Positions 1 to 64,000 of a stretch of 64,000 bases of DNA are shown here, piece after piece (within the stretch, counting starts at the first letter, position 1; each line of letters opens with the position of its first letter). The notes under the pieces were generated by a model that searched no databases, had not been told where the DNA came from, and worked only from the letters and a program-made list of their open reading frames with translations. The position numbers and the translations under genes are program-made. The DNA is from Paragordius varius (lineage: Eukaryota > Animalia > Nematomorpha): NCBI GenBank assembly GCA_964247055.1, contig OZ176054.1, positions 11,532,001 through 11,596,000 on the forward strand. Direction: 5' to 3'.

Positions 1-676
1 ATTAAGCGCATACATTTAGGGTTAGATTTGACAGGTTGCATCTAAAAATATTTGAAAAAATTTGTATTACCTAATATAAAAATGGTTTCAAAAATATCAA
101 AACATAAAAATAATCGGGAAATTGAGTAAACGCTATTTAAGCCAATATTAGTGGTTAATTTTTTTTATATAATTTTAACATATATTTGTGTTTTTATTTG
201 TCTAACCCATATCCGATAAGGGAATTCACGTTTTTTTACCGATAAAAAACCAAAATACATTAAGTTATATGCTTCTTGATTTAATATTTGCACAAAATTT
301 TGGATGCTATATGTAATTTTTTTAATTAACTTTGAACAAGGACTGGGAGTCGGCCTGCTTTGTGTAATTTTTATTAGTTTTCGGAATAATACAGTTTTTA
401 TCGGAATCGCGGTTATTTTAATAATATCCTTTTTATATATTTAGTACAATAATAACCTTATTTTAGTTTTCTACTTTATTTGAGTCATAAGTTATTTAGA
501 TTTTTATAATTAGCCAAAATTAACCATCATTTCAAAAAAATCAAGGGGATCGAAACCAAATTTTGTCTATATAATCTTTGCAACTTTAACAAGACAAAAA
601 ATCCATTTTGGAATTCTTTTTTACACAAAAAAATATCTTACTATTATAAAATTTTAATCATTTTTTTCATTTTTAG

Positions 677-3277
677 TTAATTCCATCAGTTGGGCCCCTT
701 ACACTGCCGGTTTAAAATTGGCTTGTGCCAGTTCTGATGGCTCTATATCAATCATAAGTTGTCAACCAAACAAAATCACTGTTGATGATGGCGATAATGA
801 GAATATTAATCCCACAAAAGATAGCAAGTGGACTCAACAAATCATTGAAAATGCTCATGAAGTATAAATGAATTAAAGAAATTAAAATCTAAAATATGTT
901 TTAATCAAATACTTGATTTTTAGCGTAGTTATATTTTTTTAAAAAACGGTTATACGCTTAAAATGTTAATTTTTTGATAAAATTACGAAGTAGAAAACAA
1001 TGTTTAAAGTAATCTCGCCCTCTTTTCGTTGCTTACAATTGTATTATATGATTATGGAAATATGTTAACCTATAAATATATCACGATTAAAAAATTTGAT
1101 TGTATTAATAAAAATACACATTTTTATTATTAATTAACCTTTTTCAATAAATATAACTTAAAATTTTTTTTTTGGAGCTTTCCTATGATTATTCACTGTC
1201 CAAATTAATTATACAATTTAAACATTAATATTTTATGTTAAGTTAGGCGTAAATGCTGTGTGTTGGTCACCCTTAATATTTTCCGATAAATTATTTAAAC
1301 CGACGTTGGGGAATTCAGACGCCACCCAAACTGATGTTGAAATACCAACCCTTCTTTTAGTTAGTGGAGGATGTGATAATTACGTTAAAATTTGGAGGTA
1401 TTATAAAAAAATAATTTTCAGGAATTTTAGATATTGCTATATAATATCTCTATAAATCTTTAAATTATGAAAAGGATGAAAATATTTTGTTTCCCATATA
1501 TGTAGGATATATACATATAAAATGTATAATTAAGGACAATAATTGTATTAACCAATTTCTTTATATTTAATAGTGCTTAAGTATTTTTATATATAACTAT
1601 AATATTAAAATTTAGGAATTCCATACGTGATTGAGAATACTAGAATTAATTTCGCAAACGTAGTGGATTGATTGATAAAAAAGGAAAGAAGGTTCGATAA
1701 AATTATTTCAAAAAAGGGGGATTAGAATTGTTGAATTATTATAAAAGAAGGTGCCATATATAAGACAGGTCTAATTAATCGTCTTTATTTAATGACGCCT
1801 TATGTTTTTGAATTTCAATGGCTTCTCTTATCATTCTTTTGTGCTGATTTTCAATATTAGTTATGACTTCAATTTTATGTATTGCAAGATTATTTGTGCA
1901 AATATGTTCGGACAGGCCCGAGGTGAATTTGCCTTTCCTGATATACTGCTCATGTTCTTTTACTCTGGTGGCTATGGCTCTTTCAGATTCTCCAATTTAC
2001 ATTACTTGACATGAAATTTTATAGATTCCTGGTAGTTGTTCTTTTGGTATGGCATCTTTGTATTTGAGAAAGTTTAAAAGTTTTTTCGGTGGTTTTTAAA
2101 CTATTATGATTTTAAACTGATTTAGTACTTTACCTATTTTTGTAGTAATATTTTTAATATGAGGAAGGGTCGCTCTTGCTAGTGACCTGAGTACTGATCG
2201 CATTTTTGTAAATATGATTAATCGTTTTTTGGTGTAACCAATTTAGTCTATAGAGCTGTTTATGTGCAACAGTTCAGTGGGAAGAGAAAGGTTGTCGCAT
2301 ATTGTGTACGCTCTGTGAATCAATGTATATATTATAGAGTTTTTTAAGCAGGATGTGATGTGACCCTGAATTTTAGTACAGGAGTATGAGTCGGTCCGAT
2401 ATCCAATTTAGTTATAAACACATCTAAATAATATGTATTCATCATACTTCACTGTGAATTTAATATTTTAATCAATATTGTTTATATGATCCAAAAAAAA
2501 GTGGCAAAATGTCTAATCCGTGTGACCAGATCATGGACACATCATTTACATAACGACGAAACCATTTAATGATAATAATTGGGAAGCTTTAAAAATGTGA
2601 TCTTCAAAGTCTTTCATATAGAGATCTGCTAAAAAAGATGATTAGCTGGAGCCCATATGTGTTCCTGAGTTTTGTAAATAATATCATTTGTTAAAAATGA
2701 AATAGCTATTAAAAAGATATAACTTGACTAATTTGGGAATATTCTGGTGCTAATCCATTTTGTGTGAGACTATTTATAATTTCTATTGTTTTATTACGTG
2801 GAAATTTGGTGAGCAGCGATTGTATATCAAGAGTTACCAAAATACTTGAATTATTTAATGTTATTATTTTTCATTTGGTAACAAATTGTTGGTCATTCTT
2901 AATGTGTGAAGAAGTATTGTGTACGAAAGGTTTAAGATGGTTAATTAGTTGTTTTGGTAAAGGTCTGACGGGGATATAGGTTGTTCACAATTGGTCGGAG
3001 CGGTACATTGTTTTTATGGATTTTGAAAAGTCTGTACAATCTAGGCGAATTTGACATTAGACGTTTTTTGATTTTGAGGCAAATTTGACTCTTTGACCGC
3101 TTTCTTGATTAGATTTGTTATTCTGGTTGTTGGGTTTTTCAATAATTTTTATCGAACTTTCTTTCCTTTTTTATCTATTAATCCACAGCTATCATAGTTA
3201 TTTAATTAACACAAACAATTACCTCTATATATAATTTGTTTATGTCCCCCTCTTTATGCCATAAACATAACCTGCTA

Positions 3278-3316
<39 letters not shown>

Positions 3317-5276
3317 CGGTGTTGGCTATATTTTATATGATAATAGATCGCCTAAGCGGATCCGAAATAAATTATCTTTAATTTTTATATATTAATCGCA
3401 TTTTTAGCGAAAAATAAATTATTCATATTATTATTTAAATATACGATCTCTCCACTTTTTGAAAGCATCCTTATATTTTTTTCCTTTTAATATATAATAT
3501 AAAGACCAATAAATGATGAAACGCAAGAAGGAGGCAATAATATTGGTTGGGAAGAGGATTGTAAATTAGAGGGTCATTCAGATTGGGTCCGTGATGTGGC
3601 GTGGGCTCCCTCCCTGGGTATTCATGAACAAACTATTGCATCTTGTAGTCAAGTATAATATTTTGGCTTTGGTGTTACATGTTTACTATGATTGAAAAAT
3701 AGTTAAAATAGATAAAAATTTGGCGATCAAAATCAATTTAAAATGGTTAATATTTAATTTACATCTGTAAACATGGAATTAAATTGCGTTTTCGGACATT
3801 AAAGTATTTTGTTTAAACAATCTTCTTTCCATATAAAATAGTGAAAAATGGTTTAAAATTTTATCTTTTGAGGCGCATTATTTTTAAGTCGAATTTTTTT
3901 GGGATTAAAATGCGAATTACGATCCTATGTGTAAAATTAACTAGTGTTAATGCGAACTTTATTGTTCAAATACGATTTTTATGGTTTAATTATTAGCAAA
4001 ACTATTTATTATTGATAGGTGGTGAAATATTAAAATTTATTAAACCATTTTTCTCCCTTAAACTTTTTTGTTGCAAAATATAAAAGTATTATATATATGT
4101 ATATATATATATATATATATTCATTACAACGCAACCATAACAATGAACCTATTGTTTTAATGTTTAAATTTTGAAATATGGGCATCAATTGATATAGGTA
4201 AGGTATTATAAAATTACCATATTTATAAACTATCATCATTTTTTTTCTTTTTTGCCTTAAAGGACAAAAGCGTTATAATATGGAAGAATGAAGGCCGTAA
4301 ACCCGGTTGTCAACCTGGGGAATGGAAAAGTCACATTTTACACACCTTTGATAATACAGTTTGGCATGTAAGTTGGTCTGCAGTTGGTCATGTTCTAGCT
4401 GTAAGTTCCGGGGAGGATAAGGTATAAAAATTGGTATTTGTGGGAAAAATGTTAAAAATTTTAAAAGTTTTTAATTTTATATGTAATATTTTTTATAAAT
4501 GTTGCCTTATTTTTAAAGTTTCCTACGAATAACTTATATTTTAAAAAGCTTTTCTTAATTCTACAATAGGCCCCTTTTCTCATTATTGACCCTGAATGTC
4601 ACTTTTATCAACAGAATGCTTTTATTTTTAAAAATGAACACTTTTTTGTTTGAATTTGATTTTATTCGATATCATATAATAATGATTCATAAACCCTACA
4701 AATTGTAAATAATAGTTTGAAACATAATATGTGTCTGGATAGTTATAGGTCATATAATTTATGGTAAATATAATCACATATGACTAATACAATTAGTTTT
4801 ATACATACGATCTTATTTAAAACAAACAGAAAAAAAATAAACAAATTAGTAAAAAATTTTAAATACATCAATCGATCAAGATTTTACGAATATCTGTGTT
4901 GATATCATATTCATAATTATACCATTCTAAAATAATTATTAAACAAAACACGATGATATGTGAAGCTCTTTCTTCATTAGTAATCGTATACTAGTTTCGG
5001 TTTTGTTAGACTTCTTTAATACTATACATTATTTTTTGTTATTTTTGAAAGCACTTTAATATACTCATACATGCAACTGCTTCTATCCTAAAAACTATTT
5101 AATATATTTTATGGGCATTGTTAAAATCTCATTAAGTGGTGTATATTGTATATATTTGCGGAATAAAAATATATTTATAATTATACATTTAGGTTAGTCT
5201 TTGGCAACAAGATTTAAATGGGTATTGGCTTTGTATTACGGATTACGTGAGTGAAGATACTCCTGTCGAATCATGA
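677..5276 (+). CDS. SEC13: SEC13 WD40 protein (COPII/Nup107-160/GATOR2), 3' portion; earlier exons lie upstream of the window
   Basis: Exons 677-861, 1243-1397, 3505-3652, 4263-4421, 5193-5276 join in frame at GT-AG sites. They give VNSISWAPYTAGLKLACASSDGSI, AHELGVNAVCWSP, LVSGGCDNYVKIW, LEGHSDWVRDVAWAPSLG, IASCSQDKSVIIW, VWHVSWSAVGHVLAVSSGEDKVSLW and end at TGA 5274-5276. These are characteristic SEC13 motifs. Confidence 0.95.
1775..3200 (-). mobile_element. Degenerate Penelope-like retroelement (RT + GIY-YIG endonuclease) in a SEC13 intron
   Basis: Minus-strand translation gives PRLYRLFKIHKNNVPLRPIV, HIKNDQQF..LVTLDIQSLLT, G.HMGS..S.FLADLYM..FE and RRYVND (YVDD-like). It then gives GIYKF..IGESERAIATRVKEH..SGLSEH..KRMIREAIEI..LNKDD*. 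Frameshifts and stops are present. Confidence 0.88.
3283..3314. repeat. (AT)n microsatellite
   Basis: Direct reading of an uninterrupted AT run. Similar runs occur at about 11463-11490, 14908-14931 and 25913-25954. Confidence 0.9.
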
Positions 5277-5517
5277 TGAAATTTTAATATGAATTAAATG
5301 ATTGATTGATTTATCGACAATATGAATATGAAAAATAAATTTTATTTTATTTATTTAGTTATTTATGTTTGTTGCATCAAAATTCTATGAATTCTCTGTA
5401 AATGTAAAATTGGGATTATTTTGGCCCAATATTAAAGTTTTGTATAATTTTAGGAGGATCTCCGACGAACATAAGGCTTCATTTATAAATTGGAATTAAT
5501 AAGATATTACCGAGAAT

Positions 5518-5900
5518 ATGTTAAAAATAATAAATGTGTTTAATAAATTCTTTCGAACTATGTGTTTTTCAAGGAAACTTCTCCAAACAAAATGGTCAGA
5601 CAAAATTTCTAACTCCACCATTTTATATAAAATTAATCCCGAAATTTCACTACTTGGCAACCTAATACGCCAAAAACTCTCCTATTTTGGTCTTATTATA
5701 AGAACCAACTCACTCGAGAAGTCACTGATGCTGGGAAAAGTGAGGGGTGTCGTAAAAGAAGAACTTGTTGGAAGGATAATGTCCTCACAGAAACTAACCA
5801 AGCATTAGCCGGACTAAACGCTAAATCTGGTGAACGCAATAAATGGAGAAGATATATTTTCAATGTTGCAGTTAGTCGGAATCGACCTAAGCAATAGCAA
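5518..5900 (+). mobile_element. 3' fragment of an RTE-clade LINE ORF
   Basis: LLQTKWSDKISNSTIL..ISLLG..QKLSYFGLIIRTNSLEKSLMLGKVRG, then after a frameshift RKRRTCWKDNV..ERNKWRRYIFNVAVSRNRP*. This matches the C-terminus of RTE/BovB-type reverse transcriptases. Confidence 0.8.
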
Positions 5901-8544
5901 CAAAGCAAATAAATTTAGAATTGTTTTTGTGTTAAAACATAGCATTTAGCAAATCTCGTTGCAAAAGATGTAAAAAAGGGTTGAATGGGAAATTAAATAG
6001 CTAAATATTAAAGGAACCCCCTACACACTGATGGATGGAACGGTGAAACAATTTCACGAGTAAAAACATGAAATTTTTTTATCCATAAACCACACTATAT
6101 CGTACAAAGAATTCATTTTAATTTACTTTTGATTTGGTCTAAATTTACTATCAATTATTGTGGTAAACAATTTCACTTTTGAACAATTCCAAAACCCTAA
6201 AAAAATTGGATGTTTTGACTATCATTTACCTATATTATTTTATATATTTCAGGAATTAAACTTGATTTAACATTAATACATAAAAAGTAAAATAATAAAC
6301 TATGCCATCAATAAATTTTTCATATTACTGCTCAGTTATATTAGCAAAAACACATTTTTGGAGTGACTATCACTTGTTCAGGGGTCAATTTGATGTTAAA
6401 TAATATATTAGAATTTCATAATACGAGTAGCATGAAACAATTTACGCATAAATTTATTATTAATAAATATTATATTAACTTAATAATGTATTACAAAGAG
6501 TAATATTTATCCCATTTGGGGGTACCTTTTTTATGTTAAGTAAAAATTTATCCGTTAGAGTCAATAATTGGCTAGTCCGAAAAATAATTAGGAGGGTTAA
6601 AGCGCCACATAAAAAAATATTTGCAAAAAACTTTTTTAGGTATTTTTAACACTTTTAGTTAAGATGCGAAACGCTTAAGTATTGATCATATGTTTGTATT
6701 GTATTTGAAAAGTTTTTTATGGAAATTTTCACATGTCAATCAATAGGATTCGATTAAGAAAATATAAATTTATTGTATATTTTCAAAAAAATATTAATAG
6801 CTAGTCTAATATATAGTCCATGACCTTTTGAGATAGTTTTAGATCTTACACCGACTTGAAAAAATATCTTAAAAAGTATTTTAGGTATTTAGTTGAATAT
6901 GATATGCTTTCTTTAGCCTTTTAGGCGCATTATTAAAAAAAACATTTTGAGAAAATTTAATTTTAAAACTTTTTTGCCGTCATTTTATTATCTTTTTTTA
7001 AATCGCTAATGTAACAGGCAAATATATGCAAATAATTAACAAAAGCTTTCAAATTAAATTTTCTTAGCAATTGATATATATAGTATGTCATCGCAACAAA
7101 GAAAGTGAGAAAGGTCATTAAGTGTTAATGGCACCACACATGGACTTTTTACTAATTTATCAAAAATTAAAGTCTAAAATTAAACTATGGTTATAGATGG
7201 TTAAATATATAACCATATAATATATTTTTTATATTCAAACATAAAATTAACGGATAATTAATTTTAATGTCTTTAATTATTTGCAATCTAGTGAGTGGTA
7301 ACCTTCAAAAAATTTTGACTGGTCGAATAAAATACTTTAATCGCCTCAAAGGCCACACAATATAGTACCGATAAATCCTAATTAGTTGACACAACAGATA
7401 TATATATTAAAAATCGAGAGTTTTTGCGCGTCGCACATTGAATTGCAGCCAAAATGCTTGTGCCATTAAGTTTTGTTAGAAACATCTTTTAACAAACAAA
7501 TGAACAAATTTAAACATTAACTAACAATTCTCAAATATGGTTAAATATTATGAGAGACCAATCTAAATAGGTCATATCTATTTATATGTGCCGTATGGAT
7601 GAGCACATCATAAATTTTAAAATAGCTTTATCATTATATTAAAATTTCATCTTAGTTGCAATCATTATATTCGATAATTTATTCAAAAGATACTCATGAT
7701 AATCGAGGGCTAAGTTTCAAAAATAAAGCCGCAAAAAAATGAAATTTATTGGATCATTACAAAAATATCAAAACAGAATTTATTTTATAAATATAAAAAA
7801 ATAACACTTGTTGTGTCTAAACAATCTTTAATAGCTATTACCAGGTACATCTGTGCACCTCAAAATGGACGAGTTTTTTCGCAATTGTAAACTAATTTAA
7901 AAAATCTCAAACTATACAAATCATGGATTTTTTTCTTTATTTATTAAATTTTTCAGATCTTATAATTCAGAAAACAACAACAGTTTTATTTTAAAAAATT
8001 AATTTTAACAACTGTTTATATTAATGTTTCTTATATTTTTACAAACATATGGTAATATAAGTGTTTACATTTTAGTACCCAACATATATAAACAACTGAT
8101 AATTATTTTAGTTTTTTGCATTCATCTCTCTTATATGGCGCTTGACCCTAAATTTTTGAGGTTTTCTGAAAGCGTATCATCAACTCTATTCATTCTCTTT
8201 TGCATACTGTAATTGTGAGGATAATTGAAGTGTAAAAAGTAACAAAAGTAAAAATAGCAAAAAATAATTAATTAATTTTTCAACGGCTTTATATAATATT
8301 TTTGTGAATTTCCATGATATCAAATAAAACAAATAAAATTTTGAGTAACTAATGGATATGTTATTTACATAATACAAAAATATAAAAAATAGACTATGCA
8401 AATATCACTAAAATTTGTATCCACATACAAAAAATATAATTTTGCATATGTAACATTATTATTATAATCTGCATATGTAACACATACAAAACCCAATTTG
8501 GTACAATATATATGGTAATGATTTTTTAGAATTTGCTTGCATAT

Positions 8545-9630
8545 TTAAACGCATCGCACACATATTGCCCCTGCATTGTTTTGGTTACCATAGATTATTT
8601 TCACAATGTTGATATAGGCTTGTAGCCTGAGCTCCATATAAGTCATCATAAATATTTCAAACATTTTTGCATCCAAAATGTAGAAAGAGATAACCAAACG
8701 GTTCCTGATAATTGTTATAATAAAGATTAATAAAAAAGTCCCTGTGTATAAACTTAACACCAATAATATTTTGCGATTTATCCGTTTAGCTATGAGATAT
8801 TTTTTAAGTCGGACGGCCGTTTTAGTTACATTTGGTTTTTGGGGTAAATCAATGGATATCGCCGCTGATATTAAGACTGTGTTAAAGTTGTAAAATATTT
8901 TTTGTTCCATAATTTGTTTAAATAGGGCATTCTTACGCAAATTGCTCAATTGCCTATATCTCCGACCAAAGGTGTATAGAGATTGAAGCAAGATCACGAA
9001 TGTAATTAGGTAGACAATTGAATATAGATACCAATCTATTGTCACTTGTTTTGAAAAGAAACCGTTTTGACGACTGCTACTCATAATGCAGTTAGGGTAT
9101 TTGGACAAAGAAATATCTGTTCCATTCAGATTCCTCTGAACTGTATTTGAGGTGCCATGAGCTAGACAAATTATCCATATTAAATATATGATGGATGATA
9201 CAGTGTAAAATGCATTAGCCACACAAATAAACAGCTTTGAAGCCTTTTTCCTATGATTTTTTGTTATTACGCTTTGATTTAAGACGCTTGTGATGAAATA
9301 ATGTGTAAGGATAAAACTGAGTCTTGATAAATCGATTTTAATGGCTAAAAGTTTGCAAATGACATAAAAATTTCTTTCTTTGGGCGCAAAGAAGATCATA
9401 TTTAAAATGACATTGATGGAATCTAAGGCCATTCGGTAACATACTACTAGAGTGCATAAAACACATCGGGTTATATTTATAGGGAATTTTTTTCTTGTCC
9501 ATACCCAAACAGAGTAATAAAAATAAATCAACAAAATCAAAGTGAAGCAAATCCGTATGTAGTGAACGCTGGTTTGACAATAAGATTTTTTGACAAGGCT
9601 ATCAATAGAATAGTCGGCAATTATATTCAT
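8545..9630 (-). CDS. Intronless 361-aa seven-transmembrane protein, divergent GPCR/chemoreceptor-like
   Basis: Long single ORF in very AT-rich DNA with seven hydrophobic segments. It has a Cys at the start of TM3 (VICKLL), a Cys and an NGT sequon in the TM4-5 loop, and a long basic TM5-6 loop. No DRY or NPxxY motif. Confidence 0.72.
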   Translation of the reverse strand: MNIIADYSIDSLVKKSYCQTSVHYIRICFTLILLIYFYYSVWVWTRKKFPINITRCVLCTLVVCYRMALDSINVILNMIFFAPKERNFYVICKLLAIKIDLSRLSFILTHYFITSVLNQSVITKNHRKKASKLFICVANAFYTVSSIIYLIWIICLAHGTSNTVQRNLNGTDISLSKYPNCIMSSSRQNGFFSKQVTIDWYLYSIVYLITFVILLQSLYTFGRRYRQLSNLRKNALFKQIMEQKIFYNFNTVLISAAISIDLPQKPNVTKTAVRLKKYLIAKRINRKILLVLSLYTGTFLLIFIITIIRNRLVISFYILDAKMFEIFMMTYMELRLQAYINIVKIIYGNQNNAGAICVRCV

Positions 9631-12162
9631 TATGTAAATAGAAGATTATTTTATTTCTAGAAAAGCTTTTAATATAAGCTTTTTCCAATAATTATTTATG
9701 ATAGGGGGCATTAGTTTGTTAAAGCGATTACTGAAGCAGTGACATTAATACGATTAATCAGATAAACACATAATGCACTTATAAAAGCTACCTTTGTAAA
9801 AAAATTAATTTATAAATGATAGATATAATTTAAATGTCGTCACATATAATATTTTATTTAAAAAATCCTTGTTAAAATTATATATCGCAAATATTTCCTG
9901 TTGAACCCTAAAATAATAATAAATAGGTTTCCTATAGGTGTTATCCATTACTTTAATTAAGCGTTGATTGATGGAAATACTTACTTCACAATTTTTATAT
10001 CTGGCCTAATTTTTAATATATCATTTTTTTAGTTAGTTAGGGAATTGTTGAAAAGATTTAAATTGGAAAAAAACAGACAAAAACGTAAATTTATCCTTAT
10101 TAGAAGTAGGGCCCGCATCTTAATAAAATAGTTTACAAGTATAAACGAAGAATAATTTTTTTAAGTCACTGCAGATTCTTTAATGTTTAATTACGCTGAA
10201 TCGGGGGAAATAAAAATATCCTGATGAAATATATAGATTCTGATAAATTAAAGTTTTAAGGTCATAGTAATGCTTTTAGTTATAAGCCGCTATAAAGTTA
10301 CAACTTTTATGGCAAATGCTCCAGGTCAAAAAATGGTAAGATTAGTGAAGATTATGCTATTTTTTGGTGAAGACCAAATAAAGACTTTATTCCAAAAAAC
10401 ATCAATAAAATATATTATATATACAATATTTAAAGGCTAATTATTTCAAAAATATTTAAGTTTGAAATGTAGGTCCCGAATCTCAAATTTTCCGACCTAT
10501 GTGTAGTTTTCATTGTGCAAAAGCCTAAATTTGCGAAAAGGTCGCTTAATATGTGGTAGATTTGACATAAGTAACCTATTGATAAAATGCATACTTTGAT
10601 TAAAAAATTTAATTTCTAGCTAAAATTTAATCTACCGTATTTTATGGTATACATGGCAAAACATTGGAACATTTTATGGATATTATAGATTCAACTATTA
10701 TTGCTATAATTCAGCTAAAATTAAATGAATTTATTGGGGTGAATTTTCGATTACTACAGTAATCTTTGTCAAACGTAATAAAATTAAAATATAAACTAAA
10801 TATTAAAGTATAAATTAAAAATATTTAGAAAAGTGTTATTAATATGTTAAAGTATTTACAGTTTTTCCCTCCCATACTAAATTACGGTTCAACAAATAAA
10901 AATCAAGTCTTTTAAAAAGTAAACATTTTTACATATAATGACGTCATACTTTGCCACATACAAATTTCTCTCGCAGAATGGGCTTTCAGTTCATTTTATT
11001 AAAAAAAATACCACGTTTTGGACGGGCCAATTTAGAATGAGAGCTCATATCCAAAAATATAAATTTATAAAAATATTGTTTTCTTTTTAATTTATGATAG
11101 AAATAATAATAATATTTTTAAAATATTTAGTTTTCATAAACTGTCAAATTTTGCTATTTAAATATTCCCAAAGTGATACTAATTTTCTTTAACCACTCGT
11201 AAGCTCACAAAAAGCACCATGAGAATTCATATATTATTATACAATTGGAATATCATTATATATATTTGTACCCCACAATTTTTTGCAATGTGTAAATAAT
11301 AACAATTTTTTTATCAAGTTGTAAAGTAGCAAATTACTTTAGTTTATACTAATGTGACCAGATATTTTAAACTTTGACGCAGTAGAAAATTAAAACAGAC
11401 TTTGCTGTTTTTACATCGGTGTGGTATATTACACAGTTTCCACAAAAAGTATTCTGATGATGATATATATATATATATATATATATATATTCTGATAGGA
11501 ATTTAATTCTTACGAGTTATTAAAGAAAATTTTTTATGCCTTTGTGGTGTGTTCCGTATTGCAAAAGGTGCGCATTTTTTTCCAAATATATTTTTTGATG
11601 AAAACTAAATGCTTTATTAAAAAAATAATAATATAAACTGCATATGAAAAGCTAAACCAAATTTTAAATTTTTGTGGACTAAAGTCCCAAATTTTTTGGC
11701 TCTTTTAGAATGGATTGTTCTCCTGAATAAAACGCAAAACTTCCGACATTTTCCAAAATTTTAAATATATTCTATTTGATATCAACTAAATATATTTGTA
11801 AAAACTGCTACTTTCAAAAATTTAATTTTTAACAGAATTTTGTTGGAGCGTACTTCATACTATTTTAAACATGATGGAAACGATATTCGATAATATACGT
11901 TTTTCTCATCAGAATTTGATTAAAATATTCGTCCGTTTTCAAATTTATGTAAAATAAAAATGGTGTTTTTTACAAAAATTTACCAAAATTGAAAAACTTT
12001 TAAATTAAAAATTTCAACCTATAGTAATGTACAACATCATAGAAAAGGGTTTTTATATCTTAAATCGTTTCAATCATGCTTCAAAATAGTTCAAATTTGA
12101 TTATGCAAAAAATAAGAACACTAAAGTTTGGGAAAAAATAAAAAAATATCATACCTCCCAAC

Positions 12163-12687
12163 TAGGGTTGTGCTGACCAAGTCATGACCCGGTCAATTGA
12201 CCGGGTCATGACCAGGTCAGTGACTTATTTTTTGACCATGGTCATTTCAGCTGTTTTTTGAAAAATTGCTGGTAATTTTTTTTGGAAGAAAAACAGTAAG
12301 TTATTTTTTAATATATTATAAAAAAATATATAAATATTTAAATTTGCCTATTTAAAAATTTAAAATGTTAAACATGCATCCTTAAAACATTACCATTTAA
12401 GATCCAGTTATTTCGAAAAAGAAAACAATCCAACTTTTTATAAAATATTCAATTATTCCATATATGTGAACTAATAAAATGAAAAAACATTTTATAATTG
12501 GATTCAATGATTAAAGAAAGTGTAAAAGAAACAGGAAAATTTTATGTGAAATATCCAGTACTAAAAGCGAGGTATTTGAAAATCAGAAGTAATTTATAAT
12601 CCAATATCGCATGGTATTTACTTAGGCGTGACCATGGTCTGGGTCTGACCGGACTTTTTTGAAAAAGCAGTCAAATGCACAACCCTA
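12163..12687. mobile_element. hAT-like MITE (525 bp)
   Basis: Perfect 11-bp TIR TAGGGTTGTGC...GCACAACCCTA flanked by an 8-bp near-duplication CTCCCAAC / CTCCCACC. Many subterminal TGACC/GGTCA motifs. Confidence 0.85.
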
Positions 12688-12829
12688 CTCCCACCTAATG
12701 AATATAAAAAACGTAAAAACTCTAAAATACGGAAAAAAAAATTATTTCGAAATCATATGCCATTTTATATAATACTAGCGTAAATCTGCTGCTACCCCGC
12801 AAAGGAAGTCCTTCAGACTTCTTAACGAG

Positions 12830-14200
12830 GCAGGGGACCCTATCTGAGAAAAGGGATACGAATTGTGATCCATATATGTAGATCCTTTCGAAACATTATT
12901 TGATAGTATTCATAGGAATTTCAAAACGGTGTTTCATAGAATTTACAAAACTGTGCATTCCTACTAATATATTGTTTACTGATGTCAAGGCACTATAGGA
13001 AAAACCGCTCTACTATATACCTTAATATGGGTATTATTTAAAGATTTATTTCGTATGGCTTATTTTATGGAAAATTAACTCCAAAACCACGTCATTTTTG
13101 TATGGCGTCTCAGTTATAAATCGATAGACCCCTACCCCCAAACCTATATAGAAAAAGCACTGAGATAAATTCTTTGCCTTAAAGGGAAAATATTTGAAAT
13201 CATTTCTAATACCATCATCTCATGGGTTTTCGAAATACCTTAACACTAAATAATCGCTATATGATGTTGTATTTTTAGGGCATACAAATTAACGGCTAAT
13301 AAAAAACGCCTGACCTTAATTTTTACCTAGTTATGGGTAATATTTCAAGCTTTTAAGAAGCTTATATGACTTCATAAGTTTCTTGTAAATTAGTCTTAAA
13401 ACAACGCAATATATGTTTTTAGGGGTAGTCCTTCCCAGTTGCTGGTATAAAAAAGCGTTTTGCAAAATTTTTGCCATTATATCGGGAATATCTGGAATTA
13501 TCATGGATTCCATATTTTCCTATAAGTTCTTGGAAATATTGCTTCGAAATTAAAAAATTGTTCTATGGCGGCGCATTTTTCAGGGCGTAAAACTTTACTT
13601 AGCGACTCATTGAAACCCCCTACTAAAATATTTGTTTTTTAAAGGGGTAATAAATATTTTAGGCCCTTATTTAACTCACATAGTCTCATAGGTTTTCTGA
13701 AATTTCAGAGACATGCTCTATCGATAAAATGACGCAGTTTTGCCCCTAACCAGTGGCGAACAAAAAAACGCTGAATTAAATTTTTGACTTAATTCGGAAA
13801 ATACCTGGAATCATGATTGATTCCATATGCTCCCGTGTGATTTCCGAAAAATTGCCTTAAACCAAAAAGTCATTCTATGGTGGCCCATACAGGGCAAGGG
13901 CCTAATCGGCTAATTTCAAAAAACCGAATGACCTAAATTTTTGTTTTGGTACGGGTAATATTTTAAGCAGCTATTGAACTCATATGCCCTGATAGGTTTT
14001 CTGAGATTTAGCCCCAAAGGCACGCTATTTAGACATGACGGGGCAGTTTTTAGCGGATACCTCCTTACCCAACAGCCAATATGAAAGAAACGCACAATTT
14101 TTGCCTTTTAACAGGGAATACATGGAATACTCATTGAATTTTTTCGGGTCTCACACCTTGGGCGAAAAATAGATACAAAAAATTTTAATTTTTTAAAAAA
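12830..14200. repeat. Diverged tandem array of 4-5 units of ~310 bp
   Basis: Anchor GGGTAWTA recurs at 13029, 13335, 13645 and 13953 (spacing 306/310/308). A second anchor, AATAYHTGRAA-like, recurs at about 13189, 13487, 13799 and 14117. Confidence 0.7.
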
Positions 14201-15394
14201 ATAGCATTTTACGGGCGGAGCGGGTAAAAAGAGGGCCTAAATAAAAGAGCCGACGCTTGGCGCAATCAAAAAAGAGTCAAAAAAATTATATTTAAAATCG
14301 AACGGTTCAATATCCCGGAATAAAAGACATGATTTTTGTGGACTTCTGTTTTCTAAAAAACCTTTTACACGGGGTGGGCTCGAACTGGGGCTTAATTCAA
14401 AAAAAGGGCGAAGTGTCGGGGCATTTGTTAATAATTTTCGACATTTTGATTTGAATGGGTCTACCCGTTTTCCGTTAACAAATCAGAAAGTCAGCATTTT
14501 CCATTTTAATAGATATGTAGATGTTACGGGAATAACAATTTTCTATATAATTTTTCGTTTGACAAATAACAAAAACTGTACTTTCTAAACCTGATAAAAG
14601 ATTTATCAAAATATCATAAATTAATTTTGTCAATTTTTAATTTTGAGGCATTTCATGCCGAAGTACTGAGTAAAAGAGCCATTAACCTGAATCTTACGGT
14701 ATGAAGTCCAAGATTTATAGTTTAACCACTGAGCGAAAGGCTGTAATCCTAAGTTATAGTTCGAGCAGAATATATTAACCAATTAAAAATAGGCCAATCT
14801 TAGTTTTTACCGCAACATAAACCATTTTTTCACAAGTTATGGGGTTATATTTATAGAGGGTACTATATTATTTTCTAAAATAATTTATAATAAATAAAAG
14901 GTAATTAATATATATATATATATATATATATTATAATTATTTTTTTTAATTTTAAAAAGCAGTACAAAAGTCGGCGCAGTACAGGCGCAGTTTTTTTCGA
15001 AAACCCACTGTACTGCGAAAAACAGCCTATTTGGTAACTTATTTTCAGGATTGTTAACAAAATGTAGATTTAACAAGACAATTCGGTCAAATAAATATAT
15101 TTTAACCTTACGGCAAATTTCATTAAAGAAATCAAAGGTTATTTGAATGTTCTTGAAAATATAAATAAAGTTATAAAAATGTTCAAAGTGCTGTGTATCA
15201 GAATCACTAATTTTGATATATTTATATAAATAAAAATTTTCCTATAAAACTAAATATATTGGTTATAATCAAAAAATATAATACTCCTTTTAAATTAATT
15301 TCTTTTTATTGAAATTATATTATTTAATAATTTTTACTTTCATTCCACTAAACATATAAAATAGCAATCAATTGAGTCATTCGTTCATATTACA

Positions 15395-18300
15395 ATGGTA
15401 TCAAAGGAATTTTTTTCGCTCCTTCTATGGACCATAAGTAACTCTAATAATATATTATATTTTAGGTCTGAGTTATGGTTTATCGTTTGATATTTGTGCT
15501 AAGGGCCCCGATGCTTGGTGTAAAAATTTAACGACAATGAATAAATGCGGAGCCATAAATTTTTGTCTTAGTATGTATAAAAATCAAAAATCTGTGGATC
15601 TGGTATATATTTGTTAGCTAATATTTTATAGCCTCAAGATGATAAATGTCAATTTTGTGTTTATATGGTTCAAGATTTAGTTAGTCAGGAAGATACGTCT
15701 CTAGTATTTTTCTGTTTTTTATTTTTTAGGATAAAATCGGTCAAACTCTAGATGAATCATGTGCTATGTTAGATGAACCATATAAATCTTCCGTATAAAA
15801 TTTAATTAATTTTTTAGTGTTTGCAAACCGAAAACAATAAAGAAACCATTCAACTCATGATCCGGAACACTATTGTAATATTTTATTTTAGTAATGGGGA
15901 AAACTTTTTTAAAAAATATTTAGGTAAATTATAATTATAAAATATATTACATATTCGATAAAACTTTATAGTGTTAAGTAACCTTTTAAAATTTTAAATT
16001 TACCTCTAGATAAAATTTGATTCAAGCAGTCAATTTTACTAGCAATAATTTAATAACTGATTTTAAATTTTTGGCAATATAATATAAAAATTATTAATTT
16101 TTGAGATGCATTTTACAATATTTATTTTTTTCCTAATGTACCTAAAAAGCGTAGATTGCATCATTAATTATCATTGGTAAAAATGATTTTATTAAATTAA
16201 AATTGTTATAGGGGTTAAATACATGCCAAAAAATTACTAGTGTGTTTAGAATTTATTTTATTTTAACAATCTCTTTTTTGCGTGGTGTTCATTAGTCACC
16301 GTTTTGGATATGTAATGCCATGAGTTTATGCGATATAAAACGGGAACAATCAATCCCCACTTTACGAGATGGTATACAACACATTAACTTGTTGGAGAAT
16401 TTGCAGGATCCTTCACAAAAAACTGTATAATTTTTTTACTTTTCTGTTCTTATCGTTTGAATTTTATTTGAAATTTTTTATATCATATAAATTTATAATT
16501 ATTTAATATATTTAACAGTACAATTTTTTTCTTATCGTTAAAAATTCTTCACTTTGAAACCTAAAAACTTCCAATGATAAACACGTATAATTATATAATG
16601 AAAATTTGAGGTTAGATATACTTGATTAAATTTAAATGTTTTAAAAAAATAAGCAATTTTCGGAAACAAATTCAAGATGATTTTTAATATGCTTTCACTT
16701 TAAAACATTTTTTTGTTAATATTGTGCATTAAAAGGTTAGAACAACTCTATTTTGTAATTTGATTTAGTGTATCTCCAAATTTTTTATAGATAAATAAAA
16801 TTGAAATTAGTATGTGGTCGTCAACTACCTCATTAAACAAATCACTATTTTAGAAATCATATAAAATATTTTTATGGATATTTTATAATATATTTTTTAA
16901 TAATTTAATTATCAAATTTTTTTCTACACATTTTAGCTTAATTCTATGGTTGATAAATTGAACCATATCCTAATCGGGGCTGGTATGCATGATGAAAATG
17001 GCCATACAAATTCCTCCGAAAATGATTTAAAAGGAGATCCCGAAACTATTAAGCCTTACATTGACGAAAATCATAACCCATGGGTTAAATTAATCCCTGC
17101 AGAAAATATTAACGCGAATGTTGAAAATAAAAATAATGTTATTAACATAGATGAAGATGATATTTTGTCTGATATTTCACCTCAGTTCGTTTATTCGATC
17201 ATGAAAGAACCCTTGAAACTCATGGTGGCAGAATTTAGGACGCAAGCTTTACAAGCTAATGTTAAGGTAATTTGTTTAAAAAAATTTTTTAGTTTTAGAC
17301 TTATTTTCATGTAAAATTAGACTTATTAAGGCCCCTTATTAAGGCCCCTTATTTAAGGTTAATTCATTGCAAAGTAGAATTAGTAGTTTACGGGCTAATT
17401 TTTTATTGACTTTTACTACGATTAAACATTAAATATTTTTGATTGTAATTTGAATCTAATAAGATTTTATAAACACAATTATTAGATGAAAACTTTAAAA
17501 ATTACTTTTCTATTTCCTTAAATACTTTTATTTTAAGTTTATTCTGTGCCTTTTTTTATCATATTTACTTGTTTGAAACATGATATTTGTCTGTTTAGTT
17601 GAAAAAGATGTGGTAATCTTTATATGTTTTTTGTTGATATATTATTTACAATTTAAATTCATCCTAAAAATAAATTATGTATTTTTGAACTTATATAACT
17701 CATTTTGAATATGAAATATATCTTTATGGCATAGATTTTTATTTTTTAGTATTAGTTTAATTTAAAACAAAGTTTTTATTTTTAAAAATATATATAGCTA
17801 ATTTTTGATCTTAAAAAACACATAATATATTTTAGGGTGAATTCGAATTGTTTAAGGGAGTGATCTGTAAATGGTAAATTTATTTGAGAAATAATTATTA
17901 AATTAATCTATTATTTTATTATATAATAATATTTTAATAATTCCTACAAGGATGAAAACTTGTGTGATATGTGCGTTAAAGGGACCACCGGACTCGAATT
18001 GCTTTTGGAAAAGAAGGAATTCCAGGAAGATTTGATTGCTTACTTGCGAAATTTTTGTAACATTATAGAGAGTAGTGTTAAAAAAACTATGGTATTTTTT
18101 GATTTTATTAAACTATATTGTATCAGATTATATATAATTAATGTTGAATAAAAGTTCGGTTTATTAGTTATATATATATATTATAATTAGTCAAAAACTT
18201 TTTATCTGTTAGATTAGAATAAAATTATGAGATTTTTGGAATTTTAATTCATTTTAATACATTATAATTAATGGTTGGTTATAAACTCTAATTTTCAGAA

Positions 18301-21300
18301 ATTTTAAATAATGGTTAGTTACATTTTAAATTTCGCAGTAATTGCTATTAATATAACTTTTAAACACACTATTATAATCAGCTCATTATGTTTATGTATT
18401 GTTACATACATTTTAAATTCCCATTATAGTATGCATTTTAATATGGTTGCTTATTTCAAACTATATTAGGGTGCAATTTGCAACACTGGTGTGTATGGAA
18501 AAAAAGTAAGCAAAAATTGTTTATTTAGCATTTTTTTGTTTTTTCCATATACTACTGTTGCAAATTGCCCTACTATAGTGTGAATTAAGCAACTATTAAA
18601 ATGCATATTCTATTATATATTTTATGTACATTTATGGCAATGATGACTGTATTAAGCATCGGGACTGGTTATTTATTTTATTAAAAAAACCAAACCCAAT
18701 ATACCACAATTATTACATAAAATTACTCTTAATTTCTTAAAATAAGTCCCAATTTACATATCAAGTTTTACCTTTAAATTTACCCCTAACTGTTAGTTTT
18801 TTTACATGCATTCTAAATAAATTATGCCACCATAAATATAAATGAGTATTTTAAATTCACGCCCTTAATTTTTACAAAACAACTTATTTTAAAATAACGT
18901 TTTTGTAAAAAATATTTAAAGCGTTTTTTACAAAAAATATTTATTATATTTATCCTACAGTGTAAAGAAGCCTTGAAGGAAGAGGTCCCCGAGTTTTTAG
19001 CTTTCCTTAGTAAAGAGCTCAGGGCATTCAATGTGTGTATTGATGCCAAATTTTGTACACCTAAACTGTTACAATTAGTTCTGACCAAGGTAATTTATAT
19101 TATAATAATTCTGAGTTTTTAACGTTTTTTTTTACTTATTTTCCATTTACGGCTAAATTAAGTACAGTATAAAGAAAATGAAGATTCATTTAATGTCTAA
19201 CGCCTAAATTAAAGTTACAAGGCTAATATCTAAAGTCGAAATTATTTTTGAAGTAAAAGATTGTTGTCTTTTTTTAAAAGTGATATATCCTTTTTAGGTC
19301 TCAACTTTAAATTAGTCTATTTCACATAAGCATAAGGGTTTCTTTAAAATTAAAAATTAATAAAATAGATTAGCTTTCAATAATAAAAATGACATTCTTT
19401 TATTATTTTAGTTAATATTATATATAAATTTTTTGGATATAAATATAATTTTTATACGTTATCCATATTCAGCCCTTGAACTCTTCAAGCTTATGCGAAG
19501 ATTGCAAAAAATTGGTTGAGCAGATACGTAAATTTATCAATAAAACTCAAGTATATTAAATTTGTCTATGGTTGTATTCATATGTATACTTTTTCCATAA
19601 ATATTATTTTAAATTAAGAATTTTAAAATATATATTTATTTCCATATAAGTATCAAATAATGTTGAAAGCTTACGGGGATTAAATATATTGAGATGTTAT
19701 GTTATTTAGCCATATTAAATACAGAAAAATTTAGAAATTTATCTTTATTTTCATAAGATTATTGATTTTTAATTTTATAATTTAAAGTTAAAAGAATTGC
19801 GCATATTTGTTGTGTTATTATAGTAGATTAACCATTGTATAATTTAAAAATGGTTTTTATATACCGAGATTTTTCCGAAGAAAACTATCTCTTTTATATA
19901 AAGTTTTTTGCGCCTTAATTTTTAAATAAAAATAAAGGTTAAATAAATTTTTTATTTGAAATAATTTTATATTATTAAATAGCCAAATGTAATGGATGGT
20001 GTGCGACACGTATGTCAAGCTATGCCAAAACGCCTTGAAGAAAAGTGTTCATCTTTAACACGAAATTATATCCCAGCCATATATGAATACATTAATTTGC
20101 TTATAGTAAGTCTATATTTTGCCTTAACTAGTTCAATTTTTTTCTAAAATTGGTTTTAGATTAGCACCAAGTATACGTTAAAAAATGATAGTTTTTCTTT
20201 TGATTATATTTAAATATTTATATTAATATATTTTTTATCATTAATTAGGTGTTAGAATTTTTTGTGAAATCATTTTTTTAAAAAGATTATACTTTACAAA
20301 AGCTGGATTATTCTTAAAGTTTGCATAGATATATTTCTTAATTAGTTATTAATTTTATTAAATTCCGGATATAATTAGCAACTAATCATAATTTTTTTGT
20401 AGAATTGAAAATTTTGTTATCTAGAAATAAATAATTTGAAGTAATGTTGTTTTATAAATATCTCATTATTAGTGAATGCAAAAATTATAAAATCTAAGTA
20501 TTTTTTACAAATAATATTTGATCTTTGTTTTTACCTATACAACCCATGTAATTACAAATGGGAATCAATTTAAAAAGTATATAACCGTCCTAAAACAATT
20601 TTTTTTAAATTTTATTTAACTTTTTAAATGCCCTAACATAGGATCCTGTACAAATGTGCGAAGCTTTTGGCATATGTATGAGCAATGCTGCCACACATAA
20701 TTCAGTTAATCAAATGAAAATGAAAGATGCCCTTGAAATTATAAGCCGAAATCTATTGACCTTTGGTGGACCACATTTTGGTGCACAAACGCCTAAGAAA
20801 CAAATAAGTAAGGAGGATGATGGTAAAAATTCAGATATGTTGGCTTTACCAGATTTGAATTCGCTTTCGAGATATGCCATACTACCGATTCAAAACGATG
20901 AAAATATTTCTCAAAATGGTGGTACTAAATATTTTATATTAGAATATGAATTAAAAAATATATTGCTAAGTAGATTGATTTTTCATAAATATTGTTGCCT
21001 CGGAGCATGCATAGTCAGGAAAAAAATTAGATTGGCAAGTAGGGTGGATTGAAATTTTCTTTATTGCAGCTAATAATATTTCTATTTACTAGTACTAGTT
21101 ATGCATTTTATTTATAATGCACAAATGCTAACTACTTTCTTTGATTGTTTTTTTAAAAAATGTTCATATTTTATCATCACCAAAATTGAAATATACCTTT
21201 TTTATTACTAGAAATAATTTATAAGTTTGTCATTAATATGCGAAACTTTCTTGGCAAAAATATATTAAATTATAGCTTGATATTATAAAAGCATTCGGAA

Positions 21301-24300
21301 TATGTTTGAAATATATTAGTTTTGATTAATTTCGTCCATAAATTTTTTTTTATATAAAAAAGATTAAAAAAGACATTTTTTTAAAAAAAGCAGGAAAAAT
21401 ACGGTAACTTATAAATTGTTTATATTTTACCATACATTTCTGTAATTATTTTTTGTAATTTATGATAACATTTTTCTAGATGATGAAAAAGATACGAATG
21501 ATGTACCCAACCCTGAAAAATGTCGAATTTGTACCACGATAGTTGATAAACTTATTGAGGGTATTGGCGATGACAAAACTATGGTATTTTTAACACAATT
21601 TTTTAATACGTTAAATAGCGGATTTTTTAAAATTAATCTTTTTTGAAAACTTGATTATAAAGGTGAGAAGTTAAAATTATCTAGCATTTAAATATAACAT
21701 CAATTAACTATATTCCATACCTTATTTCCTATACTCACTCACATTGGCTAAAAAATAGAAAAAAATTAAGCATTTTATTTTATATATGTCCCCTTTATTA
21801 CAATAGCAATTAAATATCAAAGCCTAGTAGCCTTAATAATTTTTTACTGGTATTTTTGCATATATAAATAAAACCATATTTTTTATATTATTTATTTATA
21901 TTTGTTTATCCAGTTTTTGTTGTAATAACTAAAAAAATATTGATTGGAATTATTTAAGTTCAGCAATAAATAAATGAATATATATTTTGAACATGATTTT
22001 TTGATTATTACTTGTAATCTTTGTCGAATGTAAATATTAAACAATAATATAAAATACCCATAAACTAGCTGTGGAAAGTTGCAGTGATTTTAATTTTAAA
22101 TAAACTTAACAGTTAAGAAGACCTTATCTTAATGCATGATCATCTAATTAATTTATTAGAGCCATTTTTACAAAAAAACTCACTATTAAAAGGTCAAGAG
22201 ACATCTATATTTATCTATAAAGAACATTTCGCTATTTGAATTAATTTCTGTGTTTTAAGGATAATATCCATCAAGTTATGGCCAAAGTATGTGATGGCCC
22301 CCTCGGACCCGACGTTGATAAAAAAATTTGTACCAATTTTATTACCCTTTACGGGGATTTGATATCTTTGTTACTGCAAAAAAATCATACATCAGGCACC
22401 CTTATATGTAAAAGTTTTGATTTTTGTCAAATCCCAAACCCACCGACCCATAAAACACTTTTGTTTGGAGCTCCATCTGAATCTAGACGATTTGGTTTAC
22501 GTTCCTCGCCTCACAGTTCATTGCAAAACATGAATAATATAGGTAGGTATTATTGAGAATTTTTTGATTTGGTTTAAAGTGGAATTTTATATGGGCCAAT
22601 AAAAATGATTAAATTATATTGAAATATATTTTTTTAGTTTTTTAAAATTGCATATGCTTGTGAGTTTTTATTTAAAAACATATAAAGTAAAACCTACTAT
22701 TTTAATTTTTAAAGAATTATTTATATTTTGATTCTTGATTATAGTTATTAAACTATTTATCTTTCAATCTTCACTTATGTAATTGTCTATATAATTTTAT
22801 TCTTTACCCTGTTTTGTTATATGTATAGTTGCACTCAATGCTTTACCGGGCGGTAGTGAAACGAATACAGTTAAATGTACGCTTTGCCTAACTATTGCGG
22901 AACAAATGATAAAATTGTTGGGAAATAATAGGACTCGGGTATATATTTATATGGCTTTTCTACTTTTTTTGCATTATTTTTGAATATATTTGTAAAAAAA
23001 TATAAATAAATCCATAAAACTACATGGCCGCTTTTAGTATAAATGTATAAAAAAATATTTGTTAGTCACAACATGTAATTTATTGTCCAAAATGATATAT
23101 TAATTTTAATTTTTTCCGCCTTATAACACACACATTAAATAAATTTTTGTTTCTTAAGTTACGTTAATGAAATAAGACCTAATTTTATTCTAAATTTTAA
23201 TATTATTTTTCAATCTAGATTTTGAAAATATTTGGGAGTGTTTTTTATAGCAAAAAATCTCATTGTCCTTTACTGTTTTTACGTTTTGTCTTTTTATAAA
23301 ATATTAATATTTCCGATTTTTACGTTTAAATCATTATTTTATATGAAGGAGAACATTGTTCATGCGCTGGATATGGTTTGTGACTTAGTACCTGGACATT
23401 ATCGTAAAGATTGTAAACGCTTCATAGATGATTATGGACAAACTTGTATGATTTTGTTTGATAACAATGTAAATGCCACCCAAGTGTGTCAAGCCTTTGA
23501 TTTTTGTCAACTGATTGATGATGGAACAAAAAATTATGCGGGTAATTCACTAAGAAATGAATTAGCCAGTCCAAGGGCGAAAAAGATACCAAATGCATTG
23601 GATATTGATATGCCTGTCATACTAGTTAATGGAGATGTAAATGGTAATGCTTTTTATTTTGGTAATTTATAGGTTACTTTTTAAAAAAAATTCTCATTTA
23701 TTTTCCCAAAGTTAATTTATGTTAAGATCTGGCTCGTTAGTTAAATTCTTTAATTTTATTAGTGTTAAATACGTAAAGAATATATTAATGTGGAATTTAC
23801 CGTTTCAAATTGAGAAGAGATTTGATCAAAAATTTTATTGTCACTAAATGCTAATAAACATTCAATTGAAAATATAATTTGTAAAATTATATTTTTGTAC
23901 TTACTTACACGTTACAAAAATGGGTCCGACCGATCATCAAATTTAACCAATGAAAAAAGAAACCCAAAACCAATTCATTATATCATACCATTTAGTCATT
24001 TTTATATAGCCGTCAAACATTTTTTCTTGTTTAATACAGTATTTGTGAACAATTAACTTAACCGCTATCCCTTAATTAACTAAGTGTTTAGGCTACATAT
24101 ATATTCCGTATACTAACATTTACATCCAACGAACAATGCATATTTTATTAAAAAACGTTAATTAAACACAATCGGCGATGATAAATTTAAATAATAAAAC
24201 AATAAAGCGTGAATATCTCGGCCAAAATTTGCGCATATCAGGATTTTTTAAACCGCAAAATAAGATACACAGTATGCATTTAAATGATTGTTATTTCACT

Positions 24301-25846
24301 CTATATAGTAGGGGGCAGTTTAACAACACAACAATAGTGTATGGAAAAAAATGGTGAATAAACAATTATTTCCTTTCTTTTTTCCATACACTACTGTGTT
24401 GCGAATTGCCCCCTATTATAGTGTATATAAGCACCCAATAAAATGCATACTGTACTTTATTAACCAGACAAACTGGTTATAATGTGGTATAGTTATAATC
24501 CTGACATTAATTTCAATGATTATTCCATTAATTTTTTCACACCCAATAATTTGGCCATATATTTACAATCTTTAGTGTGTTTTTTTAAAACTATTAGCAA
24601 TTTATATTTATCGTCGATCAAATGTAGTACATACAATGCTATAATTAATTTTTAACGCTTTCAAAATTATTTCGTTTTTTATAGTGAATGGTGATAAATA
24701 TTGTTCAGAATGTCGACTACTCGCTGCTTGGCTCGCCAAAAAGATTGGAGAAAATGCAACGGAACAACAATTGTTGGATATGGGACACAAATTTTGTCAT
24801 GAATTACCTGGGCACTTCAAAGTTGAGGTATTTTCCAAAAAAATTTGTTTTAGTACACCATTTACATTTAAAATTTACTTTTGGACAATTTAAATTCACC
24901 CTCGAACAATTCAAATTCACCCTATCCAACTAATATAACTCATTCATTATTAATATGAAATAATAGTTTATTATTTTTTCAGTATTATTTTAATTTAAAA
25001 CAAATTTTTATTTTTGGAAAATATACAAAATATAGGTAATTTTTGATTTTAAAAAACATATATTTTATTTGAGGGGGAATTTGAATTGTTAAAGGGTTAT
25101 ATATAATGGTAAAATGAGAAAAATACGTTTTATCAGTTATTATTAAATAAAAAATATGCTATTTTGATTTTAGCAATTTTGAATAAAAGATTTTGTTAAT
25201 TCTAATTTTTAATGGATAATTTATTATTTAATATGTTATATGTTTTGGGTAGTGTGAAAAGTATTTGGATGATTATGGGAGACAATTTTTACAATTGGTG
25301 AGCGAATATATGGATCCTGATGTAGTTTGCCAGGTATATTTTAAGCAGTATTCAAAAAAAAATTATTAAATTGCAGTGTAAAGTTTTCATTAAACGGTTT
25401 TTTACATAAGTAAAATTTATAATGAGGAGTCTAAAAAGTAAAGTTTTAATTTTTTTATCATTGAACTTAAAAGTTAACTCTGATATTTTATAATAGAAGC
25501 ATTTTTAATCTTTATAAAATCTATAATTACGGTTGAACAATGAGTAGATATATAAAAGAGTTACACACCCTTAATTCTAAATTTCATAATCATTATTTTA
25601 AATACAGATATAAAACATTACGGATTAGTAAATGCGGCCTGTTTCCATAAAAATATGGTTTTTTTATCTTTAAGATTAAAATTTTAATAGTCTAACCTTA
25701 ATATTCAATTTTTGCTCTTTTTACATTTAAAAATATATATTGTTTTATTTTATGATGATATACAGCAAGTTGGATTGTGTAAAGCTCGTCGCGTAGATAT
25801 CCTCACTTCAGCAAGAGATATTGAGAGAAAACATCAAATTGTTTAA
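15395..25846 (+). CDS. PSAP: Prosaposin-like precursor: signal peptide, one SapA and six SapB domains
   Basis: 19 exons: 15395-15437, 15466-15602, 15632-15703, 15730-15792, 15818-15874, 16296-16424, 16937-17266, 17951-18091, 18961-19089, 19473-19550, 19983-20105, 20642-20921, 21480-21583, 22260-22542, 22829-22938, 23349-23643, 24685-24827, 25253-25333, 25766-25846. SapA is CAKGPDAWCKN..KCGAINFC. Six CxxC...C...C...C..C sets follow (CQFC, CDMC, CEDC, CRIC, CTLC, CSEC). Stop TAA 25844-25846. Confidence 0.88.
17690..17872. mobile_element. MITE family A, partial copy (right end only)
   Basis: Shares the internal AT-rich core and the AGGGTGAATTCGAATTGTT end with the copies at 24888, 46190 and 51605. 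Confidence 0.55.
18426..18613. mobile_element. Palindromic MITE family B, copy 1 (prosaposin intron)
   Basis: Arms AGTATGCATTTTAA..GCAATTTGCAAC..GTATGGAAAA and TTTTCCATA..GTTGCAAATTGC..TTAAAATGCATA are inverted. A second copy is at 24270-24452. Confidence 0.7.
24270..24452. mobile_element. Palindromic MITE family B, copy 2
   Basis: CAGTATGCATTT...AAATGCATACTG ends and the same internal GTGTATGGAAAA/TTTTCCATACAC inverted pair as copy 1. Confidence 0.7.
24888..25107. mobile_element. MITE family A copy
   Basis: Left end AAATTCACCCTCGAACAATTCAAATTCACCCT; right end GGGGAATTTGAATTGTTAAAGGG is its inverse. Confidence 0.65.
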
Positions 25847-25908
25847 AACAAAACATATAAATTGATTATAGAATTTTATTTATTTATAATTAACCATTTT
25901 TTTCCCTT

Positions 25909-25963
<55 letters not shown>

Positions 25964-27266
25964 GTTTTAAACGTAAAAAATTGGGCTATTTTCTAAATGA
26001 TATATAATCATCAGAAACCATATAATGATTTATATTGGTTGGCCAATCTATGTAATGTAATTTTTATGCTTCTTTATTAATTTTATATTCTTATATTATA
26101 TTTCTTGCATCATTCACTCACTTTTATCCCACTATTTATAAATTTTTTCTAAATAAAAATAATAATATATATAATATTATTTTACAAATTTAGCTTACAC
26201 TATAAACATAACTATTAATAAATATTAAAAAAATTTTTTATATTACATAATTTTTAGCGCATGAATTATATTAAATAAAGTAAGAAACGTTAAGATTTTG
26301 ATTAAACCAGTAAAAATGATAATTTAAATATTGAGTTTCCAACTTACTTTCTCCTTAAAATTTATTAAGAAATAGTGGTTTAAGTAATTTGTGTTAATTT
26401 TGAAATTACTTATAGAAGGTTATGATTTCGTTTTTAATTTTTGTTTTTTATTTTTACAAATTATATAGCTTAGAAATATTGGAAAGAAATTATTTCTTAT
26501 ATAAAATATAAACATGTAAAATTGTCTCGGGGTCGGGAACCACTGCTATGCATTCCATAACACTACATCAAATTTTTCTGCCGCTCGAGTTTTTTGCATT
26601 TTCTGATATCTACTATCATTTTAACAGTAAATCTGAAATAATAATTATTATTTTACCTAAGAATTTTGTATTTTTATTGGGCCCTCTTTATCGATATTTT
26701 ACTAAAAAACTACAACAAATGCCCATTTGTATATATCATTCGAAAGGGTAAAGAAAACTTTATAAAATGCATATGTTTTACATCGATAGTTATTAAACAT
26801 AGGAAGCGAGAACATTTTTTCTTAATTAATATATTTTTATGGACGAAAATAGCTCAAACTTTGTCTAGATGACAAAAATAAATTATTTTATTAAAACTTT
26901 TATTTATTGCTTTTATGTCATTAAACGGTTATTTTTAGGTTTTTTATTTTTAAAAAAATTACCATCTAATCAATAATAATTATTTTCTTTAAAAGGTCTA
27001 TAATTTTGAAATTCTAAAGACTAAAAACAAAGTTTAAAGTATTTTTGATTTTTATAACGATTAGGTAATATATTTACAGTTATAACTATGCATTTTAGTA
27101 TCCATCAGGTAAAATAAATTTGATAATGTTATCAATAAAGCAAACCAAAAGCTTTTTCGAAAATTTTTTAGTTTTTTTACTAATCTATTTAAAATTAGTT
27201 TTGTAAAAAAATTTGACTTATTTAATAATGAAAATTTTGACCATATAAACCCAAATAACTTTTGCA

Positions 27267-28065
27267 TCAGATTGATTTAAATGACTGACTACCATTTAAA
27301 GAATAAATGCGCTCTTTCCAATCAAATACATGGCTCTATATGTAAATTTTAATTATAAAACTTTCGAGTTTAATGTTAAATCGAAATCAAAAATTATCGA
27401 TGAACCCTAATAAAATAAAATTCTCAGACCATTTTTTTTCAGATATAATATAAATGTATTTTTAATGAAAAAATTTTAAATATACAAGAATGGAAGTTAA
27501 AAAAAAGTCAAAATTTGTTGTCCAGTGTATTTATTGAAAATCAACCTGTTTTTTTATAATTTAATATTTTTTACAATAACTCATTTTTTATTTTTGCAAA
27601 ATTCCTTTGTTTACTTACAAATTCCAAAATTTTGATATCTAGGCACTCAACTTCTTCGTTGTAAGCCGCTTTAGAGGCAGTCTTTATATAATTTCCAACA
27701 AAAAACTATTGATCCGCTATGTTTAGTTAAAGACATAAGTATCATCAATTTTAATACCAAATATTAAAAATTGATTGTTTTCCAATTAGATTTATTTTAA
27801 TGGTTCAATAAAGATTCACTCGAGATTAGTGATTTTTTAGAGTGTAATATGAATTTTAGATGTAATCATTTTTTTTAAAAAAAATTTAATTACCAAAAGA
27901 ATTAAAAGGTATTTAGAATTTTATTGTAAAAGTTTAATCTTAACGGGTCAATAAAATTAGTCTCTTGCATACCACATATTTTTTGGGAAAAAACGATTCC
28001 GTATTTTTTCCAAAACATTTTTGATACGGTTCCAGTTTATGGTCAATGTTAGGGAAAGATTTCAT
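27267..28065 (-). CDS. Candidate small lineage-specific gene (~97 aa), unverified
   Basis: Four stop-free phase-0 exons (27973-28065, 27619-27705, 27362-27406, 27267-27335) join at GT-AG sites, including a 26-nt intron. No recognisable homology. Confidence 0.3.
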
Positions 28066-28211
28066 TTCAGTTTTTTTAAAAAATGCTTAATTATATCCAA
28101 TATATTGATGAAAGTTTAAACTATCCATTATAAATGAATCTTAAACAGCACTCCATAATCTTTGAAGTAGTCTTAACCATAACCCACAAAATTATTTTAA
28201 AAGTATAAAAC

Positions 28212-28367
28212 AGAGTTGGTCGTCCAGCAATAACATGGGACAAAAACATTACCCAAGACCTACAGGCCAAAAACATAAAAGCCGGGGACTGGTTAAACAA
28301 AAAATCCTACAATGCAATGATCAAACACCTAAACCCCGTCACGACGGGATGCCAAGGGACCTCTTGA
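28212..28367 (+). mobile_element. Short 3' end of a non-LTR retrotransposon ORF (RTE-like)
   Basis: RVGRPAITWDKNITQDL..NPVTTG* resembles the RGRP..W.D.V..D C-terminal tail of RTE-type RTs. It is GC-richer than its flanks. Confidence 0.45.
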
Positions 28368-28442
28368 CAACAGATATCTATCTATCTAGAAAAAAATAAA
28401 TATATATTTTATAATAATTAAAGAGACAAATATATTACACGA

Positions 28443-28824
28443 CTATAATGAATATAATTTAAGTTGTTCATTTAAATCAGTTTCCGAAAATTTGCCAAAT
28501 TTATCCTCATTCTCATGCATGAGCTTCATAATTGCCTTTAATTGTTCGCGTTCAATTCTGTTTAATAAAATTTCATATTTAACCTTTTCTCTTCTTGCAA
28601 ATCGTCCTGTTTTTTAAGATTTTCATAAGCATCCACATATTTTCGGTTTAAAATTTTATTAGAATCCCATGTATAAATGGATTCATGAGGGAGATCAATA
28701 AAAGACGATTTCTACCATTATAATAAAGAGAAACTTTTTTTGGAGGTGCTAAATACTTGTTGACACAGAGATAACATAAGATTCCCAGTAAGATAGTGGT
28801 CGCAAATAATAAAAATTGATCCAT
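28443..28824 (-). CDS. MXRA7: MXRA7-like small single-pass membrane protein (110 aa)
   Basis: Exons 28735-28824, 28584-28711 and 28443-28557. N-terminal anchor MDQFLLFATTILLGILCYLCV. The C-terminus DDLQEEKRIEREQLKAIMKLMHENEDKFGKFSETDLNEQLKLYSL* matches the MXRA7 motif EEEQRVQKEQLAAIFKLMKDNKETFGEMSDGDVQEQLRLYDM as recalled. Not in the ORF track because of 23- and 26-nt introns. Confidence 0.85.
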
Positions 28825-28964
28825 TTTTTCAAATCACATAGAAATGCGATAATTTTTATATCATCGATTCGATCAACCCATCATTAAAAAGATCTTTTCA
28901 GCTGTAGAATATTGGTGAATTGGTGGAAAGTTAAAACAAACACGCCTCCAAATACAATATAATA
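28825..28964. promoter_or_regulatory. Putative bidirectional promoter and 5' UTRs between MXRA7-like and PDAP1
   Basis: Only 140 nt separate two divergently oriented start codons (28824 minus, 28965 plus). Confidence 0.6.
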
Positions 28965-31001
28965 ATGTCAAGACGAGGCCGAGGTTTTAAAATTAATTTT
29001 ACATTTAGCTCCAAAATATAATCACAAGGGGAAAGCTAGACATTTTACGAACCCTGAAGAAATTCAAAGACAAATGAACGAATCAACCAATGCATTTAGA
29101 CGAGTATATTAATCTTTTTATTGTAACAATTAGAAAAAAGAAACAACCGAAAGCAGCTCAGAGGAAGAGGATGAAAATTCAAGCGAAAATGTTTCTGAAA
29201 GCGAAAGCGATGTATTTGTTTAAATTATATTTTTTTCAGAATGGAAATAAGGGAGTTACCAATCTAATCGAAGTTGAGAATCCGAATCGAGTCAAAAATA
29301 CATCCAAAAGCATACATGCGGTTAGTAATGTTCCCGAAAAAGTTCAAGTATCACGGAAAGAGAGGTAAAATATTTTTTGGCTAATAAGTTTTTATCGTTT
29401 TTTACTTTGTACTTATTTATTAATTAAAATTTATTTGACGTAATTCATTTAAGCGATTTTATATTTTATCCTTAATGATATCTGTGATATTTAGAAAAAA
29501 TATGTAAAAAAAAATTGTATGCAACTTTTAGCCAGTCACATTAAAATTTATTTTCATACATCAATTATTTATTAATACTTTTTCATAGTTATCAAATTTA
29601 TCTATATCGATTGAAATAATGATTTAAATCCTAAACAATAAAATTTTTTTGCGTATTTAGTCAATAAAACCTAATTTTCCATATCAAATGAAATGTTTAT
29701 ATTATAAGGGAAGCGATAGAAAAAGAACGAGCTGCTCAACGTTACGAACAATTACACGCTCAAGGCAAAACCGAAGAAGCCAGAAAAGATTTAGAAAGAT
29801 TGGCCCTTATACGAAAGCAGAGAGAGGAAGCCGCCGCCAAACGGAATGCTGAAAAACAGGGTTATTGCATATTTCTTTTGTGACATACATGTGGTTGGTT
29901 TATCACAAAGTTTTGAGAATATACCGTTTTTTGATTGACTTTAAGGGTTAAAATTGTCATTTTTAGTAGAAGAAAACGTATATTTTTGAACTTTATTATC
30001 ATATTCTTCTTATCGCTCTTGACTGGTTATAACGGAGGATTAACGTCAAATGGAAAAGAATTTTTTTTGTCTTGGCAACACAACCATATTTTTTTCTCCG
30101 TACATTTTTAACTTTTATGATAATTAATGACTTTTGTTTAGTTATTTTAACAATCTAAAATTATAATACGGATGTCAAAATAAAAGATTAAAATGTTAAA
30201 GCCAAAAATATCTACCCTTTTTTATCTCCGATTCATTTAATAGGTTTTTGTTAGGGTCCTATCTTTTTATTGAAAGTCAAAATAATGGCGCAACCTTGTT
30301 TGAAATAGCCGATGATCACTTTTTATGTCATTATTTTAATAAAATTTTATAAATATACAGAACTTTAAACGTTACCTGAAAAAATAATAATATGTTCAAT
30401 AGAACTGTATTTTTTACTTCCTTTTTATCAGTTTTGTTCGGTATGCGAAACTTTCATATAAAGTACAACTTTATGGTTCCTTATTTTTATATAGCTCAAT
30501 GATTAATATTTCCAACGGAATCAATTAAGCAAATAAATAAGAATGCACATATATTAAACATTAAAACTTTGGGTTAATATGTGTTTTTATATCCAAAGCC
30601 AAATTTTTTGGTCTTTATTTTTTAAGTAACCCATATTATTGAGATTGTATTAGAAATGTCACCATCAATTTACATTGTTATTATATAAGTTACTAGATAC
30701 TTGATCGATATTTATATCTCCGTGTTTTTCCAGGTTAACCACAAATTAATTTATTACATTCAGACTTTTTATTGTAAACATTTAGTGTTTTATATCATAT
30801 TTGATGAGATCCTATTTTTTGATTTTTTTAAAATTAGCTCTGTTGTTGATTAAAAGGTTCGCCAAAAATCAATAAAACCGATTTAGTAAAATAAATCGAT
30901 TAGAATTATAAACTTTATATATACATTCTTTTATATTTTCACTATTGATCATAGGTCCAGTTAAGCCAAACCCCAGTGATGCTTTCAAGAAAAAGACTTA
31001 A
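28965..31001 (+). CDS. PDAP1: 28-kDa heat- and acid-stable phosphoprotein (PDGFA-associated protein 1)
   Basis: Exons 28965-28983, 29009-29103, 29134-29211, 29240-29364, 29709-29860 and a probable last exon 30955-31001. They give [14 protein letters not shown], an acidic Ser-rich tract, [14 protein letters not shown] and [47 protein letters not shown]. The last exon is uncertain. Confidence 0.93.
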
Positions 31002-31739
31002 TCGAAAAAATGTGAATGGAATCCGAATATAATATATCACACAAGATATTTGCTCAGATCATGACCAAATGTTAACTAATTTTACCAAATTCATATCTCG
31101 ATACACACATATCACATATTTTTCATGTTGCAATCTCTGATATATAAAAAACCTTTTTTAGGGTTAGTTAATTTCATTGTACATACATTTTTATATGTTA
31201 TTGTGCTTTTAAAGATTGAATATCCAAAAATAAATAAGATGTGATCAACCTTTCTTATCGTATTTATGCTCGCCACTTATTAATGTACGGAATTTCATAT
31301 TGCCAAAAACGAACAGGACTTTTATCCAAATCTTTATATAATTTTTTTTGAATACATAAGGTGTTTCACTACATCCCCATTACCATTAAAAAATTCTTAT
31401 TTTCTTTTTGACAAAATTACTTTTATTTAAAAAAATATTTTCGACATTAATAATAATCATTAGTTACTAATTACAACTTTCTAGAATTACATACATTAAA
31501 ATTTAATTTTAAAAAGTAAAATTTTCAAAATCAAATTTTTAATATAGAGCTAATGTGTTTGAAAATATTAAATTGTTTACTAAGCAAGAAGTAAAAGCTT
31601 AAATATATTACTCTTTAAAACTATTTTATCCTATGCTTTTTATCTTATGCTATAATTTAAGTTTTTATTTCGAAATGATCAGGTAACAAAAGAATGTATT
31701 TACCCTTTTTTAACAAATACCATTATACCTTTGAGCTAT

Positions 31740-31960
31740 GCATGATTCATTTTGTCTTTTGTGGAATGGCTAGCCATTGTACCAGTAATGAGATGGTCTT
31801 ATCATCGCATATTGGCAACACTTTACTTTTAATGTTTCTTTTTTCTCCGTTAAATTGGTCTACTTCCATCATTGATGCTTATAGGGTGTAAATCAAAAAA
31901 TTTATTATTCAATTGCTCTGGAGTACCTGTGATATGGCCGAAGTATCTGAGTTCATTTTT
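31740..31960 (-). mobile_element. Possible remnant of a non-LTR retrotransposon C-terminus
   Basis: Minus strand reads ELRYFGHI, a motif typical of LINE RT tails. The rest is degraded. Confidence 0.3.
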
Positions 31961-32084
31961 TGCGATATTTATCAATAAATCTGAGACATATATGCATGAT
32001 TTTGTTGCCGCGTTTTATGTAATTTTTGAAGCCAAAAAATGAAATTAAAAAATATAATCTATTATTATTTAGACTGTGTGTATT

Positions 32085-32405
32085 GCTACAGTCGAGGTTC
32101 ACTTTTTGAAATATTGTAAAAAAAACTTCTCCATAGGTTGCGTGGCTTAATGTTGAGTTCTGTTAAGGTTGCATTGGTTTCTTGTAGAATATTGTCCATC
32201 CACATTATCCTTCTTCGGCCCCTTTTACGAATACCACTAACCTTTCCCAAGATCAAGGCTTTTCCCAGGAGTTAGATCTCACAATTTGGATAAAGTAGGA
32301 TAATTTGGTGCGGATGTACATTCCTAGCAATGACATATCGTGAATTATTTTATTTAAAATTGCTTTGTTAGTTATTTTATCCGTCCATTTTATTTGCAAG
32401 TACTC
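32085..32405 (-). mobile_element. Second 3' fragment of the RTE-clade LINE seen at 5518-5900
   Basis: LQIKWTDKITNKAIL..MSLLG..TKLSYF..VRSNSWEK/ALILGKVSGIRKRGRRRIMWMDNIL..NLWRSFFYNISKSEPRL* aligns by eye with the 5518 copy. Confidence 0.8.
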
Positions 32406-32659
32406 CTGAGATAAACGGAGGATACGGCCGCAAATAATAACAAAATTAGGGATCCCATGATGTCAGCTTAAAAATGAAATTCCACTACAAATGCAATCAT
32501 TTGCCCAGCTTTTCTCTACGGGTTTAGGTTGGACTTTAAAAAAATCCGATTTACGGATAATAAACTCCTTTGAACTCTGGTGGAGAAAAAACTTGCAAAG
32601 CTAACGGTTATTAATTGTTATTAAAATAATCGCATTTTTTTGTATAAAAAATAGGAAAT

Positions 32660-33720
32660 CGAAGAGGAATCAATTATAAATTTAAAAATATTGTCCATCG
32701 GCTACTGCACATTTCGCCCATCCTCAGGCAATATATATAAGCCATGCCAGAAAATCTGGTTTTTTAGCAATAAACCATTTGAGGCATATTGCGTCTTCGA
32801 AATTATTGAGTTACTGCTCTGCGAGCGTGAGTTCCATAGATGCAATATGCAAAATCATCTGGCACCGGATAATGATACGCCGGATGAGGAACAATTTCGC
32901 AATCAATTTAAAGGTGTGTTTTACTGAATTAGCTGTAAGTTGGACCATTTTCCTGTAGCGAAATCAATTTACCATGTATTCTGGCCATTATGCTTAAAAA
33001 AATTTGTTCTAACTTTATGTATTAAAGTCAACAGTTGCAATTGTTTATAATGAAATACAGCCATCCCACCAGACTCAGATCATGGTCCCATAGCCGAGGC
33101 GGTTTGGCCTTGGTGTTTATGGATCTGTTTGGCAGTATGATAGTCACGAGTTTCGCTTTGGATTTACAAAAATCCAATTGACTCCACTCGTCATAATTTA
33201 ATGCAAAAATGATTTTTTTCGTAACATTGAGCAGGATTTCACAAGTCACTTTGGAATTTTACATTAGTCGCATACATCTAAAGATTGCCTTTTGTGATAA
33301 ATGTGGGTCATCAACCAATAATTCTTGCAATTAGCACCTTCGCAGTTGTGTGATCTACCAGAGTCCCCACAATCTTTCACATAATATAACTTTTATATTT
33401 CAAAACCATATTTTTCACGTGTTCGATAGAGCATGTTCACCATATGTTTTTGCTAGTAAATGATAACTTTCAACATCCTTTCTCTTTTGATAAAATAAAA
33501 AGAGCAATTACCGCAAATGTTTTTTATTTCAGGCAGAAAATTCGACATCATTCCTTAATGATAAATCAATGCCACTAAGTGTCTGTTTTTCGTTTAATTT
33601 ATGGTGAGCAAAATGGGGTCTGTAATAAATTATCGCCTGCATACATTTCGCTGACGTCTTATTTAGTTAAACCGATAACATATGAAAACTCGTGATTTAG
33701 AAATATGAATATATATATAT
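32660..33720 (-). mobile_element. Decayed mariner (Tc1/mariner) transposon
   Basis: Minus-strand remnants LAKTYGEHALS, LLVDDP, TCEILL, PHPAYHYPV.DD (PHPxYSPDLAPSD-like) and EDGRNVQ*PMD (W..CV..DG.YF-like, frameshifted). Many frameshifts; boundaries approximate. Confidence 0.75.
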
Positions 33721-36700
33721 ACCATAAATGTGCCAAATTTAGGTTCAAAAATGTAGTAGATCTGATAATTTCGGACTCCATCTTTCAGCCGAAAATGATT
33801 GGGCCTCACCTAACATATAAGTAAAATAAACTAAAAAAATGATTATAAGACGGTTTTTTAGGACTTCTTGGCAAATCAATAAATAATAGTATAAAAGTGT
33901 GTATGTGGCTAAGTTTTGACATCTATAAAGTAAAACGTCTAAAATGCAAAAATAAAATTGCTTTATAGAATGATATTATTTTACAAAATTTATTAAAATT
34001 TGTATGGGATAAAAATTTAAATAAAGCATAATTTTTGTTTATAAACGCTTCGTTTTTGCACCTTAGCTCTTTTTGCATTAAAAACATGTTATTGACCCGT
34101 TCGATATATGAGAGAGAGAACAAAAAATGTATTTTTAATTAAATAACATTATAAAACCAGTTTTTATAAATTTTAAAGCTAAATTGTTCAAAGTACCTAA
34201 GACAAATGGCTTTGCGGGCGGCATTCAAAAATATATGGGCATTGATAAATATTTTAATAGATTTCAAACTTAAAACAAAAATCAAAAAAACTTTAAAATG
34301 GATACTGATTTCACCAATTTTACCATTTAGTTGACGAATGGAATTTAAACAAATATCTAAGAAAATTCGATATTAAAATTTATTTTATATCAATATTTTT
34401 GCGATACATTTCGAATTTGTTTTTAACATTTTTCTTAAACCAAGTGTTGGGCACCCCTGATTTACAGAAAATGTTTTATTTGCTTGACATTTACACACAT
34501 CGGTGATAAAATGCATTTTAAATTTCTAAAACCTTCAATTTTTTGTTTATTTAAAATGATCGGCATCAAAATACAGATCAATAGTAAAATCCTAAATTTT
34601 ATAATTTCTTTCTTTACAACTTTATGAAGATTTTTCTAAATATTTATGCATTAGTTAGATATTAATTGATTTAAATATGGTCTAAAATCTTTTTCGCTGC
34701 CCGCTAAGTAATTTGTGTCCTAATAAAACGCTTTAATTTAACGTAAATTATTAATGCGCTAATCTAAGAAAAATTTAGATAAAAAAATCTCTAAATTTTT
34801 TCCAATAGAAAATTGTTGTTTATTGATTTATTTTACCATTTTTGCCTTATTTATCTATCAACTTTACTCCCTCCTTTTGTTTGTCATTTCAAAATTTCAG
34901 AAATTATAAAACTTTTTTCAATCCATCATTTTTTGAGAGAGGATAAACTATAGGTTTAAAATTTATCATTTGAAAATAAAAACTATCCTGATAGTGTGTT
35001 TATAAATGATTATAGATAATTTTGGAAAATATAAATTTTCATATACGCAGTTCTTTCATGATTAATTATAAAAATATTAATTAATACAGTTCATAATATT
35101 TATAAATACTGTACATGTGCGGGGAAAAATATCGTTAAACAAAATTTTTAGCTTTAATATAGCTTCCATGCTATTCTCTTAATTAATTCCTTTTTTTGCT
35201 ACAATATTAATTAATCTCGACAGAGCGAGAATGCCGGATCCAATCTCATATATATGCATAATAGCTAAAACAAAAAAAGTCATCATTGAAATCCTATTCC
35301 TATGTGGAAAAATTAATGAAAATAATGTTTAAAACTTTTTTAAAAAAATAAAATTTTGCTTTTGATATTTTAAGCGGTATTACAACAAAGCGAAAATATG
35401 ACATTATCAAAACGGTTTATGACAAAGTTTTAATCAGTGTGGGTTTTAAAAATTTATTCTTCCGTCTATATTCTGCTAATGAAGATTAGGCCTTTTAAAA
35501 AATTTAAAAATATCTTGTTTAAATCCATTTTTAATTTTGTAGATCAAGGGATTCTTTTTTAAAAAAATTGGTTATACTAAAATAAAAAGTCTTGATTTTA
35601 GTGCCATCCATTTGTGTAGAGTCCATATTGTCTCAAATGAGCCATAAATCAAATCAATCGTTTTCTTTAGCTTTAAGGATCATTATAACCGAATACTTAA
35701 GTATATTTAAACGTTTTTTAGTATTCTAAAATGTATTATCTAATCTCTGTATGAAGTTTTAAAAGTGAAAAGATGAGCAGGTTCAGTCATAAAAAATCGA
35801 TAATAAATACTTTTAAATGTGTTCACTACAGGTAGATTATTTTTTTTCAAAAAAACGCATTAATTTTAAGGAGTTTTTTCGGACAAAATATCGATATTAT
35901 ATCCTTTTAAAAAAGTATAATTTAATTATAATTACGCTGCAGTCAATATCCAGTTTATTGCATCGCCATTTCTTTTGCCAAAAAACAAAATTAAATAAAT
36001 AATCGATATAAAATATTTAGAAATTTAAATTAAAGATATTGAAACTAAATAGATTATTTTTCTGCAGATGTGTAACTTTACAAGAAAGATATGAAATCAT
36101 GAACTGATATATCCCTTGATAGTGTCATGGCTAGAAAAAATTTTATAAGTTGCCGCCTTTTTTCGGCGCCAAAAAAATTGCGGGTGATTATATTAAAATT
36201 TTAGAAACAACAATTTATGAAATTTGTGATACAGTAAAAACTGAAATTATACGGACAAAATGTAAAAATATAAAGACAAAAATTTTTTTCTAAAAGACAA
36301 AACCATACTTTTTAAATCTTGATTTATTTCAATATAACTCATTGTTAAATGGCAAAGTCTGAAAAAGAAATATATAATACTAACACAATCAATTCTATAT
36401 GTACAATTGCAAATAAATAGCTTATGAGAAAAATAAAGGTTTTATAAGATCAGCATTAATAATAAATTTATTAATGAATTTTCGTTAGATTCCTCTAATT
36501 TCTTTGGATCAACACAAAAATCGAATTTGAAATAAAGATACAAATTAAAATTATGAAATATTTTATAAAAATAAAGATGTATATCTATTTATGAAAAAAT
36601 CCGTTTTTGGGTTGATATGATTGATTTCTTTTTGTCGGTTTATTAATTTATCTTCATTATTTATATAGTAACTTTCCTTTAATAATCTTTTGGTTCGTTT

Positions 36701-39700
36701 TCTTCTTTATCCATTTCAACGTTAGTTTTATATTTTTACGTTTTCCGTATAATTTTTATTTTTACTGTAAATATTCCTTAAATTACTTTATGTTTATAAT
36801 ATAAAATATGAATAATTTATTATTAATTATAATCAAAAAATTAATAATATTTAAATTAAAAAAATATTTTATATGGTATAACTAAATAAAACATTATTCA
36901 ATTGGTTATCAGATATTATGAATCATATATAATTTTGGTTAACAAGGAGCTGATTATTACTTAATAACGTCTGTATAAAAAGGGATTGATTGAGGTTAGT
37001 ATCGCATTTGGTTTTATTTTTCATCTTTAAAACTCTGTTAAATTTGGAATGCACAGCCAGACGTTCAAATTTTTCTTTGTGGTAAAAATGTTATATAATA
37101 ATTATTGAATTAAGTAAAAATTGCCCAAGTCTGGATAGAAATATAGTATAAATTAATTAAGCCTTTTAAACAAAACTCGAACCTTATCGCGCAACTATCT
37201 TATTAACTATCCAAGCTTATACGTTATAAATGAAAAAATCAGTTAAAAAATGATCATAGTTTTTGGTACCGTGCAGTAGTATGTTTTACATTGGACAACA
37301 ATTAAAAAATATTTAAAAATATTTTTTTAAGGTGGCTACTTTAAAATCCTGGGTCGCTTAGGAGGTCACGAATTTGGAGTCTATTTGAAAATATATCGCT
37401 TCCACATTTCTTCAAAATAGTATTGCGCTTCGAAAAAATTATGCCAATAAAAATTTTAAGCAAAGTATGCTTTTTTCAAAAGTGCTTATTTTTGGCATAC
37501 ATATATTCTTGTCAAACAATTGTCCTTTTGCGTTTATTTCAAAAAAGCCAGCACAGTATAGCTCAGTTTAAGAAAAAATAATAAACCTGCTTACATATAA
37601 AATTATGTTTAATAATGTTTGAGTTATTGTATATATTTATTCATATATGAAATTTTTAGAAGTATTTGGTTTCCACCAAAAAGTATTTGGCATAATGTCC
37701 GCTGATTTTGTGATTTTTCCATATGAAGCAATTACCTAAAAAGTAAATATTTTTCTTAGATTACTTGTAAGGCTCAAAATTAAAAGTATCAATGGATACT
37801 TATTTAAAAATTAATATCATTTAGAATATGTTTTATAATCACTGTTTTTGCACTGTTATATGATACGATGTTAGATTTAGGAAAATTTTATTGGAATATC
37901 TATACATATTTCGTATCCTTTTAAATTTTTAAATTTGATTAATTCCTTAATTTACCAAATCTTGTCACCAAAATTTAACGTTGCCTTATGTCGTATATAA
38001 AAAATAATTTGTCAATAAATATGAATCATTTTGCACCTAAAATATTTTTTATTCTCAAAATATAGCTCCCCAAAAAGGCACGTTTATTGCTACTTAACCT
38101 CAATAATTTTTTAGGGACAAAATATAAAATTATTTTTAATTTTTTTTAAACAAATTTTTTTAGCCGTGTAGAGCTATTTGATGGTTATAAAAATTAAAAA
38201 AATCTATGGATTTTCGTTTCAAATTTAATTATATGAAAAAGGTGATAAAAAATTATAAATTTCAGCACTAATTGTATCATTGTAATCCCATGAGACATCA
38301 CTACTGACACATAGTTGAATAATGGATTTTACTCATTTTCAAAATTTTCAAAAAATTTAATATCTTATATTTTGTTGGTTTCCCATATTCTACCAACAAA
38401 ATAATAATTAAAAAAATATTTTAAAATTTATGTGAAACAACTACATTTGCAGAAGAAACTCTAGGTTCTAGCTATAAAATAGTTTTTAAAATCAAAATTT
38501 TAGTTGCCTTATGGAGTTATAAAATTGTGCGGACAGTTCAAACTTTACATTGTATATCAAAAAATTTTTTCGGATTTAAGAATTTTTCAGGCTATACTGT
38601 TACCGTATCCCTGCTAAATATTTATAACTCAAATTTTTTAGTATGAAACCTTTTAATTAGGCATTTAACTGGATGGATAGTTTTGTAAAGATGAAAATCA
38701 TAAATAAATAATTGACTATTTCATAAATATTTTAACGGTATAGTCTCTGATAATTGGTAACAAAAATATCGTACATTTTAGCATTATTAATATTAATTTT
38801 GAGTAAATGATGAAAGGACAACACTCCACCACAGACCAGAGCAGAACAGACCACATATTATATGAAAATAATGGTGCGGAAATATTTATTATTTGTAAAA
38901 TTTATAATAATATTTTGATATTTTATAATCTCTGTTTTATAGCTAGCTAGCTTCCTAGCTAAATGTTTAATGTTTTGTTTTTGCTTTAAAACTCTATATA
39001 TATAAAATATGGTCCAGAAAATCAATATTTTACATCCCCAAAAAGATTGGTTATATGCCAATGTGTATTACCTGTGTGGCCGAAATAATAATAATTTGTT
39101 TTTGTCTATAATAAAAAAAGCATACATAAAATTGTCATCATAATGTCCTCTGCGCTTTCATAAAAAATTATTTTTTAATGTGATTTTTTATCTTTCTTTT
39201 GTTTAGAAAATATTTTCGCAATGAAAATCTTAACTTGTCATTCCATTTGATGATTTCATTCGTATAACAAGTAAATTTGAAAAAAAAATTTACCATTAAA
39301 AAAAATTAAAAAAAATTGGCAAAAATATTTTTTCAATAACAAGTGGGTATACCTGCATTTATCTTAAATCTGAACTATTTAGAATTTCCAATTTTAACTT
39401 AAAATTCCATTATTGTTTATAATAAAAGTTTGTTTTAGTGGTTATTAATCCTAGTTATAATTAAAATTAATTTACTACAACTCTCTCTATATATTAATTA
39501 ATTAATATCGTTTGTTCATGGATATGCCTGTTGCCTTAAAAATGTTTTGTCCTTTCTTTCAAACAAAAGCGGCTTATTCCTATATGCAAAAAAAACCTTT
39601 TTTATCTTTATTTATTTTTTTAGGTTCCCCTTTGACTTATTAAATTAAGTAACATCATAATAAAAATAAAATTATTGATTAGTAGGTGTAGGTAGTTTTA

Positions 39701-40494
39701 GTATATAAAAGTGTAAATTTTAGCGGTCTATAAAAAAAGAAAATCTCAGATTTGCATAAATTAACGCTAACGGTAACTTTTTCACAATACTTTTTTTTCT
39801 AGCTCATTGTTTTATATGGACTTTTATGTTTTATAGGAATAGAAATTTATTTTTTAAAGATTTTTTATATGTGATTTTAACCAGAGTGAAATTATCTTTA
39901 TTCCATTTTTCGACGCCCGTACTTCCATAAACTGATTGAGGATTTTTTAATAAAAAAACGTTTTGGTCGCATTCGATCTTTTTAATATAATACTAGTTTT
40001 CAACTCATCAATTCAATAATCTGGTAAAAGGTACTTTTTTAGTCATCAATATTTAATTTTTCTTTAAGATGAAAAAATTCCATTCTCATAATTAAACCTT
40101 ACTGTTATCAGGCCAGGTTAAACAATTTATTTGTCAATATAATAATCGAATTTATTTGATATCTATTGACTTTGAATGCTTTAAACTGCCATAGATAAAA
40201 TCTAAAATGTCATAAGTTGTTCAAAAAAAAGTAAATTTAAAAAATATATCTCCAGTCAAGCAGGAGCCAAGACTAAAAAGTAACCCTTAAAACTGGAAAT
40301 CATTACACATCTCTCAGATCTTTTCTCCTTTGTAAATTGAAATCAAATAGGTTTTTTGGGCAGAATTTATAAATATATGATTAAACGTGACATTACATAA
40401 TTAGAATACTACAACAACGTAGTTTAATTGTTAGCCAGGAGGAGAAAAAAAATCAAAAATCCTTAGACCAGTAAAATTCGGATAGTATCATGAA

Positions 40495-43400
40495 ATGAAA
40501 TTTTGTTGTCCAAAACTTCCACATTATGTAATCGAAATCAAAACAAAAGTCCAATTAGCCAGCTTACGGATCGTGAAAAAATCATATCCTTTTTATGTCT
40601 ATAACTATCAAACAAATTATAATTTAAATTTATATAAGTTTGAATTTGTAAAATATTTTATTTAAATAATATGTCACGCGAAAAAATCGTTTAACTTTTG
40701 TGATTTATTACCATATAATTTTTAAACTTTTTTTTTATCCAAAAATTTAACTGGTGGTTTTTTACCAGTTTAAAGAATTAATCATGCGTTGAATACTTTC
40801 TTTTGTGTGACTGTAATTAATTGGAAATTGGTTGCTAAAACTAATTCTACATCAAATAATTACTTATTTAATTTTAATTATTTTTTACCACTGTTTAAGT
40901 CTAACTTTGAGATTTTTTTCAGTTCTTGTACTAAATTACTTGACGATTTTCCCCAATAACACGCGAAACATTTTAAAAAAATTACCTATAATTTTAAAAG
41001 GATATTCTATCTTGCACTTGTATATATTTACACTTTAACACTTCGATTCAATGTATTTAAATACCAGACTAAATTTGAATTAGGATTTATAAAAAAAATA
41101 CTGAAGGAAACGGTCCCAATTTAAATTTATGCTTCTAACCCTATAAAAATTATACAAACATGCCAAAATATCTAATTTTATTTTGTTTTAAAAAAATTTT
41201 CCATGTCAAACAGACGCCATTTTTATTTTACAAAATTTTCGCAAAATATCGTCTTCATCTAATTTTAAGGGTAAAATTAAAGCTAATTTTTTATTTAAAT
41301 TACATCTAACATTGATAAAAATAGAAAAAGCGGTTTATTTTGTATTATCTTTCAATTTTACCATTGCACACATGTATGGCTAAATTTTTACCTTTCGATT
41401 TTAGCTTAAAATTAGTAAAGTTTAGTATTTTTGAATAAAATTATTTATATATTTGGGTATATTAATGTTATATAAGTGAAAAATTTTGCATTGGTTTCGA
41501 TTCCTTCCATATTTTTCTTGAAATTTAATTTTAAACAGGCCTGGGGTATTTAACTACCCCTTGAATCAAAGGACTAAAATGAATGTGTTGCCAAGTGTTA
41601 AATCAGAGTGGTTCCCACCTTTTTTTGTTCATGCACCACCAAATTGAAAATATTCTTGCGAGCCCACCTCTATCCAAGATAAAATTGTATATAATATAAT
41701 ATTATAAATCCGAATTAATATGATCCTTATATCTGCATTTTTTGAACTATTTTTCCATATCGGTGACAGATCTAGATAACTCGCATCAATAATCCTTTAT
41801 AGTTTTATTTTTTAATCCAATTTTTTCGCGCCCCCCTTTTGGGAACTATTCTTTTAAATATTACCGTTTCTTGGGCTATAGGCAGTCAGAGAAAAATGTT
41901 TAATAAAGGATTTGATTTCATTTCATCAAGAATGAAGGATTCACAACTGATGATTACAATAAAAATATTTAACCTTAAGTATAATAAAAGTTATTTTAAA
42001 TGGCTTACTCCAATATTATACAACATAAAAATACGGGCGTAAGAGTTGAAAAAGTAAATGCTATGCGTTTAGACGTATATGCCCTTTATATGACAAATAG
42101 TTTTTTAAGAATGGCTTTCAGGCTTTTAATAATAAAGATTTCCGGCATATTTATCATATATATTAATACTACCTTTTTATTTTGGGAAAAAACCTTAACT
42201 CAATAACCCATCACTAAATAATTTACATGGTTCGAGAAATTAAGCATTACAATAATCGTAATCAATTGCATAACTTTGGGTATGTACCAACCGTGTAAAG
42301 ATGTTCAATGCCTTTCCACCCGATGCAAACTTTTAACTTTTTGTGATCATGGTATATTTGCCTTTTTCACCCTTGAAATGATAATAAAAATGATTGCTTA
42401 CGGCGTGTTTGGAAAACAGGGCTATTTATCGGAAAGTTGGAACCGTCTCGATTTTTTCATCGTATTAGCCGGGTACACAATTGTTATATAAATTTTATTT
42501 ACAGTTTGAATAAACGATATACATTACTAGTTTTTCCTTATATATTGCTAGATAGCATATACAGTAAAGAGCTTAATTATTGGTGACTAACAAGAAAAAG
42601 TGAGAAAAATATAACTTTTAGCCATTTTTTTACTCTATGTGCTATCTGGCAATAATTAATAAAAAATCTAGCAATATAACTCATGTTTTTAATTATTCTT
42701 AACGATATATTTACCAATATTTTTTGGAAAAATGGGTAAATCCATGCAATATTTTTTTTACATCAGAACTATAGAATATATTTCGGATTCGGAAAGCATA
42801 AATTTATCAGCCATTCGGACAGTTCGAGTTCTCCGTCCTCTCCGGGCTATCAATCGTATTCCCAGTAAGACTATATAATAAAATGAGTTATGTTAGTTTT
42901 TTCTTCGTTAAACAAATGTATAAATTTAAATATTATTGACAATTATATATAGGTATGAGAATATTAGTTACCCTGCTCTTAGACACTTTGCCTATGCTGG
43001 GAAATGTGATGTTTTTATGTTTTTTCGTTTTCTTCATATTTGGAATCGTGGGCGTACAGCTTTGGGCTGGAATTTTGCGGAATCGATGTTTTCTAAACCT
43101 CCCGCACAACATTTCTCAAAGCAGGTAAAGGATGAATTATATTTTAAATTGATTGCAAGGAGATAATATTTTTTTGAGGAACAAGTAAACATCAAGGGAG
43201 TTATTTAGGCATGGGTGGTTAGTTAATTTTTTTCTAACACTAATTAAAATTATAAATGTGGCAAAACTACCAATTCGCCGAAGATCATCGGCGCTATTTT
43301 TGTATCATATATTTTTAAAATTGGAAGTATTTTTGGGGGGCGGGTTTCATATTTGGGATTTATAATTTTACCATTATCACATTTAATGATTTCGTTGATA

Positions 43401-46400
43401 TAGTTGGAAGTTAAACAGCTGTGTATAAATTCTATAGGCAAAATTTGTTTTTGCAAGCATCCTATACAATATACCTATCATAGTGTTTTTAATAATCAAT
43501 GTTAAATGAAAAATAACTTGACCAATGTCATTGACCATAATGTAAACGAGGGTAGAATAGGGCGTTTTTTGAATTTATATGCTTTGCCTTGGCAGAATAA
43601 ATTTAACGATGAAAAATATGACATTAAAGTAATGAGCACCATTTTTATAAATGAACCAATATATAATCAGCGCCTGTTTGTGAGTTTTAGCCCTACCATA
43701 TGTAATATCGTCGTTTTCCTTATATACAAGTCTATGACTTCCTTAATTAATATTGGCTAAAAGTAGTGTATTAATATCCTCAATAAGTTTTTGTTTTTTT
43801 TTGAAATGAACCGCCAGGGTATACCCAAAAAGAAGTATAGGCCATTACTATTATATAATGGTTATTATCTTTAGTCTAGCGCATTTGAGTAGCCCCGATA
43901 AAAGTCATAACCGATAAAACGACCATGGCGCACTTTTTTGGAAAACAAAGGCTTTTAAATATAGTCAGATAATATTTTATTGTAGAAGTCTATATTCGAT
44001 ATACCACTGGTTCTAGTGCATTGATTGCGTTAATAGCTATTTTTTGAAAAGGCATGAGTACATTATTTAACTATTGGGATTAGCGGTATTCATCCAACAG
44101 ATTTAAAGTCGATCCTAAAAATTAAAATTTCTTTAAATCATGGCTTGGCATACCCACATTTGATTTTAAATATTATTAGCCACTATAATGTCTATGTCGC
44201 GATTGTGATTACTGCGCTTAGAGGCAAGAGTGAAAATGTTACAGTAAGCTAAATTAAAATAGCAGGCTTCCAATTAATCGCTTATGTCATAATTTATTTT
44301 TTGGATAGAAAATTTATAATTTTATAAAAGATTCTAAATTTTTAATAATAATTCAAAAAATTTGACGGAAGTCAAATTAAGAAATATATTTTCGCTACAT
44401 TCTCTATCATCGTTTAAAATCTGAGGATAAGTTTTATTTTTATCGTATTTGCAAGGCGTCCTCAATTGTCACAATTTTACGAGATGGAAGGGGGAGAAGG
44501 CGAATTTATTTGCAGTTTACCTGGTGGTCATGGTATGAAATATTGCAAAGATGTCCCAACACTAAGGTTTAAATTTTTTATAAATATAACAACTGTTCTT
44601 TCATAGGTTATAAAAAGGAACATAGTTCATTTTACGCACATTTTTAATCATAGAATACGGAATCGGGAATGTAATCTTTCAGCGTTTTCAAATATCAACT
44701 CTTTACCTACTTCTTCCAATACAAGCAACAATACATTGTTTTTTAATCAAACTATCTCGCCTGGCACGTGTATTAATTGGAATCAATATTACAATGTATG
44801 CAAGGCAAGTGCATTTAATCCCTATGGAGGTGCTTTATCTTTTGACCATATTGGATTGGCTTGGATAGCAATTTTTCTGGTAATTAAAATTTCTTGATTA
44901 TAATGTAACAGTAATTAAATCTGACAGTTTTCTCCTTTTTGAATCCAAATTAAAGATCTTACCTCTGAATATTGAACAACAATCTTTCCAAAATTAAATA
45001 TTTATTGAAATTACTTAGGTCATTAGTTTGGAGGGTTGGACCGACATCATGTATTACATACAAGATGCTCATTCATTTTGGGATTGGATATACTTTGTAA
45101 TGCTCATTATCCTTGGCTCCTTTTTTATGGTTAATTTGTGTTTAGTAGTGATTGCTACACAATTTTCTGAGACCAAGAGGCGTGAACTTGCTAAAATGCG
45201 GGTCGAACGCCGTGAAATGAGACATTCTGTCAGTTCCTTAACGATGGCTAGCGCTGGGGAGCCTAAGAGTTGTTATGTTGAAATACTAAAGTACATTGCA
45301 CATTTATATCGTAAAACTAAACGGGAGTTGATTAAATGGGCCAAAACTCTACAAACTTGTATTATTGTTCAACGCGAAAGACATAGAAAACGTAAACTTC
45401 GCCGGTGTTTAAAGAAATCGCCTACGGATGCGAGTACTATAACAACGCCCCTAGATGGGTGCAATTATCAATTGGCCCAATTTGATGAACCGCAAATTCT
45501 TTTAACAGAATCCACACCACTAGCCACAAATAAAAATGGCCAAAATCTGAAAATGGCATCCAAGTAATATAATTTTGTACTACCTTTATACTTTTTGCAC
45601 ATAACAAGGTATGAAGTCCAAAACCCTGCATTTGGTTTAAATATCCATACTAATTCCCAACTCCCCATTGTGGATTTTCTTAAAGTATCTCATATTTTAT
45701 TTAAAAAATTGGCTATTGAATTGTTTCTATGTTAATTGTCCCTTAATAAAGGTTGATGAGCCCGCTCCAGTTGCAAGCCCCGAGCCATCTGACATTGATG
45801 GCAAATTGTCGCCACGATATTCATTCCCACATATCGTAATACTATTTTAATAATTATATTTATTTTTATGCTATTAGGATTATGGAAGAGATAATAAAAA
45901 TATTTCTACAAACAATGAAAAATATGAAAAAGAATATTTAAATTCATCGCTAATACCTCGTCAAAATTATGAAGTAAGTCAATCTTATATATATATATTA
46001 TAAACAGTAATAATTTCTTAGGAAGTATGATGGTTTGTTTAAAAGCTGATGTTTGGGTAAATACGGTCTTAGTAGTAATGTAAATTGGCTCGACAGTTAA
46101 ACAAATAACAATTAAAGCGACAAAATAGATGCATAAAATGATTGTAGCCCGTAAGGCGCCCAAAGAAAGGCCATTATTTTATGATGTATCATTTACGATT
46201 CAAATTCACCCTTGGAACGATTCAAATTCATCCTAAAATAAATTAGCAATTTTCGGGCTTATATATCTCATCATTTAAATTAAATATATTCTTATGGCAT
46301 AATTTATTATTTATTCAGTATTATATTAATTTGAAGCAAAATTTTATTTTTTAAAAATATTAAAAATATAACTAATTTTTAATCTTAAAAAACCAATTTA

Positions 46401-49400
46401 TATTAGCGTGAATTTGAATTGTTCGAGGGTAATTCGGACTTTAAATGATATAATATAGCTAATAATTGCTATGTCTAGTCTATTTTAAAATTTTTTATTG
46501 GATGCACCTTGGACTCTTTTTTACAAAAAGGGATCTATCAAAAAATCAATCAAAATATATTTTATGCTGTATAATTTAAATATATTTTATGTCAAGACTT
46601 TAATATTCTAGCAATCAACACCATTATCATAAAAGCATAAGACTAAAAACACACACTTTTAACGGGTTTATTTCATATAGTAACTAAAATCAGTAGTTTA
46701 TTTAATATGTTAAAATAATTATCGCATCGTCTTGACTTTTACAATTATATTGAGAACTTAGGATTTATTTAATGCAAACATTTTTGAAGGGTAATTTATA
46801 AATATTTACAAATAATTTTTGAACCATTATGGTGTTATTGAAAATCAATCATAATGTAAAAAACTGTGATTTTTGTTTGAGTAATTATAATGCTAATTCC
46901 TTTAACCCTCAAAAAGACATAAAAACCATTTTCACCAGTAGTTCCAAGATAATTAAAACTTATATTTAAAAAATATATCCATTTTTTGTGTTAATATAGT
47001 CGAAATCCATTACAAAACACAATAAGGAAAGGAAAAAAACAGTTGATAAACCAAAATTCCTTAAGTTGTGTATATGGTCCACAAAAATCCGCACCGCCAT
47101 TCATAAATTGGTGGAGTCTCAATATTTTCAAAGAACAATTTTAGTCGCTATCCTTATCAATACACTAAGCATGGGCATCGAGTATCACAACCAAGTTAAA
47201 ATATTAATAATAACAAATTTTTACAAAAAATAAATGCGGATTATTAAAAAATTTTTCGATTTTAGCCAGACACTTTGACAACCGTGCTGGAATATACAAA
47301 TATAATGTTCACTCTCTTGTTTGCTGGGGAAATGTGCCTTAAAATACTGGCCTATGGTTTATTGGATTACATCAAGGATGGTTTTAACGTATTCGATGCC
47401 CTTATTGTCATTATTAGGTATTTTTAGTCCCATGAAATTATTAATTCGACATTTTATATTTTTTCACAAAATGTTCTTATTTATTATATAAAGTGTTGCT
47501 GAACTCTTTCAAGCAAATAAAAGCAGTGGTTTATCTGTCCTGCGAACCTTCAGACTTCTAAGGATTTTAAAGTTGATTCGATTTATGCCAGCTCTGAAGA
47601 GACAACTTATAGTCATGATTCGTATAATGGACAATGTAGCCACATTTTTCATGCTCCTCATATTGTTCATCTTTATTTTTAGGTATTATCAGATTTTCTT
47701 TTAAAATTTAAAGACTTTTTTTAACATATAAATTAAATTTTGGTATATTTAGTATATTGGGCATGAATTTATTTGGCTGCAAATTTTGCGAACAATTTGA
47801 GGACGGTCGGCAGGAGTGTGATCGTAAAAATTTTGATAGTCTACTGTGGTCTATAGTTACTGTTTTCCAAGTTTTAACATATTTTTAATTCATAACTTTT
47901 ATTGATTATTTTATTTATCTTTCTAAAACGATAAAAACCCTTTTATCAATAGATACTAACTCAAGAAGATTGGAATGTTGTGCTATTTAATGGAATGAAT
48001 AAAACATCCGCGTGGGCTTCCTTATATTTCATAGCATTAATGACATTTGGAAATTATGTTCTGTTCAATCTTTTGGTTGCTATTTTGGTGGAAGGCTTTC
48101 AGGGGGTAAGATTGATTAATACATTCAATCAGTATATAAAAACAAATTTATATCACTTTTTATTTCTTAAAAATTGTCGCATCTTTCATCTGTTATATAT
48201 ATTTTTTGATTAGACTTAAAAAATATTTTTTTACGCATTCAAAACCGACATAACCATTACTAAAAAACGGAATAACCCATTAAAAACTGTTTCTATAACA
48301 GTTAATGGCTCCTTCCTAAAAAATAATGAGAGATTGAGTAATTTAATCCATCTCAAAATAATTCTTTGTGGTAAATAATATATTTAAAAAATCACGATTG
48401 CATAATTAATATTATCAAATGTTTATGTATTGCCGATTCAAAATTAAATGTAAATAAGCTTGCTCAAGGCTCTCCCATATTTTCATCTCACTTTTTAATT
48501 TATAAGATTTTTGAATTTTAAGCCGCAAAATTCGTGGCTTTTAATTTTTCCATGTCCAACTTTAAGCCATACGAACCATTTAAGACGGCATTCCTCTAAA
48601 TGTCTGGTTCAAGGCTCATCACATGGTCTTTGGTATTACTCAAATACTAGAAAATATTATTTAAATATAAAACAAATTTTAGGATGATCAAAGCAGTTGT
48701 TCAGGCGATGATGCGCTAAAGAAAAAAGGTATTGTTTTCTTTATATTATAATTTTTAGATTTACAATATCTAGATTTGGCTGAAACTCATTCACCCAAAG
48801 GTAATGAATTGTTTTTTAAATACCTGGTAAATATCTACTTTAAAATTGGCCATTTTTATAAATGCGGGGTTTACTGCCTTATTTTATTTCCTTTACTATA
48901 TGTTACAGGTATAGTGCCTTATATTTGTATTTTATTTATAATTTAGACTTACATATATTAAAAATTAATCTAAATTTTACAAAAAATAAACTATTATAAT
49001 AGTCAGCTGTAGCACTACAATTTGTTTTTTGCAATTATTTTACTTATACGGCGCTCCCAATTGAATAAAGGCATATAATAAATAGGCAAAAAAACAAGCA
49101 AATCTAATCAGCCAGATGCTCCAATTATCATCCACACAGAGGCAACACCCCTAGGAAGTCCAAAATCATTTAAAAAAGATTATAATAAAAGTGCAGAAGA
49201 TGCATTTAAAAACGAAAGTGATCAAAGTGGTTCTGAAGGTCTTGGTGATGATATTAGTTTACCCTTTTCCCATATATCATCAATAGATTTTATGAGAGAT
49301 CAATTAACTGATAGGCTAACTTTGTTATCTGATACGTCAAAACCCAATCTTAAAGTAACTTCTAATTATTATCCAAGATATGTGTAGGGAACTAAACATA

Positions 49401-52400
49401 ATTTTTTATAGGAGTTCCCAGAGAAAATCTATTCCTCGGAATCATTAGTTATTTTGCATGTGCCAACTACTGCACCAATTTGTAAACAGACATCTTATGA
49501 TAGCACCAAGTTATTTTTTTGTATACCTAGATAAATATTATAAAAGTGCAGGATTTTTGACAGCATAATTTATTGTACAAAAGCAAAAAACCCCAAAACA
49601 CGATTGAAAATAAATCAAGTTTTTCCTGGTAAAAGTAGCATGAAAGCTTTTCAAAGTTAATTATTTCCATTTTCTTACCATAACATACATTTATTGCTTG
49701 TTGCCTTATCGATTTATTTTCAATAAAAAATGGCCGCGAAAAAGTTTGAGATGATGTTTTTTTTAAAAATTGTATAATGCGCCTGAAAGGTTAAAGAAAA
49801 AATATTTTTAAATTTTCCCAAACCTTAGATACTTTTCAATATATTCAAATTCCAAATAGCTCAGGTATATAAAATACCCCAAAAGGTCATGGAGTGTTAA
49901 CATTAATAGATTTTATCAAAAAAAGAAAAAGTTCTTTTCCTAATGTTAGATGCTCATGGCATTGTTCTTTAAATATTGTTTAAGATCTTTACAAAATGCG
50001 ATATCTAATCCTACATCATCATTGGTCAATGGTATGGCTTTGTCACAATTAAGATTAACAACCAACTCCGAACATCTCAAATCTTCCAGTGGTTCTATCA
50101 AAAGCTTTTCTTCCATTTCAAATAATTCTTCCTCACTTAATGCAAGAAGGAACTACTCACAATCAGGTGGCCGAATGTGTGACATTAGTAGCAAAATTAA
50201 TGTAAACCTTGCTAAAAATTATGATAATGTTGTGAAAATACACAATACAAGTTTTTTATCGGTGCCGTCCTCATCTGCTATTACACACAGGGGCCATAAA
50301 CAACCGACAAATAATTTTTCTTCTTCACCCGCGGGTTCAACGCATAGGAGGGGCCGAAGGCCTTCAAGTTCTTTGTTAACGGAAAATCCTGTCTCTCCAG
50401 GTCCTATCCGAAACAATACACCAATTAGCAGCTATCTAACCGATATTAATGCTAGGAATCGAATTTCAACACGGAGACACTCAAAATTTAATGCGTTGTA
50501 TCCTTCGCTTACCACAATAAATCCACTGCCATCCGACCTTAATCTTTCATTGCAATCGGCACCGTGCAAAATAAAAAAGTAAATCATGCTTTTTATATAT
50601 ATAGATGAAAATTTTGTTATCGGATAAAATATTAAATGTTTTTATAAGATAATGTTGCTTTTTAGATATTTTTTAGTTTTATGGTTTATAAAAAAATTAT
50701 CATCTTTAAAAACCAAGGGATTTTATATAAAAAAATATAATTTATTAGCATTTTCCATTTGAATAGATATCCTCTACCTCATTTTCTTGTTCCATTGATG
50801 GAATCATCAGCCGATTTAACAAGCGATAAAAAATATTTACCATTAGATGAGTACTTGAAACATTCGAAAATATTGCAATATGTAAGCATAGACAAAAAAT
50901 ATTTTTTATCTTTTTTGGTTAACCTTGTTTTATATGTTTAGATATCTAATAATCATCCAAAAATATACGATGCACTTAACAAACGTTGGGATTGGTCATT
51001 CTTCTTAATGTCACCCGCTAATAAGTTATTAAGAATTTTATTTGTAATAAATAATTTTTTTCTTCTTATTTGTTTTAATTAATACAAAAGATACAGAAAA
51101 TTTTGTCGAATGTTGGTTGAACTGAAAGCATTTGAATACACAATTTTATTTTTCATTTCACTGAATTGCATTACACTGGCCATGGAACGACCGAATATAC
51201 CACCAAATAGCTTAGTAAAACTTTTATCTATAAACTATTACAAATGAAAATTGCTTTATTGTGTTTTATTCATGTATGTATGCTTAATATGCTAGGAAAG
51301 GCGTTTTCTTACCCAGATAAACTATGTTTTCTCAATCTTATTTGGGTTTGAAATGTCACTTAAACTCATCTCTTACGGGTTGATATTGGGTCCAAATGCC
51401 TATTTTCGTAGCAGTTGGAATATTATGGATGGGACGCTTGTGATCATATCAATCATAGATATCTCTCTAACTTTTACTTCCATCAAGAGTCCAAAAATAT
51501 TTGGTATTCTTCGGGTGCTTAGACTTCTGCGCACTTTAAGACCCCTAAGGTTAGTGTTATAAATAAAATTTTGGATTTAAAAATTGTGTAAATATTAATA
51601 TATCCCATTTAAACCTCAAATTCACCCTTGAACAATTCAAATTCACCCTCCAATTTAAATTCACCTGAACAATCGAAATTTAATTTACCCTAAATAAGTT
51701 ATTGGTTTTCTGGCTAATATAAGACACCATCAATATGAATCATTTCTTTATGGCATAATCTATTATTTTTTCGGTATCATGTTAATTTTAAACAAAATTT
51801 CATTTTTAAAAAAGATAAAAAAAATGTAGATAATTTTTAATAATCAAAAACACATAATTTATTTCAGGAGGAATTCGAATTGTTCGGAGGTGAAGTAGAA
51901 TTGTTTAAGTGTGAATTTGAGCTATAAATGGAATATTTAGGGTAATTAATCGCGCGCCAGGATTAAAATTGGTTGTACAAACGCTAATATCATCTCTCCG
52001 TCCAATCGGAAACATTGTCCTTATATGTTGTACATTTTTCATTATTTTTGGCATTTTGGGTGTACAGGTAACATTACACTGTCATAATTATTCTACCTTT
52101 TTATAAATTAAACTTAATAAATTGCTTTTTTTAAGCTATTCAAAGGCTCTTTTTATTCATGTCACGGGGAAACATCCATGAATGATATTAAAACAAAGAA
52201 GGAATGTTTGTCGGCTAATTCAGCGAATCAATGGAAAAATGCCAAATATAATTTTGACAATTTAGGACAGGTATTTAATTTATATGAAAATGAGCTCAAA
52301 CTAATCTATCAATCAATAAGGACAAAACCGTGATTTTTAAAACGAATACAAAGTTTTTTAACCAATGATGAGGTAATATAGATTCATTAGATGTCATTAA

Positions 52401-55400
52401 TATTTTGTTGATACAGATAAATTATTATATAGGATAGCTTTATTAAGCAAAATGTTGCTATTTTAGTGGAACAATTAATAAAAAATAGCGATGCAATACA
52501 GAAGTTGTTTTCCCAAATATTATTAAACCTTCGTTTGATTAAAATAAATGTTTTTTCCATTTTAAAAACACCTTAAAATTATTTTTTAATAGGCACTCAT
52601 GTCCCTTTTTGTGCTATCATCCAAAGATGGCTGGGTCAATATCATGTACAATGGCTTAGATGCTGTGGGAATCGATATGCAAGTAAATATGTTTCTCTAA
52701 TGAAATTTTTTAAGTAATAACGTAAAACAGCAATTATTTAATAATTTTAACAAATAAGTATTTTTTTAATCGACAGATCTTATTCATCTGACTTGCGCAA
52801 TTCGTAAATCAAACTTTTTTACCGATATGAAACACCCCAAAAATTCTCTTTCAATCAAAACTAATTGGTTATAAAAAATTGTTTAATATCCTTTTATGCA
52901 AAATTTATCTGATCAACTAATTTAGCCAATAACTAATTTCAATGAATGGAGACTACTATATTTTATTTCGTTTCTGTTATTGGTCGGATTCTTTGTACTA
53001 AACATGTTTGTCGGTGTTGTGGTTGAAAATTTTCACAAATGCCGCGAGGATTTGGAAAGAGAGGAACAAGCTATGCGGATAGCTAAACGAATGAAAAAAA
53101 TGGAGAGTCGGAGAAAAAACGGTAATATTATCCCTTTTGTTACTAAAATTTATAATTATGGATCTAATTGACTTTCTTGAAAGGTTTGCAACCTACTTGA
53201 TAATTTTGAGACAGCTTTTTATTTAAACTTTAGTTAAAAGATAAAAATACACCAGTTTTCAATGATGGTAATCTTAACATTTTTCTGTTGAATTATAATT
53301 CAAAGATATTTTTTGAAAACAACATTTTACCATTGCAAACAATACCTTCATTGTTTACACTTGTTTTAATGAACGTTCCCATTAAAAAATATGTTTGAAT
53401 GAAAAAATTGTTGGATGAAAAATGTTTTTATTAATGAAAATTAATTTTAAATAAAAAATTGTTACCTGAAGGAAAAATTCTGTTTTAAAATAAAAAAATG
53501 TTTATACAAAAGTGTTTCTTTTAATTAAAAGCTTCTAATAAAAAAATATTAATTAATTTTTTGAGTACCTACGACCAAAAATATAAAGACTGTATCTTTA
53601 GGACTATTGCAGCAATCATCCTGGCTTAGTTTGGATTTTACCAGTCAAATTGGTAGAATGGAGCCCAATCAATTAAATTTTTACATTTTTAAACGGCGAA
53701 TTCATAATTATAATGAGAGGACGGTTCCGGCGGGGCATATAATTGAATTGTCACAGCATTTCATTGATCATTTCAATAAAAACTGTGTGGTATATAAATT
53801 TTAGGTCAAAATGAAGACACTGATATGATGGTAAATGATTTATCCAAAGAAAGACGTTTCCTATACAATATCGTAACAAGCAAATATTTTGACTTAGCCA
53901 TTGCTGTAGTTATTGGATTCAATGTCATCTCAATGTCCCTCGAATTTTATAATATGCCCTTAGTAATTTCAATTTAATTATCTCAACTAATCTGGAAATT
54001 TAACCTATATTTTAATTTTAGGAACTAATTTACGCCCTCAAAGTTTTCAACTATTTTTTCACGGCCGTATTTATAATAGAAGCGTCCATGAAAATCATAG
54101 CGCTTGGGTTCAAATCTTTCATATCTGAAAAGTATATGCAAAATTCAATTATTTTATAAATTATGCTTAATTAATTTAGATGGAACCAACTTGATATTCT
54201 TATTGTCATTCTATCCATATTTGGTATAATTTTGGAGGAAATGAAATCAAACATTTTCCCCATCAATCCAACCATTATCCGTGTTATGAGAGTCTTAAGG
54301 ATTGCTAGAGGTTTAAATAATTTTTTTAAGAGATAATATTTTAACTTTATAATTACTTTTTAACAATAGTTCTTAAATTGCTTAAAATGGCGAAGGGTAT
54401 TCGTGCTTTATTGGATACGGTTGCACAAGCGCTTCCCCAAGTTGGAAATTTAGGATTGTTGTTTTTTCTTCTCTTCTTCATATTTGCCGCTTTGGGTGTC
54501 GAACTCTTTGGCAAATTGGGTAAGAATTGTTTTTTCTTTCACTATAAAATCAGTATAAAAAACTTTTTCTAACATTGTACAATAAAATTCAGAATGTTCT
54601 CCGGAACATCCCTGTGAAGGATTAAACGAACACGCTCATTTCCAAGATTTTGGCATGGCGTTTTTAACGTTATTTCGTATCGCAACCGGTGATAATTGGA
54701 ATGGGATAATGAAAGTTATTCATTAAACTTTATAATTGAATTTTCATTTACAATACTGTGCCATTTATTAGCTCAAAAGTTTTAGAGACTAAAAAACTAA
54801 AATATCTAACTATTTATAATAATAAATTTATAAATTTATTAAACAAATTTAGATGTAATCCTCATAAGAAAATAAAGTAAATTGTAATTTTCAATTTTGT
54901 CCCGCATAAAGTTGTTTAAACTGATTAAATTTATTATTTTTATGGAGGATACACTTAGGGAAGATTGCGATGCTTCAAGCGAATGTTATCGGAATTGTTG
55001 CGTTAGTCCCATATTATCACCAATCTTTTTTGTCGTGTTTGTGTTAATGGCCCAATTCGTTTTGGTCAACGTTGTGGTAGCTGTGCTTATGAAACATCTG
55101 GAGGAAAGCAATAAAGTTTTTAATATGATCTTACGATATTTTATCATTTAAGTGGTGTAATATGTTGGGATAGGGAATTCAAATGGATTAATATATAGTT
55201 TTTGCGGTTTTGTATACAATTATTATATAAAATGTTAGATTCGTATTCAAATATTTATCTTTATCACTAAAAAAAGATCGCCTTTACTTGGGATATAAAA
55301 ATGGTTAATTCATAGTGGGTTTCAAAAAATAGCGTATATAAAATTTACTGGCTGGATTTTTTAAAATTTTAAGGGACCATTTAAATGAACTACTCTCATA

Positions 55401-56569
55401 TTTTCTAATCGAAATAATTGCCGAAATTTTTACGGTTTTGAATATAATTTTATCTTATGCATGTTCTCTAAAAAATATTTTGTTTGCTTTAGCAGGTTAT
55501 GTTTGAAGATGAGTTGGATGAATGCATGAAAAGAGAGGCTCAAAATCAAGAAGAGTCATACCGTTTACAACAACAAAAAGATTATATGCGCATACAATAT
55601 GGTGAAGGGTTATTCAAAACAGTACAAATTTTTTTTATTATAAAAAAAATAAAATTATGGCGACGAAACATAAAAAGTAAACTTACATTTTATTCGCAGA
55701 CGACCATATTTTTAGAACTTCATATATTAAATATGACCTTTCGTTTTGTTGCAAAATAAGCACTATGCACGTAACATACCATTTTAAATTTTACAATTGT
55801 AATTATAAATTATAAAGAAAAGGAATCAAAAATTAAATTTTTCTTTTTCGATATGTTAGTCTTTTAATTTTTGTGTTTTGTCTCTATAATTTCATCTTTA
55901 CTGTAAAATGACAAAGTGTTTATAAATCTGTCCTAACAGCATTCAGCCACCAATTTGTCAGATCATGAGAAGAATCAAAATGATGCATTAATAAAAGGCT
56001 ATTATATGCCCACACCTCCAATCCTGCCATTTGAAAATCCTACTATAAATACGAAAAGATCCCCGATAGTATCGTATCACCCTGTTATGAGACAAAGCCA
56101 TACAATAAAATATTATTCATCCTCTAAAAAGGGCAAGCATTGGAAGAATATATCAAATTCATCTTTTCGGCGAACTAACTCAGAAGATAATTTACTAGCA
56201 TGCACTAATCCATATTCGAAACCAAGATTTACGGGGGTCCTTCCAATCTGTAATGCAGCATACGACAGATTTGCCCAATCATTTTCGCCATGCTCGAAAA
56301 TTCATTTGCAAAAGCAACCTTTTTCAATTGTCCATTTCTCAAGTTTCCAGGAACACTCCAAAAAACCAAAAAATTTTAAGACAGCCTCTAATACATTTAT
56401 AAGTAATGGGAAATCGTATATTTTTAAGCGTTTTCGATACACGCGCCGAACATTGTCATTTATCCCAGCAAAATATTTTGATATCCAGGAACCTTATTAT
56501 GCGTCATTCAAACGTTTGTATCGAAAAAGAATGAGGAAAAATTCCTTAATTATACCGAATAAATATTAA
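40495..56569 (+). CDS. CACNA1G: T-type (Cav3) voltage-gated calcium channel alpha1 subunit, ~36 exons
   Basis: Four repeats with S4 segments ([65 protein letters not shown]). Pore loops ISLEGW, LTQEDW, SSKDGW, ATGDNW give an EEDD filter. Gating brake ([16 protein letters not shown]), APVASPE and IIHTEATP motifs are present. The first coding exon is 40495-40583 and the last 55940-56569; linker and C-terminal exons are less certain. The symbol stands for the Cav3 family (CACNA1G/H/I, Ca-alpha1T, cca-1). Confidence 0.95.
40584..42226 (+). other. U12-type AT-AC intron (first intron of the Cav3 coding region)
   Basis: 5' end ATATCCTTTT, branch point CCTTAAC at 42193-42199 and 3' end TTTAC. Removal joins ..SLRIVKK-TC|A-TGG to give LRIVKKSWFEK, the Cav3 equivalent of LRxVxNPWFE. 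Confidence 0.9.
46190..46447. mobile_element. MITE family A copy (Cav3 intron)
   Basis: CAAATTCACCCTTGGAACGATTCAAATTCATCCT ... GCGTGAATTTGAATTGTTCGAGGGT inverted ends. Confidence 0.65.
51605..51931. mobile_element. MITE family A copy with best-preserved TIRs (Cav3 intron)
   Basis: Left end CCATTTAAACCTCAAATTCACCCTTGAACAATTC versus reverse complement of the right end CCATTTATAGCTCAAATTCACACTTAAACAATTC. Confidence 0.75.
53602..53652 (+). CDS. Candidate optional 51-nt cassette exon in the Cav3 III-IV linker (exon 26-like)
   Basis: ctttag|GA CTA TTG...ATT G|gtagaa is a symmetric phase 1-1 exon without stops, encoding (G)[16 protein letters not shown]. It sits between the exons ending RRKN and starting QNEDT. 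Confidence 0.55.
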
Positions 56570-58054
56570 ATTTATGAATATTTTACATCCTAATATAATG
56601 AGAAAAATATGTGATTTACACCTAAACTAGTCCCATATTATTGCACCTATGAAATATTTTTATGGAAATTAATTTTAAAAGCTGCCCTGATTAATATCGA
56701 TTGTAATAAATATTTGCTCTAATTATTTGTATATTTTTGATTTTTACATAACATTCAAAAATAAATATAGAAATATGGCCTCTCAATTATAAAACGGCCA
56801 ATATTAACTTAAAAACGCCACCACCTTCCAGTATTTCAATAAAAATTTTAATATTAATATATTTCAAATAAACTATAATACAAATTTATTTTTAAAAAAT
56901 TAATTTGTTAAATACAGACAAGAATTTCTACCGTTTCAAACATTTTGTAAAATTGCGTTGACATTTTGATATTATAATTGTTTAACATTGAAGTATTGGC
57001 AAAAAGGAGATTTTTACCCGGGGAAGATCAATTATCGCAATGGAATAGTTTTTGATATTTTTTAAATCAACTGTTTCCTTCAATCGGCTCTAGCTATCCC
57101 AATTTTATCAAAAAGTTAGAAAACTGAAAATATAAGCTAGCCTTTTTATCCAATATATAATAAAATGCTTGATTAAAATTAACCAACACCACTCTCAAGC
57201 AGATAATTTACTACTTTAACCTCTGTAATACAAAACCGCCTAAGAGGGAAAAACTAATGAAGAATTCAGCAAAGAATTTGTTTTGCTAAGAAAACAGAGA
57301 GGACACAGTATAGAAATTAATTTCAAACATATTTTTTAATATTTAACTGTTTTTCCTTTGACGTATGTATCAAATGCAAATCAATTTGCTGACACTTGTT
57401 GGGTCTTTTATAGCAACAGCTTTTTATAATAATTATGTGCACCGATTTAAACTATAAACCTTTATAAATAGAAAAAAAATAACCATGCTTTTTAAATATA
57501 ATGCTCGGTTGCACTTCATTCATAATTATATGGTTTTTAAGTATTGCATACATCATTCATTTCAAAATCTTGTGATAAATCAATGGAAAGAATCTCTATT
57601 CTTTCCCCATATTATTCCTTGTTATTTTGTTATATGTGGCTGCTTGTTAAAACATTTAAGATTTTCCAAGTATTTTTCAATAGACAAAAGACCATTGCAC
57701 TAGCCTTACGGTTATATTTTTATAAAAGTTATCATTTTTAAAGGGTTCTTACAGTAGATCATTTAACCACCAACATAATTCTAAGTGCAAGTAATAAATC
57801 TTTAATTTCATATAAAATAAGGTTCCTGGTGTACATTTGCGAGCTATAAGGTGGTTTTCGCATGGTTTGAGCCTTAAATCATGCTTAACCGCTGCCACAC
57901 TAAAACTTTCCTAAACCGTTGTTGTGGCCAAATTTTTAAGCCATTCACATGAAAAAAACTGGATATGCAGATGACTTTTATTATCGATGCTATTTTAACA
58001 TGCTTTTATGCGATAGGATTTATGGTTTGGTGTATAATCTATATTTCCATCATA

Positions 58055-59197
58055 TACCAGATGTATTCATAACTTATTACGGTACAACGAAAAGACGTCA
58101 ACAAAAATTAAGCAGATAATTACGATACATACCTATTTATATCTACAAACACTGAAAAATTGAGTTCGCCAACAATTAGAATTGTCTAAAAAATTTGCTT
58201 CAGCCCATGTCAATCAGAAGAAAAAGGCTGTTAAATGGTATCGTTTGATGAGCATATGGTAAACACTCGAATGCTTAACACATGTGTTTCAAAATATTAA
58301 AAGTTGTGTTAAAGAGTGTTGGCGTGGTAGACACCACAGTTCAAAGACGCTAAAGTGTCAAAGTTATTGGATCATGACCCAACTCAAAATTAATAATAAT
58401 TGGCAGAACCATTATATGTACCACAGAAAACAATCAATAGATGTCTAAGAGCAATGGGAAACACCAGTAAACTCGGTAAAAGAGTCCCATACAATTTGAA
58501 TGAGTGCCAAATCGAAAATCACAAAGTGATTTGTGAAATCCTTATTCAACGTCACGAAAAAAATTACTTTTTCAGCGAATTGGGTCGGGTGATGAGGAAT
58601 GCCTTTATTTTCTAATGAAAGCAAAAAAATAGTGGCCTTCACCTTCCCAAACCGTTTCATCCACTATAAAGCCAAATCGTTTTGGCAAGAAAACCATGGT
58701 CTGTGTCTGGGTAGAACCAGAACGGTGCTGTGCATTATAAACTTTTGAAGTCCCGTTTAAATAGCTAATACATAATACTATCGCTAAAAATACCCAATTA
58801 AAACCACGCATCAATCGAAAAACAACCGGGATGAGCCAGAAAAAATGTTGCTACATGACAATGCTTCGTGTCAAACAGCAAAGTCAGTAACCTTAAAAAC
58901 GCTTCGATAGAAAATTTTCCGCATCCGTTGAACTCTCCTGACCTGGCGTCATCTGACTAATACAACTTCGCATGATTAGGCAAACCCGCACAGTGCAGGA
59001 CAATAATTTTTATGAATTACGTTGGAAGATCGCTTGAAATGGTTTGCCGCTTTTTCTGCCACGGCTGCTATATATAAACTGTGAGATGAGCGAATTGTGT
59101 AGAGGCCAATGAACAATATTTTTAATAAATTTAATAATTGATTTCCTCCCTAAATTATTTTTACTCAAAAATCAGTAACTTATGAATATACCTTGTA
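58055..59197 (+). mobile_element. Decayed mariner transposon with TA-bounded imperfect TIRs
   Basis: Ends TACCAGATGTATTCATAACTTATT and AGTAACTTATGAATATACCTTGTA are inverted. Remnants include KLGKRVPYNL, ICEILIQRH, KPNRFGKKTMVCVW, MLLHDNA, PHPLNSPDLASSD and NCVEANEQYF. Confidence 0.85.
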
Positions 59198-59983
59198 AAA
59201 CAAATAAATACGTATTATCTTGTATAAATTATTTTGAATGATGAAATTGGTAGGTATCACATTTTTTTTAATTTGATTCTAGTCTCACATTATCCATAAA
59301 ATAAAAGTTATCAGCCATAAAACAACCAAAACACCATTCTTTATTATTTGATATGATTTGATTATTTACTTTATTAGAAGTTAAATCATGCATAACTGTT
59401 TCATAATTTTTTTGTCAATAAATTTTTATCGCCCTGGTACCAATACTGAGCAAAACTTTTATGTAGCTTATGGAAGATATCTATAATTTTATGATGAAAT
59501 CTGATATTTATACATTAAAGCTCAAATTAATAGTTTCATTCAATTTTTGTATACAAAATTTTTTATTAAATTAAATTGAAAATATCAATAATAATAATTA
59601 TTTTTTGACGTAAATCACTAATTTTTATAGGTATTTTAGATGATTAAATTTTTTTTCATATATCTTATACATATATTTTTTTATTAAGAAAACTGAGAGA
59701 AAATATAGTTTTTCGCATTCCTTATATTGATTATTTGATATAAACGCTAGAACTAACAAACATTTATGTCATTATAAGACTGGACAAAACTTTTTTTTCT
59801 GATTTTCCCTTCCCTTCCTTTTTCGTGATATTTGCCATGTTATCACCTAAAAACAGAAGAAATCACAAATATTCGACTTAAATTTATACATGATATTCCT
59901 TATTTATCTGATGGAATTTTCAAAAAAGCTCCATGTGTTTTAACCAAAATTCATTGTTTAATTTTAATCTCCGTTGGTCAATT

Positions 59984-62900
59984 ATGCATATTAATAACAC
60001 GCCTAAATTATTAACAAAGGCCAAGGCCTATGGCATTGATATTCTGGTTGGATTCATATTAAGCCTATTACTCTGTATCCTATTTATACCGAATTGGATA
60101 AAAATTGTTGAATATGAATTAAATAATTCCGGCCCATCTAAAGATGAATTACAAAAGCTTTCTCCTGCAAGAGAAAATACAGAACCTAATGAACACCCAA
60201 GAATAGAATCGAAAAATTTTGATATAATATCTGTCACGGCGTTTGGATTACTGACTTATTGCAAGACCAATCATTTTTTCCATATTAATGTTAATCAAGG
60301 TTTCGATAAATTATCTTTTGCGGCATTCAATATTTTTTAGGAATTGTATTTCGATGTTCCAATTATTAATCACAATTTTTTATATTAATTCATCTTTTCT
60401 TTTATATTATCTTTAGTTGGGACAAAAAGATCCGAATCCGTATGTTTCAACATAAAACTAATGAAAGATAGTTATCATCTTCCCTCCATGGCAAGTAAAT
60501 ATTATGCCTATTTTTTTTGTAAACTTGTAATTAAAATAATTTTTCCGACTTTTGTTTAAATTTAATAAAATATATATCAATATATGTTTGATAGAAATGC
60601 TTAGTTCAACTTACATATATATTACGCTATCCATCATCCATACTGTTTTGGGGTATGGAATGCTCAAAATTTGGACGCGTTGGACTAAAAAAGACGTCTT
60701 AAACATTATCAGTTCCACGCTTTTTCTCGTATCAGGCAATTATTTTTGGATAATGATTTAAAAAAATATTTTAACCATAATATTTCTGGCAGGCATCTAA
60801 ATTAGTATGTTAAATAGATTTTTTAAAGCATATATCTCTACAATAATATATACCATGGCATATCCATCATTTTTGTTATTATAATAATACATATATTTCT
60901 GCATATTTGTCATAGGTTTATTTCTCTTGGGAAGCATTATTATCATATTCGCAAACGTAGAAAAAGAAATTCATGCCAGATTAGTAAGTCCCCCTGTTGT
61001 TCACATGACGACTTCAGTTGATGGAGGAAGGAGAAAATTACAGAATTCAACAATCATCTTTGATAAAATGGTTTCTAAAACATTCCTATTGTCAAAAACC
61101 AGTGGTGCTGTATATCCTGAAAATACGTATAGGGGAGTTAAAAACTACCATTTTACTACATTAAGCTTAACACCAAGAACTATTACAAATGACTCTGTAA
61201 AAACATTTGAAAAATTATTAGTAATGCATGATATTAGGTCTGTAAATCATTTTCAAGTATCCAATACAAGCAACTTGAAGCGTAACAGTAAGGAGCATAT
61301 TGGAAGGAGAAAACGCAATGTTTTAGACATTATAAGAAAAAATAAGATACTTTATAGATATGATCCCATACCACAATCAATTAATATGGTTGAATTTGGT
61401 AGAATCACCATTAATCATCGCGATAAAAAAAGTGCGTATGATGAATCGCATCATATTATTCATAAGGCGAAATCCTTGCAATCAACTGCTGCCATAAATA
61501 ATGTTACAAATGAGTTGTATTATCAAAATCATAGCTCTAGCCATAATCAGACATTGTTACCAAAACGAAGCAAGTTAATTAATCAAAATCATAATCATCG
61601 CAATATGAATTTGTCTTCTATCCATCCCAGCATTGCAAAACGTTTTATCTCCACGGATTTTTTACATGGAGCGACCACTTTTAAAACCAATAATACTTAT
61701 TTTGATGGAAATAAAAGAAAACAAAAATCATTATTAAATATAACAGGCACCACACCCACACTGTTAAACAAACATCAAAATGAGGACCAACAACTTGAAC
61801 AGTTGAGACAAAATGTATCCAATCTTCTCAGGGAACAATTTAGATATATGGATTATTTTGTATGGTACAAAGATCGTGCTTATACTCTTAGCTGGATATT
61901 TTATTTGTCATGCTTGGCTTTTGTCTTACTTAACGTGACATGTGTCCTGATATCTGCACCTCTTTTCCAAAAACTTGAGGCTACCATTATATCGCTAAGA
62001 TCGATAGAAAGATTAAGGAATCTTAAACGAAGTTTTGATTCAAACGATATCCTTACAATGGTTTGCAAACTTAATCAATACCCAATTAGTACGACACAAA
62101 TAAATGGCGGTCCCGCTAGCACCACCCAAAATTTACAGGGGCAAAGAGAAAATATTATTGATTTAGATAGATCAATAGAGAAAAATAAGTTAAGTACACA
62201 GCTGTATCAAAAATTTGCCCACGAATACATGAATCAAAGTGTAAAACGCAAAAAACAAAATGAATCCAATTTTCCAAAAGATCCACGAATTCCACCCTCT
62301 CAAAGTTTACAAATATGTAGAAGTTGTCATGAAACTTTCTTACCCAATGATAGCAGTATATCCAAATTAAGAGCACAGCGGAAATCAGTGGTAGGTAGTT
62401 TTGAAACACTCTTTCCTATAGCAACTTCCGAAAATGCGGATAACTCAATTCTAATAGGAGATTTTTCCACACTTCATAAACATAATATAGCAGATCCTGA
62501 TACATCGCAATATTCTACAAAATATAAAACACTAAGTAGCGTACTTAATGTTTTTCCTCCACAAAAAACGGTAGAAAACCATGATGACACTAAGTTTGAA
62601 GTTAATCTTTCAAGAGACTCTTCTGAAGCCACCAAAAACAACACATTTTTCATGAATAATTTAACGAATACAGTTATAACTAACAAGCTAGAGTATGATA
62701 AAGATACTAAATTTATGCAATGTTCCATTAACAATCCCATCACTTATAATACAAAAAGAAGTTGGTATCAACCTAAAAAATATTTATCTCCAATAAAGTT
62801 GATTCCACACGACAACAGAACATTTAAGCCGTACACAACAAACGATTTTCTTACTTCTCTTCCAGGCAATTATTCACCAAAGTGCTCTTTTGAATATCAA

Positions 62901-64000
62901 CTACTGTTAAGCCTTTTAGGTATTATAGAGATGTTAGAACAACATATTAATATGCAACCAATATGTAATTTAAAATTATTGAAAAAATGTACTGACACTA
63001 AAACTGTGTATCATAAAAATCAAACGAATATGGATATAGTTAACAGTTTAATGCCCCATAATCCGATTAATAGTTACTTTCAAAATAGCAAATCCAATTA
63101 TAATAGCAAAAGCAACATTAAACATAATTTAATTAGGAATAATCCACCAAGCATCTTCTTTGATCCAATTAATAATGGTGTAAATGCTCCAAATGAAGCT
63201 AATATATTTACACAATTGCGACAAGGCGAAACAAACATAAGACCTGTTATCAATTATGACCCGAATGAACATCTTAGCAATAAGAAACATGAAAACCCTT
63301 TAATAAGACAAAAACAGGGTTTTCTTGAATATGGAAATCTACCCACGTATTACAACAACGAAACTAATAAATTTAATTTAGGAGATGTTTTTGACACCAG
63401 AACTGAAGTGGACAATCTAATGAAATCTAGCCATAACTTAAGCAGTAGTAATATATTCTGCCTATCAAATTCTTTTTCTTTTGACCCTATTTATTACAAT
63501 AATGATGATATTTATCATAACACAAACGATTCCTTAGTTAATGTTAAAAACGAATCTTTTGTGACAAACGGACTAGAAGAGCAAAAATTAGAATATAAAT
63601 CTTTTGATATTACTGCTAAAAATTATTACCATACTGGAATACCAATGAGCAATTTATGTAATACGGAACGAAATCATAATAATACGTTTCGACAAATTAA
63701 TAGGGTAAGTACGTTGGATAATAATTATGTTGAAAACAACAAAATCTTTACAGCAAAATGCAAGGAAAAATTACCACCACAAAAAAGACAGGTTTTTTCG
63801 CCTCTAAAGGCATGCAATTACATACCATCCGTCCCTTCATTGTTGTGTGAAAGTTTACTAAATACCAGTTTAGATTACGCGTTTGATAGCGAAAAGGGAG
63901 CACAAATGGCAGATATAATTTTTCCTGCAACTCAAAGATCTGACACCAACAAAAGTTTGGCTAGTATGGAAGAACGGTTGTCCCATCATCCATTTGGCCA
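59984..64000 (+). CDS. Claudin/PMP22-superfamily four-TM protein with ~310-aa second extracellular loop and >680-aa C-terminal tail (3' end beyond window)
   Basis: Exons 59984-60299, 60417-60494, 60595-60735 and 60916->64000; the last is open for >1000 codons with no stop and is absent from the ORF track. TM1 is followed by W, then FGLLTYC...VCFNI (W-GLW-C-C-like). TM2 YIYITLSIIHTVLG, TM3 TLFLVSGLFLLGSIIIF and TM4 YTLSWIFYLSCLAF (Y.GWSFYL-like). Confidence 0.72.

Follow-up and report, generated by a model that had tools for sequence, protein, structure and literature searches.

Can an animal genome that retains introns of a kilobase and more also carry spliceosomal introns of fewer than 30 nucleotides? 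This question is raised by a 64,000-nt stretch of DNA (the window, with a GC content of 27%), in which a first-pass annotation had listed ten GT-AG segments as micro-introns of genes for prosaposin (PSAP), MXRA7, PDAP1 and "Cav3". All ten were recovered at their coordinates with GT..AG ends (10/10). For nine of them, in PSAP, MXRA7 and PDAP1, removal is needed to keep the reading frame and the claim holds, whereas the tenth, in "Cav3" (48729-48758), competes with a longer intron that is equally in frame. As judged from sequence, the nine segments are very probably genuine U2-type GT-AG spliceosomal introns shrunk to 22-30 nt, in the genome of a nematomorph relative; Gordionus (Nematomorpha) is the best match of both the SEC13 and the calcium-channel gene of the window.

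The PDAP1 gene can be compared intron by intron with its cricket counterpart, and contains the following introns:

28984-29008, plus strand: PDAP1 micro-intron 1, 25 nt, phase 1; cricket intron 1 (615 nt) shares its codon and phase; 4 codons upstream of NHKGK
29104-29133, plus strand: PDAP1 micro-intron 2, 30 nt, phase 0; in-frame stops if kept; cricket intron 2 (1747 nt) has the identical phase and lies within one codon
29212-29239, plus strand: PDAP1 micro-intron 3, 28 nt, phase 0; 3 codons upstream of KGV, precisely the location of cricket intron 3 (78 nt)
29365-29708, plus strand: PDAP1 intron 4, 344 nt, phase 2; alignment column and phase of cricket intron 4
29861-30954, plus strand: PDAP1 intron 5, 1094 nt, phase 1; spliced in the RNA-like run X5

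Removal of these segments yields a 171-aa PP28-type protein which aligns with insect PDAP1, and the restoration that the annotation had attributed to the three micro-introns was thus reproduced, with positions and phases matching those in the cricket. Both genes have five introns in matching order and with the phases 1, 0, 0, 2 and 1, and micro-introns 1 and 3 interrupt the identical codon as their cricket counterparts. A spliced aligner that was allowed introns of at least 18 nt chose the three micro-introns unaided; when forced to introns of at least 35 nt, it lost the ATG as well as the acidic tract, and the score fell from 158 to 117. For micro-intron 3, an alternative in-frame donor at 29218 would give a length of 22 nt. 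Protein searches with spliced PDAP1 and MXRA7 found neither a hairworm orthologue nor an identical transcript-derived protein, and tblastn of PDAP1, MXRA7 and PSAP against two Gordionus loci gave no match.

In the prosaposin gene, the domain pattern and the repeats of the gene itself serve for comparison:

15395-15437, plus strand: PSAP exon 1, with an ATG at 15395 and a signal-peptide-like start; its frame stays open only if the next segment is removed
15438-15465, plus strand: PSAP micro-intron 1, 28 nt, GTAACT..TTTTAG, GC 0.14; stop if retained, and the SapA exon lacks its own ATG
15466-15602, plus strand: PSAP exon 2, SapA domain (Pfam SapA, E 6e-9, residues 24-50)
15603-15631, plus strand: PSAP micro-intron 2, 29 nt, GC 0.17; removal joins the SapA to the SapB frame, which otherwise meets stops
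15704-15729, plus strand: PSAP micro-intron 3, 26 nt, phase 0; 10 codons upstream of Cys3 of saposin repeat 1
15793-15817, plus strand: PSAP micro-intron 4, 25 nt, phase 0, GC 0.08; immediately upstream of Cys4
15875-16295, plus strand: PSAP intron 5, 421 nt, of ordinary size; links ..RNTI to SPFWIC.. and completes the six-Cys saposin B domain

Excision of all four micro-introns leaves a single frame that stays open from the start codon at 15395. The 29-nt segment, previously listed as merely possible, turned out to be required for joining the SapA and SapB frames, and removal of the 25-nt segment restores the C-x10-C saposin spacing, as had been proposed, with an ungapped alignment to saposin D across junction 4. 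Pfam missed the saposin B portion of the spliced product, whereas a search of PDB sequences with this domain matched saposins only, again ungapped over junctions 3 and 4. Moreover, position and phase of micro-intron 3 are those of the introns at 19551-19982, 21584-22259 and 22939-23348 in repeats 3, 4 and 5, and micro-intron 4 shares its position with the intron at 18092-18960 in repeat 2; these sister-repeat introns measure 410-869 nt.

The third gene lies on the opposite strand:

28443-28824, minus strand: MXRA7-like gene, 110 aa, exons 28735-28824, 28584-28711 and 28443-28557; complete open reading frame once spliced
28712-28734, minus strand: MXRA7 micro-intron 1, 23 nt, GTTTCT..GGTAG; the exon 2 frame has two stops inside the segment and no Met, so that exon 1 is needed
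28558-28583, minus strand: MXRA7 micro-intron 2, 26 nt; stops if unspliced, and a Pfam match crosses the junction at residue 73/74

This match is to MXRA7_helical (E 1.3e-17, residues 65-109 of the spliced protein). Micro-intron 1 of MXRA7, like micro-introns 1 and 2 of PSAP, is predicted from frame logic alone.

Thus, the solid micro-introns (n=9) measure 28, 29, 26 and 25 nt in PSAP, 23 and 26 nt in MXRA7 and 25, 30 and 28 nt in PDAP1. Among the ten segments, the 5' trinucleotide is GTA in seven and GTT in three, and the 3' trinucleotide is TAG in eight and CAG in two. Eight have a length that is not a multiple of three, and the two 30-nt segments contain in-frame stops. T-rich stretches and TAAT- or CTAAT-like motifs occur 6-16 nt upstream of the AG; such motifs would also arise by chance at 15% GC, and ten segments are a small sample. 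Introns of the U12 type are recognized by a /RTATCCTT 5' motif and a TCCTTAAC branch site; neither was present in any of the ten segments, and Rfam gave no match across the 64-kb window.

Such short GT..AG segments could in principle be coincidental in AT-rich DNA, the frame breaks representing assembly indels or decaying pseudogenes. At 27% GC, GT..AG pairs spaced 22-30 nt apart are indeed common, thousands per window as estimated from base composition. A junction-bridging control, however, showed GT..AG to be the only one of 64 equally composed dinucleotide pairs that bridges nine out of nine junctions, the next best pair bridging six; the per-junction chances multiply to 6e-6. When all compositions are considered, AT-rich pairs such as AT..TA likewise bridge all nine, which speaks for coincidence; on the other side, each segment forms a sharp GC-poor island (GC 0.15 against 0.34 in the exons), and the positions coincide with cricket introns and with introns of paralogous saposin repeats. 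Sequencing reads bear on the same point. Assembled contigs of runs X5, X3, X1 and X10 were inspected on 28300-31100, the PDAP1/MXRA7 region. DNA contigs of two samples (X1 and X3; tissue not stated) cover 28818-29514 without gaps, and the check for assembly indels that had been called for found none in either sample over PDAP1 and MXRA7. Between the samples, two SNPs (no indel) fall in PDAP1 micro-intron 1 and one synonymous change in exons 1-4; of the 11 differences over the whole PDAP1 coding sequence, 9 are synonymous, and the other two are an amino-acid replacement and a premature stop located three codons ahead of the regular one. This mostly synonymous pattern, together with expression of PDAP1, argues against a pseudogene, and the reading of indels, decay and coincidence is considered highly improbable as a whole.

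The same DNA contigs also bear on somatic excision at the DNA level, as known for the internal eliminated sequences of ciliates. Lengths of 23-30 nt resemble those of eliminated sequences in Paramecium, and ends of the AT..TA type are possible at all nine junctions. Both DNA runs, however, carry the segments in unexcised form only, with no joint; in addition, the segments are bounded by GT..AG and occupy positions homologous to those of ordinary introns elsewhere. Excision from DNA is therefore regarded as exceedingly improbable.

If the segments are introns, they should be lost from RNA. In run X5, one contig is joined from 29859 to 30954 (GT..AG at cut +1) at a depth of 1008, which corresponds to removal of the 1094-nt PDAP1 intron; within this intron 5 depth is 0-5, against 770-990 in exons. 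Run X10 (RNA, 2017, sharing the species label) gave no contig on 28300-31100. Because X5 contigs have zero depth on PDAP1 exons 2-5 and MXRA7 exons 2-3, and no RNA contig spans any of the ten micro-junctions, we infer from sequence that the micro-introns would be removed from RNA. This coverage also leaves room for the segments to stay in the mRNA, with proteins that are shorter, start elsewhere or are made by ribosome bypass, the rebuilt proteins then being over-interpreted. Yet, retention would lead to a stop within few codons in every case, would remove the conserved PDAP1 stretch, the MXRA7_helical domain and the saposin Cys pattern, and would leave downstream exons without start codons. 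Furthermore, the share of words of the stretch found in X5 is 0.55, which agrees with spliced mRNA (about 0.5-0.6) and lies below the expectation for unspliced RNA (about 0.7-0.87), a rough estimate from 102 sampled words that is affected by individual SNPs and uncertain UTR ends. Retention in the mRNA is hence judged very unlikely.

The remaining segment has to be treated separately. "Cav3" might be read as caveolin, a reading that was rejected since the gene encodes a T-type calcium channel:

48729-48758, plus strand: 30-nt intron candidate of the T-type calcium channel gene, within the II-III linker, GT..AG, GC 0.13, with an in-frame stop if retained

Exons 48683-48728 (exon A) and 48759-48800 (exon B) keep the frame to a conserved island at 49118-49165. 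An intron at 48729-49085 (357 nt) is equally in frame with the calcium-channel exons: splicing would then run from donor 48729 to acceptor 49085, with the 42-nt exon B being no exon at all or an optional cassette. Exon A alone (46 nt) already provides the phase-1 end required by the next conserved exon, and exon B is divisible by three in length; no similarity between it and the Gordionus linker was detected. Against this, exon B has an open frame and 33% GC, with a TTTTTAG acceptor on one side and GTAATG as donor on the other, and the 30-nt segment resembles the nine other micro-introns. The longer intron is given a little less than an even chance. Because the linker, which is unconserved, has no usable similarity to Gordionus apart from the island, the 30-nt intron is kept as an unverified candidate; the 5' exons of the channel were not located by homology.

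How do the micro-introns relate to the other introns of the window? Nine solid introns fall between 22 and 30 nt, at most one doubtful case between 31 and 47 nt, about 13 between 48 and 88 nt (calcium-channel gene) and about 17 between 139 and 2107 nt; the conserved parts of the calcium channel contain no intron below 42 nt. A claudin-like gene is also present in the window. In this one window, the counts fit the earlier proposal of a micro-intron class beside introns of about 42-90 nt and long introns. The micro-introns form adjacent runs of four (PSAP), three (PDAP1) and two (MXRA7) which start at intron 1, and later introns of PSAP and PDAP1 measure 344-1094 nt. The proposed clustering at 5' ends therefore stands for these three genes, in which first and adjacent introns are affected, but the channel candidate, if real, lies mid-gene. 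Real spliceosomal micro-introns as a 5'-clustered size class are thus supported in one window.

In terms of origin, the micro-introns of PDAP1 and PSAP would be old introns reduced in length rather than new insertions, because cricket and sister-repeat introns share their sites: those in PDAP1 occupy positions at which the cricket has introns of 615, 1747 and 78 nt, and two in PSAP occupy positions at which sister repeats retain introns of 410-869 nt. Shrinkage would have affected adjacent runs at gene 5' ends, with a class of introns of about 48-88 nt, as well as long ones, being kept in these genes and their neighbours. Removal by the spliceosome would presumably proceed through intron definition, using a 5' GTW, a T-rich stretch and a 3' YAG. 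A hairworm lineage has probably evolved a discrete class of 22-30 nt by shrinking ancestral 5'-end introns, while introns of ordinary and kilobase size persisted in its large genome, which is rich in repeats. If true, this would be the third independent origin of introns below 30 nt in animals and the first without a tie to genome compaction, so that tiny introns would be separable from tiny genomes, as one of three intron classes beside kilobase-sized introns. It would also imply that splice sites only 23 nt apart are tolerated by the spliceosome of an ecdysozoan, and would suggest gene position as a driver of shrinkage (e.g., intron definition near the promoter) over a general bias towards DNA loss. 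Genes of this kind may be truncated or frame-shifted by gene finders whose lower limit for introns is 30-40 nt; if gene models are damaged in this way, this could inflate the apparent gene loss reported for Nematomorpha.

Among known systems, ciliates (Paramecium with about 25 nt, Stentor with 15-16 nt) have introns in the same size range, whose retention would likewise be visible to translation (PMC5014332, cited in PMC13644364); all ciliate introns are tiny, however, and they occur in unicellular eukaryotes with a differently organised genome. The closest annotated relative, Gordionus sp. m RMFG-2023 (SEC13 52% identical, best match of the calcium channel), shares SEC13 intron positions and the polarity of intron size, from 40-52 nt at the 5' end to 4-8 kb at the 3' end, but at the two loci compared its small introns measure 40-60 nt, with none below 40 nt. 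Among 51 animal genomes surveyed in 2026, introns below 30 bp were confined to Dicyema and the myxobolid cnidarians, whose genomes are compact (PMC13644364); nematomorphs are absent from the main text of that survey. In the searchable literature, these are the only animal groups reported to have such introns. The list of tiny-intron groups in the first-pass annotation omits the myxozoans (PMC13644364) as well as the flatworm microintrons (PMC6530080). Introns of Myxobolidae and Dicyema japonicum are like those described here in being animal GT-AG introns of 22-30 nt that lie between conserved exons at conserved positions, carry reduced splice-site motifs (GTa ... AG) and occur in parasitic lineages, whereas their entire distribution is tiny (median 22-27 bp) in compact genomes (PMC13644364). 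In the window, tiny introns are a subset beside introns of 48-88 nt and 0.3-2 kb in a repeat-rich ecdysozoan genome, and about 30 further introns of 48-2107 nt stand against the pattern of those lineages, a genome-wide median intron length below 30 nt in a compact genome. Flatworm microintrons (Opisthorchis felineus, Schistosoma, tapeworms) also form a short peak apart from peaks at about 90 nt and at kilobase size, are mutually adjacent and 5'-biased, and require gene finders with a lowered minimum intron length (PMC6530080). Their peak lies at about 37 nt, compared with 23-30 nt here, and they belong to Platyhelminthes rather than to a nematomorph relative (PMC6530080); if the shrinkage proposed here is true, it would link these extreme sizes to the 5'-clustered microintron architecture of the flatworm type.

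All ten segments that the first-pass annotation had proposed as tiny introns start with GT and end with AG. Judged from sequence, nine of them, in the prosaposin (PSAP), MXRA7 and PDAP1 genes, look like real micro-introns, and a tenth lies in a calcium channel gene. The nine, numbered from the 5' end of each gene, are:

15438-15465, plus strand, PSAP micro-intron 1, 28 nt
15603-15631, plus strand, PSAP micro-intron 2, 29 nt
15704-15729, plus strand, PSAP micro-intron 3, 26 nt
15793-15817, plus strand, PSAP micro-intron 4, 25 nt
28712-28734, minus strand, MXRA7 micro-intron 1, 23 nt
28558-28583, minus strand, MXRA7 micro-intron 2, 26 nt
28984-29008, plus strand, PDAP1 micro-intron 1, 25 nt
29104-29133, plus strand, PDAP1 micro-intron 2, 30 nt
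29212-29239, plus strand, PDAP1 micro-intron 3, 28 nt

Deletion of all four PSAP segments yields a single open frame from the ATG at 15395 (+), and keeping any single one introduces stops within a few codons. As claimed earlier, the MXRA7 protein (-) is rebuilt by removing its 23-nt and 26-nt segments: the ORF, otherwise a stump of 58 aa, is then complete, with 110 aa from 28824 to a TAG at 28443. Its exon 2 frame contains no Met and has two stops just upstream, and so depends on exon 1 and the 23-nt intron. Likewise, PDAP1 becomes a continuous protein from the ATG at 28965 (+) only after deletion of all three segments, with stops in every partial combination. The micro-intron segments have a GC content of 15% versus 34% in the flanking exons, in a window of 27% GC. 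Inside PDAP1 micro-intron 3, an in-frame alternative donor, GTTTAAAT at 29218 (6 nt inside), would shorten the intron to 22 nt and lengthen the protein by two residues. MXRA7 (-) and PDAP1 (+) are arranged head-to-head with 140 nt between their start codons (28825-28964), and this start region is covered at 28768-28888 by RNA-like contigs of two haplotypes.

The rebuilt products are recognizable proteins. The spliced PSAP product carries a signal-peptide-like N-terminus followed by a SapA domain (Pfam E 6e-9) and, with the next exon (16296-16425), a six-cysteine saposin B domain. The latter found no match in the Pfam search; against PDB sequences, 13 out of 13 matches were saposins or surfactant protein B (best match saposin D, E 0.004), and the saposin alignment runs end to end, without a gap where micro-introns 3 and 4 are removed. 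Prosaposin comprises at least five saposin B repeats (17960-23669), and another saposin-like half domain is located at 24684-24893. Residues 65-109 of the MXRA7 product match MXRA7_helical (E 1.3e-17) with the second junction (residue 73/74) inside the match, and the PDAP1 product aligns over its full length to insect PP28/PDAP1 proteins.

GT..AG pairs spaced by 22-30 nt are common in DNA this AT-rich, and therefore a boundary-dinucleotide control was made. For each of the nine junctions, all 18-35-nt deletions leaving the flanking exons in one stop-free frame were enumerated and their end dinucleotides tallied. Among the 64 pairs whose dinucleotides each combine a strong with a weak base, GT..AG was the sole pair bridging all nine junctions (runner-up 6/9), the per-junction chances multiplying to 6e-6; AT..TA and other very AT-rich pairs also bridged 9/9, as expected from composition. 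Additionally, a custom spliced protein-to-genome aligner permitting introns down to 18 nt, with the cricket PDAP1 protein as query, selected exactly the three PDAP1 micro-introns. Longer alternative introns fail to rebuild PDAP1, since raising the minimum intron from 18 nt (score 158) to 35 nt (117) or 45 nt (108) costs the start codon and turns the acidic tract into an out-of-frame basic stretch.

Positional homology is, on sequence comparison, the strongest new evidence. The comparison loci were PDAP1 of the cricket Gryllus longicercus and of a mayfly, for which the same aligner reproduced the annotated proteins exactly. Cricket PDAP1 has five introns in phases 1, 0, 0, 2 and 1 (615, 1747, 78, 100 and 1336 nt), and the window gene has five in the same phases (25, 30, 28, 344 and 1094 nt). 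In both species, intron 1 interrupts the fourth codon upstream of NHKGK, KGV follows intron 3 at a distance of exactly three codons and intron 4 falls in the identical alignment column, while intron 2 is equal in phase and offset within one codon in an indel-prone region. Because of this agreement, the micro-introns are very probably old introns that have shrunk. Within PSAP, micro-intron 3 (phase 0) sits ten codons ahead of Cys3, where saposin repeats 3, 4 and 5 carry introns of 432, 676 and 410 nt, and micro-intron 4 lies immediately ahead of Cys4, the site of an 869-nt intron in repeat 2; the first position is thus shared by repeats 1, 3, 4 and 5, the second by repeats 1 and 2.

That the frame breaks might be assembly indels had been named as a counter-explanation, which is ruled out around PDAP1. 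Two sequencing runs behaving as DNA, X1 and X3, gave contigs over 28818-29395 (zero differences) and 28859-29514 (ungapped, six substitutions). None of these contigs has a joint at the micro-introns, which speaks against excision from the DNA itself. Relative to the window, the second sample has two SNPs in PDAP1 micro-intron 1, and its exons 1-4 differ by a single synonymous change; of 11 between-sample differences across the whole PDAP1 CDS, 9 are synonymous, one is an amino acid replacement and one is an early stop. The latter, A>T at 30990 in both DNA and RNA of the second sample, turns the third-last codon from AAA into TAA, and this allele terminates three residues early. Run X5, which shares its sample with X3, has the character of RNA: it reaches a depth of 770-990 over the final PDAP1 exons versus 0-5 within the 1094-nt intron, which one contig bridges by linking 29859 with 30954 (GT..AG ends at cut +1). 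No X5 contig was placed on PDAP1 exons 2-5 or MXRA7 exons 2-3, leaving the micro-junctions uncovered; plausibly, conserved-gene filtering in read placement, short unitigs of a divergent allele, or a 25-30-nt gap dropping a short contig under the 90% likeness threshold may account for this. Of the words sampled from 28400-29500, a share of 0.55 occurs in X5; about 0.5-0.6 is expected for spliced mRNA and about 0.7-0.87 for unspliced RNA, making the observed share compatible with the spliced form and suggestive, no more. Runs X4, X6, X7 and X8, labelled as four other organisms, contain 0.72, 0.30, 0.22 and 0.12 of these words and could represent close relatives, infected hosts or repeat signal only. 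A very high-copy repeat at 28300-28393 adjoins the MXRA7 3' end (summed DNA-run word depth 79,000-159,000; neighbouring single-copy sequence about 300-750).

The tenth segment, 48729-48758 (30 nt), lies in the gene first named Cav3, a T-type voltage-gated calcium channel at about 42246-56566. The exon closing domain II ends at 48105 in phase 0, and the next block conserved in the annotated hairworm Gordionus (49118-49165, E 0.002) must be entered in phase 1 at 49086. Such an entry results when exons 48683-48728 and 48759-48800 are joined by deleting the 30-nt segment, and equally when exon 48683-48728 alone is followed by a 357-nt intron. The proposed intron is thus frame-consistent, neither model is favoured by homology or RNA, and the chances of the two are about even.

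Two further claims, a distinct size class and clustering at gene 5' ends, agree with the data of this one window. The micro-introns are the first four, three and two introns of PSAP, PDAP1 and MXRA7, respectively, and later PSAP and PDAP1 introns measure 344-1094 nt. Where the channel gene is conserved, introns placed by the aligner measure 48, 59, 59, 66, 68, 70, 71, 73, 76, 81, 82, 87 and 88 nt, with others of 139-1331 nt; none is below 42 nt, and the single 42-nt one is doubtful. The gap between the classes of 22-30 nt (n = 9) and 48-88 nt (n about 13) is almost empty. SEC13 introns in the window measure 381, 2107, 610 and 771 nt.

For SEC13 (677-4421), a 215-aa part finds its clear top match in SEC13 of Gordionus sp. 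m RMFG-2023 (52% identity; bit score 207 versus 181 for the next), and the top match of a channel exon is likewise a Gordionus protein. Intron positions are common to both SEC13 genes, and Gordionus SEC13 shows the window's polarity, with 5' introns of 52, 40, 45 and 50 nt and further on 4367 and 8034 nt. In both species a claudin-like gene follows the channel gene, though on the opposite strand in Gordionus. SEC13 (13.13 Mb) and the T-type channel (14.18 Mb) lie about 1 Mb apart on Gordionus OX940783.2 and 40 kb apart in the window. Transposon-like ORF fragments occur at 5503-5894 (+), 32089-32462 (-) and 1778-1996 (-), two of the three sharing a W-x-D-N-[IV]-L-x-E-T-N tail, and the 2.1-kb SEC13 intron holds one such fragment and other ORF debris. 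Between SEC13 and prosaposin, a 366-codon open frame at 8548-9645 (-) contains multiple hydrophobic segments and matches no Pfam family; its longest ATG-started ORF encodes 361 aa (8545-9630).

Most likely, ordinary U2-type splicing would remove these extremely shortened ancestral introns. Among 51 animal genomes, PMC13644364 (2026) gives introns <30 bp only for myxobolids and Dicyema, and its main text leaves nematomorphs unmentioned; the two nematomorph genome papers found by literature search make no mention of introns. The closest architectural parallel is the flatworm microintron class, with length peaks at 37, 90 and 3000 bp, which is likewise clustered and 5'-biased (PMC6530080).
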